Origin: Antedon mediterranea
Lineage: Eukaryota > Animalia > Echinodermata
Direction of reading: 5' to 3'
Assembly (NCBI RefSeq): GCF_964355755.1
Contig: NC_092673.1
Coordinates: forward strand, 18,535,648 to 18,599,647
DNA: 64,000 nucleotides
Both the position numbers and the translations under genes were made by a program. Below the pieces are notes generated by a model that worked only from the letters and a program-made list of their open reading frames with translations, ran no database searches and had not been told where the DNA came from. Below, in pieces: positions 1-64,000 of this stretch. Numbering within the stretch: position 1 is the first letter of the stretch; every line of letters begins with the position of its first letter.

Positions 1-1172
1 GCACTTCTTGTACTTCGAAATATGACCAGCTTTATTGTTGGGGCTGAGCTAAGAAAATCTTTAAAACTAGAGCTGCAAGTCTTCAAAAAATTGCATTTTA
101 TACTTTGGAAACATCAGGCCTAGAGGCTTAAAAAAACGCAAGTAGACCTTTTTCAGTCGGGGAAATAAGTTTATTCCTCCCAAGTGTATGCGTGCGTACC
201 ATCTGGACTTCCGAGTGGTGAGAAATTCATGACATAGGCCTACAGGTCATTGAAAATGTAATAACTTAGCTATAGTAAGATGTTTGCTAAGCGAAAATGG
301 CACGTTTTTTTTGTTTAGTAATGGATGAAAAATTTATTTTAGGTGCCCCACGGTACAGAAGGTTACTTGTAAATTAAAAAATTGGTGAACATACGAACAA
401 TTAACTTAATTCGTTTTTGCTGTAGTGTAGCGTACGTCGACACAGTACACGACGTAACCGTCGGTAAACTTCGCCTGGAAAATAACTACAGTACACATTT
501 TGGTCCCTGGATGGAACATGATATCACGCGTCTCGACCCAACGTTGAACGATTCGTACAAAGGGATACTGCCAGACAAGTGCGTACCTAGCTATTGTTTA
601 GTAGTAAGTTAGATCGCTGGCAATAATGAATGCATATCGAGTGCATAATATCACTCTGACGTACTCTCACGGTCAATGAAACGTCGCGGTTTTGTAGGCG
701 CTGAAGCTAGCTACGAAGTGAACGCGAACGCTTTTTACTGTATATTATATTCCCCGACAAAAAGTACCCGTGTTCCCTTCGGTAACCGTCGGTAAACTTC
801 GCCTGGAAAATAACTACATTACACATTTTGGTCCCTGGATGGAACTTGATATTACGCGTCTCGACCCAACGTTGAACGATTCGTACAAAGGAATACCGCC
901 AGACAAGTGCGTACCTAGCTAATGTTTAGTAGTAAGTTAGATCGCTGGCAATAATGAATGCATAAAAGTGCATAATAGCCCTCTGACGTACTCTCACGGT
1001 CAATGGAACGTCGTGGTTTTCTAGGCGCTGAAGCTGTATGAAGTGAACGCGAACGTTTTTTACTGTATATTATATTCCCCGACAAAAAGTACCCGTGTTC
1101 CCCGACGCGGGGGCTAGGCTCCCCGACGAGGGGGCTAGAGCCCCCGTAGCCCCCCCGCTGGCGCCACCACTG
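1..1172. mobile_element. Non-autonomous TIR DNA transposon (hAT-like), right part of copy 1; contains an internal ~330-bp direct repeat (~455-780 / ~783-1100)
   Basis: Ends in CTGGCGCCACCACTG (1158-1172), the near-exact reverse complement of CAGGGGTGGCGCCAG that starts the copy at 62742. Bases 1-~860 match 63181-64000 with scattered differences. Confidence 0.75.
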
Positions 1173-1349
1173 GTGTCTTCTAGTACAGGTGCATGCAACC
1201 AAGGTATTAGGCAAGGTTAATACTCTTTAGTAGTACATATATAAATATATATAATAAATTTAGGTTTTTTTAATACAGATACAATGCAACATTTTCACCG
1301 GAAATGTTTTGAATATGTGACCTACTATTCCCTACTATTCTACTCACAG

Positions 1350-1591
1350 ACTAGAATCGTCATGGTCAATAAAAACAATAACATCGTTGTATTGTCACGA
1401 TATTATTGCTCTTACTGACCATAACGTCATTTGATTGCACATGTGAAAATATTATTTTCATCAAAGGCAGCATATGTGGTTATCCTATAGTTCTAGTATT
1501 AAAACTTTTTAGATTTTCTTTGTTTTATGTATAAAAAATGCACATTTACCTAATTATCGTCGATTGTTATCGTCCTAGTGTAAATGGGCCT
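1350..1591. mobile_element. Right half of a Harbinger-like MITE (same family as 43358-43718)
   Basis: Ends TTATCGTCGATTGTTATCGTCCTAGTGTAAATGGGCCT, matching the right TIR at ~43682-43718. The internal sequence is also shared. Confidence 0.65.
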
Positions 1592-1743
1592 TTATTTCGA
1601 GTTTAGGGTGATAGAAGATTTTTTTTTATCATTGTCAGTGCTGTCATAGTTTTGCACAATATATATTTTAAATCAAACTCATTTTGATTTGAATCAGTGA
1701 AAATAATCATTGTCCAAATAATGGCCAGTAATTTTATTTGCAG

Positions 1744-2295
1744 ATTCTAAAACCTACAACAATTTCCGAATTCTAAAAGCTAGTCTTGGTAAATGCTTTG
1801 TCGGTGAAAGATACCGTTGGATAAGGTTCCTACTATTTGATAAGTTGGATGTCAGTGAAATTACAAATATAGATTTCAATGGATATGACTTACTCAATCA
1901 CCTTGAACACAAAGGTTTAATCTCACCAACTAATGTTAACTTGCTGTTAGAGATTACAAATACATCTGAAATCCAACAGGCCAAAGATCTTGTATCAAAG
2001 TATATGAGAAACAACAACATTCAGAATAGACATACTGGTAAAACCAAGTTGTCGTCTTACAGAAAGCGACTGTTCAAGGCCCTGAAACAAGTTGACCCAG
2101 ATGCATTCAGTAACATTATTTCTTTCTACAAGTTAAGAAAATATAGCTTCTCCAATGTTTGGGATGCAGTTCTCCATCTGGAGAAAGAGGAAGAATTAGC
2201 AGATGATCCAGACAAAATACAAATATTTGCAGATCGTCTTGGAGGAAAAGCAAGAAAAATACTGTTGGAGTATAATGTTGTTACAGAATTTGAAG
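1744..2295 (+). CDS. Gene 1 internal exon: tandem death-effector-domain (DED)-like module #1 (phase 1-1, 552 nt)
   Basis: Acceptor ttttatttgcag|, donor GAAG|gtaatt. Open frame SKTYNNFRILKASL...FLLFDKL...DLLNHLEHKGLISPTNVNLLLEI...LSSYRKRLFKAL...WDAVLHLEK resembles the DED1-DED2 pattern of caspase-8/cFLIP prodomains. Confidence 0.8.
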
Positions 2296-2379
2296 GTAAT
2301 TGTAATGTAACTATTCACATCTTTCATTTGTTTTAAAATTTTATATGATGTTAATTTAGTTTTTAAAAAAAAACATGAA

Positions 2380-2765
2380 AAATATTCCAATTGAACAGTC
2401 AAATGAGTTAATGAGTTTCCTATTTTTACATGCGCTGATAATTGGTTGTACATCAAATATATGACGTCATATATATTATTTACGCCTATTCTTCTTAATT
2501 TTAATAATATAAAATTATGATTTATGCTGTCAAAGGCATGTTTGAGATCAACGAAGCAACACAATATTCTACCCTTTTTTTTACTTAAATATTGTTGAAT
2601 TATGCTGTTAAGAATGAAAATATTATTTAATGTGCGTAATCTCTTGCGAAAACCTGATTTTTCTTGATAAATAATGTTATTGTTTTCAGTATGGTTAGTC
2701 ATTCTAGTGTTAAGGATGTTTAAAAATATTTTGGCAAGAATTGGAATTAGAGAAATGCCCCTATA
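2380..2765 (-). mobile_element. Degenerate non-LTR retrotransposon RT fragment
   Basis: Minus-strand translation SGFRK..RTLNNIFILNSIIQQYLSKKKGRILCCFVDLKHAFDSINH gives LINE RT motifs. The same fragment with the same junction occurs at ~57297-57670. Confidence 0.8.
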
Positions 2766-3869
2766 TTAAATACTAGGCTAGGCCATGGAGGAACCCTCCA
2801 TGGCTAGGCTTACCAAATATTTATTTTGTTTCCAAATTTAGCACCAGCTGAACCACTGTTTCAATAGAAAAAAAAAATAGTCCTTGGCTGTACTGCTAAT
2901 AACTAATTGTACTGTATATTCAGTACATTGGGTGGAGTTCTAAACACCAAGCCCTTCCAAGTCCCACAAAGTATAACTAAGCTCTTACCAAGTGTATAAA
3001 GTGTATATTTTACAAAATATTTAAATTATACAAGCATGCAGAGTGTTAATAGGATTTTAATCAATAAATAAATTTAGAGCAATTATGACACATTGTACAT
3101 TCTAGGCTGATGGATTATTTAAATTTTTTTATTATTATTATTTTACAAAAGTAAAGACATGCATTCACTTTATGTCCACTGCCTCCGCAGGAAAAGTATA
3201 TTATTTATTAAGTTTGGTTTTGCTCTTGTCAGCATCATAATGTTATCAGACAATACATTTTCCTTACTAAATCTTTTTGTTGCGGTTCTTCAATTCTTCT
3301 TCGATTTAGTGTGAATGTCATTTACTCCTGTACTATTCGGTGAGGTTGAATATTTTAAAGCATGAATTTATTCCATACATATGAGCCTAAAAGAGCATAA
3401 AAATGACTGTTAAAAATAGGATATTAGTAAGCTGTCTCCTAAGGCGTTGTTGCATATCATTCCACTCTTAAACTATATTCTGTAATTGATTCATCATACA
3501 CTTCATATAACAAGGTAAGTTTAATATATACAGCCTGATGTAGTATGCCTCTTTACCTTTATCTGGAGTGCCACGCATGACGAGCTGCAGGCTCTGATCA
3601 TCAATGTGGATTACAAATTTCTGAGTACGCTTTCGAGTTGGGCGCATCGTCTGTTGGTGTTGCCTTGCCAGTTATTGTGTCTGTCAATTTCAATCCGGCC
3701 AGATGGGCTAGTAGAAAATGAGTGGACCATAATTCATAATGTTCTGCTTCCCCGTCAAAATTCATTCATTCATTCATTCTGCTTTTATTCAATATTTCTC
3801 TTTGCAGTATTTTATTTTATTTTATTTTATTTTTATTTATTCAATCAAAACCAACAGCGATAAATACCG

Positions 3870-4210
3870 CCACTAACAGGTTTGAAACATAAAACAATAC
3901 AACATCAAAAACGGTTAACAATAAAATACAGATAAAATATATATATATATATATATAAAACATAGATTGTCATGCCATAAAAAATTTCAATTAAAACAGG
4001 TTATGCAGACTGTTCAAGAAGTGAACACATCATCGTCCTCTTAAAATAACCAAGTCTATCATTAAAAATATCGATATGATTGCTATTTAGATTATTAAAT
4101 GTATAAGGTAGTCTATGAAAAAGTCCCCTCTTAGTACAGTCGACACGGCTAAAAGGAATATGCAATAAATGTCTATTTCGTGTACGACCAGGAACATTTA
4201 AACTAAATAG
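3870..4210 (-). mobile_element. Probable 3' remnant of a CR1-group LINE
   Basis: Minus strand reads ...HIPFSRVDCTKRGLFHRLPYTFNNL...DIF, typical of a CR1-like ORF2 C-terminus, followed by an A-rich tail. Confidence 0.45.
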
Positions 4211-4369
4211 TATATATAAAATAAAACTGAATTGCGAGAGATTTACATATAAAATTGGTACAAGCTTTCAAACATCAAAATTTACAACATTAAAAAGTTA
4301 AAAAGTTAAAAAAAAAATATTTTTAAAAAGGAGATATTACACATGGAGGAAACTGATGAAAGTACTTAT

Positions 4370-6915
4370 TACTTATTATTATTATTATTGTTGTGTTTAT
4401 TTTGGTTTATTAATTAGTCTACACAGTGCTGGGAAACATGAGTTGTTGAATCTTTTAGTATTGCCATATATTTCACTTTGCTTCTTAGCATTCCTAAGTA
4501 TCCTGCCACACGTTTCGCCTCTCAAGTTAGGGACGATTTTGTTAAGATTTTTAGCAAAATCAAGAAGAATATCTTCTCTTCTTTGATCTAAAAATTTAAG
4601 ATTAAGTAGTTTAATTGCTTGATCATAGGATGCATATTTTTGTCCGAGAATTATTCTACATGCGCGTTTCTGTATAGATTCAAGCTCCATGGATTGTGCT
4701 ATGGTTAAGGCAGAGTGCTATACCGGACACGCATATTCAGTTACAGGTCTTATGTGGCTAATATACATTTGACGCAGATGGTTACAAGGCATTCCAAATC
4801 TTTTTAAACATGTCAACATATGTAATCTCTTACTGGCTCTATTAACAACATCGTGGATATGCATATTCCATTTCAGATCATTAGTGATCTGAATCCCAAG
4901 TAACTTTAAGCATTCAACATTGGTTATTTTTATATTATTTATCGTAAATGATTTAACAGTGGGTTGAGATTTGGCAAAAGAAATGTTCATAAAGTTAGTT
5001 TTTTCAATATTAATTATCATATTATTGTCTTTGGTCCATTGTGATAGTTCGTTTAATTGATCTTGAACATTAGGCGGGGTTTTCTTGTTGTGAACTTCAC
5101 ATATTGACAAATCATCTACATACTTCCACCGATTTGGGAAGTCTCTAAGCGAATTGTTAACCATTACTTGGAAAATTAAGGGACCCAGTTTCGTCCCCTG
5201 AGGAACTCCGCAAGTTATTCCTTGCCAGTTTGAAAAACCGCCATTGAGTTTCACTCTCTGTTTACGTTCGCTCAGAAAATCACAAATCCACGGCATCAAT
5301 TCAGGTTGAACTCCAATATCAATTAACTTCTTGACAGCGATTGTATGATCAATTAGGTCAAACGCTTTACGAAAATCAACTGCAATAACCGTTGCTTCGT
5401 GTCCAGGTTTATCAAGACCTTGAAGTAAATAGTGTAACATGCTAGTAAGATAGTGACTTGTAGACGCTCCTGTGCGATTTCCAAATTGCATTTCATCTAA
5501 TTTAGGCGCGATCTTGGGTTTTATCCATGACGAGACAAAGTGTTCTAGCATGCGTACAAAAATTGGTGTAATGGATATGGGTCTGATTTGATTTAAGTTA
5601 ACCGGTCCTTTCATTTTAGGAAGTGGGGTTATGGTCGCCTCTTTCCACTTGCGCGGGACTATGCCTTGCGAGAGTGATGCGTTGTAGATGTCAACTAACG
5701 GTGATGCAATTTCAAATGCGAATTCTTTGATGACGCGAGGCGGTAGATCAACCGGGGCAACTGATTTGTTGCAGTTTATTTTCTGAAGCTGATGATACAC
5801 CTGCCAGAAGTTGAGTGTCGGTGCATAGCCACAAGGAAGGTATGATGGTAGACTATTAGTTTGTAGGGGTTCAATCTTCTGGCATATATTCGCTAGGTAG
5901 TTATTTATTAGTTCGCAAATTTTAAGCGGATCGGTTTCTTCAGTTTCTAGATTCAACACCGATTTCTTTTTATTTGTACCGCATATTTGGTTAACTTTTT
6001 GGAACCACTGCTTTGCGTTAGTGTTTTGCAGATTGTTAACTTCGTATTTGTAGTATTTAATCTTTGCTTGTTTGATTTCCCAAATTACTTGGTTTCTAAG
6101 TGTACGGAAATGGCGGGACATTCTTCCATATTTATGAAAGCTAATTTGTCTCTCCTTACAAAGTCCTTTTATTTTTGGTGTGATCCATGGTTTGTCATTT
6201 GAATGAACTTTAATTCTGCGCTTTGGAAAACAACGTTCGTATGCCAGACATAATGTTGATTCGAAAATATTTACTTTTTCATCAAGGTCGTCGGTTTCCA
6301 GTATTTCATGCCAATCTTGTGATGTTATCCATTGACCAAATCTATTGCAAGCAGATTCGCTAAAAGGCCAGAAAGACTTAATAACATTGCGGCCCTTAAT
6401 GCAGACGAATCCAGGTTTTGGTTTCCATAAAATCGAATTATGGTCACTACGACCAAAGGGTGCATGAACAACCGGTTCTTCATAATGTTGATAAGTTAGT
6501 TATAAGCAAGTCCAGAATATTACCACTGTTGTCCCTAGTTGAAGTTTTGACAACTTGTCGAAGACCAGTTGACGAGCAAAATTGTTTAACTTTCGCGCGG
6601 GCTTCGTTAAAATCACCGCTAATGAGAATCGCCGCTGACGGTGATGATGTTCTAATGCTTTCAACGGATTCTCTTAAATAACGAAGAAGTGTTGTTTGTG
6701 TACTAACTGGTTGTCCAGGGCTGTAATAAATAATACACAAATGTAAGGATGACATGATCCGTGGCGTTTTTGGTAGCGATACTCTAATCCACATACCTTC
6801 CAGAACATCTGGAATAGGAATAGGATTGATTGTGCGAGCTTTGATAGTATCCTTAATTAGTGCAGCTACGCCACCCCCTATACGATCACTCCGTCCACTA
6901 CTAAAACAAGAGTTA
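4370..6915 (-). mobile_element. 5'-truncated CR1/L2-group LINE (APE endonuclease + RT), inactivated by stops
   Basis: APE motifs GDFN, ILDLLITN and SDH (~6440-6800). RT motifs VDFRKAFD, GVPQGTKLGP and KYVDD (ORF 4718-6121). Premature stops at 4718 and 6480. (TAA)n tail near 4370-4390. Confidence 0.9.
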
Positions 6916-7146
6916 AAAAATAAAGTCGCTTAGAGCTTGTGATGCTGGGCCCATAACCTGTTGTATCCAGCTCGGCCATTTTAGGTTAGGTCCTAAGGAC
7001 ACCAACACTCAATTGAAATTAATTGCAAAAATAGTATTTCTATGCTATGTACGCTATGTGCACTAAAGTGTGTGTACAGTGCAAACAATTTTGTTATGCT
7101 CAAAATTAAAGTCTGCGAAATTGATTTTGAGCATTTTAACACACCA

Positions 7147-7958
7147 TTTTTAGTCGCGTGGAAGCGACTCTATAGTTCACTATGTTGGTCGGTCTGTCTG
7201 TCTGTCGGTCTGTCTGTCGGTCTGTCTGGCGGTCTGTCGGTCCGGTATCACTATGCGTTTTATCGCTTTCTGACCTTATCTTGATATCAGTTTAATCTAG
7301 CTAGATCAATTTTTCACAGTATATTCCTTATGGCCAGGAATCAATGTGGTTATGTTTTCACGGTGCGCAATAAAAAATTACGCGGTCTACGCACGATTTA
7401 ACGAAATCACGTTTGTAATCATATCTTCACAACCATGAATCACAATTAAATAAAATTTGGTACTCATAAATTTCAGGGCATAAAATATCATCATATGGCA
7501 ATACAATCGCGTGCGTAGCGCATGTAACGCATGCGTACGCGCGCTTAACATTTTCAAAATTTATTTTCGATGAAATAAGAGTACATTTCAGGCAATTTTA
7601 AGCGTTTACAAAATTGCCATGAGTGCGCATATTTTTGCGCGCGCACTGCGCGTTAAATGTTATTACGCACTCTTTTTGCCCGATTTCTGTTTTCTTGACT
7701 TACTTTTCAACTCGAAATTACGTTATACGAGCACGTCGAAAGTGACAGGCTACGCACGTGTAAATTTAAAAAAATAAATGTTTTTAAACATTTCAACATT
7801 TTTAAACATGTTCAGTAATTTCGGTCAGTATAGTTCACTATGTCGGTCGGTCGGTCTCTCTGTCTGTCTGTCTGTCTGTCGGTCTGTCTGTTGGTCTGTC
7901 GGTCAGTCCAGTATCACTATGCATTGTAGCACGCGACTTAATGGCTGTTGGCCTTGTT
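7147..7958 (+). mobile_element. DINE-1/HINE-like non-autonomous Helentron
   Basis: T-run start, subterminal IR AGTCGCGTG (7152) / CACGCGACT (7930), (GTCY)n microsatellites in both core repeats, 3' hairpin GGCTGTTGGCC followed by TTGTT. Confidence 0.75.
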
Positions 7959-8176
7959 ATTTTATAAAAGAGGCATTCCACATTAATTGCGACATAAGTT
8001 GACAATTTTAAAATTGTGTATTGTGCTGTACATAAATAAAATGCATAATCTTAAAACAATATGATTAACATTAACAATAGTTACGATAACTAACTTATGC
8101 TTATTAATTATACAAGAGGTTCCCACTTTGTGTTGGGCCATTGGCACATGGTTTCCTGTTTGGCTGTATGCCACAT

Positions 8177-8266
8177 ATAGTTCACTATGTCGGTCGGTCG
8201 GTCTGTCTGTCGGTCCGGTATCACTATGCGTTTTAGCACGCGACTTATGGCTGTTGGCCTTGTTTT
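8177..8266 (+). mobile_element. 3' fragment of the same DINE/HINE-like family
   Basis: ATAGTTCACTATG-(GTCY)n-...CACGCGACTTATGGCTGTTGGCCTTGTTTT has the same design as the end of 7147-7958. Confidence 0.7.
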
Positions 8267-9743
8267 ATATATATATACTGTATATTTCTATTGGAAACTT
8301 ACTTATACTTTAGAACCAGGGAACTATTTTAATTAAATTGATAATCGTCAACATGAAAAACATTTACAAATTTTTGCTGATTTTACAGTACAAATATTTT
8401 ACAAAATTGTGTTGATTTCTTAAGGTGTTCTTGTTGATTTTTGTGGTTTGCATTATTTATTTGCGGTTCGACACAATTATCTTCCAAAATTTCTATTTTC
8501 TTGTTTCATTTCGATGACTTTTAATACAGGCTATATATGGTTTGACCTTGAACAAATTCTAATAAAAGGTCTTTTGGTATTTTCTTGTAGCTTTAGGTGT
8601 GAATAATTACCAAATAATTTTGCAGCCTTCTAGTTGCTGTGTTAGTGAGATATTCAAGGTCAAAGGTCAGTGACCTTTTTTGTGGCATTTGATGGCTCAT
8701 AACTCCTCAACTCCTGGGTTTAAAAAGACAAATGTGGTGTCTTCATCTATGTTTTAGTGGTCAAACAAAAAAATAAAGTTTTTGCAAATTTCGGGTTACA
8801 TAGGATACATGTCACATAGCCTGTACTGATTTATCATGTTAATATTTAGAATTATTTTAAAACATACCGCTTGTGTGTGAAGGTACAGTAGTTAAAAAAT
8901 AGAAATTATACTGCAAATTAATAAAGTTCAAATTAAATATATGCCCCATAAAGAATCGGAATATATTGTGGGGAATAGTATTATAAAATTACATAGGGAG
9001 ATTTGATGATAAGACATTGTTTTTAAAATCGAGTGAAATCCCGATAGCTGAGTTTTATTGAGTAAGCTGGCAGGAATAACTGTAGGCTATCTTCCTTTGT
9101 CCCGTTAGGACAGAGATGTCTGCCCATGTTGCAAGCCGTAATGTCTTCTTTCTTGGGCCCACTCTGTTACGGCAGTTATTTTCAAAAGATGTTTAAATTA
9201 AATAATGTATTAATAATTATTAGGATGGTATTTATTGGAATAAACGCCTCTCCAATAAATCATCACTTTGAATAATAATCCACCCCCCCCCCCCCACAAC
9301 CCAACTATCTAATAAACGTCCATCCACATTTATAATAACACAATTATACTATTTGTAGTAGAATTCATCGCACTGTTTTCTACAATTTACCAAGCATTTG
9401 TTATTCTTTTTTACCACTTTTCATATCTATTAGAGGATTTCATTTGATTATAAATGTTACCATATTATTAAAACTAAAAAATTTAACATATATCCCTCGA
9501 ATAAGCACCTCCCTCAAATGAACTCCGCCTCCCCAAAGGGCCCTACCAAACAATAAACACTATACTTTAAAATGCTATTAATCATCTAAAACACTGTGAA
9601 ACAAAGCATTTTCAATAATGGTGACAGAAAACGTACACTTCCTAGAGGGGGAGCGAGCGAAGTTAGTTATGTAATGGTAATTTAATTTCAATAAAATAAT
9701 AATTTAATTTAAAGCTGAGAATATATTAACTGAACTTTTATAG

Positions 9744-9806
9744 GCAACAGTGAGAAGGACAAGAATGAGACTACCTCTTCAAGTCAACAATGGCAACCAA
9801 GTGAAG
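9744..9806 (+). CDS. Gene 1 small linker exon (63 nt, phase 1-1): NSEKDKNETTSSSQQWQPSE
   Basis: ttttatag| ... GAAG|gtaaat. Open and frame-preserving between the flanking DED exons. Confidence 0.65.
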
Positions 9807-10383
9807 GTAAATTACTTATAAAGTAGATTAGAGAATGATAGGGATAACAAAATAAGCCTGAATATTATGACAATGTGATAATTGTTATGATGATTTATTT
9901 ATTAATTTATTTTTAAACACCATATTTCAAGAGAGTGACCCAGCCAGCGTGAGCTGATTTGGGCCATCAACAAGACAAAACGGCAAACAAAAACAAAGAA
10001 TTATAAACATTAAAAATAAAGATTTGGACAAGATGATATAAAGATATAATGATAAAGAAGTTGGTGTTAATGAGAATGATATTACTCTAACATTAATAAT
10101 CAAAATATTTCAACAAAAGTATAAATCTGATTATTAAGACAAAAATAAAGGGAGTGGGTAGTTTTGTTGTACTGTAGTTGTTTTCTAAAGTTCTTAAACC
10201 ATTCATGATTTTAACAATAATTAAGAAAACTATGCTAATTATATAAGAAGTTCCCACTTCTGTGTTTGGCCATTGGTTCATGGTTTCCTCAATACAATAC
10301 TGTCTGTCAACTTTTTTGAAAAATTAAAACTTGTTTTTATGCATATATTTTTATATTAAAAACCTGCTTTTCTTTATCCATAG

Positions 10384-10911
10384 ATTTCTCAGAGGATGAT
10401 TTTAAACAGTTGATTGTAGACTTTGCACAATGGTTTGATCAACATGGACTCCTTAACAGGCTACAAGTTCTATTCATCGAAATGGTAGATGACTTTGAAG
10501 CAGTGAGAAGGGTTACCAGTACACGTGACCTGTTAGCACTTTCAATTGCAAGTGGGCTAATAAGTCAAACAAATCTGTCTGTACTGTATGATGCAATAAA
10601 AGTAACTGAACAATTTGGCTTTCAGTCGGTCATTAAAGAAAAGCTTCCTGCTTTCAAGAATATCAAGAAGCGTAAGGTAGCATCATTTTCACCACACACA
10701 AAACAGATTTTTAATTTGGGAAAAAGTCTTAGTGATTCAGATAAAGAAACTCTAGATGGACGATACAACTTCCCTGTTTTTAAGAAGTATGAAAACAGCT
10801 GGAGTCTGATATTAGATTTTGAACCTCGAGGGTTGCTGAGTGAAGACAAACTAGAAGAAGTTAAGGAGGTTCTTAATAGAGGTAATGTTGGAACATCCGG
10901 TTCAAATCCAG
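10384..10911 (+). CDS. Gene 1 internal exon: tandem DED-like module #2 (divergent subtype, 528 nt, phase 1-1)
   Basis: Acceptor tttctttatccatag|, donor CCAG|gtatgt. Frame DFKQLIVDFAQWF...DLLALSIASGLISQTNLSVLYD...FSPHTKQIFNLGKSLSDSD...WSLILDFEPRGLL. A possible alternative donor lies at 10881. Confidence 0.75.
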
Positions 10912-11555
10912 GTATGTTTTATTTATCATGGTAATGATGTAGATTAAGTAATACACACTACTTTTTTCATTGTAACCCATTCACAGCATATATTTTGTGC
11001 TAGAAGTCAGAGTTAAGGATTACACTATTCCCAGTGATAGTGGTTTCCCTGCTTTTGACCCCACTCAGCATTCCACTTCCTTGTGTTGTTTGTTGTGTTT
11101 AAGCGTTTGCTGAACGGAATAAAAAAAGCACAATTAACATCATTGTGCAAATTTGTGTCATGTTGAGCCACCAATTCCTATGTACTGTAGATAAAGATTA
11201 TTAATATATTTATATGATTATTGATATAATGATGATCAAGCTATGATAATGACAAAAGACAAAAAAAAACCCACAACCAAATTTGAATGACATAAATGAA
11301 TGTAGTACATTCAGTTGGTAACTGTATACATTTGAGTGGAAAAATATACAGTAAAAACACAGGGTGTAAATGTGATTATTGTATATATTATGTACTTGCT
11401 TGTGATATAATTATGCTAAACTTGATGTGGTATGGATACAGAAGCTGATGACCACAATAAAGAACAACAATTGAAGGAAATGAACAATCTTGCTTTCTAT
11501 TATAAAAAGGCTTGTATCAATTGCTGTAAATAATTTGAACATTTTCATTCTGCAG

Positions 11556-11600
11556 ATAAAGAGGAGTCAATTGTAGACTCGAAAGGTGAACCAAACTCAG
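11556..11600 (+). CDS. Gene 1 small linker exon (45 nt, phase 1-1): KEESIVDSKGEPNS
   Basis: ttttcattctgcag| ... TCAG|gtatgc. Open and frame-preserving. Confidence 0.65.
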
Positions 11601-11627
11601 GTATGCTATACTATATTTATTATCACT

Positions 11628-11790
11628 GTTGAGTGGCAGAACGGTTGAGACAGTGGAACCATAATTCATAGCCACAATATCGGAAAGGGTTCATTTACTC
11701 GCTCCATTCTTCTGGTGGTAGAACAAGTCTTCTCGGATAGTTAGGACTATAAACTGTAAGCCCAGTATACACAAAATGTTGGTGTGAACC
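11628..11790 (+). mobile_element. Degenerate tRNA-derived SINE
   Basis: A-box-like TGGCAGAACGG and B-box-like GGTTCAT, followed by a body segment GTCTTCTCGGAT...GGACTATAAAC reminiscent of conserved SINE central domains. Confidence 0.45.
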
Positions 11791-12089
11791 TAGTACATTT
11801 TTTAAATTCGACCCTAATCAGTCTCGGCCAAAGTCATGTCGGTTCCGCATCGAGTCGGCTCCTAGTTTAACTTGGCCTCACATCAACTCGGCCTCATGTT
11901 AAAACTCGCCTTCATGCCCAAAACCAATCGGTCAACACGGCGCCAAATCAAGTATGGAACAGAAAAAGTGCAAAAAAGCAAATTGATAAAAAATATTAAA
12001 TATTTCTTCATATATTTTTTAATGAAGTATGACCATAAGAGACTTTTTTACATTAAATAAATTTCAAATTGTACATAACAGAGGCTTAA

Positions 12090-12541
12090 AGCCTGTTTTC
12101 CTGTCGACGTTATTCAACACTATCGTGTAATTGGCAAGAAAAAGTACTTATTTAACTAACAACGATCGACATTGACAATCGCTAGAGTTGAATACAGTTC
12201 AACTCTAGCCGATATCGCAACGCTAAAACGTAAGCATTGACTCATCTTGGCAATACAGCACATGAGGTCACATAATTGATGGGAAAATTCTGCTGACTAC
12301 ATTTATTTTTGTTGCATCGGGATGTGGTCAAAGCTAGGCTTAGCCAAAGTGACTATAAAATCATGTTTCGGAAAGTAGGCATGGGGATATTAGGTAAGTC
12401 TAAGTCTTTAGCCTTGTCCAAAATGCTATTTGGACTAGGATAGGCCTACTGAGAAAAAAGAACCATCTGAGTATCGAGATAGCAGTATGCCTAGGCCACA
12501 CTAGATGATAGCGTCGACTAACGTTGACAGGAAAACAGACT
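12090..12541. mobile_element. PIF/Harbinger-like MITE
   Basis: TIRs AGCCTGTTTTCCTGTCGACGTTA / TAACGTTGACAGGAAAACAGACT, flanked by TAA on both sides. Confidence 0.8.
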
Positions 12542-12586
12542 TAAAAGGGGTTTAGGAAATCGGTCGCGTTTAATTTTGTACTTTAG

Positions 12587-12856
12587 TATATTAAGACAAA
12601 CAAAGTTGAGAATGCTAGCGATATACAGCCATTGTCACCAGTTCGAAAACGGCTTTTTAAAGCCTTTAACAAGTTCAGAAAGAGGATATGGCAAAAGAGA
12701 TTGCTTACTACGAATTGAGAAAATTTGGCTTCCAAAATATTTGGGATGTGGTATTCAAATTAGAGAGAATCGGAGCATTAGAAGATGAACCAAGTAAAAT
12801 AGAGAACTTTGCACTTCGTCTTAATCGACGTGCAAAGGATATACTACTTGATAGAG
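12587..12856 (+). pseudogene. Broken tandem-DED exon (second half only, 1-nt frameshift)
   Basis: YIKTNKVENASDIQPLSPVRKRLFKAF/QVQKEDMAKEIAYYELRKFGFQNIWDVVFKLERIGALEDEPSKIENFALRLNRRAKDILLDR then G|gtac. It aligns by eye with the 3' half of exon 1744-2295. Frameshift near 12668; the 5' half is missing. Confidence 0.8.
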
Positions 12857-13986
12857 GTACTTAAATTAATTTTGTTTAAATATTACTTTATTAAAGAAAT
12901 AATAAATACTAATTTGTAAATATAAAATAACAATAATTGTTAACAAGCATGCCATAAAAGGATTATCTTCTGCTTTGTCATGTTTTGTTTAGTGACTTTT
13001 TACTGAATAAAAAAAAATAAAAATAAAATAATAGATCAAATAACCATTTTTATTTTGTATGGTAGGGATAAAAAGAAAAAGCCTGAAAATTACGAATATG
13101 TCATTGTGATTATGATTTATTGATTAATTATTTACTTAATTCATCATATTTCAAGAGTGTTAGCTGATTATGGGCCATCAACAAGACAAAACGACAAACA
13201 AAAACAAAGAATTATAAAAATTAAAATAAAGATATGAACAAGATGATAATGACAAAGAAGTTTGTGTTAATGAGAATGATATTACTCTAATATTAATAAT
13301 TAGTATCATATTTTAACACAAAGAATATAATGCTGATTATTAAGACAAACATAAAGTGTGTAGTTTTGTTGTAGTTGTTTCTAAATCTGATTATAATATA
13401 GAAAGTTATTATAATGTTTCACAAATCTATCTGAAAACAATGATTTCAACAATAAATATAGCATAGCATAGTTAAATGTAGACAGTGAACAATTTTATTC
13501 CCTGGTAGTAGTGTGTTCTCTGTTTTGGCCCTCCTCAGCACTCCACATTTTGCTGAAACAAATAAAAATATAAATTTACATCATTGTGTGAACAGGTGCC
13601 ATGTTAAAATATATTAAATATAAATTAGACAAATTTCATATATATCTTGTTTTTAAAATAGACTTATATATATATTATATAAAAATCATAGATAAAATCT
13701 CATTGATAAGATGATGAGGGAGGGTACCAATGCCTATTATTGTAGATAAAGGTTATATATAATAATATGATTGTTATCATGATGATGATCAAGATATGAT
13801 AATGACACTCGGGCTATATTCAGACATAGCCTTACCAGCCTTTGTAACCTACACCAGTATAAAAATATAGAAATTATTATTATATGGTAGCATTATGAAC
13901 ATTAACCATTTTTGCCAAGTTGTGTCTTTTAATATTTCTTTTTATGAAAAATATGTGTTAAATATTTTGTATGTTACATTTTTTAG

Positions 13987-14064
13987 ATTTACCAAGTTTT
14001 GTTAGTGAACGGTTTGAGAAACTAATGGTTGAAGAACAGAAAACAAAGCTTAAACCAGTGATTG
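13987..14064 (+). CDS. Gene 1 small linker exon (78 nt, phase 1-1): LPSFVSERFEKLMVEEQKTKLKPVI
   Basis: ttttttag| ... ATTG|gtaagt (consensus donor). Open and frame-preserving. Confidence 0.7.
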
Positions 14065-14188
14065 GTAAGTTTAAGAATAGAAGGAGTTGTATGGTTCAAT
14101 GTAACATATTGTGATTAAAATGGTATTTCAGTAGTGGTCGACTTGTAGTAAGAATTTCATTCATTTAGTTTATCATATATTATATAAT

Positions 14189-14881
14189 TGTAATATAACG
14201 ATATACTGTTATATTTAAGAAATCGACCTCTGTATCGGAATTTAAATAGGTTCACAAACTTGACCCAGAAAGTCCGGAGGAGAGTTTGTCCAGATGTTTT
14301 AATGACCATTTAGTTTATAATAGAATCCCTAAAGAAAACACTTAGCTTAACTTTGCGACCGTTCCCATCATAAAACAATTAGATACTGACAGTTTTAAGC
14401 AGAGATTCGACAGGGCCAATTCATCATTGTAACCTCCCCAGATAAGATCAATCATTCCCACTTAAACACCCCTGGATCAACTTAGGACCAATCGTTACCC
14501 TCACAGATGACGTAATGACATTATGCAAATGAACTGAGCCAATATACTCCCAAGTTTCAGAAGGGCCCAGACACACCTTACAGCCACCTCACGGAGCACA
14601 CACCTTACAGCCACCTCACGGAGCACACACCTTACAGCCACCTCACGGAGCACACACCTTACAGCCACCTCACGGAGCACACACCTCACAGCCACTTCTT
14701 CAGAAGCAGACCTACACACTTCACACCTCACTGACAGCATCATTGAACGTCCGTTCCTTATCTATACTTATAGTTGTATATTGTACTGAAGTATTATACT
14801 GAATAAATAATATATGTGTTACGACAGTCAAGCGAGTTAGAGTCTTTCATTAGTACCTCAACAACCCAACATTATATTACA
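14189..14881 (+). repeat. Gypsy 5' LTR (693 bp), including a 27-bp minisatellite CACACCTTACAGCCACCTCACGGAGCA (about 4.5 copies)
   Basis: Direct repeat of 23330-24024. Confidence 0.95.
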
Positions 14882-15614
14882 TGGTGGAAGACCCAAATTT
14901 CATAAGGAACGGAGTGAGAAAACAAGAAATAAACACAAGACACGAAGACGAAGACGAAGACAAAAATAACCATATTTGTTTGAAAGGAGAAAACCAGAAA
15001 TTTACTTTGACTCAAAAGACAAGCTGAAATTATATTTGAATGAGATCGAGACAAGCAGAAATTTGATCAAATTATTACCATTGGATGAAGACAAAGAAGA
15101 TAATCGAGGAAGACACAAAAGACAAGCTGAAATTATATTTGAATGAGATCGAGACAAGCAGAAATTTTATCAAATTATAACCATTGGATAAAGACAAAGA
15201 AGATAATCTAGGAAGACCCAAGCAGAATCAAAACAGAAGCAAGCGGACAAGAACTATTTCGTTTGAACACTTTCAACTTCACGCCGTTTTTTTTCGATCG
15301 TTTTTTTTAACATTTATTTTTTTTGACCATTTTGAACATTGATGAACACCTTTCGCATTTTTTTTTAATTCGTTGTTTGAAAGTTGAACATTGATGAGCA
15401 CTTTAACATTTCTTTAATTCGTTGTTTGAACATTTAAACATTTTTGAACACTTTTTGCATTCCTTTAATTCATTTTTAATTGGATCCGAAGCATTTGGGG
15501 TAAGTCAAAACCATTTTGATTTTGATTTGTAACCTTGATTGAAAAGTGAGAGTTTACATATATATATACACTAAATTGTTTTTAATATTTGATTAATAAT
15601 TAATATTATAAAGT

Positions 15615-16580
15615 ATGGTCGACGTTGTTGATAACGAAGTAATTTTAAATGAGCCCGTCAATCCTCATCCCGTGCCCCACCTAAGACAAACCGATTTCCT
15701 TCCCAAAAGATATGACGGTTCCATAACCGATCACGACCAATGTAGTGCACACTACTTATCGTTTACCGACTACCTTGAGGCCCACACTTTAGAAAACCCT
15801 GTAAACAATGCCCAATTAATTAATGTAATAAGTATTTTCAAACGTAGCCTTCAGGGCCAAGCTAGACTCTGGATTGAGGGAAAGCAGTTCGATTCACTAG
15901 AATCCTTAAAAACCCAATTCATCAACAGGTTTAGTAAAAACAAATCAATCTATGCGCACATAAGAGAATACGATTCAATTACATACACCACTGGCGACAA
16001 CGCCGAAAAGCACTTAACCAAAATCAAACAAGCAGCAGACAGAATTGGATACGCTGACCAGCAGATAAAGAATAAATTTATTTCGACCCTTCCACCAAAA
16101 TGTAGAGCAGCTGTAGCCATGTCCACCCCAATCGATGCCACTATTGAAAATATCGTAAATAGCACACAAAATTACCTTGACCTTTCCGTAGATGATGCCA
16201 CACGGGAGGTTTCATTCAACATCAATAAGGAAACAGATAGGCCTAATAGTCTCGAATCGCTCCAACATGAGATAAATTCTCTCAAGTTAGACATGGCCAC
16301 AACAAAACGATCCCTTAATGATGATACTCGACGCTCACGTTCCCCCACCCGAAATTATATCCCAAGACGAAACCGAAGCCCAAGCCCATACAAACCCCGA
16401 TTCCAGACCCCACCGACCCCAAGATATAGACAACCTCCCCCAACCTGTTATTACTGCGGGAAACCAGGCCACATAGCAAGGCACTGCCGACAACAAAACC
16501 GTTCTTACGGAAACTATCCCCCGCCATACCCATACCAACAGTCAAACAATTACTACCCTAGCCACCAGCAGGATTTTTAA
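15615..16580 (+). CDS. gag: Gypsy Gag
   Basis: 321-aa ORF with CCHC zinc knuckle CYYCGKPGHIARHC. Confidence 0.9.
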   Translation: MVDVVDNEVILNEPVNPHPVPHLRQTDFLPKRYDGSITDHDQCSAHYLSFTDYLEAHTLENPVNNAQLINVISIFKRSLQGQARLWIEGKQFDSLESLKTQFINRFSKNKSIYAHIREYDSITYTTGDNAEKHLTKIKQAADRIGYADQQIKNKFISTLPPKCRAAVAMSTPIDATIENIVNSTQNYLDLSVDDATREVSFNINKETDRPNSLESLQHEINSLKLDMATTKRSLNDDTRRSRSPTRNYIPRRNRSPSPYKPRFQTPPTPRYRQPPPTCYYCGKPGHIARHCRQQNRSYGNYPPPYPYQQSNNYYPSHQQDF

Positions 16581-19500
16581 AAAGGGGACTAGATGCCGCC
16601 TATAATCTGGCCCCCCATACTAAATACGACAATTTTAAGGCAAAATACTTAGGGAATTCAGATAATATTGATTTGTTACTTAACGACAGAAATTACGTTA
16701 AAGGAAATTTACCAGATGGTAGAAATGTTTTAACTTTATTTGACAGTGGTTCAACTAGAACTATAATCTCACAATCGTACGTTAATTCCTCACTTTATTT
16801 ATCGCGTTTAAAGCCAGTTAAAGTGAACACAACTAAATTTCGATTAGGTAACGGTGACTTCTTATATGCCAACCACTTAGTGCAATTCGAATTATTTATC
16901 CAAGGACACAAATTTAAAATGTCAGCATTAATCGTTAAAAATTTGACAGGTATTGACCTGATACTTGGAACCGAAACATTGTCTGAACTCGACGGTACTT
17001 TAAATTTTAAGGAAAACACATTTCGCATTAGACCAAAGATTTTTAGCTTTCGTCCTGTACACAAGCTTTTTCTTAAACCCGGTGATACTAAAACAGTTAA
17101 ATTAAAAGGAAGGGTTCCCGCCTTTGTACGCAATTCTGATGTTGTTCTACATGCAACCACCCATATTTCAAAACTTTGTCCATCAGATATGTTAGTAAAA
17201 TTACATAGAGGAGAAACCAACATTGATATCACTAACAACACAAACAGAAACGTATCTCTAAATACACATCAACCTATCGCGAGCCTTCACTTAACCAACC
17301 TTGTAACAGTTACTAACGACCTACCAATTGATAGAATAAAGTTGACCAATGACAACGCAAACAAGTACCCACATTTAGAACGTACAGACCCATTGCTAAC
17401 TTTAACCGAGGAAGAAATAATTAGAAAACAAGTTGATTTAACAGACAGCGTTTTAACACATAGAGAAAAAGAAGATTTGTATAAAACCTTACAACAAAAC
17501 AGAAACGCATTTTCACTTTATGGTGAACTATCTAGCTGCCCAAACTTCAAAGCTGACATACACCTCTCTAACGATGAACCATTTTTTATTCGACCATACT
17601 TCGCGACAGACAAAGACAAAAATGTTATTGAGGCCGAATTGAACAAATTAGTCAAACTAGGAATCTTAGCAGTAGGACACCAATCGTATACTTCCCCTGT
17701 CCTTCTTGTTTCAAAGAAAAATTCAAAAGATAAAAGAGTTGTCACAGACTTTCGCTATCTCAATTCCAGGATAAAACGTATTAATCACCCATTCCCATTA
17801 TTGGCCGAAACTTTGAAAACAATAGGTAACGCTAATGCACAGATTCTTAGCGTAATTGATTTGAAATCAGCGTTCCACTGTGTACCATTAGCCGAACATG
17901 CCCAACAATACACAGGTATAGCTTCATATCATGGTGGAAAGCATTATTATTATAAGAGATTAGCACAAGGATTAAACGTTTCGCCAGGTATATTTCAAGC
18001 AAAGATTGACGAAATTTTAAATGAAATCCCAAATTCTAGAGAATTCTGTATCGCCCATCACGATGATATTATCTTATTTAGCCAAGACAAATTTGCTCAT
18101 AAGCAGCACCTTGTTTCCGTTTTACAAGCCCTACAATTAAATGGTTTTAGAATTTGTCCAAAGAAATGTAAGTTATTCAAGAATAAAGTGCAATATATGG
18201 GACACACCATCCTGATTAATTCTTCAGGACACGCATGTATCACACCATTAGGCGACAGGTGTGCAGCTATCCGAAATTTGCCAGTCCCACGAACCCATAA
18301 AGAAACTAAACGATTTATTGGTGCAGTAAATTATGTATCCCATTTTTTCCCTCAAATACAATCAATTTTACGTCCGTTACATACACTCGCGAGTAAACGC
18401 CGAAAATTTGTTTGGTCTACTGACCACCAGAAAGCATTTGACGAAATTAAACAATTAATGGTTAAACCACCAACTCTTCAAATGCCTAGAAAATAAGGTA
18501 GATTTACGCTATATAGCGACACTTCAAGAACCGCAACAGGTTCATATTTAACACAAACAGTAAACGGTAAAGAACACATAATAGGTTATTATTCCAAAAT
18601 CTTACCACAAGCCTGTCAACGATATAGCGTCACAGAATTAGAGTTATTTGGACTTTACATTAACGTTTCAGCATTTCGACATTTACTAAAGGGTTGCGAA
18701 TTTGATGCATTCGTAGACCACTCAGCAATTGTACAAATTTGGAATTCAAAAGATCAGCCATGTACACCCCGTTTACAGAAACTAATATTACGATTGTCCG
18801 GATACATTTTCCAAATTGGTTATAAGAAAGGAACTGAATTAGTTTTAGCAGATTTTCTCTCCCGAGCCCCTCGTGACGACGATTCCGAAATTGATCAAGT
18901 TGTACCCATTGCATTTAATATTACAGAGACTGAATCTCTTAACCCGATTACAAACACATCGACTTGCAGACCAGTAACAAGGTCATACGCCAAGCAAATG
19001 GGAATAAATATACCTGACCTACATAAACCCAAACCAGTACAAACGCCTGTCATTATTCAAAACCCAGTGACAACAAACACGCGACCTACACCTCAACCTA
19101 CCGCTACACCGCAAATAATCACGAGACAACAAACAAACGCACATCGATCACCGCCCATCACAACGCCACCCATCGTAACACCACCCCCAATACGTAATGT
19201 AAACATTCGACAACCTCCAGAGGAACGACTAGTAGACAAAAATAAACAAAGCAAAGACACTACACATCAAAATGTACCAGTTGAATTGTATACATCGCCC
19301 AAACCACTAGTACCCAACATAACCGAATTTAAGTCAGCACACATCCCAAAACAACAAGACTTAGATAGATTAATGGATGTTATTCAAAGAAAGATAATTA
19401 GAGATTATAACCTCCCAGTAGATGTTAAACAATTACGTGTTGAACAAGAAACTTCACCATTTTTTAAGCCAGTTTACGATTATTTAGTTCATGATATCCT

Positions 19501-22424
19501 TCCAGCTGATAAGAAAGCAGCTCGTGCAGTTCAGAATAAGTCAGAGCAGTACATATTGTGCAACGGTTTACTATTCCGTTTATTTTTCCAAGATAAAGGT
19601 GGAGAATTTGTATTGCAATTAGCTGTTCCTGAAAACTTAGCAGAGACCGTTATTTCTCAGTATCACGACAATTTGTTAAGTAGCCACCAAGGTACGATGC
19701 GTACTTACCTTACTATTAGGAAATTATTTTACATGCCCCTTATGTTCGAGAAAGTCAACAATTATACCCAAGCGTGTCTTAGATGTCAACAATTTCGTCC
19801 CAAAACCGATAAATTACGTCCTTTACACGATCGAGTACCAGCAACTTACCGTCCCTTTCATACACTCAGTCTAGATTTTAAGAGTATGCCAACATCACCT
19901 TCAGGTTTTAAACATATTATGGTAGTATGTGATGAGATAACTAGATTTTTGATTTGTGTACCTTTGAAATCCATTGATGCCGAAACAATTTGTGAAGCAC
20001 TAATTCAAAAGGTCATCAGTATTTTTGGACCCCCATCTCGTCTTATTTCAGATGCAGCAACCTCCCTTACAGGAAAATTATTAACACTATTATGTAACAC
20101 CCTTAATATTGATAGGAAAATCATCAGCGTCCACAATCACGGTAGTTTACAAGTTGAACGTCATATCCGCACCGTATCGGACCTGTTAAAGGTCAACCTT
20201 AACCAATTCGGAACAGATTGGGTTAGATTTGTATCAACAACATGTTATGCTTATAACTTGTTTTCATCCCCACATCTAGGAAACCACTCCCCTTACGAAT
20301 TAGTTTTTGGCCGCCAACCTCCAAGTTTGACCTCATTAGCATTTAACCCTATTTCAGGATTGTCTCATTCCTATGAAGAATACTTTGAACACCTCAAGAA
20401 GAAATTTCAAAACATTTCACAGACAATGCTACAATTACAGCGAACACAACAAAACGTCCAAAACTCAAAGATTTCCCAACGCTTAGAAAAAAGTCCAATT
20501 TACTCAGTAGGACAACTCGTATATTTATACAAGCCAACATCATCATCACTAACGGCAAATTCAAAGAAAATCGCCGCAGAATGGGTCGGACCTTTAGTAA
20601 TTCATGAAGTACTAGACAGAACACATTACATCCTAGCGACGATTAAAGGAGAAATACTTCGCGACGTATTCAATTATAACAGACTGAAACCCTGTTTTAT
20701 GAGAACACCCAAAGAACGCAACAATTTTACACATCTCCAAAAACTGAAACAATTGTTGAATGAACCCACCGATGATAATAACGATAAAATCCAAAACACC
20801 ATTAATGTAGTAAATGACGAAACCAATGTTGAATTTGTAGACGAACATGATAAGACACCCAACCAATTGCAATCAGATACCCTTACACATCCAACTAAGA
20901 TAGAACCCCTTAACTTGCAACCTTACATTGACTGTGTAGAGAATAACATGGGATTAGCATCCCCATTCCAAATGAAAGAAGAACAAATTAAAATGGACCT
21001 GAAATGGAATTTCGATTTTCAAGAAATTCACACATGTTATTTAAATGTATCAAATTAACACAAACCCACACAAATAAAAACAAAATGTATAGTATTTTGA
21101 GTAAAAACGAAATTTTAAGATACCATGGTAAATTAGCGAAAATTACTCACGCCATTGCAATATTCTATTTCAACGGCCGTCGGAAGCCTCTATATTCACG
21201 ACGTCACATATACATACGATGATATCGAGAGCGTGTATGCCGCCCGATAGTCAGTGTGAATGATCGACGGCCTGGAAAGATACGCGAAGCGTTGACACTA
21301 ATACTAATTTATTCAATATCTAATGTTGTTGAAATATAGGTCCCTAAAATGTACTTCGTTTGTTCTAAAACCCGAATTTAGAAGGCCTACCTCCCAAACC
21401 TTTACTAGGCCTCTATGCCCCCAATCCAGAGCGCGGAGTCGATCCACCACCCACATCATGCGGCGAGGCTCCGTTTCATGTGTATCCAAGGACCAAAGCG
21501 ATATCAACAACTTGCTGCGCTCATTGTCAAGCCAAAGTAAAATATGAATAAAATTCGTTTTCGAACTGCCTGATTCGTGACAAATAAATTATCATCTCAT
21601 ATTACTAATTTAATTCTGCTAAACTAAAAACTAAAGAAACTAACAAATTTTAGCAGTATAAATTACGAACGATATACAAAATACACGAACGGAAAATATG
21701 GATACGCATCATTGCGCACGGAGCTGTATCCCGGACAACGTTGCCAGGCCAACTTCGGTATTGCCAGAAAAAAACCGTTGATTTTAAGATTTTAAATCGT
21801 CATTTACTCGATGAATAACCGTTTATACGGTAATAATTTTATCTAAAAAAATTCTAAATACGTTTCTGCAAATGCACAAGCATTTTTTAGAAAATACTCC
21901 ATAGATTTCAAGAGTTATAGCCAAAAAACTGCAAATTTTCCATTGGAGGGATAGGAATATATTCGCAAAGTGACGTCACCCGCGAATTTTTTTGATTTTC
22001 AAATGGGGCTTTCCCCAAAAGGGCCAATTTATATTTTGTAACAATATACATTCTAGCAACACCTAATAGCCCCCAAAACATCATTCTAAAATGAAAAAAA
22101 ATCGAAAATCCATTTCAGGTCCATTTTAAGGAACAAACTAATTTAATTATGACGGCACCTAATGATTCATATATGACATTAAACCGAGGTAGATTTAAAG
22201 CAGGACATTTCCAAGTTTTAGTTTCATACTCTAAACCGACTTCAGCCAAACGCAACACTGATAAAACAAAACAAGAATCTAATGATCGCAAATTTTGGTG
22301 GAATATTGACAGATATAACGATACAGATAAATTGATTAAAGAGATCATTAATGATAAACAGATACCGATAAGTGGATCGCCAAAACGATTCATAAAACGT
22401 TTGTATAATGCAACGAATTACTGA
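16574..22424 (+). pseudogene. pol: Gypsy Pol (protease, RT, RNase H, integrase, C-terminal extension), interrupted by one stop and one insertion
   Basis: Lies in the -1 frame relative to gag. Motifs LFDSGST (PR), IDLKSAF...HHDD (RT), SDTS...TELEL...VDHSA (RH), HHCC and DDE (IN). ORFs 16673 and 18794 share a frame separated only by TAA at 18494-18496. Removing 20992-22125 and one TTAA joins it to ORF 22149-22424. Confidence 0.9.
20992..22125. mobile_element. Non-autonomous TIR DNA transposon with TTAA TSD (Kolobok-like), nested in Gypsy pol
   Basis: TTAA|AATGGACCTGAAATGGAATTTCGATTTT ... AAAATCGAAAATCCATTTCAGGTCCATT|TTAA. Purine-purine 5' termini with a TTAA TSD fit Kolobok better than piggyBac (CC termini). 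Confidence 0.85.
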
Positions 22425-23329
22425 TTTAATTTTTTTTGCAAGATTATTTTTAAATTACGACATTTGCTAAATTATTGATAGCATAGTCTACGTATTTGAT
22501 GAGATTTGTTTAGTAATGATGTGATTTCAGTTAAAAGAGAATTGAATTTATGTGTAAGTATTGATTTTGTAACGAGTTTGATAATGATTAATTTTGAATT
22601 TTGAATGATCGATATATTGAGATATTAAAAAGAACGACAATCATTTTGTAACAAATATTTTGTTTAACCTTTGAGTCGTTAATCTCAAGCATTAATTAAT
22701 TGATATACAATAACAGGAGATTTTCTTAGTACTTTTAATTGTAATTTTTTTTGACATTGAGTACAAAAGTCGAATTTGTCGATTGATTGAAATCGTAATT
22801 ACCTGTGAATATAAATGCTTAAATCGATAAAGTTGTGACGATAATGATATATTGTGGATAAGTTTGTGTCAACGGGACACACACATTTGTTTCTTTAAAG
22901 TTTTAAGTGATTGAGTTTGATATTTTGATTTTAGGCTAATCAGCCACAGTTTTCTTGAGTTTTATGTTTTAATTTGATGATTTATGTTTGAAGGCCATTA
23001 GAACGCGATGAGTTGTCGCACAATTTGACGTATGTTCAATGTAACATACTATTTTTTTAAGTTTTGTATTTTTATTTTTAACTGATTTATGTTTGATTTA
23101 CGCGAATTTTATACCAAATTCATTTTTGATTTTAATTTTTTAAAGAGAGAGAAGAGAGAGAGTGAAAGTGATAAGGTTACACTTCAGAGTCAATGGTTTT
23201 GGCTAACTCAATTTTTGCTTATATGTATAATAATGTTTTTTTCTTTTATATAACTTTAATTTTGCATGCCACTATTATAACCATTTTTATATTTTAAATA
23301 GATTAAAAAAAAAAAGGGAAACAGAGGGA

Positions 23330-24024
23330 TGTAATATAACGATATACTGTTATATTTAAGAAATCGACCTCTGTATCGGAATTTAAATAGGTTCACAAAC
23401 TTGACCCAGAAAGTCCGGAGGAGAGTTTGTCCAGATGTTTTAATGACCATTTAGTTTATAATAGAATCCCTAAAGAAAACACTTAGCTTAACTTTGCGAC
23501 CGTTCCCATCGTAAAACAATGAGATACTGACAGTTTTAAGCAGAGATTCGACAGGGCCAATTCATCATTGTAACCTCCCCAGATAAGATCAATCATTCCC
23601 ACTTAAACACCCCTGGATCAACTTAGGACCAATCGTTACCCTCACAGATGACGTAATGACATTATGCAAATGAACTGAGCCAATATACTCCCAAGTTTCA
23701 GAAGGGCCCAGACACACCTTGCAGCCACCTCACGGAGCACACACCTTACAGCCACCTCACGGAGCACACACCTTACAGCCACCTCACGGAGCACACACAC
23801 CTTACAGCCACCTCACGGAGCACACACCTCACAGCCACTTCTTCAGAAGCAGACCTACACACTTCACACCTCACTGACAGCATCATTGAACGTCCGTTCC
23901 TTATCTATACTTATAGTTGTATATTGTACTGAAGTATTATACTGAATAAATAATATATGTGTTACGACAGTCAAGCGAGTTAGAGTCTTTCATTAGTACC
24001 TCAACAACCCAACATTATATTACA
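23330..24024 (+). repeat. Gypsy 3' LTR (695 bp)
   Basis: Direct repeat of 14189-14881, with only a few substitutions and a 2-nt indel seen by eye. Confidence 0.95.
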
Positions 24025-24263
24025 TAATATACAAATTCTTATAATTGCGTGCAACTTCAATAGCTTAAATTGTCCTTGGCTGTACTGCTATGATTATTAG
24101 TTTCTCACTCATGGTTCAAAATTTGGCACAAAACATTTTCAATGAGTTGAAAGATTAAGAGAATTATTTAATTGGTCAGATGTTTTGTCTTATTCTGACG
24201 TAATTGCACTTTATACTCAGTTCAATGAGAACACTTTGCGAACAAATTTAAAAGTATTTCACA

Positions 24264-24330
24264 GATTGGACTCAAACCCATGACCTCCAGATTACTAGCA
24301 TTGCGTATATACCTCCAGACCACCGAGCTC
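24264..24330 (-). mobile_element. Degenerate tRNA-derived sequence (SINE head or tRNA pseudogene)
   Basis: Reverse complement AGCTCGGTGGTCTGGAGG...GGTCATGGGTTTGAGTCC has A-box and B-box-like motifs; the stems are poor. Confidence 0.4.
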
Positions 24331-24832
24331 AGTAGTATAGAGAGGTTTGAGTCCCATCCACACACTCATTATAGTGTAAATATTTTTTTTAAATGGTTAC
24401 ACATTATTTTAGTTACTGTTCATGTATTTATTACAACAGATGGCATGGTAATGATACCACAACCAAAGTTGGCTGCAATAATATTAAAAACATGAAAAAC
24501 TATTTTTGTTATAAAATTAAATAGAACTAACACTGTGCAAGTAAAGTTGAAATAAATGAATTGAGGAAAATAGACAATCTTACATTGCTGTATATAAATT
24601 GTTCTGCTAGTTAACTTAATGACATGTTCAAATATAAGCTGTATTATCTAGTACTGTACAGTGTTAATATAATCTTGACAATAAAGATGATTTGGTACTA
24701 TTGTTGTTAAGAAGTTATACTCTAAAGAGAGCTAACATTGTAAGTTTGTGATGGAAGAAAGTATAATTGTATTATGAAGGAGATTGTAACTACTATATAA
24801 CAAACACTATTAAAATAATATTTATTCTGCAG

Positions 24833-25359
24833 ATCGAATGGAGTTAATTGTGGGATCCACAGGTGGAACTCTTCACCTTAAGGATGAAGACATCAAGTTG
24901 GACATACCACCTGGAGCAATAGAAGAAGGAAAAACAGTTAAAATATCACTAGAAAATATTTTGGAGGAAACAGACATGCCTGTATCTCATCCACTTGAAT
25001 CAATAATATCACCTATTGTTAAATGTGGACCAGAAGGCACCATCTTCCACAAGCCCTGTTTACTGTCATTTCCACACGATGCTGTAAATGAAGAGTTTTG
25101 GGAATTCTCTTTACTTTTTAAAGAGTGCTTTCAAGATGAATGGAAAGAAAAACCAGAAATTGATGAGAAGGACATACGTTTTACTTTAAAAGATGGTCAA
25201 TTGTGTATATATTTAAATCATTTCTGTTGTCATGGATTCATGGGTCGAATTAGAAATGTTTTTCATGCAAAAAAAAGTATAAAGTTGGGAGTTTTTGGAA
25301 AGATGCTTGTAAATGAATATAAAATTCGAGTAAAATTCTGGAAATCAGGAAAATACAGG
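24833..25359 (+). CDS. Gene 1 exon: ZU5 domain and start of UPA
   Basis: tttattctgcag| ... AGG|gtaatt. VGSTGGTLHL...IKLDIPPGAIEEG...ISPIVKCGPEGTIFHKPCLLSFPH...W...LNHFC is the UNC5/PIDD/ankyrin ZU5 signature. Confidence 0.9.
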
Positions 25360-25678
25360 GTAATTTTTTATTTATCAAAATATGTTTAAAAAATTATAAA
25401 TTGAAAAAGAATTTGTTAAAATTGGAAACAGAGAAAATATGGTAAACATTACAATTTGAGAAAATCAGAGAAAGTGATCAATCACACCGCCATTAAAATG
25501 TTTTTGGTTATTATTTTTCCAGTTATAGTTGTTTTTAAACATTTTTTTATTTGATTAGATTGATTCCTGATATAACAAAAAATCAGAGTTAGAAAGATTT
25601 GTACTTTATTAAACAGTCTAGTGTTTTAAACAGTTTTTACATCTTTGAATATTTTTATGTATTCTGTATGCACTTCAG

Positions 25679-25816
25679 AAAGTTGAAGAAGAAACATCAA
25701 ACCAGGGTGAGAACCTATTAGAATCAGTTACAGTTATACATTCTTTGTATAAAAACATGGAAATTAGTGTTGAAATACCAAACCAGGAATGGCAAGTAGA
25801 CGGTGAAAATATAAAA
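25679..25816 (+). CDS. Gene 1 exon: UPA-like domain, middle part (138 nt, phase 0-0)
   Basis: cacttcag| KVEEETSNQGENLLESVTVIHSLYKNMEISVEIPNQEWQVDGENIK |gtaaga. Confidence 0.75.
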
Positions 25817-26104
25817 GTAAGAATTTTGTTCAATAATTTAAAAAAAAATCAATTTGTTTTATCACAACATGTACAATATCAAATCAGAGAGCTATAAATT
25901 TATACCTCACTGATCAAATAGGTGTATGCGGTGATCACTGTGCATAGTAACCAAGGAGTTTCAGTAATGTTTTAATGATTGACAAACACCTGTAAATTCA
26001 CAGGTGTTTTTTAAAAGTTCCGAAAATTTGCTTTTAGAGCTTTCTACAGTTATCCAACTTTTATGAAAAATCAATCTAAATAACTGTATGACTTTTTCCT
26101 CTAG

Positions 26105-26243
26105 ATTATACCTGCTGAGTATCTATGGTGTAAAAGACCATCAAAGACATTTTGTTTAAAAAGAAATATTTCGACAAATGTTCTGAAGGCAAAAGTATCG
26201 CTATCACAAGATTCAAATGATATTCCTGAAGTGGAAGTGAATT
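26105..26243 (+). CDS. Gene 1 exon: UPA-like domain, end (139 nt, phase 0-1)
   Basis: tttttcctctag| IIPAEYLWCKRPSKTFCLKRNISTNVLKAKVSLSQ... |gtacgt. It resembles the UNC5 UPA pattern IP..HIW....TF.L.R.....L..K..V.Q. Confidence 0.75.
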
Positions 26244-26581
26244 GTACGTTTTCCTAATACTAACATTAATAACAGAAGTGTAAACCTATAAATAAGTGTC
26301 CCTCTCCTATACAGACCATTTAAAGAGAGACCTCGTAGGTTGAAAAGGAGAGACTCATGTTGTAGAATCAAATTGTGTTGAAAAATAATGTTGTATTCGT
26401 CTCTCTATTATATTGATCTGTAAACAGGCACAATACGATTTACAGACAGTTACAGAAGTACAATTTTACTGTGTTAGTTAACTTTTAATATTTGAACCTG
26501 TGATGTAGTGTGTATCAATATCATAATAATCACACATAATCTGAAATAATTATTAATATTGAATATTTCATTTTTTTGCAG

Positions 26582-26611
26582 GTGATATTGAAGTATTGGT
26601 TTCAATTCCAT
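26582..26611 (+). CDS. Gene 1 micro-exon (30 nt, phase 1-1): DIEVLVSIP
   Basis: tttttttgcag| ... CCAT|gtatgt. Confidence 0.55.
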
Positions 26612-26870
26612 GTATGTTATATTGTAAACAAGTAGATTAAGTCAGTAGAAACTGTAGTAATTTAGTTTATTTTTAAATGCTTAAAAAGTAAATAATTTAT
26701 ATATTTTCTTTATGAAAAACGGAGAATTCATCCCTCCAAATACAGCAATATCTGTTATGACTAAAAGTTGCACAAACTGCATCTGTTGTTTTTGGTAGGA
26801 ATTCAAATTAACATGCTTCCTAGGACAAAAACAAAATGTTATAATAATTTGAATAATTTATTTGTTACAG

Positions 26871-26900
26871 GTAAATTTGGACCATCAAGATCAGATCCAG
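26871..26900 (+). CDS. Gene 1 micro-exon (30 nt, phase 1-1): KFGPSRSDP
   Basis: tttgttacag| ... CCAG|gtataa. Confidence 0.55.
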
Positions 26901-27428
26901 GTATAATTATTACTTATATTTATTAGTTATTTACATACATTCTCAGTAAGCAGAGGGTCCACTAATTAAAGTTTGATTCATAATTTTCAATAAGTTACAT
27001 TTTATTTGTTTACAAAGAATCCAGTTTCAACCAAGAACAACATTAGAGTGACTGTGTAAAATTTAACAGTAATAATTAAGATCTGCAGTATATTTATTTC
27101 TGAAAAAAGTTTTCTATTTGTCATGGAAAGAAATGATTTAAATGTCAAAATAAAGAAATTTAAGTAAATAAATAACCTTCTGAAATGAGGTCAAATTTAG
27201 ACCATGATTGTAAAAATTGCTCACAAAAACTGTTTAAAAACAAGTTTATCGAGTTTGCAATCATTTGGGTTTTTAAAACGGATTTTTTTTAATAGGAAAA
27301 AATTCTTTTTGTCTACGATTTCTAGTGCCAGAGAAAACAATTTTTTTTTAAATTATTGTTTTTGCCAGCAGAAACAGGCCCATAGCTTCATTATAAAAAA
27401 AATAATACTGATTTATTTCTTTTTGCAG

Positions 27429-27961
27429 TCACTGTAAATCCATGGCAAGAAAGGTTCAACAAGTTGAAACATGACCTTAGTCTACTCTATGTTGGTGATA
27501 AATTTCTCTTACTGAGATGCTGTCTCTTTGACCACATAGGTTTACTGCACCTTACTGATCCAGGTTGCACCACCGCACATTACCTATTTAACAAACTCCA
27601 TGAAAAGCGTTATATCTCGCCTACTAATGTCAGTCTATTGTTAGACATTGCTAAAGTATCAGATCTGAACGATGCTGAAATTCTTATAAATCAGTATGTG
27701 ATTGACAACAAGGTTCCAAACACTGATGAAGAAAAACTTTCACCATATAGGTCAAAATTGTGTAAGGCATTAAAACAATTTGACTTAAATACTTTAAATG
27801 GTGTAATTGCTTTCTATGGATTGGATTCAATAAAAATGCAATTTCCAACCATTTGGGATTTAGTGTTTCACCTGGAGAGAATTGGAAAATTAGTCGAAAA
27901 ATCAGAAAGAAAGAGGTTTGCTGAACTTCTTGGACCAATCGCAAACAATATACTGTTAACG
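27429..27961 (+). CDS. Gene 1 exon: C-terminal tandem DED-like module (phase 1-0)
   Basis: tttctttttgcag| ... ACG|gtatgt. Frame ERFNKLKHDL...LRCCLFD...LFNKLHEKRYISPTNVSLLLDI...LSPYRSKLCKAL...IWDLVFHLERIG is a clear paralog of exon 1744-2295. Confidence 0.8.
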
Positions 27962-28084
27962 GTATGTATTTCGTTAATTAAACATGCTTTTAAAAAACCC
28001 ACAAAAATGCCATTCACCAACCTGTAACCTAGTAGTTATATTTTTTATACAACCTGTAACCTAGTAGTTATATTTTTTATACAG

Positions 28085-28102
28085 GTACTTGCTGATGAAT
28101 GA
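28085..28102 (+). CDS. Gene 1 probable last coding exon (VLADE-stop)
   Basis: Acceptor ttttttatacag|. Phase 0 matches the previous donor; GTA CTT GCT GAT GAA TGA. Confidence 0.55.
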   Translation, partial: VLADE

Positions 28103-28114
28103 GAAGATCCACAT

Positions 28115-30425
28115 CAATCCAAGCAGGTACCATGTTAGACAATTAAGCAAGTACCATTGCCATGTGAGACAATCTAGCAACTACCATTATTGTGTGAGAC
28201 AATCAAGTAAGTACCATTGCCATGCGAGACAATCTAGCAACTACCATTACTGTGTGAGAAAATCAAGCAAGTACCATTGCCATGCGAGACAATCTAGCAA
28301 CTACCATTACTGTGTGAGAAAATCAAGCAAGTACCATTGCCATGCGAGACAATCTAGCAACTACCATTACTGTGTGAGAAAATCAGGCAAGTACTTCGTA
28401 ATTTCAATGTTAACCATGAGATCTGTAATTGTGTTCACCCAGATATTGTTCCCCTTAATAACATTAATATTACTGAAAAAACTATTTTCGAGGCTCTATT
28501 GTCATTGAAACCCAACAAATCCCCTGGACCAGACGGGATTACACCTAAAATGTTATCCATGTCAGCTCCAATTATTGCCCCAGTGTTGTGCAAAATGTTT
28601 AACAAGTTCTTAACGGATGGCTTTGTACCAAAAGATTGGAAACTCGCGAATGTCACTCCTATTTTTAAGTCAGGTAATCGTAACGATGTTAATAATTATC
28701 GACCCATATCGCTATGTTCTATTATAGGTAAGGTTTTTGAACGTATTATAGCAGATAACATTCTTTTTCATCTTCAATTTTTTGGATTTATAAGTCCCAC
28801 GCAACACGGGTTTTATCCAGGTAGATCGTGTGTTACACAGGCCTCAGCGTTATATCATGATTGGTCACAAACAATGGATGTTAGACAACCTCCTGTAATT
28901 GATGCAATATTCCTTGATTGGGAGAAGGCCTTTGACCGTGTTCCCCATGATTTAGTAATCAAGAAACTGCACAACATGGGAGTATGTGGACCTCTCCTAA
29001 AGTGTCTTCACTCCTTTCTCAGTGACAGATTCCAACGTGTTGTTCTTAATAAGGAGCATTCTGATTGGGATAGAGTGGGCTCGGGTGTTCCTCAGGGATC
29101 AGTGTTAGGCCCGCTTCTATTTAATCTCTTTGTTTATGACCTACCTCTAAATACCTCTTCTGTTATGAAGCAGTATGCAGATGACACAGTAATTTATAAA
29201 CCTGTATTCAGTCGTCATGATGCACTTACCTTACAACAGGATCTTTGTAAAATTTCCAAATGGTGTGAGGATAATAAAATGAAATTAAATGCAAAGAAGT
29301 GTAAAGTCATGCACATAACTAGGAAACGTAATTATATCCCTCATTTTATTTATACAATCGAATCCAATCCCCTAGAAGCTGTTAATTCACATAAATATCT
29401 TGGTATTAACTTCTCACGTGATTTAACATGGTCTGCTCACGTTAATGATGTATCGATGAAATCAATGAGAATGCTTGGGTTTATCAAACGGTTTGTAGGT
29501 TTCAATGACACCGAAATTTTACTACGACTTTTTAATGCACTATGTCGACCTGTTATTGAATATGGTGCTCCTGTGTGGGATCCACATCAAAAACAACATA
29601 ATATAGCTATTAACAAGTCATTAAGACGGGTTACTAAATTGTGTGTTGAAGGCGATTTCACTGACAGGCTTAAGATACTAAATTTACCAGATATGGTTCA
29701 AAGAATGAAATTTCATAGTATAATTTTTGTAGTTAAGTGTTTGCATAATTTAATTGATTTTGATATATTTGAATACCTTACAATTAATTCTCGGTATCCA
29801 GAGTCGCTCACCTTTAAACACATGTATGCTAGAACTAATGCATTTAAATACTCCCTGTTTGTTAATTTTCCTCGAATATGGGAATGTATCCCGCATGAAG
29901 TTCGTAACAAAGTCCTGTTTAACTTTGGGGGGTTTAGAAGGGATTTGAAAAAATGTATTACTGATATCGAATTCATCTAGACTATCACTGTGTTTTTATG
30001 TCTTTTGCGTTTTTCGTACTATTAGTTGGGAAAGCCACTCGACAGTGCAGTTCTTTTGAACTGATCCACTTTTGGTTACCCGCAGGTGCTGATAGTACTT
30101 TGTTCTGTTTTGTTGAATGATGCCGTGCCTTGTTTATGATTTGTGTATGTTACCTGGAAATTGAATAAAATAAAAAATAAAAAAAAAAAATACCATTGCC
30201 ATGTGAGACAATCTAGCAACTACCATTATCGTGAGAAAATCAAGCAAGTACCATTGCCATGTGACACAATCTACCAACTACTATTACTGTGTGAGAAAAT
30301 CAAGCAAGTACCATTGCCATGTGAGACAATCTAGCAACTACCATTATCGTGTGAGAAAATCAAGCAAGTACCATTGCCATGCGAGACAATCTAGCAACTA
30401 AATTACTGTGTGAGAAAATCAGCAG
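28115..30425 (+). repeat. 30-bp (60-bp dimer) tandem repeat in the putative 3' UTR, split by a LINE
   Basis: Alternating units AATCAAGCAAGTACCATTGCCATGCGAGAC / AATCTAGCAACTACCATTACTGTGTGAGAA at ~28115-28394 and ~30191-30425. Confidence 0.9.
28395..30190 (+). mobile_element. 5'-truncated CR1-group LINE with open RT frame (28499-29980), 3' UTR and poly(A)
   Basis: KSPGPDGI, NYRPISL, QHGF, LDWEKAFDRVPH, GVPQGSVLGPLLF, QYADD; ends AATAAAATAAAAAATAAAAAAAAAAAA. Confidence 0.92.
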
Positions 30426-32035
30426 CAGCAATACAAGAAATCATTGGGATTTGTTTATTTTAGTTATTTTCATATTACATAAAGCATAGAGATGTTAAAA
30501 CTATATATAATATTAGTTCACTATAATATCTCTATGCATAAAGTGATAAAAGCTGTGAGTTCTTCTTGTCAGAGAATAATAAAGATTCTCTGCTATTTTG
30601 TATACATTTGTACATTACAGTGATGAAATAATATAATTTAAAATGTGAATAAGGTGATTTATTTTTGTATAAAGAAAATTGTAACAATAAATAATTTATA
30701 TTTTGATTCATTTTATCAGTCATTGTGTTTTGTGTGTATAGCAATAAATGATTATTTGTGTTACAAAACATTATTTTTTTCCGTTTTTTTTTTCTATGGA
30801 AGTGATCAACTTTATTAAAACTACAAAATTACCTATTCAAAGTCTGATTTAATTAATCTTCATTTTTCATGTTTTTGGGGGACAATACATCTTTAACAAG
30901 ACCATTTTAAAGACCAGAATTCTTTCATGCTTTTATAAAATGCTTTTAAAGAAGTCATACGTTTTAGCTTTGATCAAGTGTGTTTGGCTTCTATGAGGAG
31001 AGCTCTATATCTTAATTGATATCATAGGTGTTACATTTGTCTTTCTTATTTTGCAATTAAAAATGTTCAGCCTTAAATATAAAACTGGATATTATTCTTT
31101 ATACAAATTTGTAAGGAAGGATTATTTTGGAAGAGGAAGAAGAGAAATGTAGGCCTCCCCTAATAAAAGTTATAGCAATATAATATTTTTATCCATTTTA
31201 CCATGGAGAAATATGATATTAATTATTAACCCGGAGTTTTTATGTTACCGCAATGTGGCCAATCGGGCCAATTACAGTAAATCATGGTAAATATATTATT
31301 TTAAGACTCTTTAATTTTGATATAAACATTGATTGTGCCCTCAATAAAGTTTAATTTCAACAACATACCACACACACCATAAACAAAGTTCTTTGACAAC
31401 ATGTATAACCAAAGAATATAAATAGGTAAAGAATCAACAGTACGCGCTGTTATACATAGAAGGATAGGAAACGGAGACATGCTTTCATGGACGCGTAAGA
31501 ATCTAGCAGCCGAACGACGGCGGGCTCTAGATATGGTTCCCGTCTAATCCCACGTTTGGATTGATCGTGATGATCTGAATGATGTGTTCTCGCGTCTGTG
31601 CTCTACTGCTGCGATCGCTCTACTAGCCTAGTGTGTAGGAGAGTAATACTATAATAATTAATAAATAGGATCAACTAAAATAAAGACTCCTTCATAAAAA
31701 AAACTAAATTAACCTAATTTTACATTTATCACATTTCAATATAAGAAATATATATATAGTATCTATATATTCTCTTCTTTATTGTATCAAACAAAAAACA
31801 ATTTAATACAAAAGGTAGCCAAGATATAGCCGAAGCTAATCAAGCTTGGTACCTTTTATCTTAACTAACTTAAGCTACAAAATTAACAAATAAATAACAG
31901 TTTACCTTTCATGGTCTTTTGGAAATCTATGAAACGTTAAATCGTTGTTTTTGATTGAATTTGTGTAGCAATTACTTGCCACACAACTACGGTTTATGGT
32001 GTCGCACGTCATTCGCTGAAAGTTTTACCTTACCC

Positions 32036-32092
32036 ACGCCTGAAGGTGGCGCACTTCTTCTATCGAAAAAGAAGTGCGCCACCTTCAGGCGT
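32036..32092. other. Perfect 24-bp hairpin with 9-nt loop
   Basis: ACGCCTGAAGGTGGCGCACTTCTT-ctatcgaaa-AAGAAGTGCGCCACCTTCAGGCGT. Confidence 0.9.
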
Positions 32093-33908
32093 AGGCAAAT
32101 ATAGTAACGTACTGCATGCTCTGGGATGTGGTTTACGCCGCCAACGAAACTGTTGTATCTTCTTCTTTTTTATAAAAGTAAGTACAGTATTTACCTAATT
32201 ATGAACTTAAAACCGCCCGGAATTCTTTAGAATAGCAGATAATATTCATTGATAGGCATGATTAAACCTGTCTTACTCATATTATGTTGGACTAGCCTTG
32301 ATGATCTATCTTATCTAGGCCTAAACTAGCTAGCTAGGCCAAGCAAGGCAGTCCCTATCTCTCCGAGTCTGTACTGTAGTAGGCCTACTAGCCTACTAAC
32401 TAGGCCTACTACTCTACTACCTAGAGCCTACTAGGTCTAGGCCTAGGCGGGGAACAGACGATCGGGACCACGGACGAAGACTATCGAGCCCAACAAGGTT
32501 TTAAGACGGTCGGGACCAGAGACGATCGGGCCCAACAAAAAAGACGATCGGGCCCAACAAAAAAGACGATCAGGCACGTTTTATTTTGGTCGCAATTAAA
32601 CCCAAATTTTGGAATTTTTTATGGCGAGTGTCAGTCTAGCTAGGAGGCTAGCTATGTATTTTTTATCATATTTGTCGTGTTTTTTAAACCATTTTGTATT
32701 TGGCGCACTAAATACATTTTTGTGATTATTATACATTTCGTAATCATTTTTATATTAGGTAGGCCTAGGCTATGCCTACTGTAGATTTATTTATTTAGGT
32801 TCAACGATTTTCCCCAAATAGGGGTGTTTTCCGATCGTGGTATACACTGTCTAATGGATGTCCATCTTGAAAAATACCCGCCACAAAAATGCGAGGAGGC
32901 TTCGCATTTTCCTATCTCCTCCTACGATAATTGTTTTTAATAGCTGAAAACTGGTTGAACAGCTAGAGTACAGCATCATAATGTTGAAGACAGGCCGATT
33001 TTCTTTAAAAAATACTATTTTGATAGATTTAATATATGATTATACAAATGTATTGATTTGTGATGAATGGAACATCCCAATCTCCAAGTCTGCCAGAGTT
33101 TGGTTTAACACAAGTAGGTAGATTTATGAGCCCTTGGTTTAACACATACAGTAGGTAAATATATGGGCCCTTTGAGAATAAACTTGCAATACTTTGACAA
33201 TACTGTAAATACCTATTAACTATTTTTAATCCTCATTTGAATCGAACATTTCTTACTGTGAATGTTCGTACTGTTAGATGTAATATAAAAATATATACAA
33301 ATAAACTTTATTACTGAGATTGTGGTTAGGCTCTACTGTTAGATATATAATCACATTATTATATACAAATAAACTTTATACTGACAGTTCCTTCTCAACG
33401 TTTGTATTAACTAATAATTACCAATAATATAAACGTCGTAGTGGTGTATCGTGACATGTACTTTAATATTTCAATCGATTATGACAGTGACAGTTTTAAC
33501 AAAGTATTAAATCGCAAATGTTTTACTGTATTTAGAGGTATATTATTTATAGGCCTATAAAACATGAACAAAATATTTCGTTACTGACTGGATAAAGAAT
33601 ATATTTAAAAATTGTTCCTCTTTGTACCTATCTGCTTTCCAATCTCTCAACCCTAATGTTACTACAAAACACAAATTGGGTTTCTTTAAATGAGTCCAAA
33701 TCAAAAATGTTGACTCATTTTGTGATAAGTTTCTCCTTCGGAAGTAATTCCCAGGGTGCTAATTTTAGTTGACTACATAAATCATCGTGTCTATTTATTC
33801 GTTTCTGTAAACGGCAATGTATTGTAGTCCTGCGGTACGTACATTTGAAATTGCCAGTTTTGTTACGCTGAAATTACTGTGTATTCGAGAACCATCTGTG
33901 GGCACGAC

Positions 33909-33946
33909 CTAGATGGTACGCGAGCGAAGCGAGCGTACCATCTAGT
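33909..33946 (+). mobile_element. Helitron-like 3' terminus (hairpin ending CTAG|T)
   Basis: CTAGATGGTACGC-gagcgaagcga-GCGTACCATCTAG then T. The 5' end was not located. Confidence 0.55.
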
Positions 33947-35440
33947 AATTATAATTATACTAATTAAATGTTAACATTTTAATATATGAACGTCAATGGT
34001 CGGATAATTTTATGTGGTGGTACTGTAGGAGGTGAGACTAGTAAATCTTCCTGTACTGTGCGCCTATTGTTCTTCAGCACGTGATTTTGTTTACCTTGAT
34101 ACAATACGGGGATTCCCCTTAAAATAAAAGGTAGTGTGTTTTCAGAAACAACATTTTCGCGCCGCGGCTCTAGCCAGCTATGTCCCAGGAGGACACATTC
34201 ATTAATAAGCTGTTTCATAGCGGTAGCTTTAGTATCTAAGGCTGACAGTTTTGTGAATTTGGAAACTCGACTATAATTTATAGGTAGCTGCTGGACCCAA
34301 AAAACGTCTGGGAGAAGAGAGTCTATATGAAAGCCTTTGCTGATAATACAGTATTATTGAGATGTAGACGGAAATCTGTAAAATCTTGTTCAATAAATAA
34401 TAACTTCGTTTTTGCTGTCAACCAGGCCGGTATTATAATAAATCACTGTCAAATAATCATTCGATAATGGTCAAAACTTTATTTTGGCTCTGTCAACATA
34501 AAGGGAGGTATTTACAATAACTTTCTTTTGACTGTCAATCTAGGCCAATGTTATAATAATACGCCGTCAGATATTAAATCAATGAAACAGTCCTGGTAAA
34601 TTTTTTTTTGGTTATCAGATGCCGTGGGGGGGGGGGGGGGGTCCAACAAATTATCGTCAGAAGGTGAACAATCAGTCTAGGTAGCAGCAGCAGATTATTA
34701 GGAACGCCTGCTCCATTAATTAATCCAGAAAAAGGTTTGTACATTATCTATTTGTTTATTAGCCTTCTCCTAACACAATTATATTTTCTTTAAAAAAAGG
34801 TTTTATAAGTGGTTTCAAGATTTATGATAGTAATGTCACAGTTCTGTGTCTGGACGCAACTTCATAGACCTACTGTAAAGTATTGAAATATAATAGAACG
34901 CCCTCTATAATTTTGTGGATGTTGCTCCTAGGTCTAATATATAGGGGTGTGACCAAATTCCAGGAGAGATGAATTTCGGGTTTGAACAGCGACACATCTC
35001 CAACTCGACACTTTTCTAATTTTTTGTTGTGACAAATTGTTTATTTGGAACTTGTTTGTAACTTTTACAACTTGTTTATAACTTTGAAAGCTTGGTTAAT
35101 TGTATGAAACATTTATGTGTAATTTGGCAACATTTGTGATTTCGACAACCTTGTTACTTTTTATATGTAAGTTGATTCCGATTTTTTTTTTATAGAATAC
35201 TTTATGTTTATAATGTTGAATAATCGATTATGACGTTATTGGGCTCGTGAGAGTCTGTATCATTATCGATATACATTAGTTGTTTTAATCATATATATTA
35301 TCGTTCATACCGTAGGTAGGCTATAAACTATAACTATGCATTATATACCGTATATATATTTCTTTCCTTTGTTGATATTAGTGATTGTTTTAAATTCTCC
35401 AGTTGCGATAAGGATTTAATATGTCTAATTAGGATGTTTT

Positions 35441-35811
35441 CACGCTGCTGCTCTAGCCCGCTACGTCACACGAGATGACTCATTCATTAGATGAAATCAA
35501 GCAGCTTTATAGTACTACACTTTGACATTTTTGTTAAAATGGAAACTCCACTATAATTTATTGGTACCACCTGTTGAATCCAAAAACGGCTGAGAAAAGA
35601 GTCTAACGACAAATCCCAAAGCATTCTGGTATTTATGAGTCCCATGATATAATTCGCTGTCAGATAATCATTGAATTATTATCAAAACAGTCCATTGAAG
35701 TTTTTGTTTGTAATAGGATACTTGAAGTATCTAGGCGTGATGAAGTGACCCCCAGACTTGACCTTAGCAATAACAATAAGCGAGCAGCGTTTTTTGTAAG
35801 AAATATTCTTG
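35441..35811 (+). mobile_element. Short (~370 bp) Helentron-like element inserted in the BEL 5' LTR
   Basis: Absent from the 3' LTR, which has a T-run at ~42475-42480. Its 5' ~165 bp and 3' end are homologous to the ends of 34154-47355 and 52442-55793. Confidence 0.75.
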
Positions 35812-36530
35812 TTTATGATGTTATTGATACATTATCGCAGTTGTATGCTATTTAGAATAACCTACTGTAGTTTGGAAATCTATACATCATTTGTATTAAG
35901 GTATAACGATTATAAAGTGTAATGCCTGAGTGGTGCCTCATTTCGATTCATTGGAGGGCAATTTAAGTTTTGGTTGCCAATAGCAACTGGATAGTTGAGA
36001 GGAGATGGGTTATAAATTATAAACAAGGATCGAATTATTTATATTGCAGCTGTTTTGAACTGGGAGTAGTTCAAGTGCATCTGTTTACTGTGATTGGTAT
36101 ATTTGAGGCGTCAAAGTCAAGTAGGTTTATATTTTGAACCCCATGGCTCGTTTTAACTTGTAGTGGCAATTGATAAGGAATACGTTTGTTACTTGTTGCT
36201 TTAATGGTAACATTGTTGTGATCGCTATTCTATTGATATGTTTATATTAATTTTAATTGGTACACTTATACACCTTTTAATTTAACTCATTATAATATCG
36301 CTGTAATTTCTTGAATAACGTTGTATTCTGTAACACATTATAGAAAGTAATGTAGTTTCCTTTATCTTCTTTTAGTCATCAGAACAGAACGGAAGATCGG
36401 TCTATTGTAAATAAATTGTAGATATTATATTTGCTGGATCAGTGTCTTTTGTTATCTGCGTCGATTGACCACACACGCCACCAAGCGAACTCGCGTAGTA
36501 CGCTACAGTGATTGACTAGCCTATACGAGT

Positions 36531-39500
36531 ATGGCAGAAGATAGGAAGACTACGCTGACTTTGCAGCGCCGAAACAGAAAGGGATTGGTATCAAGAAGTT
36601 TGAACACTTTGAGCGCATTGTTAAAAACGGAAGGAGTTACTATTGTTGACATAGACGACCAATTAGAGCGGGTGGACGAGGCATTCAAAGTAGTAGAAAA
36701 GGCCCATCTCGCGTTGTTGGATGTCATTGATGACGATGACATATTTGAGCAAGAAGAGGAGTGGATGGCGAAAGTAGAAAAAGAATATACAGATCAGAGG
36801 AGGAGCGCATTGGCTCATTCTTGCGAATTGAGGAAAGTAGACCATGGAAATGGAAAGGTCGACGCTGCCGACAACCAACAAGGAACTAAGGCGGTCGGTG
36901 AGCTAAAGACTAGTAGTAGTAATTTAAGTATGGATAGCCTAGTGAAGGCGATGTCTTTACCTAGGCCCGAATTACAAATGTATGATGGCAATCCTTTAAG
37001 GTATTGGCCATTTATAAGAGCCTTTGATGTATTAATGTCGGAAGTATCTGACGACAATTTTAAACTGACTACCTTATTAAAATATTGTAGGGGTAGAGCA
37101 AGTGACGCCCTACAATGTTGCCTTATGCGGCCCCCAACTGAAGGGTACAAACTGGCAAGGGAAATCCTGTCAGAGAGGTTCGGAGATAAAGGGACGATCG
37201 TCCAGACCTGGGTAGATAAGATTGTAAATCGCCCTAAGATTGACGTTGCCGAGTTAAGGCAATTTACCGACGATTTATCATCCTGCAGGGAAACGCTAGA
37301 TGCGATGGGTTTTCTTGGGGAATTAAATAACCAACGTAGCCTTAGGTCAATAATTGACAAGTTACCACGATACTTACAGACAAGGTGGGTTAAAGAATAT
37401 CAAAGGATAAAGCTTAAAGGCAGTCCACCTACCATTGCACATGTTGTTGACTTTGTAAAATCGGCCTCTAAGGAGGCAAATGATCCTGTATTTGGTAGCC
37501 TTGTCTCGGGTAGTGTGGGTAACAAGCCAGAGAGACAGACGACCAGCAACAGAGAACCCGAAAAATGCCGAAATAAGAATTTTGCCATCGGATCCCCGTC
37601 CTGTCAAATGTGTGAAGGTTCTCATTCTTTATTTGGTTGTCTACAGTTTAAAGAAAAGAATGTTGAAGAAAGGCTATCATTTGTAAAGAGGAACCGGCTA
37701 TGCTTTAATTGCCTAAAACCTGGACATAACGCATCAAGATGTCTATTGAATAGGACATGCTCGGTAGCTGGATGTGGACAGAAACACACCAAGTTCCTTC
37801 ATATAATTAAGTCAAAGGCGACACAACAACAACAACAACAAGCCCCCGCCTCTAAAGCTCAGCCACATCAAGCAGAGCAGACACCAGCTGCTAGTGTACC
37901 GCAGCAACCGCAGACGCAGCCAGTTGGGCACGCCGACAAGATGAACACCTTCATCTCATTACCAATCTTGCCGGTCACAATACGATCACCGGAAAGTGGG
38001 ATAGAGGTAGACGCATACGCACTATTGGACAGTGGGAGTACAAGCTCATTTTGTACAGAGAGATTGGCAAAGACGTTGAAGGTGAGAGGTAGACCGGAGA
38101 ACCTGATCATTAACACCATCGGTGATAATGAAAGCAGTGTACCCAGCAGAATAATCAGTTTGGAAGTGAGAGGCATGGGTGGAGGAGAACCTATAGCACT
38201 CCCACTAGTGTATTCCACACGAAAAATGACAATTCGCTCTTCGACAAGTCGAGCCTTGAAGTTGGATGAAGTGAACAAATGGCCTCATCTAAATGGAGTT
38301 AATCTCCCACGACTAGACAACTCAGAGGTGGACCTCCTAATTGGGCTAGATGTTCCAGATGCGTTACAACCGCTTGAAATAAGAGCCGGTGGAAAAGGGG
38401 AACCGTATGCCACACAAACATCCCTTGGGTGGTCCCTAAACGGTCCTGTTATGGGAAGAAATGAGAAGAGATCTTCCACGTTTGCTTGCGAGATTCAGAA
38501 CAACGTGAGGCTTGATCAGATACTGGAGAGATTTTGGACAACTGATTGTGACGTACCTGCATTGGATGACGATGACAGAATGATGTCTGTTAATGACAAA
38601 AGAGTAGTTAAACTATGGGATCAAAATGTACAGTTTAAGGATGGACATTACCATTTACCTATTCCCTTCAAGCAACGCCCGCCTATTTTACCGGACAATA
38701 GACATACTGCTGAAGTCAGACTTGGCCATCTCCGACGGAAATTGGTGAAGGATGTAAGCCTTAAAGCCAAATATGCTGAGGTTATTAAAACCCTAGTTGA
38801 AGAAAATCATGCAGAACCTGTAGGTAACCGCAATTCGACGTTTCCAAATTGGTATCTGCCACACCACGCTGTCCCCAAGAAGAATGGTGACGTACGAGTA
38901 GTATTCGATTGCGCGGCAAAACATAGGGGTCTATCGCTAAATGACGTAGTCATGCAGGGACCAGATCTTGTCAACAGCCTGATGGGGGTCCTTCTGAGAT
39001 TCCGCCGGCGACAATACGCCATCATGGGTGACATCAAGTCACCTGTTTCACCAGGTTAGGGTGCCACCAAATGAAAGGGAGGTTCTTCGATTTCTTTGGT
39101 GGACAGACGATGAAATGACGGAAGTGAGTACCTACCGTATGTGTGTGCACCTGTTTGGTGGAACCTGGTGCCCAAGCGCGAGCACTTATGCTCTAAGAAA
39201 GGCGGCACAAGATAACCGCGCTAAAGTTGACGTTAATATTACTGAGATTGTGAATGAAAATTTCTACGTGGACGACGCTCTAATCTCTGTTTCAACTGAA
39301 GAAGAAGGAGTTAAGGTTATAAAGAATCTGACGGCCTTGTTATCCATGGGAGGGTTCAAGTTGACGAAATGGATAGCCAATAGCTCAGAAATCCTACGTC
39401 ATGTTCCAGTGGAGGACAGGGCCACGACGGTTAAGGAGCTTGACCTAGAAGGTGCCATCCTACCATCCGAAAAGGCACTAGGGATGAAGTGGAATGTCGA

Positions 39501-41805
39501 AGACGACACGTTTGGATTTAATGTAAACCACAAGGACACACCAAAAACTCGTAGAGGGGTGTTAAGTGCATTAAGCTCGGTGTTCGATCCCCATGGATTC
39601 GCAGCACCATTCACGTTAAGGGGCAAACTCATCGTGCAACAACTCGTGCGTCGGGGCGTTGATTGGGATGATTCGGTTCCGGATGACTTGTTGTCACGTT
39701 GGCAATCATGGCAGAACGATCTCCAGAACTTACAACACCTAAAGATACCTAGATGTCTAGAAGACAACGTGTTCGGTACTGTGGTGGCACGAGAGTTACA
39801 CCACTTCGCTGACGCTTCAGAAATAGCGTATGGGGTGACTACGTACCTACGTACGACAAATGAGGACAACTGCACTAGGAGTGCACTTATACTAGCCAAG
39901 TTACGTCTATGCCCCATGAAAACTGTGACTATACCGCGATTAGAACTAATGGCGGCGACACTGGCAGTAAAGATTGACAAGACACTGACTCGTGAAATTG
40001 GGCTGAAAATGGGGAAATCTTGTTTTTGGACTGACAGTATGATAGTTTTGCAGTACATCAAGAATGAAGAAAGGCGGTTTAAGACGTTCGTTAGCAACAG
40101 GTTAGCGACTATACACGACGGCTCTAATCCGGAACAATGGAGACATATCGAGGGGATACATAACCCGGCAGATATTGTATCGAGAGGCCTCGAAGCGAGG
40201 CTGCTGGTAAACAACAAGTTTTGGTTGGAGGGTCCCACATTTTTAAGACAAGATACTGACAAAACCTGGCCTATGCAACCAGATGGGTATGGTGATGTAA
40301 GCGCTGATGATCTAGAGGTGAAGAAATCTGTGAATGTGTGTACCAACGTGCAAGATAACGTTGTTATTCAACACTATTTCGATCGATATTCGTCTTGGGT
40401 TGGATTAAAGCGAAGTGTAGCTTGGATATTGCGATTCAAACGTTATGTCGTCCTTAAGAAAAGGATTGACATTCAGAGCCTTATCTGTGACAAACTCACG
40501 GTGGAGGAAACCAAACAAGCAGAGAGGGTGATTATTCAGTATACCCAATCCACACGCTATAAAGACATCACAAACATTAAAGGATTGGGAGCCTTCCTGG
40601 CTGACGATGGTATTATTCGGATTGGTGGTCGAATAGAACTGCAGACGACCCTCACCACTGACCAACGACATCAAATTTTGTTGCCATGCGATAACCACGT
40701 AACCAACCTCATTATATACCATCTTCAAACAGGACATGGGGGTATTGAACGCACGCTGGCTGATATAAGACAGAAGTTTTGGTTGGTAAAGGGTCGGAGG
40801 AGCGTGAGACGGGAACTGTCACAGTGTATCGTGTGTAAGAGGATGAAAGCTCGGCCAACTGATCAAATTATGGGTCTACTACCGAAGTCAAGGATGCAGA
40901 TTGGCGAACCGCCATTCTCCAGGGTGGGTGTGGACTATTTTGGACCACTCGTCATTAAGCGTGGACGCACAGAACATAAACGCTACGGTTGCGTGTTTAC
41001 TTGCATGACGACACGAGCTGTCCATATAGAAGTCGCCCATTCTATGACGACGGATTCATTTATAAATATATTGCAGAGGTTTATCGCTCGACGAGGAGTA
41101 CCTCAAGAGATGGTCTCCGATAATGGCACGAACTTCGTTGGGGCCAAGCAAGAGCTCAGACGGGCCATGACCGAATGGAATCGTCAACATATCGACAGCT
41201 TTATGTTGCAGAAGGAAATCAGCTGGTCATTCAACCCACCGAAGGCGTCTCACATGGGCGGAGTCTGGGAAAGACAAATTCGCACTATAAGAACCATTAT
41301 GTATAGTCTTGTGCGCCAACAGACACTTGATGATGAGAGTCTCACTACTCTGATGTGTGTCATCGAGAACATCGTTAACAGCAGGCCTATTACGAAACTG
41401 TCCGACGACCCAAGTGATGATCAACCATTGACTCCTAACCATTTACTCCTGCTGAGGAGTGGACCATCCTTGCCTCCTGGACACTTTGCAGAGCAAGACC
41501 TCTACAGGAGACGGTGGCGACAAGTCCAGTATCTCGCTGATATATTTTGGAGAAGGTGGGTGAAGGAATACCTTCCATTGCTACAACATCGGCAAAAATG
41601 GGGTATGGAGAAAAGAGATCTTAAAATTGGTGATCTCGTCCTTATTACCGATAACTCTACTCCGCGCTATCAATGGCCACTGGGGTTGGTGGTGGATGTG
41701 AATGTAGGTAGTGACGAACATGTAAGATCTGTACATATTAGAACTAAGGGTGGTGTCTATGAGAGACCTATAACCAAGTTATGTATGCTCGAAAGAGCTA
41801 ATTAA
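36531..41805 (+). pseudogene. BEL/Pao Gag-Pol polyprotein with one frameshift near 39042
   Basis: Three-knuckle Gag (C..C...H....C, CFNCL..GH....C, C....C...H...LH), ALLDSGS (PR), WYLPHH, RVVFDC, GDIKS/LFHQ, FYVDD (RT), HHFADAS, TIPRLEL, WTDS, NPAD (RH), VDYFGP, SDNGTNF, GGVWER (IN). One extra base separates ORFs 36531 and 39028. Confidence 0.92.
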
Positions 41806-43357
41806 GACCTATAGTCGTGTTTACTATGTACATATGTATTTAGTTTTTATAATATTTCATTTACCTTTTTATTAAGTGATTGTTAAACCCGTTTGGTTTA
41901 AAGGGGGGAGTGTAAAGTATTGAAATATAATAGAACGCCCTCTATAATTTTGTGGATGTTGCTCCTAGGTCTAATATATAGGGGTGTGACCAAATTCCAG
42001 GAGAGATGAATTTTGGGTTTGAACAGCGACACTTCTCCAACTCGACACTTTTCTAATTTTTTGTTGTGACAAATTGTTTATTTGGAACTTGTTTGTAACT
42101 TTTACAACTTGTTTATAACTTTGAAAGCTTGGTTAATTGTATGAAACATTTATGTGTAATTTGGCAACATTTGTGATTTCGACAACCTTGTTACTTTTTA
42201 TATGTAAGTTGATTCCGATTTTTTTTTTTATAGAATACTTTATGTTTATAATGTTGAATAATCGATTATGACGTTATTGGGCTCGTGAGAGTCTGTATCA
42301 TTATCGATATACATTAGTTGTTTTAATCATATATATTATCGTTCATACCGTAGGTAGGCTATAAACTATAACTATGCATTATATACCGTATATATATTTC
42401 TTTCCTTTGTTGATATTAGTGATTGTTTTAAATTCTCCAGTTGCGATAAGGATTTAATATGTCTAATTAGGATGTTTTTTATGATGTTATTGATACATTA
42501 TAGCAGTTGTATGCTATTTAGAATAACCTACTGTAGTTTGGAAATCTATACATCATTTGTATTAAGGTATAACGATTATAAAGTGTAATGCCTGAGTGGT
42601 GCCTCATTTCGATTCATTGGAGGGCAATTTAAGTTTTGGTTGCCAATAGCAACTGGATAGTTGAGAGGAGATGGGTTATAAATTATAAACAAGGATCGAA
42701 TTATTTATATTGCAGCTGTTTTGAACTGGGAGTAGTTCAAGTGCATCTGTTTACTGTGATTGGTATATTTGAGGCGTCAAAGTCAAGTAGGTTTATATTT
42801 TGAACCCCATGGCTCGTTTTAACTTGTAGTGGCAATTGATAAGGAATACGTTTGTTACTTGTTGCTTTAATGGTAACATTGTTGTGATCGCTATTCTATT
42901 GATATGTTTATATTAATTTTAATTGGTACACTTATACACCTTTTAATTTAACTCATTATAATATCGCTGTAATTTCTTGAATAACGTTGTATTCTGTAAC
43001 ACATTATAGAAAGTAATGTAGTTTCCTTTATCTTCTTTTAGTCATCAGAACAGAACGGAAGATCGGTCTATTGTAAATAAATTGTAGATATTGTATTTGC
43101 TGGATCAGTGTCTTTTGTTATCTGCGTCGATTGACCACACACGCCACCAAGCGAACTCGCGTAGTACGCTACACCTACTAGTTATATTATTCATATTAAC
43201 TGATACTTACTCTTCATTTACCGTAAAGTTCAGTTTTAATGAAATATATAATATAAATTGGCTTCGTAACAATTAATTAGTGTTGAAAAGGTTAGTTTTT
43301 TGGTGATAGGTGAAAATGACATGTAACTTCGTAATCAATTTATTTTTTTTTGTATAA

Positions 43358-43718
43358 AGGCCCAATTACACTATGACGATAACGACGGACGATAAATATA
43401 TAGCATGCATTTTTTTTACATAAACCAAAAGAAATTAGAAAGGTTTTCGTTCTAGACCTATAGGATAATCATTTATGCTGTCTTTGATAAAAATAATGTT
43501 TTTCAAATTCCAATCAAATGACGTCATGATAAATAAAAACAATAAAATCGCTGTATTGTCACGATATTATTGGTCTTACTAATCATGACGTCATTTGATT
43601 GGACGTGTGAAAATATAATTTTCATCAAAGGAATTGTTTATATTTCTTTTGGTTTATGTATTAAAAATGCACATTTGTCTATTTATCGTCGATCGTTATC
43701 GTCCTAGTGTATGGGCCT
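43358..43718. mobile_element. Harbinger-like MITE carried inside the Helentron-like element (second copy at 53324-53684)
   Basis: TIRs AGGCCCAATTACACTATGACGATAACGA / TCGTTATCGTCCTAGTGTATGGGCCT in a TAA/TA context. Confidence 0.7.
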
Positions 43719-44016
43719 TATGCTGTAAATGTTCAATTAATTGATCATTCCGATTTTATTAGTTGGACTCTTGCACAGTTGCTGTCTAATCGTTGTTGTG
43801 TAATATCATTTCGAACCATATTAAAATCATAAAGAGATTCATATTCCTTAACATGTGGCTGTGCATGGAAGTCCGGTCTACAAAAACTCGGGCCCGGGAT
43901 CATTGTTATTGGGCCTGAAAGTGTTGGTGAATTCATAATTATACTTAATATTATATCTATAAAGAGTCGTTATCCAAAGAGTCGTTATCCAATCGAGTTC
44001 GAACAATACCATGAAA

Positions 44017-44088
44017 GCCCCAGTGGTCTAATGGTTAGGACATCTGCATATCAAGCAGGCGGTCCGAGTTCGAGTCTCGGTTGGGGCG
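44017..44088 (+). tRNA. tRNA-like cloverleaf, anticodon ATC, copy 1 (probably repeat-borne)
   Basis: Acceptor GCCCCAG/TTGGGGC, D arm GTC..GAC, anticodon stem TCTGC/GCAGG with loop AT-ATC-AA, T arm CCGAG-TTCGAGT-CTCGG, then TTTTT 2 nt downstream. Confidence 0.55.
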
Positions 44089-44380
44089 ACTTTTTCTCAT
44101 TCTCACAGATTTCCTCATCTTTATCGTTTCAAATTAATTAATTAAATTTCAGTATATCCCCGGGCGGTTTAGAATTAATGTTCTTTGCCTCTTGTGTTTA
44201 TATATATAAAAGTATCTCTTCGGAGATCCCGCCTCGTGAATAAAAATACTGAAAGATGAGGGCGTATCAATTTGATCTCTGTTGCGCGTGCGTACAACTG
44301 AGGACTAGTGCTGTTCCGCCGTACCACGCCGAGAATGTTAAAGAGTCGTTATCCAATCAAGTTCGAACAATACCATGAAA

Positions 44381-44452
44381 GCCCCAGTGGTCTAATGGTT
44401 AGGACATCTGCATATCAAGCAGGCTGTCCGAGTTCGAGTCTCGGTTGGGGCG
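44381..44452 (+). tRNA. tRNA-like cloverleaf, anticodon ATC, copy 2
   Basis: Same as copy 1 except one variable-loop base; period 364 bp. Confidence 0.55.
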
Positions 44453-44564
44453 ACTTTTTCTCATTCTCACAGATTTCCTCATCTTTATCGTTTCAAATTA
44501 ATTAATTAAATTTCAGTATATCACCGGGCGGTTTAGAATTAATGTTCTTTGCCTCTTGTGTGTG

Positions 44565-44658
<94 letters not shown>
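44565..44658. repeat. (TA)n microsatellite
   Basis: Directly visible. Confidence 0.95.
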
Positions 44659-44662
<4 letters not shown>

Positions 44663-46289
44663 TGTTATTATACAATTGAAAGCAAAACCCGTTAAATCTC
44701 AAATCATTAGGACTAGAAATTTGGCTTATCAATCAAATAAATACTTTCGTTCAAAATGAAACTCCAACCTCTCTAAAAGATTGAACTCGAAAACGGACCG
44801 TTTTTTTTAATTGGGTATGTTGAAACATTTCAATATTCATTTAAAAAAGTACATTAATTATGGTATTGATCAGTGGCTATAGAGGCATAAAAACCCTTGG
44901 TCAATATCATGTAAAATGCACTGTGGAAGGGTCATTATTAAGACTGCAAAATTGGGCTTATCAACAACAAAACATTTTATTATTAGACGTGATAACATCA
45001 AGAATAATCAGTATAATTATTAATATAGCCACTGTTACTAGTTTTATTCTACATGCTAAAGTAAATAAAAATCCACTAGAAAACAAACAAGTCTGAATGT
45101 TATGCTTATTACTATTAGCCATGTTATGTTTGTTACTGTAGGCAGGGAAGAGTTAAATTGTAATTTAACTCTTCCCTGCTGTAGGCCTATGATTGTTTGC
45201 AATGTCCACATATTATTTCCGTGGGCATATCCATAGTGTATCACTCACAAAAAAGACGTGTGAGGTTCTTTCTTTAGATTTTGAAGAATGATTTGTGTTA
45301 CAGGTTAACACATGAGTCAAATGCTCAAGATATCGGCTAACGCCATGAATCTGACCGTTTCATTAAATTGGGTGTGATTAGGCCTAAACATATAATAATT
45401 TATTAAAAAGGTACAATAAAAACAAATGCATCAGAGGCGTTAAGAACCCACGGTCAATATCATGTCAAATGTATATATGGTATAAGCACTGTGGAAGGGG
45501 TCATTATTATTAAACTGGAAATTCGGCTTATCAACAAATAAATACTTTCGTTTAAAATGTAAAATAAGACTGCAAAATTGGGCTTATCAACAAATAAATA
45601 CTTTCGTTCAAAATGTAAAATAAGACTGCACAATTGGGCTTATCAACAAATAAAATACTTTTTTTTCAAAATGTAAAATTAAGACTGGAAAATTGGGCTT
45701 ATAAACAAATAAATACTTTTTTTCAAAATATAAGAAAACATTTTTTAAATATAATCCTTAAGCTCTGTCTATACTATCAAACTAAATATGATGTGCCCAT
45801 ATTATATAGACATGACGATGTCCACTACGATATTCGGGCATATCACTACCATATTTGGGCACACTTTTTTTGTTAAACTAGTTGGGACAGTGTAGACACA
45901 GAACTATGTGATCGAAACATAAGTCGGAATTGGACTGACGCGATTGATTTAATTGGGTATTTTTATTAATGTAGGCTAATGATTCATTAAAAACTATAAT
46001 ACCGATACGCGTTTGGTATTGATCAATGGTGCAAAAAACCCTGAGAAATAATGGTATAACGCGATTTGGTGATAGCTTAGCAATAATACAACCCATATAC
46101 TATTATTATAAATACCTATTACAAATCCATTCATATAACTTTTCATCGCGAACCGAAAATGTATAAATGTTATTCTACAGACAGTAATTATATATTCAAA
46201 AGCCATATTATTATTATTATCAATACCTAAATGCGATAGTAATAACCACATAAACATAAATTATTCCCAATACAAGTTTGTGCGTTTAA

Positions 46290-47189
46290 AGCTCAGTTTC
46301 CACGATCAGTTTTTTTCTTCCGTCTTCCAAAGGGACACTGTATTGATTGATGGAAAGTGCCTGTTTCCAGTCACCTTTAGGGTTAAATCTATTATTTTAA
46401 CTGCTCCCTTGTGTATAAAAGAGAGAAAATAGTGACTTATAAGTTTTAGTGCATGTCCTATTATTAATGAAACTGACACCAGTTTTTTACACCAATAGCC
46501 AATCAGATGGGCAGGAATTTGGCTTGGTAGGGATCAACATCTGAATATTGTAGCAGAGAGATATAATATAGTTCACTATATATCTTTTGATTATAGATAC
46601 CTGAAACAATTTTAGTTAGGAGTTGAATGGAATACAAAGATTATAAAGTGTTATTAAAAGTCATAATATATTATATATTTATATATAATTATAGATAAAA
46701 TTATTATATTTTTCTATGTCTTCTACTTCCAGTTCCTTTATTAAATCATGGTATGCTCCATGGGATTTTCGCCGCTGTATCCATGGTTTCACCCACACAC
46801 TGCGTTTCTTTTGCAATCGTTTTTTTCTTCTGCTTGCGTTTACCATATACAAAATGATCAAAACTTTCGAAAGTAACACTAAATCCATTTCGATTTGTAT
46901 TAAGAATATACAATATCACAATTGAATTCTAAATGATAAATAGAATAGCAAAGCAGAGAGCAGAGAAAGTATTTACACAATGGTTGACAAGGTCAATCCT
47001 TGAATACCTACAATATACAAAGATTGTCCCTAAATTGCAAGCTTATGACATTCTATTCAAAAAGTAGGTCATTAGTGACCAAGTGAAGAAATGACTGTGG
47101 GATTGCAACACTCTTCTCCTGATGTCCTATCAATCAATACAAGTCCCTTTGGAAGACGGAAGAACAAACCCGATGGTGGGAACTGAGCT
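46290..47189 (-). mobile_element. Internally deleted PIF/Harbinger transposon with transposase N-terminal remnant (46679-46888)
   Basis: TIRs AGCTCAGTTTCCACGATC / GATGGTGGGAACTGAGCT and TSD TAA, with the empty site at ~55608. Peptide RSVWVKPWIQRRKSHGAYHDLIKELEVED..YNNF is typical of the N-terminus of Harbinger/HARBI1-like transposases. Confidence 0.85.
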
Positions 47190-49939
47190 TAATTCTAGAA
47201 AGAAACGACTGTGCTGACAGGCCAATGACATAAATCACAAGTAAAGTCCCAATTGTTCACTTGCGTTTTGATTGGCCGACCTATTATATTAGATTAATGA
47301 AGACTGTCCAGTCAAAAAGTTACGCTGCGTTTTTTGTAAGAAATATTTCTTGTTTACAATGATTTTCAAAGAGCACATATTCACAAACATCTTGCAACCT
47401 GTAAAATTGAAAACAAATATTATATACATTAGGCCTAAATTAACATTCATCCCTTATTATACGTAACAAATATTGACCAGAGCAAAAGCGTACAGTATTA
47501 GCGACACTCCATACCGGTTACCAGATGTTGATTTTTAACAGAACCAAAATAAAACGCGATCGATTTTACCATATTATTGAACACAAGACTATCGGGCCCT
47601 GCGCTGAGACGATCGGGCCCTGCGAATGAGACGATTGGGACCAACATGGTTCCTAACACATGAGACGATCAGGCGCGGCCAACGCTGAAGACGATCGGGA
47701 CCACATTTTTTGGCCTGATCGTCTTGTGTGCGATCGTCCGTGGTCTCAATTGTCTAATAACCGTACTAGGCTACTCTAGGAGGAGAGGGCATAGTAAGTA
47801 GATATGGCTATTAGGCCTAATAAAACTACAGATTATTGGAGTAGGAGGCCTAAGGTGTGCTATGGTCTATTAGTATTATTAGGCTAGAAGGCCCCCGCTT
47901 CCCAGGAAGACCAGGCCGGCACTGATCCACTACTGCGTTTGAAATCGGTCGCGTTTCCAATCGGTCGCATTTTTAATCGGTCGCGTATATGGCATGCCAA
48001 ATGTGCCTTATGTATATTTTCCTTTGCTTTTTCTTCCAGGGTCATACCGTATGCGCGATATGATTCTAGCAAGACAATGATGATTAGGTTTAAAAAAGGT
48101 GGTACAAAACTTTTTTTTTTTTGCAAATCAGAGGCTTCCATTGGTACACCAAAGAGACGTAAATGAATTTATAAAAAATGCAATATATATGTTATATACC
48201 CAATGTATCGTTAATAATTATTGTTCTGAAAAAATGATAAATAATAATGATATACATTCCACAAATTTATAAATTAACATATTTCTCGTTTTCGGTGGGA
48301 AATTTAACTGAAAATATTGGAATCTAATAATAAATAACCAGGCCATTTACTTGGGTGTTTATATTGTTAAGTTGGAATAAATTCCAGTTGATAAAGAGGT
48401 TGTTAACAATAACTAGATATAAATATCAATCAATATGTTAATACAAAATAGACAAAATCTAAAAATAAATCACTTTGGGAATTGACAATTTAATAATTAT
48501 CGTCGTCAAATTGACCTATTAATATTTTTTAACATTTTAATTTTTCCTTTTCTCTTCATGTCAAGCAATTTTTGTTATTTTCTTCATCATGTCTGTTTAA
48601 TAGTGAGTTCTGTACTTTCAATTAGTTTAGTATGTCAACTTAGTCTAAGTTCTAGAATGTGTTTTGACATAATGTTAGTAAAAAGATAAATATATTGCCA
48701 CACATATGGCGTAATATAAAAATCAACATAAGGAATACAGCAACATTTACATTTTTACCAATATTTCACTTTCAGCCATCACCATCCTCGGCTTTCTATG
48801 GCGCCATCTAGAATAGGATTAGTTGGAAACTGGAATTAGAAATCTCTGTGATCTTGGTGATGGGAATCACTGAAATATTCGTCAAAAAAATGTAGTGTTT
48901 TTTACTACACCAACAACATAAGAACCTAATGAATATAATACTTGGTAATATCATGGAGGAAATAACTAGGATTACATGACACTACACAGTGTGCCTTGCT
49001 TTTGTCTGAATGGTTATTGATTGAATCAACTTACATGGACAATATCCCGATGCAAATTGTGTAGTAAAATGATTTCATATGCTCTAGTTAACATGTTCTT
49101 GACAAAAGGTTGTTCATTGTTAATATTTGTATAGAAACTGAATAACACTGTCCATATTTTTCATTAAATAGGCTAGTCATGCAAGACTGATTTAGGAAGT
49201 CAGGTGATGCACAGAACGCGGCAAAGAGGGTGTTGACACTTTGCATAACAACAAACACCTTTTAGGCAGGTAGCGTCCATTGATGTAGAGTTGTGCATTT
49301 TCTTTGTGGACCAGTGGATGGAGGATCGTTTCTAGACATGCATAACTTTCAGGTGTAATTTTATGCTTACCAATAATTCGGTTATTCAGATTCTGTTGTT
49401 TGGTGTAAGTTAATATGATTTTTTTTTCCAGATAATAATACTGGTTAAATTCAACCAAAAACCCATTGATTATTAATTTTTGTTTTTGATCCAATTTTTT
49501 GTCAAAGTGGATATGTGACATTAAAATGAATGTTTTGAAGTTATATACTTTTGTAGTAAAAAAATGATTTCACATAACCAAAACCCATTCTCTTGATCTT
49601 TTTTCAGGTTTTGATCAAATTGAATAACTATTATGTGAAGTTTATTAATTTTTCTGTATTAAAACAATGTGCATTATGTTTTTACAAATTTGTTAATGTA
49701 TAAACTTTTAAGTTTGATATAGTTTTACAAATTTACCACATTTAGTTGTCTGCTGCAGATAAATATTTTGAATAATATACTGTATTTGTATTTTTGGTTA
49801 TACATTCTGTACAATAATACTGTACAACTAATTTAGTTTGTATGAGATGATTGGTGGAAGTATTTGTGACAAAAATAGTAGTATCTGGAATTAATGTAAT
49901 TCAATTTATTCTTTTCAGACGACAGCTTAATACAGTGAA

Positions 49940-50474
49940 ATGGCAGAGACTGAAACTAACGATAGGTTCTTACAATTGAAAGTTGATCTTAATAGATGCT
50001 ATGACAGTAAAAGATACTACAAGCAAAAAATAAGATTCCTCCTATCTGATTACTTACCTTTTGATTTACTTGAAAAGTCAACTACTACACTTGTTTTATT
50101 GTATAACATCGAACGCCATAACAGAGGTTTAATCACACCTTCTAATGTTGATCTTCTCTTTGAGATTACGCAAATATTACAAGTAAAGGAGGCAGAAGAT
50201 CTTGTCAACCAGTATATGGAGGAAAACAATGTTCAGATTACAAATCATAGAACGTTGTCCAGATATCGAATGAAGATGTTCAGAGCATTGGAAGAAGTTT
50301 CAACTGATGTTAGACATCTTACTGTTTATTACAAACTGTACAAAAACTTTCAAAATGTATGGGATTTAGTACTTAAACTTGAGATGGCCAACTATCTAGC
50401 AGATGAACCAGACAAATTGGGGAAATTTGCACGTTTACTCAATCCAACAGCAAAAGCAATCTTACTTGATTACG
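49940..50474 (+). CDS. Gene 2 first coding exon: N-terminal tandem DED-like module (exon starts 49919)
   Basis: Acceptor ttattcttttcag| at 49918, ATG in GAAATGG context, donor TACG|gtatgt (phase 1). MAETETNDRFLQLKVDL...IRFLLSD...GLITPSNVDLLFEI...LSRYRMKMFRAL...VWDLVLKLE...LADEPDKL is a paralog of the gene 1 modules. Confidence 0.8.
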
Positions 50475-50512
50475 GTATGTAATTTTTTTTTAACTTGTGT
50501 TTCTGACTGTTA

Positions 50513-52399
50513 GGGGCCGTGTCAAAATTATATTACTCCGTGTAATGCAGTAAACACAAAGTTTACCGCGGTTAACGCACTAACGCTCCTAACGGATGTT
50601 CGATTATGCATAAACTTGCGGATTTCGTTGATTGCGTTAGTAAGCAAATGAATATTCATGAGTAGTACAGCAGAAACTGTAACAGGAGATACGCTCCGTT
50701 GATTTTTTAAATTAATACAAGCCTTTTTTAAACAATAAATATCCTGCCTAATTTTATTACACTGTTACTTTTATTTATACCATTAGACCAGGGAGTTGTT
50801 AACAACTCCCTGATTAGACGTTCAAAAACAAGCCGTACGCTTTCATGACCAGACAGTGGGCAAACCCTGTCAACGTCTAAATATAGCGCGATGTCGTTAG
50901 TGGTATATACACGCATGACGTTGTTGACTAGGCTAGCGAAATGAACAAGACGACGGTGCTAATATTATTAGGTGAAAAAATATAGGCCTAATTCTGAAAA
51001 AAATATTCGTGTACTGTTTTTTTTTTCTTTTCATTAAAAATCATTAAATAAAATAATTGCATCGCGATTGACTTTACACAAATATCTTAAGGAAAATGGT
51101 CTTTTTTTTTTCTATTTCAAGTTCTATCCAGAGAATTCGACTAGAGCGCGAAACACACGTGATCGCCACTGGGCTAGCGCAATACTGTAGCCTACTGCCG
51201 GGCCTACTGCTGACAGTGTTAGTGAAAATTTTTTCATGTTTTGCCAATTGTCAGCAGAAACGGACAAGTACTATACAGGCATGAACACACATGTTAATTT
51301 TTTAGGGTGCGTGTATGTACGGTACTTCAAATGGAATATCCACAATAATCGTTCGTTCGGCGGCGAAACTCGCATGATAAACACACATGGTAATTTCTTA
51401 CCAGAGGGGCGCGTGTACATCAAATGGAATTTCCACAACTGTCGTTGGTTGTTCGGGCAGCAAACTCGCATGGTGAACACACGTGGTAATGTACATCAAA
51501 TGGAATTTCACAAGTCGTTCGGCGTTCGGATGACAAACTCGCATGGTGAACGCACGTGGTAATTTCTTAGCAGAGGGGTACGTGTACATCAAATGGAATT
51601 TCATAACAGTCGTTTGGGGTACCTTCGGATAACAAAAACTCGCATGGTGAACGAACGTGGTAATTTCTTACCAGATGGGTGCGTGTACATCAAATGGAAT
51701 TTCTACAACAGTCATTCGGCTCGCTCGGAATTGTTTTTCCAACGATTGATCGTGCGGCTCACGAACACACACATGGTAGTTTCTTACTTATGGAATTGTT
51801 TTTTACAAAGATCGTTCGCATTAAATACACGTACACACTATTGTATACCATGATCATAGGTTTATTTTAAATAAAAAAAGAAAGCCTACATTTAAGTATA
51901 AAGCCCTTTTAGGACCATGTGTGCAGTAGGCCTACTGGGATCACCGTGGGAAAATGTGAAAGACCGTGGGAAAATGTGAAAGACCGTGGGAAAATTGTGA
52001 TTTTTTATTGTATTTACAATGAAAATATAGATAAAATATGTAACTGTATTTTAATGTTTGAAAAAATCATTACTGCACTTTACTATAAATAATTCAGCCT
52101 AAAAAAATTAGAATTCCCCTAAATTTGGAAACAGTGGAAACAACACACATAACGTATAATGTATTACAAAATGTCCAAACCGTTTACCGTGTTTACTGTT
52201 TTTTTATTATACAGTAAACGGAGCAAACGAATCCGTAATTACCTCATGAATATGAATGAGGCAAAACGTTAGTAGTGTTAGTACTTAACGCTTCAATGAA
52301 CATGGTTACACCCACCTCATTAACGAATTGTAATACACAGGATAACGTTAACCGCGGTGCACCGCGTTACACGGAGTAATATAATTTTGACACGGCCCC
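50513..52399. mobile_element. PIF/Harbinger-like non-autonomous element with internal ~90-bp tandem repeats (~51275-51800)
   Basis: TIRs GGGGCCGTGTCAAAATTATATTACTCCGTGTAA and its exact reverse complement; TTA on both flanks. Confidence 0.85.
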
Positions 52400-52441
52400 T
52401 TATTAGTGTAAACTGTAACATGTACAGTACTATGTATTATG

Positions 52442-55400
52442 TTTTCGCGCCGCGGCTCTAGCCAGCTATGTCCCAGGAGGACACATTCATTAATAAGCTG
52501 TTTCATAGCGGTAGCTTTAGTATCTAAGGCTGACAGTTTTGTGAATTTGGAAACTCGACTATAATTTATAGGTAGCTGCTGGACCCAAAAAACGTCTGGG
52601 AGAAGAGAGTCTATATGAAAGCCTTTGCTGATAATACAGTATTATTGAGATGTAGACGGAAATCTGTAAAATCTTGATCAATAAATAATAACTTCGTTTT
52701 TGCTGTCAACCAGGCTGGTATTATAATAAGTCACTGTCAAATAATCATTCTATAATGGTCAAAACTTTATTTTGGCTCTGTCAACATAAAGGAAGGTATT
52801 TACAATGACTTTCTTTGACTGTCAATCTAGGCCAATGTTATAATAATACGCCGTCAGATATTAAATCATTGAAACAGTCCTCGTAAATTTTTTGTTGGTT
52901 ATCAGATGCCGTGGGGGGTCCAATCAATTATTCAGAAGGTGAACAATCAGTCTAGCAGCAGCAGATTTTTAGGAACGCCTGCTCCATTAATTAATCCAGA
53001 AAAAGGTTTGTACATTATCTATTTGTTTATTAGCCTTCTCCTAACACAATTGTATTTTCTTTAAAAAAAAGGTTTTATAAGTGGTTTCAACATTTATGAT
53101 AGTAATGTCACAGATCTGTGTCTGGACTCAAGTTCATAGACCTACTAGTTATATTATTCATATTAACTGATACTTAATCTTCATTTACCGTAAAGTTCAG
53201 TTTTAATGAAATATATAATATAAATTGGCTTCGTAACAATTAATTAGTTTTGAAAAGGTTAGTTTTTTGGTGATAGGTAAAAATGACATGTAACTTCGTA
53301 ATCAATTTATTTTTTTTGTATAAAGGCCCAATTACACTATGACGATAACGACGGACGATAAATATATAGCATGCATTTTTTTTACATAAACCAAAAGAAA
53401 TTAGAAAGGTTTTCGTTCTAGACCTATAGGATAATCATTTATGCTGTCTTTGATAAAAATAATGTTTTTCAAATTCCAATCAAATGACGTCATGATAAAT
53501 AAAAACAATATAATCGCTGTATTGTCACGATATTATTGGTCTTACTAATCATGACGTCATTTGATTGGACGTGTGAAAATATAATTTTCATCAAAGGAAT
53601 TGTTTATATTTCTTTTGGTTTATGTATTAAAAATGCACATTTGTCTATTTATCGTTGATCGTTATCGTCCTAGTGTATGGGCCTTATGCTGTAAATGTTC
53701 AATTAATTGATCATTCCGATTTTATTAGTTGGACTCTTTCACAGTTGCTGTCTAATCGTTGTTGTGTAATATCATTTCGAACCATATTAAAATCATAAAG
53801 AGATTCATATTCCTTAACATGTGGCTGTGCATGGAAGTCTGGTCTACACAAACTCGGCCCCGGGCCTGAAAGTGTTGGTGAATTCATAATTATACTTAAT
53901 ATTATATTTATATATATATATATATATATATCATTATATTATTATACAATTGAAAGCAAAACCCGTTGAATCTCAAATCATTAGGACTAGAAATTTGGCT
54001 TATCAATCAAATAAATACTTTCGTTCAAAATGAAACTCCAACCTCTCTAATCAAAAGATTGAACTCGAAAACGGACCGTTTTTTTTTAATTGGGTATGTT
54101 GAAACATTTCAATATTCATTTAAAAAAGTACATTATTATGGTATTGATCAGTGGCTATAGAGGCGTAAAAACCCTCGGTCAATATCATGTAAAATGCACT
54201 GTGGAAGGGTCATTATTAAGACTGCAAAATTGGGCTTATCAACAAATAAATACTTTCGTTCAAAATGTAAAATCAAGGCTGAAAAATTGGGCTTATCAGC
54301 AACAAAATATTTTATTATTAGACGCGATAACATCTCAAGGATAATCAGTATAATTATTAATATAGCCACTGTTACTAGTTTTATTCTACATGCTAAAGTA
54401 AATAAAAATCCACTAGAAAACAAACAAGTCTGAATGTTATGCTTATTAGCCATGTTATGTTTGTTACTGTAGGCCTATGATTGTTTGCAATGTCCACATA
54501 TTATTTCCGTGGGCATATCCATAGTGTATCACTCACAAAAAAGACGTGTGAGGTTCTTTCTTTAGATTTTGAAGAATGATTTGTGTTACAGGTTGACACA
54601 AGAGTCAAATGCTCAAGATATCGGCTAACGCCATGGGACCCTTGGCTTATCAATGAATAATAAATACAGTACTACTTTCGTTCAATTGAAATCGGAATCT
54701 GACCGTTTCATTAAATTGGGTTTGATTAGGCCTAAACATATAATAATTTATTAAAAAGGTACAATAAAAACAAATGCATCAGAGGCGTAAAGAACCCACG
54801 GTCAATATCATGTAAAATGTATATGGTATAAGCACTGTGGAAGGGGTCATTATTATTAAACTGGAAAATTCGGCTTATCAACAAATAAATACTTTCGTTT
54901 AAAATGTAAAATAAAACTGCACAATTGGGCTTATCAACAAATAAAATCCTTTTTTTTTTCAAAATGTAAAATTAAGACTGGAAAATTGGGCTTATAAACA
55001 AATAAATACTTTTTTTAAAAATGTAAAATTAAGACTGGAAAATTGGGCTTATAAACAAATAAATACTTCCGTTCAAAATGTAAGAAAACATTTTTTAAAT
55101 ATAATCCTTAAGCTCTGTCTATACTATCAAACTAAATATGATGTCATATCACTACGATAATCGGGCATATCACTACCATATTTGGGCACATCACACTTTT
55201 TTTGTTAAACTAGTTGGGACAGTGTAGACACAGAACTATGTGATCGAAACATAAGTCGGAATTGGACTGACGCGATTGATTTAATTGGGTATTTTTATTA
55301 ATGTAATGATTCATTAAAAACTATAATACCGATACGCGTTTGGTATTGATCAATGGTGCAAAAAACCCTGAGAAATAATGTTATAACGCGATTTGGTGAT

Positions 55401-55793
55401 AGCTTAGCAATAATACAACCCATATACTATTATTATAAATACCTATTACAAATCCATTCATATAACTTTTCATCGCGAACCGAAAATGTATAAATGTTAT
55501 TCTACAGACAGTAATTATATATTCAAAAGCCATATTATTATTATTATCAATACCTAAATGCGATAGTAATAACCACATACATTATTCCCAATACAAATTT
55601 GTGCGTTTAATTCTACAGTAGAAAGAAACGACTGTGCTGACAGGCCAATGACAGAAATCACAAGTAAAGTCCCAATTGTTCACTTGCGTTTTGATTGGCC
55701 GACCTATTATATTAGATTAATGAAGACTGTTCTTACAACAACTGTCCAGTCAAAAAGTTACGCGGCGTTTTTTGTAAGAAATATTTCTTGTTT
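52442..55793 (+). mobile_element. ~3.35-kb non-autonomous Helentron-like element, copy B (un-nested)
   Basis: TTTTCGCGCCGCG ... CGCGGCGTTTTTTGT-AAGAAATATTTCTT-GTTT. Contains a MITE (53324-53684) and ~57-bp satellite-like repeats (AAAATTGGGCTTATCAACAAATAAATACT). Confidence 0.75.
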
Positions 55794-56119
55794 AACTATA
55801 GTATTCTGTACTTAAATAAATCAAATTTCCTTTATTTTGAGGAGTACTGTATAGATCAGTACAGGCAGTTCTGTAAAACCATTCAATTAAAAAGTAAATA
55901 TATATAGTAGATATATGTATTATTGTTTGCTGCAAAAGCAGGCCTTTGGGATTTTGATCAAAACAAGTTCAATAACAAAATGTTTATGTTAGGAGTTAAT
56001 TATCCATGCAAAGTCCCATAGATTATATACACTCTGTATCTTACTCTATGTAGGGCTATAATCCATACCCAACTTATTGCAAGGGTTAAAATTAATTACA
56101 TTTTTTGTTGTTGACATCT

Positions 56120-56515
56120 TGGTCATTCAGTATATGAAGGATAACAATGTTCCAAACACAGATGATCGTTTATCAACATATCGAAGACAACTGTTTCAGA
56201 CTTTGAGACAAAGTAATCATAACCGACTTGGAAAAAGTTGTTGCTTTCTATAAAATTGAAGAATATGGTTTCAACCATATTTGGGATGTAGTTTTGAAAC
56301 TGGAGTAGGACCACCTTTTGAATGATAATCCAGAAGAATGGAGGAGGTTGTTGATAAACGATCATCTGTGTTTGGAACATTGTTATCCTTCATATACTGA
56401 ATGACCAGATCTTCAGCACGCTTCAAACCTGTTAGTGTTACTTTTGTAATATCTAACAGTAGACTGACATTCTGTGGTGTAATTCTGCCTTTAACTTCGA
56501 GTACATTAAATACAG
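56120..56515. pseudogene. Scrambled tandem-DED exon: 3' half on + strand, 5' half inverted downstream
   Basis: + strand: VIQYMKDNNVPNTDDRLSTYRRQLFQTLRQ/...LEKVVAFYKIEEYGFNHIWDVVLKLE*. - strand from ~56513: VFNVLEVKGRITPQNVSLLLDITKV..GLKRAEDLVIQYMKDNNVPNTDDRLST. The shared 59 bp form an inverted repeat. Confidence 0.8.
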
Positions 56516-56599
56516 AGAAGATCTATACAGTTTGAAATTTATTATTTTATATTTGCAGGATTTATCAATTTTCCCCCAAAAAGTAGGTTGTTTATAGAA

Positions 56600-57670
56600 A
56601 TAGAATTTTTAATTGACATACCAAGTGAATCCTATATTAAGGGTATTAAGGATAGTCTGCTTAATTCTGATCTGACAGCCACGCTGGGTGCGCTGTTTCC
56701 AATGCCTAAAATAAATCTTGAAAAACGTGTCTGTAAATGATAAATTCGTGATAAATTCGAAAAACCTCATGTCTCACTCCCGTAAATTAAAATTGGTAAA
56801 ACTTTGTCAAAAATGTGTTTCCATATATTCTCTGGTAGGTATTTTGTTTTGCTATTAATTGATTGTAAATAGTACGTACGTTATTCGCTTTTTGACAATT
56901 GTGTTCAATTGTGTTATTCCACTGACCATTTGAATTGAAAACCACTTCCAAGAAAGTATACGATTTAACAACTTCCATTTTAATGTTTATGTAATACCAT
57001 TTTTCATATTTTCTTTATTTTTCACCTTTTTTAAATACCATTATTTTTTATTTGTTTACATTTACACTAAGACCCCATGTGTCACAAAATATTTCCAATA
57101 TAATTATTAAATTTTATAAGCCCTTACTGTGTCTGCAAATAGTAATAAATCATCAGCATATAGCAGATGGTTTATAAAGCAATCCCTGAATGGTATTTTT
57201 TTGTTATTTTGATTTAGTTAGTAATTCATAAATATATTAAATAGAGATGATGGCAGGGGTGACCCTTGTTGTATTCCAATTGAACATTCAAATAGGAGCG
57301 TTAATGAGTTTCCTATTTTTACATGCGCTAATAATAATTGGAAACTAAATAATAATATATATGACGTCATATATATTATTAATACGCCTATTCTTCTTAA
57401 TTTTAATAATAGAAAATTATGATTTATACTGTCAAGTGCACGTTTTAGATCAACGAAGCAACAAAATATTCTACCCCCTTTTTTACGTAGATATTTTTGA
57501 ATTATGCTGTTAAGAATGAAAATATTATCTAATGTGCGGAATCCCTTGCGAAAACCCTGATTGTTCTTGTTAAATAATGTTATTGTTTTCAGTATGGTTA
57601 GTTATTCTAGTGTTAAGGATGTTTAAAAATATTTTGCCAAGAATTGGAATTAGAGAAATGCCCCTATATT
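56600..57670 (-). mobile_element. Degenerate non-LTR retrotransposon RT fragment (longer paralog of 2380-2765)
   Basis: Minus-strand motifs QGFRKG, CCFVDLK, GIQQG, HLLYADDLLLF, YTFL.V, with many frameshifts. Confidence 0.75.
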
Positions 57671-58019
57671 AAATACTAGGCTAGGCTTACCAAATAATTA
57701 TTTTGTTTTCAAATTTAGACCAGCTGAACGGCTGCTTCAATAGGCTAAAATAGTCCTTGACTGTACTGCTAATAACTAATTGTACTGTATATTCATTACA
57801 TTGGTGGGGGGAGGGGCGGTGTTCTTCTTTGTTTTAAGGTTCTGGTGGGGTTTCTGGACTGCAGCACAGTTCATAACTGTATTTTAATAAATACTCGTCA
57901 CAATGATTGCTTGTGCTTCAGACATCAAGCATCAAGGACACAGGCTTTTTTCCATTCTATAGCAATCAGGTTACCCCGTGTCTGGGACCAGCTTCCCAGA
58001 CCGTTGACAGATGCTGCAG

Positions 58020-58400
58020 CAGGCCCGTAGCCAGGGGGTTTTTTTGGGGTTCGGGCGAACCCCCCCTTTTGCGCGAACCCCCCTTTTACCAGCGAACCCC
58101 CCCCTTGAAAAACAAAGGCCCCACTTCCAAAATCGTGCAATTAATTATCAATTATAGCAGATTTTTTGGTCATTTTACTTCTATTGACTATGTTTAAATC
58201 GATCGAATATACAGATTGTCCGATGTCAAAGTCACTGCTGAGCGTGAGATCGAGAGATTGTTGAGAGATGATGGTTATAAATAGGCCTATGACAGAAAAA
58301 TGGACTGACCAATCGCGTGCTTCGGCCAGGCTTTTCGGAACGCACAAGATCACGTTCAGTTCAGTTCAATCTTTTTGGGGATTTTTATTTTTTTCCTGGA
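58020..58400. mobile_element. Left end of a hAT-like non-autonomous element (right end not found; end coordinate approximate)
   Basis: Starts CAGGCCCGTAGCCAGGGGG...GGGGTTCGGGCGAACCCCCC with repeated GCGAACCCCCC motifs. Confidence 0.45.
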
Positions 58401-59068
58401 AATATTTTTCATTGAACCAAAGAATTTCACTGTGCAAACTTGAATAAAAATGGTGCTGAGTTAAATTGGTACGTGTACGTAGGCCTACCGTATATTTCGG
58501 TGTATAAGACGCACTTTTGACACGCAAATTTGACCTCTAAATGTTACCCTAATTAATTTAATTACCTACTAATACTTAAATTAATTAAAAATAGTGTACT
58601 ACTCTGCAATGTCGGCCTAGCTAGTTACTCACTCCTGTCTAACCACAGTGTGGTAACAAGTTTATTGAATTTTTAGTTAAGGTAAATTGTCATCCTCGAC
58701 TGTATTAATTAATATTACAGTACGCATTAGATATTCTACCCAGGCCTAGTAATACTCTCTGAACTCGCGGGCGTGTATTCTTGCAGCATGCAGCATGCAG
58801 CATCACAGCGCAACACATTTATGGAAGAGTCCATTAATTACGGTGGTGTCACATTTTAATTACACAATAACTATTTCCCTTGATCACGGTGGTTTATTTT
58901 TATTACCGTACATCTCTATGTCAACAATCACATAATTTTATAATCATGTAGGCAATAGTTCGTATGTCAAGCGATATCTAAAAGAGTGTGTTGTTATTGT
59001 GTTAAGTAGCTTCCCCTAATCTCATAGTGTATATGGCCAACAGTGCTGGCCACCAGGCAAGGAGTGTC

Positions 59069-62000
59069 ACGCCAAATGAGGTACCACTGCCAAATGAGGT
59101 ACCGCACGCGATTTTTTTTTCCGTACGGGAGTTCCTCCATCGGTTCGTTTCGGACTCAATCGACTCTCTTCGGTATTCGGTAAAGTCAGCTCACTGATGC
59201 GTGACAATATAAGACAATTTTACATTTACAAACCGCGAGCTAATACTTTCACACAGGCTCTCATAATTAATAGTATATGAATCTAATACGAGTTTTGATG
59301 ACATTAATTAATTAATAAATACTAGGCCTACTTAGTAATTACATTAAGAACCCAATAGCATATTGACCTTTTGTCACGAAAAGAGAGGCTCTTTTCTTAT
59401 CGTTTATGGTATTATTGTAGCTAGCCCATGGCTAGCCTAGCCAAGCTTGTGTAAGCCTATGCAAGGTATACTTTTGAATTTAAAATGGTTATGTACAGTA
59501 GGAATTCCTATGCACAGTGTATGTTTTTATACCTTTTAAAATAATATTATTAAATTAATACAGTATTTATATTGTAAGGTAATGGAAATTTTACGTTAAA
59601 GGTGTACGTATTATTAATTATCCCCAATCTTGAAAAATAAAGATTTCAGACTTTTAATATAGGCAATTTTGGAGTTTTAATTAAGTTATAGGCCTACAAC
59701 TAATATTATTGTTTATTATGTGTATATGTAATTTGGAAAATCATAAAAAATACATGCAAAGTAAAAAACATTCAATTACGGTACTGACACGACTGCAATA
59801 GTACAAATACATTTAATAATACTGTAACACATTTTCCAGGAAGCTTATAATTTATTGTGATACTATCATCTTGTCATGAAGATCGGTTTTCTGTATTCCA
59901 TATTCTTGATTTAATTTTTTTTATTATGGTTTCTGAAATAAATTTAAAAAAAAAATTGTTCATTTTAATTCAAAATTTCCACCGGCCAAGATATCAATAA
60001 TTATTAAATTAACACAATATTAAACGCTTTATAAGCAAGCATGTGTTTCTATACATTACAACTTACAAGAATACATGTTACTAATACTAATTGATACCTA
60101 GGCCTATATGTATACAATTTTTCAAATGTTACACTTAAAAACCTGACTGAAGAAAATTGTAATTTTCTTGATAAAAACATCTGTTAGTGTTACTTCTGTA
60201 CATATAATTTCTAACCTACTACTTCATTTTATTAAAATAAAAAATATTAATGTAGATGGAAATGTACTACATTGAAGCACACGTACGTAGGGCTAGGCTA
60301 GCTAGGCCTTGCTTGTGATCGACGACCAACAAAGTGCTGCTGCTGTGTGTGTGTTACTGTTTGTGAATTTGATGGTACTACATTGGTTTGTGGCTGCCTA
60401 GACAGTATTATATTATTAAAATTCTAGGCCTATTATTATTATTACAATGACGTTCAGAACTACTATTAATATTTATTATTTTATTTACTGGGGCGGATCC
60501 AGACATTTTTGAGAGGGGGGATCCGCCGATAAAAAGGGCACATCAGATATTGAGTATTTGAGCCACAGCCCCCCCATGGTGGGGGTTGTGGCGAAGCGAA
60601 TTTTGTTACAGGACACACTTAGATGGCCGGAAATGGCACTCTCGCACGCAAAATCCATGATAAATGGCACCTTTCTAGTTCGCCGGAAATGACACTTTAT
60701 TAGCAGGGATAACGATGCAAAATTAAAAGTTGTTATTTTTCAACCAATTTAAACATTATCTGTTGGTATTTTGTTTCAATATTCCAATAAAGAAAGAATT
60801 ACGAAAATCTGACTTGTAGTTTTCGAAATATAGGGTCTAAAACATTGCCGAAAATGATCGTTTTTAGCCACGAACGTTGTAAACAAATTGCGCAATTTTT
60901 CGCTAAAATAATTACATATAATTACGTTTTATAGTAATTTCTTTTATATATCAACATTGGAAATATCAATAAAATATAGAGTTGTTTATTTAACGGAATT
61001 CGTACAAATTCATTGCTCTAAATTTGTGTAGAGTACCGTTCAGTACAGAGAGATCACGTGACTTCTTGGTACACGCGCGCGAGAGAAAACATTCCGCTGT
61101 GGGTAATTCGTGTCCACCAATCCAAAATAGCCAGATTCCAAAATCATTCAACCGTGAGCTCTGCCGCCGATCGCGGGAAAGCTCAGCTTTGATTGGCTTA
61201 CAATGACATCATATCACAAAATGGTGGTTTTTTTTTTGTTTCAAAAATGAAATAAATGAACCTTCTTTATGGTATGTGTGATTTTTCTTTAAAAGATTTG
61301 AATAATAAAGGCTTCATATCGAGAAAAAAACATTTTTTTGGCACTTATAATAAATATTTCTCAGAGAAAAAAGCACATGGCTTGTAGAACTATATTATCT
61401 TGGCGTAGGAAGACAAACAAATCCCAGGTCATGAGAGGCTCAACTACAAAAACAAGGTTGAATAGTATAGTGTAAGGACCGTTCGATGATTTTTGAGTAA
61501 ACAATCTACCGCGTATGGTCGTACGCGGTAGATAGTACGATATTTTAACTACATTTTTTACATGTTTGGTTGGATGTAATGGAAATAAAAAATAGTTGAT
61601 CTGATGGAATGATATGTAAATAAACAAATACTCAAAAGAATTATGTTTACAGTTCAATTATTTTCAGAATAATAATACATAAAAATGTGTTTACCAATGG
61701 ACAAATAATCGCGTCAATGACAGAGCGCGCATGGTAACGTACCTACGCGGAGTTGAATCGTAAAAAGTTTACATGCGCCCTCTGTAGTATGCGAAACGAT
61801 CTATTTTTAGAAGTTTAAGTAGAGATCATCACGCATCACCACCTCTCACAATGCTCTTTGATCGGCCGCCGTAACTTAACATCGCGCTCATTGTGATAAA
61901 TTTCTGTTTTTATTTTTGGGGTTAGTGTAGCTTACTCTGTGCATACTAATATACACACAAATATGTCACACGAATAAAATATTGAACCTCTAAAAAAAGG

Positions 62001-62254
62001 GCACCCTTAAAATTTAGGGGGGGTCCGGACCCCGTGGACCCCCCCTCTGGATCCGCCCCAGATTTACAGTGAGTATAGTATTAGGCCTCTAGTATGTATA
62101 AATCTGTCACTCGTGCAAAAAAGCTGCTCACGTTTTGTCTTGTGGTTGCTGTCACGCATCAGTGGCTTACCGAAGAGTCGATTGAGTCCGAAACGAACCG
62201 GTGGAGGAACTCTCGTACGGAAAAAAAAATCGCGTACCGCACTTAATTTGGCGT
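59069..62254. mobile_element. Element bounded by ~90-bp imperfect inverted repeats; hosts 60488-62061
   Basis: CGCGATTTTTTTTTCCGTACGGGAGTTCCTCCATCGGTTCGTTTCGGACTCAATCGACTCT (~59107) is inverted at ~62174-62234. The exact ends are uncertain. Confidence 0.6.
60488..62061. mobile_element. Non-autonomous TIR DNA transposon
   Basis: Perfect 16-bp TIRs CTGGGGCGGATCCAGA / TCTGGATCCGCCCCAG, with ATTTA on both flanks. Confidence 0.75.
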
Positions 62255-62741
62255 CTAAGGCGCCAAATTAGGTACTATTGCAAAATGAAGTTCTATTGTA
62301 ATTTTGTAAAATACAGTCTATATAAAACAAACATATTTAAGCCAGTATTAAACTACAATATGTATTCTGTGTTGTTACGCCTGTTATTAGATCAAGCTAT
62401 TACATTAAATTAAATTTAAAGCAGAAAATAGTTATCCTTTTTTGATTTTCGTCGAATAGATCGAAGCGGATGTGCTTCGGTCATGGTCCGCAAATTATAT
62501 GATACGCCTTGTGTGCCAAAATGTTTTTACTGCTTTTAGTTGAATCACCGCGTGTACAGTTAAAACCAATAGATTGTGCTGCAGTGCAGATTGTCTGTAC
62601 AGTAATGTGGACTGTCTGCTTGGGGGTCTGTCTATCAAGGTACAACATTTCAACGAAGCCAATTTAATATTTTCATTCTGTTTTAATATCTGTAGAATGC
62701 GTTGTCATTTATTCTGAAGCTAATACTGTAGGCCTATATAC

Positions 62742-64000
62742 CAGGGGTGGCGCCAGGATCTTCCCGACGCGGGGGCTACATTCCCCGATGAGGGGGCTAT
62801 GCGAGCGAAGCGAGCATCACAAGGCTGGGGGCCAGGGGGCCGACAAGGGCCCCCGGTGGGGGTCTGAAGCCCCCGGAAGCAACGCGTTCTAGCGTCATTT
62901 GAGGTCATTTTAATCAGATTTAGGGCAGCCATTTTTTCCATTTTTTATAATGCATAAATAAAATACTGCGTGCAAAAAAATGATGCGCGATGACTGTTTC
63001 AATCATATTTTTCAATTTAAAAAATAAAAGTTCAAAGAAAATTTAGAAAAATAGTATTGGAGGTCCTGGAAATTGGACTTATTATACTTCAAAACATGAA
63101 AAAAAATATATAAGTCCCTATCATGGTTGTGACTGAGCTAAGAAATGTTTGAAAAATAGAGATGTTAGGTCCCGGAAAATGCACTTCTTGTACTTCGAAA
63201 TATGACCAGCTTTATTGTTGGGGCTGAGCTAAGAAAATGTTTAAAACTAGAGCTGCAGGTCTTCAAAAAATTGCATTTTATACTTTGGAAACATCAGGCC
63301 CAGAGGCTTAAAAAACGCAAGCGTAGACCTTTTTCAGTCGGGGAAATAAGTTTATTCCTCCCAAGTGTATGCCTGCGTACCATCTGGACTTCCGAGTGGT
63401 GAGAAATTCATGACATACAGGACATTGAAAATGTAATAACTTAGCTATAATAAGATGTTGGCTAAGCGAAAATGGCATGTTTTTTTGTTTAGTAATGGAT
63501 GAAATATTTATTTTAGGTGCCCCACGGTACAGAAGGTTACTTGTAAATTAAAAAATTGGTGAACATACGAACAATTAACATAATTCGTTTTTGCTGTAGT
63601 GTAGCGTACGTCGACACAGTACACGACGTAACCGTCGGTAAACTTCGCCTGGAAAATAACTACAGTACACATTTTGGTCCCTGGATGGAACATGATATCA
63701 CGACCCAACGTTGAACGATTCGTACAAAGGGATACCGCCAGACAAGTGCGTACCTATAGCTATTGTTTAGTAGTAAGTTAGATCGCTGGCAATAATGAAT
63801 GCATATAAAGCGCATAATATCACTCTGACGTACTCTCACGGTCAATGAAACGTCGAGGTTTTCTAGGCGCTGAAGCTACGAAGTGAACGCGAACGAATTA
63901 TATTCCCCAACAAAAAGTACCCGAACCGTCGATAAACTTCGCCTGGAAAATAACTACATTACACATTTTGGTCCCTGGATGGAACTTGATATCACGCGTC
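62742..64000. mobile_element. hAT-like non-autonomous element, left part of copy 2
   Basis: Starts CAGGGGTGGCGCCAG; 63181-64000 matches 1-~860. Confidence 0.75.

Follow-up and report, generated by a model that had tools for sequence, protein, structure and literature searches.

Organization of the locus

The window analyzed here is a 64,000-nt stretch of DNA from Antedon mediterranea (GCF_964355755.1, NC_092673.1 positions 18,535,648 to 18,599,647, forward strand). A gene of 12 exons and about 890 codons without an internal stop had been proposed for its + strand, with tandem-DED modules on both sides of a ZU5-UPA unit. AG acceptors (12/12) and GT donors (11/11) are found at the coordinates proposed for the exons. 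All exons are open, and their phases agree as far as a TGA whose last letter is 28102, but only with phase-1 entry of the exon that begins at 1744. The spliced model comprises 2681 nt, or 893 codons including the stop, in agreement with the proposed length. The phase-1 entry of the first exon and the lack of an in-frame ATG at its 5′ end mean that the model is 5′-incomplete, and that the start lies outside it.

Exon 1 (1744–2295) carries a tandem DED of type B in an open frame that has no start codon. Exon 2 (9744–9806), a 21-codon linker with strong splice sites, connects this module to the type-A tandem DED of exon 3 (10384–10911), which continues in frame into a 30-nt linker (10882–10911). 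Exon 4 (11556–11600) is a 15-codon micro-exon and the least secure exon of the model, and exon 5 (13987–14064) is a linker ahead of ZU5 with an in-frame ATG at 14025. The ZU5 domain and the start of UPA lie in exon 6 (24833–25359), where the His-Phe-Cys codons at 25219–25227 form a predicted autoproteolysis site with the cut between Phe and Cys. UPA continues through exons 7 (25679–25816) and 8 (26105–26243) and ends in exon 9 (26582–26611). A 10-codon linker (exon 10, 26871–26900) is followed by the C-terminal tandem DED, of type B (exon 11, 27429–27961), and by exon 12 (28085–28102), which adds the last five residues and the stop and gives the same C-terminus as in paralogue P0002.

Public annotation captures this gene only in part. 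The A. mediterranea RefSeq model P0022 (285 aa) is identical to the ZU5-UPA exons of the window, including exons 6, 7, and 8, and lacks any DED exon; it reads through the exon 9 donor and then stops. P0022 is misnamed; "netrin receptor UNC5B-a-like" is a label derived from ZU5 similarity.

Several other elements are present on the + strand. Intron 4 holds a decayed partial tandem-DED copy with one frameshift (12583–12864; tblastn E 2e-13), which is part of a local degenerate duplication in which 9835–10171 is similar to 13059–13373 and 11170–11254 to 13726–13807. Intron 5 contains a 9.8-kb LTR retrotransposon (14189–24024; ORFs at 15612–21058) in the gene's own orientation, which appears to be of the Ty3/gypsy type by the reading of its ORFs. 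It is a young element, with LTRs that are 99.3% identical and a 4-bp target duplication. Farther downstream, 49940–50474 is a tandem-DED exon of type B that has an ATG of its own, is identical to residues 1–179 of P0094, and represents a neighboring family member that is a separate gene.

Transcript evidence for the 3′ half

A single 1270-nt contig from run X1 spans 6 of the 11 introns (6–11), each with GT..AG ends. Both introns of exons 7, 8, and 10 are included, together with the splice from 26611 to 26871, the junction of exon 11, and the intron preceding exon 12. None of introns 6–11 is bridged in the DNA-like run X2. The support from X1 is one contig of one run of presumed type, and the contig starts inside the ZU5 exon, where it covers 25078–25358 with two differences. 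Its copy of exon 11 has 57 differences from the window in 535 letters, and the contig may come from an allele that has diverged or from a paralogue that is very close. Among the variant codons of exon 11, 10 of the 22 listed are silent, which, with 3.7 replacement sites per silent site, gives a rough ratio of 0.33; this count rests on 26 listed of the 57 differences.

The exons are real, and only the 3′ half is demonstrated as one transcript. The proposal that all 12 join as one gene holds for splice ends, phases, and open frame, and the transcript check that had been suggested for the junctions succeeded for introns 6–11, whereas introns 1–5 are unconfirmed by RNA. The X1 joint table, of which 15 of 26 joints were listed, shows none for introns 1–4; this blank is uninformative because repeats crowd the table.

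ZU5-UPA and a predicted cleavage site

Self-cleaving ZU5-UPA units deliver a death domain in PIDD1 and a CARD in CARD8 and NLRP1. The analogy to PIDD and CARD8 in the original prediction is strengthened by a putative autoproteolysis motif that stands in register. Exon 6 is a ZU5 domain by Pfam (E 5e-21), and its best PDB match is UNC5b (E 7e-13); Pfam FIIND gives no match at E up to 1 with exon 6 or eight paralogues. The predicted structure of P0002, whose ZU5 is 80% identical to that of the window, matches the UNC5b ZU5-UPA at Z 23.8 (22% identity), CARD8 at Z 16.0, and rat NLRP1 at Z 15.3, the last two at 7%–8% sequence identity.

His-Phe-Cys closes the ZU5 domain and is in register with the cut site of CARD8 and NLRP1. 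This putative autoproteolysis motif is a new observation here. The window Phe aligns with UNC5b Leu677, which has been equated with CARD8 Phe296 (PMC3210808). The alignment with the cleaved NLRP1 chain 6x6a_G begins at its residue 1214, which pairs with residue 201 of the P0002 model, one past the Ser. In this model the motif sits in the turn that leads into the last ZU5 strand, the location of the CARD8 cut. In a survey of 114 rows (18 of them gapped), Phe-[Ser/Thr/Cys] is present in 87 of the 90 non-receptor ZU5 rows with letters at this position and in 0/6 Ig/TSP-bearing UNC5 receptors. All 17 crinoid rows have it, a set that includes the window twice and two isoform-like pairs. The columns adjoining the nucleophile position hold S/T/C in 4–21 of 90 rows. 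Ser, Thr, and Cys are the three residues able to act as nucleophile (PMC9162469), and free exchange among them is expected of a nucleophile, not of a packing residue. This pattern suggests that many invertebrate "UNC5-like" proteins may be self-cleaving immune adaptors, not guidance receptors. A conserved motif of this kind need not be cleaved; the natural Cys/Ser/Thr series among the paralogues offers a ready comparison.

The close likeness to UNC5b by both sequence and fold is also what would be seen if ZU5-UPA served as an uncleaved binding supramodule, as in UNC5, ankyrin, and UNC5CL, that holds or autoinhibits the DEDs. The motif would then be structural, and the ZU5 domain of ZO-1 likewise ends in His-Phe, with no nucleophile after it. 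Against this stand the split between UNC5 receptors and the remaining rows (0/6 versus 87/90) and the free Ser/Thr/Cys exchange that a nucleophile predicts, and we regard an uncleaved scaffold as quite unlikely.

Tandem-DED modules

The three ∼175-aa modules match Pfam DED below the cut-off only, with E values of 2e-5 (exon 1, 1.8e-5), 0.008, and 0.07. Despite these scores, the proposed assignment is borne out by predicted folds for two of the modules. An AlphaFold2 model of exon 3 (pLDDT 90) matches a caspase-8/cFLIP assembly chain with Z 15.6 and rmsd 2.6 Å over 158 aligned residues. Exon 11 is identical to P0002 at 158/176 residues (90%), and the P0002 tandem-DED model matches the caspase-8 tandem DED with Z 16.4 and rmsd 2.5 Å over 163 residues. 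Sequence identity of these folds to caspase-8/cFLIP is 16%–18%. For exon 1, we infer the fold from its 38% identity to exon 11. A pTM of 0.62 for the full-length P0002 model indicates that no fixed ZU5-DED packing is predicted. The stop comes five residues after exon 11, with no caspase or pseudo-caspase domain following, and Pfam Death has no match in the exons or the paralogues scanned.

The position equivalent to caspase-8 Phe122 in DED2 is Ala, Ser, or Gly in the three modules of the window. By a weak profile alignment (E about 0.008), the patch reads Ala-Phe, Ser-Phe, and Gly-Arg versus Phe-Leu in caspase-8, and the Phe122 position is Ser, Ala, Gly, or Val in 17 of 20 family rows. Less aggregation and less Fas-induced death are described for caspase-8 F122A (PMC6233201). 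Given the small residue at this position, a filament of the caspase-8 type should not be taken for granted.

Short cFLIP and viral FLIPs bind and end DED chains. The tandem DEDs described here could act in the same way, as a decoy or cap that dampens signaling, with any cleavage setting turnover. Such a role would agree with the lack of an enzyme domain, with the missing Phe of the exposed Phe122/Leu123 patch whose alteration weakens caspase-8, and with cFLIP-containing assemblies among the top fold matches. However, the small residue is family-wide and occurs even in N-terminal modules of activator-looking NACHT-LRR and Roc-COR proteins, where it may mark a different interface, and a kept autoproteolysis motif plus UPA exceed the needs of a decoy. 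We consider this role unlikely.

Exons 1–5: same gene or separate

The original prediction of tandem DEDs on both sides of ZU5-UPA is seen in spliced form on the C-terminal side in X1, whereas the N-terminal side has no RNA joint. Automated paralogue models (P0020/P0032/P0013; P0002/P0003) are the support for introns 1, 2, and 5, and splice-site strength and homology are the support for introns 3 and 4. When scored with a matrix built from the six introns that X1 confirms, the donors of exons 1–4 rank in the top 0.03%–0.8% of 3624 GT sites. Over the whole + strand, eight open 27- to 90-nt phase-1 candidates pass the weakest confirmed scores, and 4/8 are proposed exons, two of which are training sites of the matrix. 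The splice-site strength and phase of the proposed exons are more than chance. Exons 1 and 3 both stay open in only about 0.22 × 0.12 of neutral simulations, a result that speaks for continuity of exons 1–5 with the rest.

Exon 1 is 73%–78% identical to modules of P0011, P0012, and P0028 and shares its N-terminal boundary with the P0028 model; no database protein, RefSeq included, contains it at 100%. Its closest relatives follow Roc-COR or UPA, and 9 of 11 longer relatives have Roc and/or COR (seven by precomputed Pfam, P0015 and P0018 by eye). No Roc-COR was found in the window by tblastn with Roc-COR paralogues, with the 5′ end lying outside the model. With relatives of this kind, and with the beginning of the gene not captured, a claim that the protein lacks a sensor domain is not justified. 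The predicted lack of caspase, NACHT, LRR, and transmembrane parts holds within the 12 exons (highest 19-residue hydropathy 1.5), but for the same reason does not extend to the full protein.

Exon 2 matches the linker of P0020 (E 2e-5). The last 30 nt of exon 3 are identical at 23/30 positions to the exon at 26871–26900, and the donor is in the top 0.03%; read-through would stop at 10934. Exon 4 apparently derives from the beginning of a ZU5 exon, given that 38/60 nt are identical to the region around the ZU5 exon's acceptor; its sites rank in the top 1.6% and 0.8%, and no paralogue model includes it as an exon. Exon 5 is identical to P0002 at 23/26 residues, and the P0003 model starts at the Met that matches the ATG at 14025, a possible start of a 484-aa ZU5-UPA-tandem-DED protein.

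We lean slightly toward exons 1–5 lying on the same transcript, where their two additional tandem DEDs would act at the N terminus as an input or a restraint. This continuity is favored by the absence of stops and by phase 1 throughout. P0004, with the order type-A tandem DED, linker, ZU5-UPA, type-B tandem DED, also counts for it.

A division into two genes, which we rate at just short of even, would make exons 1–3 either a decaying duplicate or the last part of another gene, one with type-B and type-A tandem DEDs that stops at 10934, with the 484-aa protein starting at 14025 or in an unseen exon. All five of the closest exon 3 paralogue models (P0001, P0032, P0168, P0013, and P0020) end 0–9 residues after the module, as this division would have it. 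The start of P0003, the lack of introns 1–4 among the listed X1 joints, and the decayed duplicate at 12583–12864 point the same way, and the linker exon fused to exon 3 may be the source of the strong donor at 10911. Exon 3, however, lacks the stop of its paralogues and is fused in frame to the kind of linker that precedes ZU5. Furthermore, P0004, P0006, and P0010 place a tandem DED before ZU5, P0002 has more coding sequence upstream of the matching exon, and the sites are all strong and in phase. Two genes would be compatible with self-cutting and would bring the likeness to CARD8 closer.

An exon-shuffled crinoid family

The gene is one arrangement in an expanded, exon-shuffled crinoid family and not a lone oddity. 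The family has two deep module types of ∼170 aa, A and B, split at 100/100, and the modules of the window nest among those of A. mediterranea. ZU5 or UPA is combined with a tandem DED in 12 of 165 collected proteins, in eight different orders, and the tandem DED also occurs with Roc-COR, NACHT-LRR, RING/B-box-NHL, URGCP GTPase, PARP14-like, and kinase domains. No caspase domain is found in 58 family proteins scanned, and no Ig or TSP1 in the eight paralogues scanned or the 12 exons. We propose that the architecture arose by phase-1 exon shuffling in a tandem gene cluster.

The literature searched yielded no description of a ZU5-UPA-DED pairing, in line with the original proposal, in which the architecture was not recognized from characterized proteins. 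Its novelty is qualified by automated RefSeq paralogue models that already show the ZU5-UPA-tandem-DED order.

The decayed copies nearby, the young LTR insertion, and the many one-off domain orders might be taken to mean that this is a transcribed but dispensable copy, a by-product of birth-and-death shuffling with no function of its own. Such a copy would not be expected to show six correctly spliced introns, the rough ratio of 0.33 among the listed exon 11 codons, or an order that recurs in P0001–P0004 and P0008. We consider this explanation improbable.

A proposed autoproteolytic adaptor

To us it seems an even call that the gene encodes an autoproteolytic ZU5-UPA-tandem-DED adaptor that works like PIDD and CARD8 and belongs to neither family. 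The splicing of exons 6–12 shows ZU5-UPA-tandem DED to be one reading frame, and the ZU5-UPA and tandem-DED folds are predicted by modeling. The Cys thiol probably cuts ZU5, and the resulting C-terminal piece of ∼340 residues would, as in CARD8, stay attached to the N-terminal one. If the latter is then lost or displaced, UPA-tandem DED may, with roughly balanced likelihood, be freed; its UPA would cluster the DEDs, and these would recruit DED partners. UPA promotes CARD filaments in CARD8 and NLRP1 (PMC11874512). The likeliest candidate partners would be the family's tandem DEDs on Roc-COR, NACHT-LRR, or kinase proteins, or a crinoid FADD or caspase-8, and the setting would be an innate-immune or cell-death pathway. 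For the explanation as a whole, in which a self-cut at His-Phe|Cys yields a fragment that seeds DED assemblies, we see the case for and against as equal. A broader and tentative extension, which we think rather doubtful, is a crinoid DED counterpart of the CARD8/PIDD switch: a self-cleaving family, some members with Roc-COR GTPases or membrane anchors, whose freed UPA-tandem DED would polymerize a DED network of the family's own, made up of NACHT-LRR, Roco, and kinase members. Swapping of the DED exon between copies would then diversify specificity.

In this extension, DED would be a fourth output of autoproteolytic ZU5-UPA beside DD, CARD, and PYD. If the adaptor reading is true, ZU5-UPA would be a device able to release death folds of every kind, and inflammasome-style activation would be linked to caspase-8-type assemblies. 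Such domain shuffling is expected in marine invertebrates, and function here is a proposal.

Comparison with known systems

PIDD1 (LRR-ZU5-ZU5-UPA-DD) shares a ZU5-UPA placed before a death fold. Its motif is His-Phe-Ser, whereas the window has His-Phe-Cys, with Cys as the predicted nucleophile, a tandem DED where PIDD1 has its death domain, one ZU5, and no LRR in the 12 exons, the 5′ end being outside the model. CARD8 and NLRP1 (FIIND-CARD) share the ZU5-UPA fold, a predicted cut in register with CARD8 Phe296/Ser297 and NLRP1 Ser1213, and a predicted C-terminal fragment of UPA plus death fold. They differ in having a CARD where a tandem DED stands here, and in matching FIIND where Pfam ZU5 is matched here. 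The Pro that follows the NLRP1 nucleophile serves DPP9 capture, and none of 14 crinoid rows has Pro there. UNC5 receptors and cytosolic ZU5-UPA-DD proteins (UNC5CL-like and invertebrate "UNC5-like") are nearest by sequence and fold, and the top Atlas cluster is ZU5-UPA-Death. The Ig, TSP1, transmembrane, and death domains of UNC5 receptors are not in the 12 exons, and the receptors are without the motif. Caspase-8, cFLIP, and viral FLIP share the rigid two-DED fold of about 160 residues (Z 15–16); here there is no caspase domain, two or three modules are present, and the DED2 Phe122 position is small.

Kaur et al. 2021 (PMC8195603) describe lineage-specific expansions of shuffled death-fold proteins in marine invertebrates, in which, as here, a constant death-fold module has variable partners (ZU5-UPA, GTPases, STAND NTPases). 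That work, which centers on TRADD-N, also proposes ZU5/FIIND autoproteolysis for effector release. Among 90 of 96 ZU5 places in its architectures, none pairs ZU5 with DED, and no match came from five DED-ZU5/UPA/FIIND strings. A possible precedent, by name only, comes from the legends of D'Osualdo et al. 2011 (PMC3210808), where mammalian FIIND sequences are named death-effector-domain-containing. The Atlas holds chordate clusters of FIIND with PYRIN and none of FIIND with DED, and the "ded" label in these legends may reflect a pyrin domain.

Reading frame of the predicted gene

The original prediction joined twelve segments on the forward strand into a single gene spanning positions 1744 to 28102: 1744-2295, 9744-9806, 10384-10911, 11556-11600, 13987-14064, 24833-25359, 25679-25816, 26105-26243, 26582-26611, 26871-26900, 27429-27961 and 28085-28102. 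Each is preceded by AG and followed by GT, as claimed. All exons are open through the TGA at 28100-28102 if exon 1 is entered in phase 1 (a phase-0 reading meets stops throughout), and the chain sums to 2681 nt, or 893 codons including the stop. The open chain thus stands, but it is a model without its 5′ end, since an in-frame ATG is missing where exon 1 begins. A homologous linker exon was sought in positions 1-1743 and none was found; an alternative acceptor at 1729 and an alternative donor at 10881 were rejected for poor scores (top 37% and 33% of sites). Positions 1735-1750 read Phe-Ala-Asp where several paralogues begin Met-Ala-Asp/Glu, and the acceptor AG falls inside these codons, as if a start exon had been turned into an internal one. 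Each of exons 1-5, 9 and 10 begins and ends in phase 1, and phase-1 entry also holds for the last DED exon (exon 11) and for the ZU5-UPA block taken as a unit (exons 6-9). With such common boundaries, exon shuffling is possible.

When the ZU5 exon (exon 6) was used as a query, eight Antedon mediterranea proteins were returned. One of these, P0022 (XP_071948785, 285 aa, "netrin receptor UNC5B-a-like"), is identical to exons 6-9 and then runs on past the donor at 26611. This identity rules out another candidate orthologue, P0002, which is a paralogue. Because P0022 ends after this read-through, and because exon 1 has no fully identical counterpart among database proteins of 100-2000 aa, the public gene model misses all of the DED exons.

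Transcript evidence

A single 1270-nt contig of sequencing run X1, beginning at 25078, bridges introns 6-11 with GT..AG ends, and the same introns are present unspliced in the DNA-like run X2. X1 was taken as RNA because of these six spliced joints; the kind of run is a tool's guess, and the support comes from one contig of one run. The splicing establishes that ZU5, UPA and the tandem DED of exon 11 form one reading frame, and that RefSeq places the stop wrongly where this transcript is concerned. The proposed junctions were confirmed to this extent, but introns 1-4 are absent among the 15 joints listed, of 26 X1 joints in all, for positions 1650-14180, a region where repeats crowd the joints, so that this blank is not evidence of silence.

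Between the contig and the window, exon 11 shows 57 differences in 535 letters, the ZU5 and UPA pieces only 3 in 559. Several of the exon-11 changes match the paralogue P0003, and the pattern suggests gene conversion at the exon level, a divergent allele or a paralogue of very recent origin. For positive selection on this exon there is no support, the rough ratio being 0.33 (26 of 57 differences).

Domains and predicted folds

Tandem-DED modules had been proposed on both sides of ZU5-UPA. Pfam identifies ZU5 (E 5e-21), but DED matches lie below its cut-off. Structures were predicted for the exon-3 module and for P0002, through which the window's ZU5-UPA and exon-11 module are read; P0002 is 80% identical to the window in ZU5 and 90% in the last DED module. 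The exon-3 model (pLDDT 90) agrees with a tandem-DED fold: it aligns with the tandem DEDs found in caspase-8 and cFLIP at Z 15.6 (rmsd 2.6 Å over 158 residues), compared with Z ≤4.5 for unrelated folds, and its nearest Atlas clusters are DED proteins. Foldseek alone gave no match to this model under E 0.001. The P0002 model (pLDDT 85, pTM 0.62) matches UNC5b ZU5-UPA (Z 23.8), CARD8 (16.0), rat NLRP1 (15.3) and the caspase-8 tandem DED (16.4). For exons 1 and 11, single-sequence searches of the PDB returned no DED match; profile searches found DED matches. No transmembrane segment is evident in the 12 exons, as had been claimed.

A predicted self-cleavage site

The ZU5 domain ends in His-Phe-Cys (25219-25227), and no difference is listed for the X1 contig in these codons. 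In a ZU5 alignment of 114 rows, with the 18 rows gapped at the motif left out of the counts, Phe is followed by Ser, Thr or Cys in 87 of 90 non-receptor rows and in none of the six UNC5 receptors bearing Ig/TSP domains. When structures were aligned with the P0002 model, an NLRP1 chain was found to start, with its residue 1214, at the position of model residue 201, directly past the Ser of the paralogue's His-Phe-Ser, and the motif Phe is where two latrophilin GAIN chains end. We take these chains to be cleaved fragments. With the numbering anchored on Cys663, Glu666 and Cys670, the motif Phe aligns with UNC5b Leu677, which PMC3210808 equates with CARD8 Phe296. Ser, Thr and Cys are given as the nucleophiles of this autoproteolysis chemistry in PMC9162469. 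Judged by motif and model, the protein is probably cleaved at His-Phe-Cys.

The motif is also widespread outside crinoids. Among matches P0046-P0163, counting ZU5 rows from outside crinoids that are not receptors and have a letter at this position, 70 of 73 carry Phe-[Ser/Thr/Cys], many of them in ZU5-UPA-Death proteins, and one named motif-bearing protein is filed as "UNC5B-like". Many of these proteins may be self-cleaving.

For the window protein, we infer a mechanism that would begin with a constitutive cut between Phe and Cys at the end of ZU5, after which the two pieces would remain together, as in CARD8. Loss of the N-terminal piece would free a UPA-tandem-DED fragment of ∼340 residues. 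UPA is described as clustering CARDs in PMC11874512; here it would cluster DEDs in the same way, and the clustered DEDs could then recruit DED partners. Caspase-8 Phe122, which PMC6233201 reports to matter for caspase-8 aggregation and Fas-induced death, corresponds by profile alignment to Ala, Ser or Gly in DED2 of the window modules, and 17 of 20 family rows have a small residue there. This substitution favors either family-internal partners, bound by way of an altered interface, or a tandem DED that acts as a cap.

Continuity of the 5′ half

We lean slightly toward placing exons 1-5 in one transcript with the ZU5-UPA-tandem-DED exons. Exons 1, 3 and 11 are tandem-DED modules of types B, A and B, and the paralogue models P0020, P0032 and P0013 join a type-B module, a linker and a type-A module as exons 1-3 would. 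The exon-5 linker is joined to ZU5 in P0002 and P0003, and P0004 has the order type-A tandem DED, linker, ZU5-UPA, type-B tandem DED; all of these gene models are automated. Exon 3 lacks the stop of its paralogues, and its last 30 nt match linker exon 10 at 23 positions. For exon 4 the resemblance is to the ZU5 acceptor region (38/60 identical), and the donors of exons 1-4 fall within the top 0.8% of sites scored. In neutral simulations without indels, exon 1 stays open in 0.22 of runs and exon 3 in 0.12.

That exons 1-5 belong to a different transcript is nevertheless a serious contender. The five proteins nearest to exon 3 all stop no more than nine residues beyond the module, read-through past the exon 3 donor reaches a stop at 10934, and P0003 begins at the Met equivalent to 14025. 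A degenerate duplication in intron 4 includes a DED copy with a frameshift, and intron 5 carries a full-length young LTR element (14189-24024, same sense as the gene), which on this allele could truncate transcripts. Against separate transcripts are the missing stop and linker-like 3′ end of exon 3, the strong donors and the joined paralogue models.

A crinoid tandem-DED family

ZU5 or UPA is combined with this tandem DED in 12 of 165 collected proteins, in eight orders; 11 are models from A. mediterranea, and the twelfth, from Anneissia japonica, has a partial DED before ZU5. The tandem DED directly follows ZU5-UPA in P0001, P0002, P0003, P0004 and P0008. In a tree of the modules, types A and B are split with support of 100/100, exon 1 clusters (98/96) with modules located after Roc-COR or UPA, and near-identical type-B modules occur in different architectures. 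The same module is fused to Roc (four copies), RING/B-box-NHL, URGCP GTPase, LRR-Roc-COR-Death, PARP14-like, NACHT-LRR and kinase domains (P0023, P0026, P0037, P0041, P0048, P0052, P0056, P0082, P0108, P0110 and P0136). No caspase domain was found in 58 family proteins scanned. P0004 (XP_071965522) of A. mediterranea carries Roc-COR, a type-A tandem DED, ZU5-UPA with His-Phe-Cys and a type-B tandem DED; this Roco GTPase with a PIDD-like tail is the best candidate sensor of the family. Strongly hydrophobic segments (19-residue mean 2.6-3.3) in P0003, P0006, P0014, P0017, P0025 and P0033 suggest that membrane-anchored forms may exist.

Relation to known systems

The original prediction, a DED-based counterpart of PIDD/CARD8-type sensors, was confirmed in part as an observation and supported in part as an interpretation. 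The window protein resembles PIDD1 and CARD8 in anatomy but belongs to neither, having no death domain, CARD or FIIND match, and it is not a member of UNC5. The architecture had been called unrecognised, and we likewise found no published description of ZU5-UPA or FIIND joined to a DED in the non-subscription literature searched. The supplements of PMC8195603 contain none among 90 of their 96 ZU5 places, and in the ten Atlas rows listed, from a search that leaves out small clusters, the partner of ZU5-UPA or FIIND is Death, CARD or PYRIN and never DED. Mammalian FIIND sequences labelled "ded" in PMC3210808 are a possible precedent. Marine-invertebrate expansions of shuffled death-fold proteins with ZU5-UPA (PMC8195603) and a sponge ZU5 expansion (PMC3482391) are already published. 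New here are an expressed ZU5-UPA-tandem-DED protein, its intact predicted self-cleavage site, at which a cut is reasonably likely, and an undescribed crinoid family.

Neighboring elements

A second LTR element (34874-43173), by our reading of the BEL/Pao type, has terminal repeats >99% identical and two long ORFs. LINE-like reverse-transcriptase ORFs lie in intron 1 (4397-6929) and just past the stop (28358-29980), and an X1 contig covers the LINE-like stretch 4419-6913 with 12 letters different. Many family members lie on a contig equal in length to the one that bears P0022, which fits a gene cluster, and the window holds one neighbor gene and two decayed copies of the family. The neighbor, the single-tandem-DED gene P0094, occupies 49940-50474 plus a last modelled exon at 52571-52615; this exon is in a repeat also present at 34283-34327, which makes the end of the model doubtful. 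At 56074-56731, broken, partly inverted tandem-DED pieces are followed by sequence that shares 93% identity with the N-terminus modelled for P0011 (Roc-COR-tandem DED), and another family gene may follow.

Follow-up and report, generated by a model that had tools for sequence, protein, structure and literature searches.

Invertebrate immune diversity is usually sought at the sensing end, in LRRs and lectins, and crinoids are the earliest-branching class of echinoderms. Among the closest described systems is the DEDD2-clade expansion of DED+TRADD-N proteins (Kaur et al. 2021, PMC8195603), for which the available part of the paper lists TRIM, ubiquitin, HEPN, RLR, ZU5-UPA and PARP/Macro effectors in marine invertebrates, with retrotransposons adjacent. 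In the accessible portions of PMC2575513, on domain shuffling in the innate receptors of amphioxus, and of PMC8998645, on the RIG-I-like receptors of lophotrochozoans, the DED is one of several grafted domains, and the sea urchin shows few new combinations. As for the brown-algal ROCO genes, the available sections of PMC11378527 and PMC3341825 describe a shuffling of ligand-binding LRR repeats, with alternative splicing and diversifying selection. Here we describe a window of 64 kb from a feather star (Antedon; the whole stretch of DNA that was analysed), in which a one-exon tandem-DED module, the cassette, has probably been moved between genes by duplication, deletion and crossover in the phase-1 introns on its flanks; we predict that it serves as a docking unit linking many immune-type sensors to DED caspases.

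The six cassettes that the first-pass annotation had proposed were all recovered by tblastn, four intact and two broken:

1744..2295, forward strand: c1, intact tandem-DED exon, type A, 552 nt, phase 1-1
10384..10911, forward strand: c2, intact tandem-DED exon, type B, 498 or 528 nt, phase 1-1
12572..12856, forward strand: c3, dead cassette of type A, reduced to its 3' half, with a frameshift and a retained donor
27429..27961, forward strand: c4, intact tandem-DED exon, 533 nt, phase 1-0, penultimate exon of a ZU5-UPA gene
49919..50474, forward strand: c5, first coding exon (ATG at 49940) of a stand-alone tandem-DED gene
56116..56522, both strands: c6, dead, rearranged cassette

A family HMM of 210 domains gave four full matches (113-167 bits) and fragments at 12587-12828 and 56101-56522, in agreement with the intact or dead status assigned earlier; neither tblastn nor this HMM, run in six frames, found a seventh cassette in the window. 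The anchor motifs attributed to all copies characterise the c1, c4 and c5 type; c2 represents a second, ancient cassette type (19-21% identity). Linker L5 has a paralogue in the final 30 nt of c2 (10882-10911), which follow the rest of c2 uninterrupted by an intron (23/30 identity; next best in the window, 20). The donor of c1 is a predicted, downstream one, the ancestral donor being lost, and its gene probably starts to the left of the window; in its closest relative, P0019, the cassette comes after a UPA domain. The donor end of c3 (12856) is the endpoint of two paralogue contigs. As for c6, its 3' part lies on the plus strand (56116-56340, with a frameshift and a stop) and its 5' part on the minus strand (56522-56341), with 59 identical bases duplicated. 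Twin-priming retroposition was ruled out as its origin, since the inverted part sits downstream. A LINE remnant comes after c6, and a candidate Roco exon at 56648-56731 (93% match to the N-terminus of a Roco protein) is actually antisense LINE; among the output listed, there is no Roc or COR sequence in the window.

The product of the c5 gene is RefSeq XP_071947629.1 (P0023; 100% identity). Stops precede its ATG, and the gene ends with the following exon, of which an identical copy lies at 34284-34330:

52572..52618, forward strand: last exon of the c5 gene, encoding 15 residues

No match to c5 was found among longer proteins, because its gene encodes 193 residues. Its predicted role is that of a free adaptor or of a decoy similar to short cFLIP.

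The AlphaFold model of the cassette comprises 12 helices (pLDDT 95). All 25 rows listed by Foldseek are caspase-8, cFLIP or vFLIP DED structures, with best TM values of 0.70-0.75 over the whole length, and the top matches in a fold atlas are DED clusters (0.90-0.93). On these models, the cassette is a tandem DED by fold. At the sequence level, the cassettes reach 13.5-25 bits against the Pfam DED profile, under the curated cut-off of 35.9, vFLIP matches in a PDB sequence search are weak (E 0.5-0.9) and ranked below unrelated chains, and a profile comparison of the two halves of the cassette was insignificant (3.5% probability), the halves being barely alike in sequence. The absence of the canonical RxDL motif reported earlier was upheld: the charge triad (E/D-RxDL) is absent from every window cassette, just 5 of the 210 family domains contain R.DL at any position, and RxDL at helix 6 is absent from crinoid caspase prodomains too. 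The region of helix 2 that would correspond to the hydrophobic patch (FL) of caspase-8 reads FLL in c1 and c5 and CL in c4, and the end of helix 2 of DED2 reads FY or YY. As modelled, the cassette is non-canonical and would work like a tandem DED.

Cassette relatives, counted in protein databases, form 226 clusters at E<=0.001. All 30 relatives that were looked up are crinoid (Antedon 21, Anneissia 9), and the named Antedon proteins are spread over 10 different long contigs. Few copies with one-to-one orthologues, the pattern that the first-pass annotation had set against its own reading, were not what was found. A named partner is present in 68 of 113 examined proteins, in about 19 classes with two caspases, a diversity read from automatic gene models in tandem arrays that are possibly chimeric (P0001 opens with an antisense LINE). 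NLR, Roco, caspase, TIR, RIG-I and Rel are among these classes, and they support the proposal of an immune-type receptor/adaptor family. Pfam scans of 110 proteins (99 at strict thresholds) reported no TRADD-N, and the window genes have none. The literature searched, mostly outside subscription journals and without supplements, contains no description of a crinoid tandem-DED family, nor do the available parts of PMC13228809 and PMC11508797 mention one.

Could the cassettes be neutral debris, functionless DED exons copied and broken in a transposon-rich region, with partner diversity as an annotation artefact? Recognisable transposons make up about 37% of the window, two of the six copies are dead, the last exon of c5 sits within a duplicated stretch, and one related model, P0001, begins in antisense LINE sequence. 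Nevertheless, we deem this improbable: open frames and core residues are retained at dS >1, splice joints of the gene that contains c4 occur in two runs, this gene is collinear with P0162, and the great majority of partners are immune or death domains, found again in two distant crinoids.

Between the cassettes lie linker exons, a long retrotransposon and the remaining exons of the c4 gene:

9744..9806, forward strand: L1 linker exon, 63 nt, phase 1-1
11556..11600, forward strand: L2, predicted exon, 45 nt, phase 1-1
13987..14064, forward strand: L3 exon, 78 nt, phase 1-1
14189..24024, forward strand: young Gypsy-type LTR retrotransposon (Pfam), in the L3-ZU5 intron
24833..26243, forward strand: ZU5-UPA block, exons 24833-25359, 25679-25816 and 26105-26243, 804 nt in all, phase 1-1
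25219-25227, forward strand: HFC motif, end of ZU5
26582..26611, forward strand: L4, 30 nt, phase 1-1, joined in X9 and X8 contigs
26871..26900, forward strand: L5, 30 nt, phase 1-1, joined in X9 and X8 contigs
28085..28102, forward strand: end of the coding sequence (VLADE*), in the terminal exon, joint 27961-28085 in X9

The ZU5-UPA exons are part of the c4 gene; both block and gene had been overlooked in the first pass. ZU5 was identified by Pfam (6.8e-21). The ZU5-UPA-linker-c4 gene is spliced with GT-AG joints in two runs, X9 and X8, whose contigs are taken as transcripts because exons join at GT-AG, neither run being recorded as RNA. P0162 shares the VLADE* end. Its counterpart of L3 (22 of 25 residues identical) lies directly before ZU5, and from P0162 we infer that L3 splices to ZU5 across the Gypsy element (LTRs of 696 bp, 99.3% identical, target duplication present). 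In both P0010 and P0013 an L1-type linker separates an A cassette from a B cassette, and one paralogue contig splices an A cassette to L1. The chain c1-L1-c2-L2 and its link to L3 are predicted; L2 has no RNA joint among those listed, and the c1/c2 locus no close contig match among the 15 of 41 joints listed.

Phase 1-1 is shared by c1, c2, all five linkers and the ZU5-UPA block, and of the 12 module borders 11 are in phase 1 (non-independent borders, several of them predicted). To this extent, the initial proposal that these exons are symmetrical and can all be skipped stands. It fails for c4 (1-0), whose skipping breaks the frame, and for c5, a first coding exon, so that two of the four intact cassettes are freely skippable. 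Moreover, the first cassette is N-terminal in 117 of 158 proteins, a place where phase symmetry is unneeded. One might still envisage, as was done at first, a combinatorial splicing by which one long gene picks cassettes and linkers and yields many receptors per animal. The series c1-L1-c2-L2-L3-ZU5-UPA-L4-L5-c4 is a single open chain of 892 residues, whose frame would survive the skipping of 7 of the 10 internal exons, and among 15 comparisons of RefSeq isoforms from relatives, 6 show a difference of small in-frame pieces, 11-31 residues long. However, an internal cassette was never removed in these 15 comparisons (just 4 of them, in 3 genes, informative), and the joints of the ZU5-c4 gene listed from the two runs are all constitutive GT-AG ones, with no skipping joint (15 of its 17 joints listed, from contigs, which lose rare forms). 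With c4 and c5 unskippable and the cassettes belonging to at least two genes rather than to an array of alternatives, we regard combinatorial splicing as highly improbable.

The order ZU5, then UPA, then death fold is present in the c4 gene. All 10 complete ZU5 domains, a set from which the truncated fragment at the N-terminus of P0163 was excluded, carry an [H/S]-F-[S/C/T] motif, and the Phe of this motif aligns with Leu-677 of UNC5B, which reads QLG there. According to the available text of PMC3210808, UNC5B Leu-677 is the position given for the essential Phe-296 of CARD8. The structure model of P0162 matches UNC5B, ankyrin ZU5-UPA and the NLRP1 FIIND; the second of the structure models is poor in its ZU5 part (pLDDT <50 at residues 1-215). 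Domain order and motif suggest that the gene likely encodes a CARD8-like sensor with a DED output that has kept the self-cleavage motif of PIDD and CARD8. No caspase frame was seen after the DEDs, the c4 gene ending 5 residues past its cassette and the c5 gene 15.

Evidence for shuffling at the DNA level comes first from an intron between c3 and L3:

13059..13807, forward strand: intron homologous to both introns flanking c2

There, 66 bp replace the 793 bp that hold c2 in the first unit, and the matches to the c2-flanking introns are collinear (76% over 411 nt, 73% over 136 nt): a cassette is missing between homologous introns. L2 in turn resembles the ZU5 acceptor region (36/48 identity; next best 27) and is likely the remnant of a deleted ZU5-UPA block, in which the start of the ZU5 exon would have been joined to a linker-type donor by in-frame collapse. 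In the triplet formed by the window, P0162 and P0032, informative sites are distributed 20/22/33 in ZU5-UPA vs 58/8/5 in the cassette (p 1.3e-10); judged from these sites, adjacent modules have discordant histories. One spliced X9 contig, a single assembled contig from a run only presumed to be RNA, differs from the window at 3 of 559 bases in ZU5-UPA (99.5% match) vs 57 of 535 in c4 (89%; p 3.5e-15). The same module recurs in different protein contexts, with intronic breakpoints. Trees in which UPA-following or COR-following cassettes form a single clade are rejected (p-AU 2e-31 and 9e-83, respectively), and the labels show no more clustering on the tree than they do in shuffles (53 rows picked after the first tree, two species mixed, simpler model). 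Among 47 cassette pairs of >=65% identity with named partners, the partner differs in 17 (four rows are repeats of one protein). The presence or absence of c2, the ZU5 remnant, the discordant module histories and the rejected single clades support the initial idea of birth-and-death with exon-level shuffling. In X1, the summed contig depth relative to the unique level, which is not copy number, is up to ~55x for ZU5 and ~2-6x for c4.

The divergent c4 transcript might also be an old allele kept across species by balancing selection, as at an allorecognition or resistance gene. Of the c4 variants listed in X9, 12/20 are also found in X8 and 14/20 in X5, both labelled another organism, often at a third to half of the depth; yet an origin from an older paralogue gives identical sharing. 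The c4-like sequence is multi-copy, as indicated by its raised summed depth and by P0162 at 90%, synonymous substitutions account for 9 of the 18 codon changes listed in the X9 transcript, and the triplet test favours exchange among paralogues, all of which makes a balanced allele rather unlikely. As for the rapid diversification suggested in the first pass, positive selection as its cause is supported neither by these codon changes nor by the comparison between window cassettes, where dN/dS is ~0.5 with no sign of pathogen-driven selection.

We therefore favour exon movement through phase-1 introns. Because phase-1 borders are common to the cassette, the linkers and the ZU5-UPA block of three exons, unequal crossover in a repeat-rich array would yield new genes in frame, and a dead cassette such as c3 could drop out harmlessly. 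Like PIDD and CARD8, the ZU5-UPA-tDED protein is predicted to undergo self-cleavage, at H-F/C, and the freed UPA-tDED piece would cluster and recruit caspases bearing the same module. It is tempting to go further, although this is doubtful, and to imagine that crinoids rebuilt cytosolic immune signalling on one non-canonical, single-exon tandem-DED connector serving NLRs, RIG-I, Rel, TIR, Roco, kinases and caspases, with self-cleaving, CARD8-like ZU5-UPA sensors of the present cluster swapping the exon between paralogues so often that conspecifics differ in wiring and old variants are shared across species.

The mobile part here is the signalling connector, in the earliest-branching echinoderm class. 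With copies that are broken, missing or likely swapped between neighbours, the family would be a natural kit for rewiring immune signalling, and its repertoire is hidden among 'uncharacterized' proteins because Pfam largely misses the module. The ZU5-UPA-tDED gene and its kept cleavage motif suggest an independent sensor of the CARD8 type with a direct connection to DED caspases. Exon loss, in-frame collapse, inversion and swap are all captured as dated snapshots within a single window of 64 kb, so that exon shuffling becomes testable within populations.

With caspase-8, cFLIP and vFLIP, the cassette shares the twelve-helix tandem DED fold over its whole length, and it differs by its lack of the RxDL charge triad and its 15-20% identity. 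Crinoid caspases bear the same module, and the stand-alone c5 is similar in layout to short FLIP; unlike caspase-8 or cFLIP-L, the window holds no caspase domain. The available part of PMC4558505 lists seven human DED proteins, against hundreds of crinoid copies with many partners. CARD8 and NLRP1 (FIIND-CARD) and PIDD (ZU5-UPA-death domain) share with the c4 gene ZU5-UPA followed by a death fold and an equivalently placed cleavage motif (PMC3210808, available text). In contrast, the output of the crinoid gene is a tandem DED, the nucleophile varies between crinoid ZU5 domains (Ser, Cys or Thr), the ZU5 sequence is nearer UNC5B, the gene is multi-copy and mosaic, and its cleavage is predicted only. 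The brown-algal ROCO genes, as portrayed in the accessible sections of those papers, also combine Roco, exon-sized modules and shuffling in a candidate immune family; in crinoids the moving part is the signalling module, with support for neither skipping nor positive selection. Grafting of death folds, e.g. DED-NACHT and DED-RLR, is shared with amphioxus and lophotrochozoans (PMC2575513, PMC8998645, in part), whereas in crinoids, another echinoderm class than the sea urchin, one single-exon tandem module dominates. Finally, the DEDD2-clade, in what is available of PMC8195603, likewise shows a lineage-specific expansion of a constant death-fold unit with many immune effectors. The constant unit of crinoids is instead a tandem DED with no reported TRADD-N, and the evidence at the crinoid locus points to DNA deletion and intronic crossover rather than mainly to retroposition.

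The genes in this window prove to be modular builds around a tandem-DED unit, or cassette. Base composition is AT-rich, and a translated search together with the family HMM over six frames returned six copies and none further:

1744: c1, open frame
10384: c2, open frame
~12572: c3, 3' half only, frameshifted
27429: c4, open frame
~49919: c5, open frame
~56116: c6, spread over both strands, 59 identical bases present twice

The first-pass count of four intact copies (165-184 residues) and two dead ones was therefore correct. A model of c4 built on 47 sequences (pLDDT 95) has 12 helices, and all 25 rows listed by Foldseek were DED structures of caspase-8, cFLIP or vFLIP (best TM 0.70-0.75), which bears out the tandem-DED identity. 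The canonical RxDL motif, already found missing at first pass, is scarce family-wide (5/210 domains), and the Pfam scores of the window cassettes lie below cut-off. Identity among c1, c4 and c5 is 34-43%; c2 is a separate type (19-21% to the others). On its modelled fold, the cassette is filed as a tandem-DED-fold module, neither a canonical DED nor a caspase-8/FLIP member.

The order ZU5-U1-U2-L4-L5-c4 (U, UPA exons; L, small linker exons) is joined at GT-AG sites in contigs of X9 (organism label of the best match, different sample) and X8 (different label), two sequencing runs neither of which is recorded as RNA, and the X9 contig runs on from c4 into a terminal exon, VLADE*. The related protein P0162 has the identical order with L3 ahead of ZU5, from which L3 is likely to be spliced to ZU5 across a Gypsy-type element. 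The order c1-L1-c2 recurs in three relatives (P0003, P0010 and P0013), and a predicted joining with L2 and L3 gives a single chain, 892 residues long and open throughout. At the listed sites, however, every bit of X9 depth on c1 and c2 departs from the window sequence, so only paralogues were seen and the chain stays a prediction. The c5 gene is separate (193 residues): c5 and the exon at 52572 equal RefSeq XP_071947629.1 letter for letter.

Recognisable transposon makes up ~37% of the window; among it are several LINEs and two LTR elements, both young. These and other repeats include:

1-1100 and 63181-64000: repeat at both window ends, 92% alike
2383-2931 and 57272-57804: same LINE remnant and shared flank (85%), behind c1 and behind c6
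4400-6929 (-): LINE; the single X9 contig that covers it shows 12 differences in 2495 bases
14189-24024: Gypsy-type LTR element inside the inferred L3-ZU5 intron, LTRs 99.3% identical, long gag and pol frames
28358-30187: LINE with A-rich tail, in a short tandem repeat just beyond the stop of the ZU5-c4 gene
34874-43173: BEL/Pao LTR element with a 5-bp target duplication; its LTR pieces are 99.5% identical, and ~370 bp of the left LTR is missing from the right
34154-34874 plus 43170-47356, versus 52442-55794: duplicated stretch (84-97%) that takes in the c5 terminal exon

The Gypsy-type element is likely a recent, possibly polymorphic insertion, and the LINE at 4400-6929 is of a young family that also turns up in a run resembling transcripts. 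Either the duplicated stretch arose when part of the gene, minus the cassette, was duplicated, or it is a repeat that supplied the exon.

The proposal of exon-level shuffling, at the level of DNA, is supported by the absence of c2 between homologous introns, a likely ZU5 remnant in L2 and discordant histories. Both introns flanking c2 recur in the same order behind c3, where 66 bp replaces 793 bp containing c2. L2 matches the beginning of the ZU5 exon, acceptor included, at 36/48 bases (the runner-up reaches 27), while its end is linker-like; it looks as an in-frame deletion of a ZU5-UPA block would be expected to look, and the relative P0024 retains the complete order cassette-linker-ZU5-UPA-cassette. 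The final 30 bases of c2 are an L5 paralogue without the intron (23/30 identity). Depending on the relative, the cassette after ZU5-UPA is of c1, c2 or c4 type, and a single clade was rejected for the cassettes after UPA, those after COR and the window's own, in a tree of 53 of 210 rows picked after a first tree and run under a quick model. The ZU5-UPA parts of the window, P0162 and P0032 (another relative) are about equidistant, whereas the cassettes of the window and P0162 pair (p 1.3e-10), a contrast that may owe something to a changed rate along a single branch. The X9 contig differs from the window at 3/559 bases upstream and at 57/535 in c4. Twelve of its 20 listed c4 variants also occur in X8 and 14 in run X5; if the two labels stand for two species, this version therefore predates their separation. 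An old allele or the exon of a paralogue would account for it, and a chimeric contig is less likely. The LINE remnant common to c1 and c6, although c6 is closer to c4, is a further hint of mosaic units.

Phase 1-1, noted at first pass for internal cassettes and linkers, holds for c1, c2 and all five linkers but not for c4 (533 nt, phase 1-0) or c5 (first coding exon). Absent from the first-pass account were the three exons of ZU5-UPA, an 804-nt block that is 1-1 overall. Phase 1 is found at 11 of 12 module borders; as these are kin by duplication and several are predicted, the nominal p of ~2e-5 is too strong. The suggested combinatorial splicing did not emerge: no exon skipping occurs in the ZU5-c4 gene among the 15 joints shown (of 17), and no internal cassette is removed in 15 RefSeq isoform comparisons from eight related genes (possible in four only), which differ by 1-4 residues (four), 11-31-residue pieces (six), ends (three) or loss of the N-terminal cassette (two). 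Rapid diversification, read as positive selection, fared no better: pairwise dN among c1, c4 and c5 is 0.5-0.6 against a dS of 1.1-1.2, and 9/18 listed changed codons in X9 c4 are synonymous (20 of 57 sites listed).

Matches of c1 are Antedon mediterranea proteins only (11 of 1432 candidates, 65-77% identity), which with the exact c5 match marks the window as feather-star DNA, probably of that species; 25 named cassette-bearing relatives share a 36.19-Mb contig with XP_071947629.1. A profile from nine cassettes gathered 226 clusters at E<=0.001; among the best 150, all 30 relatives looked up are crinoid (Antedon 21, Anneissia 9). Two to five cassettes are present in 40/158 proteins, and 117/158 have one at the protein start. 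A named partner domain was found in 68 of 113 examined proteins, mostly >330 residues, from automatic gene models of which at least one opens in an antisense LINE: NACHT (24), Roc/COR (14), ZU5 (7, of which one also has COR), kinase and TIR (3 each), caspase, TRIM-NHL, MAM and LRR-only (2 each), and, once each, RIG-I, Rel, PARP14-type, very large GTPase, HEPN, ubiquitin protease, fibrinogen, ENTH, ubiquitin and NB-ARC-TPR. NACHT, TIR, RIG-I, caspase and Rel among the partners in these models agree with the immune-type receptor/adaptor family first proposed.

Among P0136, P0152 and P0066 are a crinoid Rel/NF-kB-like protein and a RIG-I-like helicase, both with an N-terminal cassette, and a caspase-8-like protein with two cassettes, hence four DEDs. 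The second half of the cassette stands alone, as in c3, at the start of P0127, P0165 and P0132 (XP_071947630.1), a PARP14-like protein whose accession is next after that of the c5 protein. In P0004, P0007, P0032 and P0164, hydrophobic, probably membrane-spanning stretches (judged by eye) adjoin the cassette, unlike in the c4 and c5 genes.

By analogy with known DED biology, the tandem-DED unit would dock on other DEDs via hydrophobic surfaces; a review reports that binding in some cases uses a surface other than RxDL (PMC4558505). Because crinoid caspases bear the same unit, sensors could recruit them directly, without a separate adaptor. In complete ZU5 domains, [H/S]-F is kept in 10/10; the next residue is Ser in four, Cys in four and Thr in two, and only these three can initiate an acyl shift of the kind described for PIDD and CARD8. 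In the alignment, the motif Phe falls on residue 137 of the UNC5B chain, which is Leu-677 when numbered from Cys-663, Glu-666 and Cys-670 as in PMC3210808; that paper gives Leu-677 as the equivalent of CARD8 Phe-296. The P0162 model, poor in its ZU5 part and good in UPA and cassette, matches UNC5B, ankyrin and the NLRP1 FIIND. It is tempting to propose that the c4-gene protein self-cleaves, which the motif makes fairly probable; CARD8-like activation is a more tentative analogy, and the c5 protein might, on similarly tentative grounds, be a decoy.

Our literature search, subscription journals and supplements aside, found no description of a tandem-DED family in crinoids. In marine invertebrates, death-fold connectors are known to have expanded in particular lineages and to be combined with many partners (PMC8195603, PMC2575513, PMC8998645). 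The crinoid module would work as they do, but its unit is a non-canonical, single-exon tandem DED.

What the first reader, a model, noticed from the sequence alone, without database searches (positions are those of the whole stretch)
25219..25227. His-Phe-Cys at the ZU5 autoproteolysis position
Seen: the ZU5 ends ...LCIYLN-HFC-CHGFMG (CAT TTC TGT). Established: PIDD and UNC5CL self-cleave at HF|S, and NLRP1/CARD8 at SF|S, at the end of ZU5 via an acyl shift, and cysteine is the equivalent nucleophile in inteins and Hedgehog. Inference: cleavage at F|C would give a ~340-aa UPA-tandem-DED fragment, analogous to UPA-CARD or PIDD-CC, with the N-terminal DED array as a variable sensor or inhibitory part. 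Alternatively the Cys variant may be uncleaved or redox/nucleophile-gated.
Basis: partly seen in the sequence, partly recalled or inferred. Interest (0 to 1): 0.75.

Follow-up and report, generated by a model that had tools for sequence, protein, structure and literature searches.

The report
Cysteine self-cleavage site, feather star protein
A feather-star death-signalling protein has cysteine exactly where related proteins use serine or threonine to cut themselves in two, so it likely still self-cleaves; the swap recurs across many relatives and looks like an ordinary variant rather than a special switch.

Summary
Confirmed. CAT TTC TGT (His-Phe-Cys) lies in a ZU5 exon. Its Phe aligns with UNC5B Leu677, the published equivalent of CARD8 Phe296, and structurally with NLRP1 Phe1212, so the Cys is at the autoproteolytic nucleophile position. 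A spliced contig joins this exon through UPA to a tandem DED; cleavage would free 340 aa. Cys is not special. Of 131 related ZU5 domains, 103 have His-Phe, followed by Thr 71, Ser 21, Cys 11 and nothing else. Cys recurs in sea stars and an acorn worm beside Thr paralogs, and the closest paralog has HFS. That pattern fits interchangeable nucleophiles, so self-cleavage at F|C is likely (about 0.65) but untested; motif-bearing GAIN domains can stay uncut. The proposed N-terminal DED array is in frame, but no transcript link was seen, and the annotated protein lacks both DED regions. The scan noted HFC before, in a sea urchin protein. Verdict: a Cys variant with a tandem-DED tail of the known ZU5-UPA-death-fold self-cleaving module; modest interest.

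The parts
25219..25227 (+). His-Phe-Cys; predicted scissile bond Phe|Cys, Cys (25225-25227) the predicted nucleophile
24833..25359 (+). Exon: whole ZU5 domain (with FPH motif His80 = UNC5b His624 = CARD8 His252) and start of UPA
   Evidence: Pfam ZU5 E 5.5e-21; splice ends; 100% identical to P0010; His register
25679..25816 (+). UPA exon
   Evidence: spliced in X1 contig; fold match to UNC5B, CARD8, NLRP1 UPA
26105..26243 (+). UPA exon
26582..26611 (+). 30-nt linker exon (the annotated model P0010 reads on into the intron and stops here)
   Evidence: joints; P0010 matches the joined frame for 277 of 285 residues
26871..26900 (+). 30-nt linker exon
   Evidence: joints
27429..27961 (+). Tandem death-effector-domain-like exon, C-terminal
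   Evidence: Pfam DED weak, E 0.066, under cut-off; ESM Atlas top three hits are 171-199-aa DED clusters, scores 0.90-0.93, recognition 2236 just under the tool's 2300 mark; 89% identical to P0002; spliced to UPA in X1
28085..28102 (+). Inferred last coding exon (5 codons and stop)
   Evidence: AG acceptor and same ending as paralog P0002; joint not covered
13987..14064 (+). Likely upstream 78-nt linker exon
   Evidence: 77% identical to the stretch before ZU5 in P0002; phase-compatible; covered in X1 but no joint listed
11556..11600 (+). Candidate 45-nt linker exon
   Evidence: splice signals and phase only
10384..10911 (+). Candidate N-terminal tandem-DED exon; link to the ZU5 exon not shown
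   Evidence: no splice joint listed
1744..2295 (+). Candidate further N-terminal tandem-DED exon; link not tested with reads
   Evidence: Pfam DED E 1.8e-05, under cut-off; phase-compatible
14189..24025 (+). LTR retroelement inside the intron just upstream of the ZU5 exon (not part of the protein)
   Evidence: 696-bp terminal repeats 99.3% identical; TG...CA ends with TAAT on both flanks; gag/pol-like frames by eye

Best explanation
His-Phe-Cys sits at the self-cleavage position of a ZU5-UPA-tandem-DED protein of a feather star, and the cysteine likely acts as the nucleophile that would cut the chain between Phe and Cys. Shown: position, fold, exon chain, and restriction of this column to Ser/Thr/Cys. 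Inferred from PIDD1, CARD8, NLRP1 and Nup98: the buried Phe strains the turn, His activates the thiol, an N-to-S acyl shift gives a thioester that water hydrolyses, and the two pieces stay together because the last ZU5 strand belongs to the C-terminal piece. Further inferred, weaker (about 0.4): removal of the N-terminal piece would free the 340-aa, 39-kDa UPA-tandem-DED fragment to oligomerise and recruit DED-bearing caspases or adaptors. Cys is most likely interchangeable with Ser and Thr here, not a dedicated switch.
For: Register with CARD8 Phe296 and NLRP1 Phe1212. Model at pLDDT 92.5 with the motif in the turn before the last ZU5 strand; best folds UNC5B (Z 24.8) and CARD8 FIIND (Z 15.7, rmsd 3.7, 238 aligned). 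Census of 131 domains with all three motif columns (of 149 hits; 17 lacked a column, 1 fragment dropped): His-Phe in 103, then T 71, S 21, C 11, no Ala, Gly, Val or Asn; it is the only column of the domain at 100% S/T/C, mean 0.16. Loss of the motif is clustered (7 changes against a shuffled mean of 25.6), with 12 of the 28 in one clade holding a named UNC5B receptor, and canonical UNC5 is reported not to cleave. The 11 ZU5 domains named for the same species read C 5, S 4, T 2. HFC also in Patiria (2), Acanthaster (2 domains), Ptychodera and an unnamed ENA protein; three of these have Thr sisters from the same species. Print: Ser, Thr or Cys start this chemistry and GAIN cleaves at L|T/S/C.
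Against: No experiment. The H-X-S/T motif is not sufficient in the related GAIN fold: ADGRB2 has HLS and stays uncut even with hydroxylamine. All characterised ZU5 cleavers that I read about use Ser. Cys tips are scattered and mostly terminal (10 changes, 15 of 200 shuffles at 10 or fewer), which also fits short-lived, less efficient variants. The census profile was seeded with crinoid HFS/HFC/HFT rows and shows only the best 150 of 511 hits. The annotated protein P0010 stops before the DEDs, so a DED-less form may exist. The DED call is below Pfam's cut-off. No partner caspase or adaptor was identified.
Confidence: 0.65

Rival explanations
1. The Cys variant is uncleaved or barely cleaved: the N-to-S shift reverses before hydrolysis, or helper residues are missing, and the protein works as an intact UNC5-like autoinhibited ZU5-UPA-death-fold scaffold.
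For: Motif-bearing but uncut GAIN domains exist. The closest solved structure by sequence and fold is the non-cleaving UNC5B. Cys is rare (12 of 131) and mostly on terminal branches.
Against: If departures from Ser/Thr were simple loss of function, other residues one base change away (Ala, Gly, Asn, Ile, Arg, Pro) should also follow His-Phe; 0 of 103 do. UNC5B lacks the motif (QLG). Both ZU5 copies of Acanthaster P0113, far apart on the tree, keep HFC, and 5 of 11 domains in this species have it.
Confidence: 0.22
2. Cys is functionally distinct from Ser/Thr: cleavage is redox- or thiol-gated, or the new N-terminal Cys makes the freed UPA-DED fragment an oxygen-dependent Cys/Arg N-degron substrate, or the thioester is captured by a nucleophile other than water.
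For: Cleavage would expose N-terminal Cys, the entry to the oxygen-dependent Cys-Arg/N-degron pathway in human cells (abstract and passages). Cys is enriched in this species (5 of 11 against 7 of 120 elsewhere). Two paralogs would start Cys-Phe, a favoured pair.
Against: The residue after Cys is not conserved (C, F, F, S, Q in the five domains), and Ser there is disfavoured. The nearest paralog has Ser. Cys is hardly more clustered on the tree than shuffled labels. The pathway was not checked in crinoids.
Confidence: 0.08
3. The locus is a decaying copy in a fast-turnover cluster and the Cys is a drifting change without function.
For: Two broken tandem-DED exons lie in the window (12560-12857, 56077-56513), a young LTR element sits in the upstream intron, and the annotated model is truncated.
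Against: All exons from ZU5 to the stop are open with GT-AG ends; a contig of another study is spliced over five introns and differs at only 3 of about 560 ZU5-UPA bases; the model folds at pLDDT 92.5.
Confidence: 0.05

Closest known systems
PIDD1 (LRR-ZU5-ZU5-UPA-DD; HF|S at S446 and S588)
   Same: His-Phe-nucleophile at the end of ZU5, followed by UPA and a death-fold domain; released piece would match PIDD-CC in layout (37 kDa there; 39 kDa here).
   Different: Cys instead of Ser; one ZU5; tandem DED instead of a death domain; no LRR seen. PIDD1 ZU5 was not aligned directly.
CARD8 and NLRP1 FIIND (ZU5-UPA-CARD; SF|S)
   Same: Same fold (Z 15.7 to 7jkq_B) and same scissile register; structural His (CARD8 His252) kept as His80.
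   Different: His rather than Ser before Phe; about 7% identity; DED not CARD; new N-terminus Cys-Cys, not the Ser-Pro that fits DPP9 in NLRP1 (that motif is recalled); CARD8 His270 and Glu279 equivalents not mapped.
UNC5CL
   Same: ZU5-UPA-death fold without the UNC5 ectodomain, reported to keep autoproteolysis (review passage); several relatives are auto-named 'UNC5C-like'.
   Different: Tandem DED; no transmembrane helix seen in this model; the HFS site of UNC5CL is recalled, its primary paper was not held.
UNC5B cytoplasmic domain (3G5B)
   Same: Best sequence and fold match (E 7.1e-13; TM 0.82; Z 24.8); source of the automatic name 'UNC5B-a-like'.
   Different: UNC5B has QLG and is not cleaved; it is a netrin receptor with an ectodomain. 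The name is a misleading label here.
GAIN/GPS, Nup98 and bacterial MAIN domains
   Same: Homologous autoproteolytic fold (Z 8-10 to GAIN chains); nucleophile varies in nature: L|T/S/C in GAIN, HFT in Entamoeba Nup98, HX(S/T) in MAIN.
   Different: Different proteins and outputs; not death-fold signalling.

Membership tests
Autoproteolytic ZU5-UPA-death-fold proteins (PIDD1/UNC5CL/FIIND type) | ZU5 domain | tested here: met
   Pfam ZU5 75 bits, cut-off 21; fold
Autoproteolytic ZU5-UPA-death-fold proteins (PIDD1/UNC5CL/FIIND type) | UPA domain directly after ZU5 | tested here: met
   Model residues 145-271 match rNLRP1 UPA 7crv_B (Z 10.6) and the UNC5B match spans 1-269; paralog P0003 Pfam UPA E 6.5e-05
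Autoproteolytic ZU5-UPA-death-fold proteins (PIDD1/UNC5CL/FIIND type) | C-terminal death-fold domain in the same transcript | tested here: met
   Spliced to the tandem-DED-like exon in one contig; DED by ESM Atlas, Pfam weak; the annotated model lacks it
Autoproteolytic ZU5-UPA-death-fold proteins (PIDD1/UNC5CL/FIIND type) | (His/Ser)-Phe-nucleophile at the turn before the last ZU5 strand | tested here: met
   nucleophile is Cys, not the Ser of the characterised members
Autoproteolytic ZU5-UPA-death-fold proteins (PIDD1/UNC5CL/FIIND type) | Actual cis-cleavage with associated fragments | not testable with these tools
   needs expression; motif is not sufficient in GAIN
Autoproteolytic ZU5-UPA-death-fold proteins (PIDD1/UNC5CL/FIIND type) | Released fragment oligomerises and recruits a caspase or adaptor | not tested
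   no partner known; no complex prediction run
PIDD1 orthologue | LRRs, two ZU5 domains and a death domain | tested here: not met
   one ZU5 exon in the window by tblastn with eight paralogs; C-terminus is DED-like; LRRs were not searched for specifically
NLRP1/CARD8 inflammasome sensors | SF|S motif and C-terminal CARD | tested here: not met
   HFC and tandem DED
UNC5 netrin receptors | Non-cleaving ZU5 (QLG-type) followed by UPA and a death domain | tested here: not met
   HFC; P0010 falls in a crinoid clade (99) apart from the clade holding UNC5B P0044

The most novel reading that the evidence does not exclude
A feather-star family of shuffled ZU5-UPA-tandem-DED sensors uses the choice of nucleophile as a dial: Cys copies cut through a thioester and release a death-fold fragment that begins with Cys, so its lifetime depends on oxygen or redox state (Cys/Arg N-degron), whereas Ser and Thr copies signal without that gate. 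It would be a natural thiol-based ZU5 autoprotease and a DED-output counterpart of CARD8/NLRP1.
Probability: 0.08. Interest if true: 0.75.

Novelty: new variant of a known kind. Interest (0 to 1): 0.36.

Why it matters
If cleavage is shown, it widens ZU5 autoproteolysis from Ser to natural Cys and Thr nucleophiles (Thr is in fact the commonest in the invertebrate-rich set, 81 of 131) and adds tandem DEDs to the outputs of the CARD8/NLRP1/PIDD1 'cut, hold, release' design. The near-identical HFC (P0010) and HFS (P0002) paralogs are a ready natural pair for asking whether the nucleophile changes rate, thioester trapping or fragment stability. It does not reveal new chemistry: Cys is an accepted nucleophile for this reaction in print.

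Tried and rejected
No whole genome is held, so copy number and neighbouring paralog DNA were not examined. Single-sequence folding failed (pLDDT 34) and was not used. The second homologue search (longer lengths with A2) gave only 2 proteins. No run on record as RNA was listed; X1 is only guessed to be RNA, though its GT-AG spliced contig behaves as cDNA. Laying X1 on 10200-14180 listed no GT-AG joint among the upstream exons; tables were cut (261 pieces not shown) and contigs break at paralog variants, so this is no evidence either way. The places of the 2 differences of the X1 contig within 25078-25358 were not listed, so the Cys codon in that second sample is not directly read. PIDD1, UNC5CL, CARD8 and NLRP1 did not appear in the sequence searches. 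Five primary papers were not held: Rosenblum and Blobel 1999, Tinel 2007, Liao 2014, Heinz 2012, Sun and Guo 2008; they or their supplements may already report Ser-to-Cys mutants or natural HFC. Nine paper searches showed no listing that describes a natural HFC ZU5 or a crinoid ZU5-UPA-DED family; only top listings were seen. The 'CxH thiol' motif that PMC3482391 gives for ZU5 was considered: this protein has no CxH there and the mutagenesis in PMC3210808 points to the residue after Phe. No complex prediction was run, as no partner is known. Tree is a quick LG+G4 search without a root, motif residues masked; it cannot tell gain from loss.

Full report
Observation. Bases 25219-25227 are CATTTCTGT, His-Phe-Cys, inside an exon 24833-25359 with AG and GT ends that Pfam scores as ZU5 (E 5.5e-21). 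The exon is 100% identical to the start of P0010, a 285-aa protein that its source names 'netrin receptor UNC5B-a-like' of the crinoid Antedon mediterranea. DNA contigs of one sample cover the motif without a difference. HFC-coding 9-mers occur 10 times in the window, so only the position carries weight.

Position. phmmer aligns HFC with QLG of UNC5B (3G5B). By my count the Leu is chain residue 137, i.e. Leu677, and the same offset reproduces Cys663, Cys670 and His624 named in PMC3210808, which says CARD8 Phe296 corresponds to UNC5b Leu677 and that PIDD cleaves at HF/S right after each ZU5 (parts 1-3 of 5 read). An AlphaFold2 model of P0010 built on 95 rows (mean pLDDT 92.5) has the motif at the turn between strands 121-128 and 131-138. 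Fold searches rank UNC5B first (TM 0.82; Z 24.8), then CARD8 FIIND (Z 15.7), ankyrin ZU5, NLRP1 and GAIN chains. The match to NLRP1 chain 6x6c_E ends at model residue 129 and chain residue 1212, the Phe before the nucleophile Ser1213 (Z 7.3, end points only). ZO-1, whose chain ends in HF, aligns to the same column.

Gene anatomy. From the ZU5 exon the frame runs through 25679-25816, 26105-26243, 26582-26611, 26871-26900, 27429-27961 and an inferred last exon 28085-28102 without a stop; from the Cys to the end it is 340 aa, 39 kDa. One 1270-base contig of run X1 (guessed RNA, another study) starts at 25078 and joins the first five of these introns at GT-AG ends, with 2, 0 and 1 differences in the three ZU5-UPA pieces and 57 in the DED piece. 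The annotated P0010 follows this frame for 277 residues and then stops in an intron, so it lacks the DEDs. The last large exon is DED-like: weak in Pfam (E 0.066), top ESM Atlas hits are tandem-length DED clusters (0.90-0.93, recognition slightly under the tool's mark). Upstream, exons 1744-2295 and 10384-10911 (DED-like), 11556-11600 and 13987-14064 are all phase-symmetric and would give an open 871-residue frame. Exon 13987-14064 matches the stretch before ZU5 in paralogs P0002 and P0003. No splice joint among the upstream exons was listed. Paralogs show DEDs on either side of ZU5-UPA: P0004 is Roc-COR-DED-ZU5-UPA-DED, P0006 has N-terminal DEDs, and P0001 carries the 10384-type DED at its C-terminus. 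The N-terminal array is therefore plausible but unproven. A 9.8-kb LTR element fills the intron before the ZU5 exon.

Is the third residue a nucleophile column? A profile search of 1.84 billion representatives found 511 proteins; the best 150 were listed. Realigning all 154 stored proteins gave 149 ZU5 hits, 131 with all three motif columns after dropping 17 with gaps and 1 fragment. His-Phe is present in 103, followed by Thr 71, Ser 21, Cys 11 and no other residue. Over all 131 the third residue is T 81, S 27, C 12, other 11. No other column reaches 100% S/T/C (mean 0.16). Motif loss is clustered (7 changes, shuffled mean 25.6), 12 of the 28 in a clade with a named UNC5B receptor. Small non-nucleophiles such as Ala, Gly or Asn never follow His-Phe, which argues for selection on chemistry and not on size (inference). 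Caveats: the profile was seeded with crinoid rows and the set is the top of the list.

Is Cys special? In this species the 11 domains read Cys 5, Ser 4, Thr 2; the nearest, P0002 (82% over 160 columns), has HFS. HFC also occurs in Patiria miniata (P0049, P0066), Acanthaster planci (both ZU5 of P0113), Ptychodera flava (P0094) and unnamed P0029, and RFC in Amphiura. P0049, P0066 and P0094 each pair on the tree with a Thr protein of the same species. Twelve Cys tips need 10 changes; shuffles give a mean of 11.5 and 15 of 200 reach 10 or fewer. Cys thus appears many times independently or flips often. The residue after Cys is not conserved. This fits free exchange among working nucleophiles better than a dedicated thiol switch, although Cys is enriched in this crinoid cluster (5 of 11 against 7 of 120).

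Mechanism. Shown: fold, register, exon chain, nucleophile-only column. Inferred from PIDD1, CARD8 and Nup98: strain from the buried Phe, His-assisted attack by the thiol, N-to-S shift, hydrolysis, and fragments held together by the last ZU5 strand. I put cleavage at about 0.65. The main counterweight is that the motif alone does not guarantee cleavage in the related GAIN fold (PMC13062082, abstract and passages). The downstream role, a freed UPA-tandem-DED recruiting DED caspases as UPA-CARD or PIDD-CC do, rests on analogy only (about 0.4).

Comparison and novelty. It works like PIDD1/UNC5CL/CARD8 but is none of them: one ZU5, tandem DED, Cys. Print already allows Ser, Thr or Cys for this chemistry and L|T/S/C in GAIN (PMC3321182, passages). 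Expanded invertebrate ZU5 proteins predicted to self-cleave are noted for sponges (PMC3482391, passages) and for TRADD-N fusions (PMC8195603, passages). Other papers seen as passages: PMC9162469 (also section 6), PMC10084454, PMC11760013, PMC12377780, bioRxiv 10.64898/2026.05.12.724683 and 10.64898/2026.09.13.750810. Nine searches showed no listing on a natural HFC ZU5 or on this crinoid family, but five key primary papers were not held. This scan earlier noted HFC in a sea urchin ankyrin/death-domain protein and judged it conservative; my census agrees and extends it. Verdict: real, correctly placed, a new variant of a known kind, interest 0.36.

Noticed in passing
window 27429-27961 versus 25078-26243: The spliced X1 contig differs at 57 of 539 bases in the C-terminal DED exon but at only 3 of about 560 in ZU5-UPA. 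Of 32 listed sites, in 28 codons, 17 change the residue and 11 do not. X3, from the same sample as X2, also has a divergent contig there. Suggests a highly polymorphic or gene-converted DED exon.
   Followed up: partly
window 14189-24025: Young LTR retroelement (LTRs 99.3% identical, 4-base target duplication) in the intron before the ZU5 exon; gag- and pol-like frames by eye, the pol-like frame interrupted by a stop near 18494.
   Followed up: partly
window 12560-12857: Broken tandem-DED exon (frameshift and stops) lying between candidate upstream exons; a skipped relic of exon shuffling.
   Followed up: no
window 56077-56513: Broken tandem-DED exon whose first part lies on the minus strand and the rest on the plus strand, i.e. 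an internal inversion.
   Followed up: no
window 49931-50479: Another open tandem-DED exon downstream of this gene's stop, probably a separate gene of the cluster.
   Followed up: no
window 28122-30421: A reverse-transcriptase-like frame (28358-29980) sits inside a tandem repeat just after the inferred stop codon, with repeat copies on both sides.
   Followed up: no
window 35809-43173: Second LTR element (699-bp repeats 99.6% identical, long open frames 36516-41802) nested within other repeats.
   Followed up: no
P0004, P0006, P0001, P0031, P0039, P0151: ZU5-UPA with HF[STC] is fused to very different partners: Roc-COR and DEDs, transmembrane segments, a doubled ZU5-UPA, Rel homology plus kinase, LRAT-CUB-MAM-Ig-kinase, FN3; a widely shuffled cleavage cassette in echinoderms and relatives.
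   Followed up: partly
P0122, P0124, P0130, P0131, P0139, P0142, P0117: A supported clade has TFT or SFT, replacing His while keeping the nucleophile, parallel to the SFS of CARD8/NLRP1.
   Followed up: no
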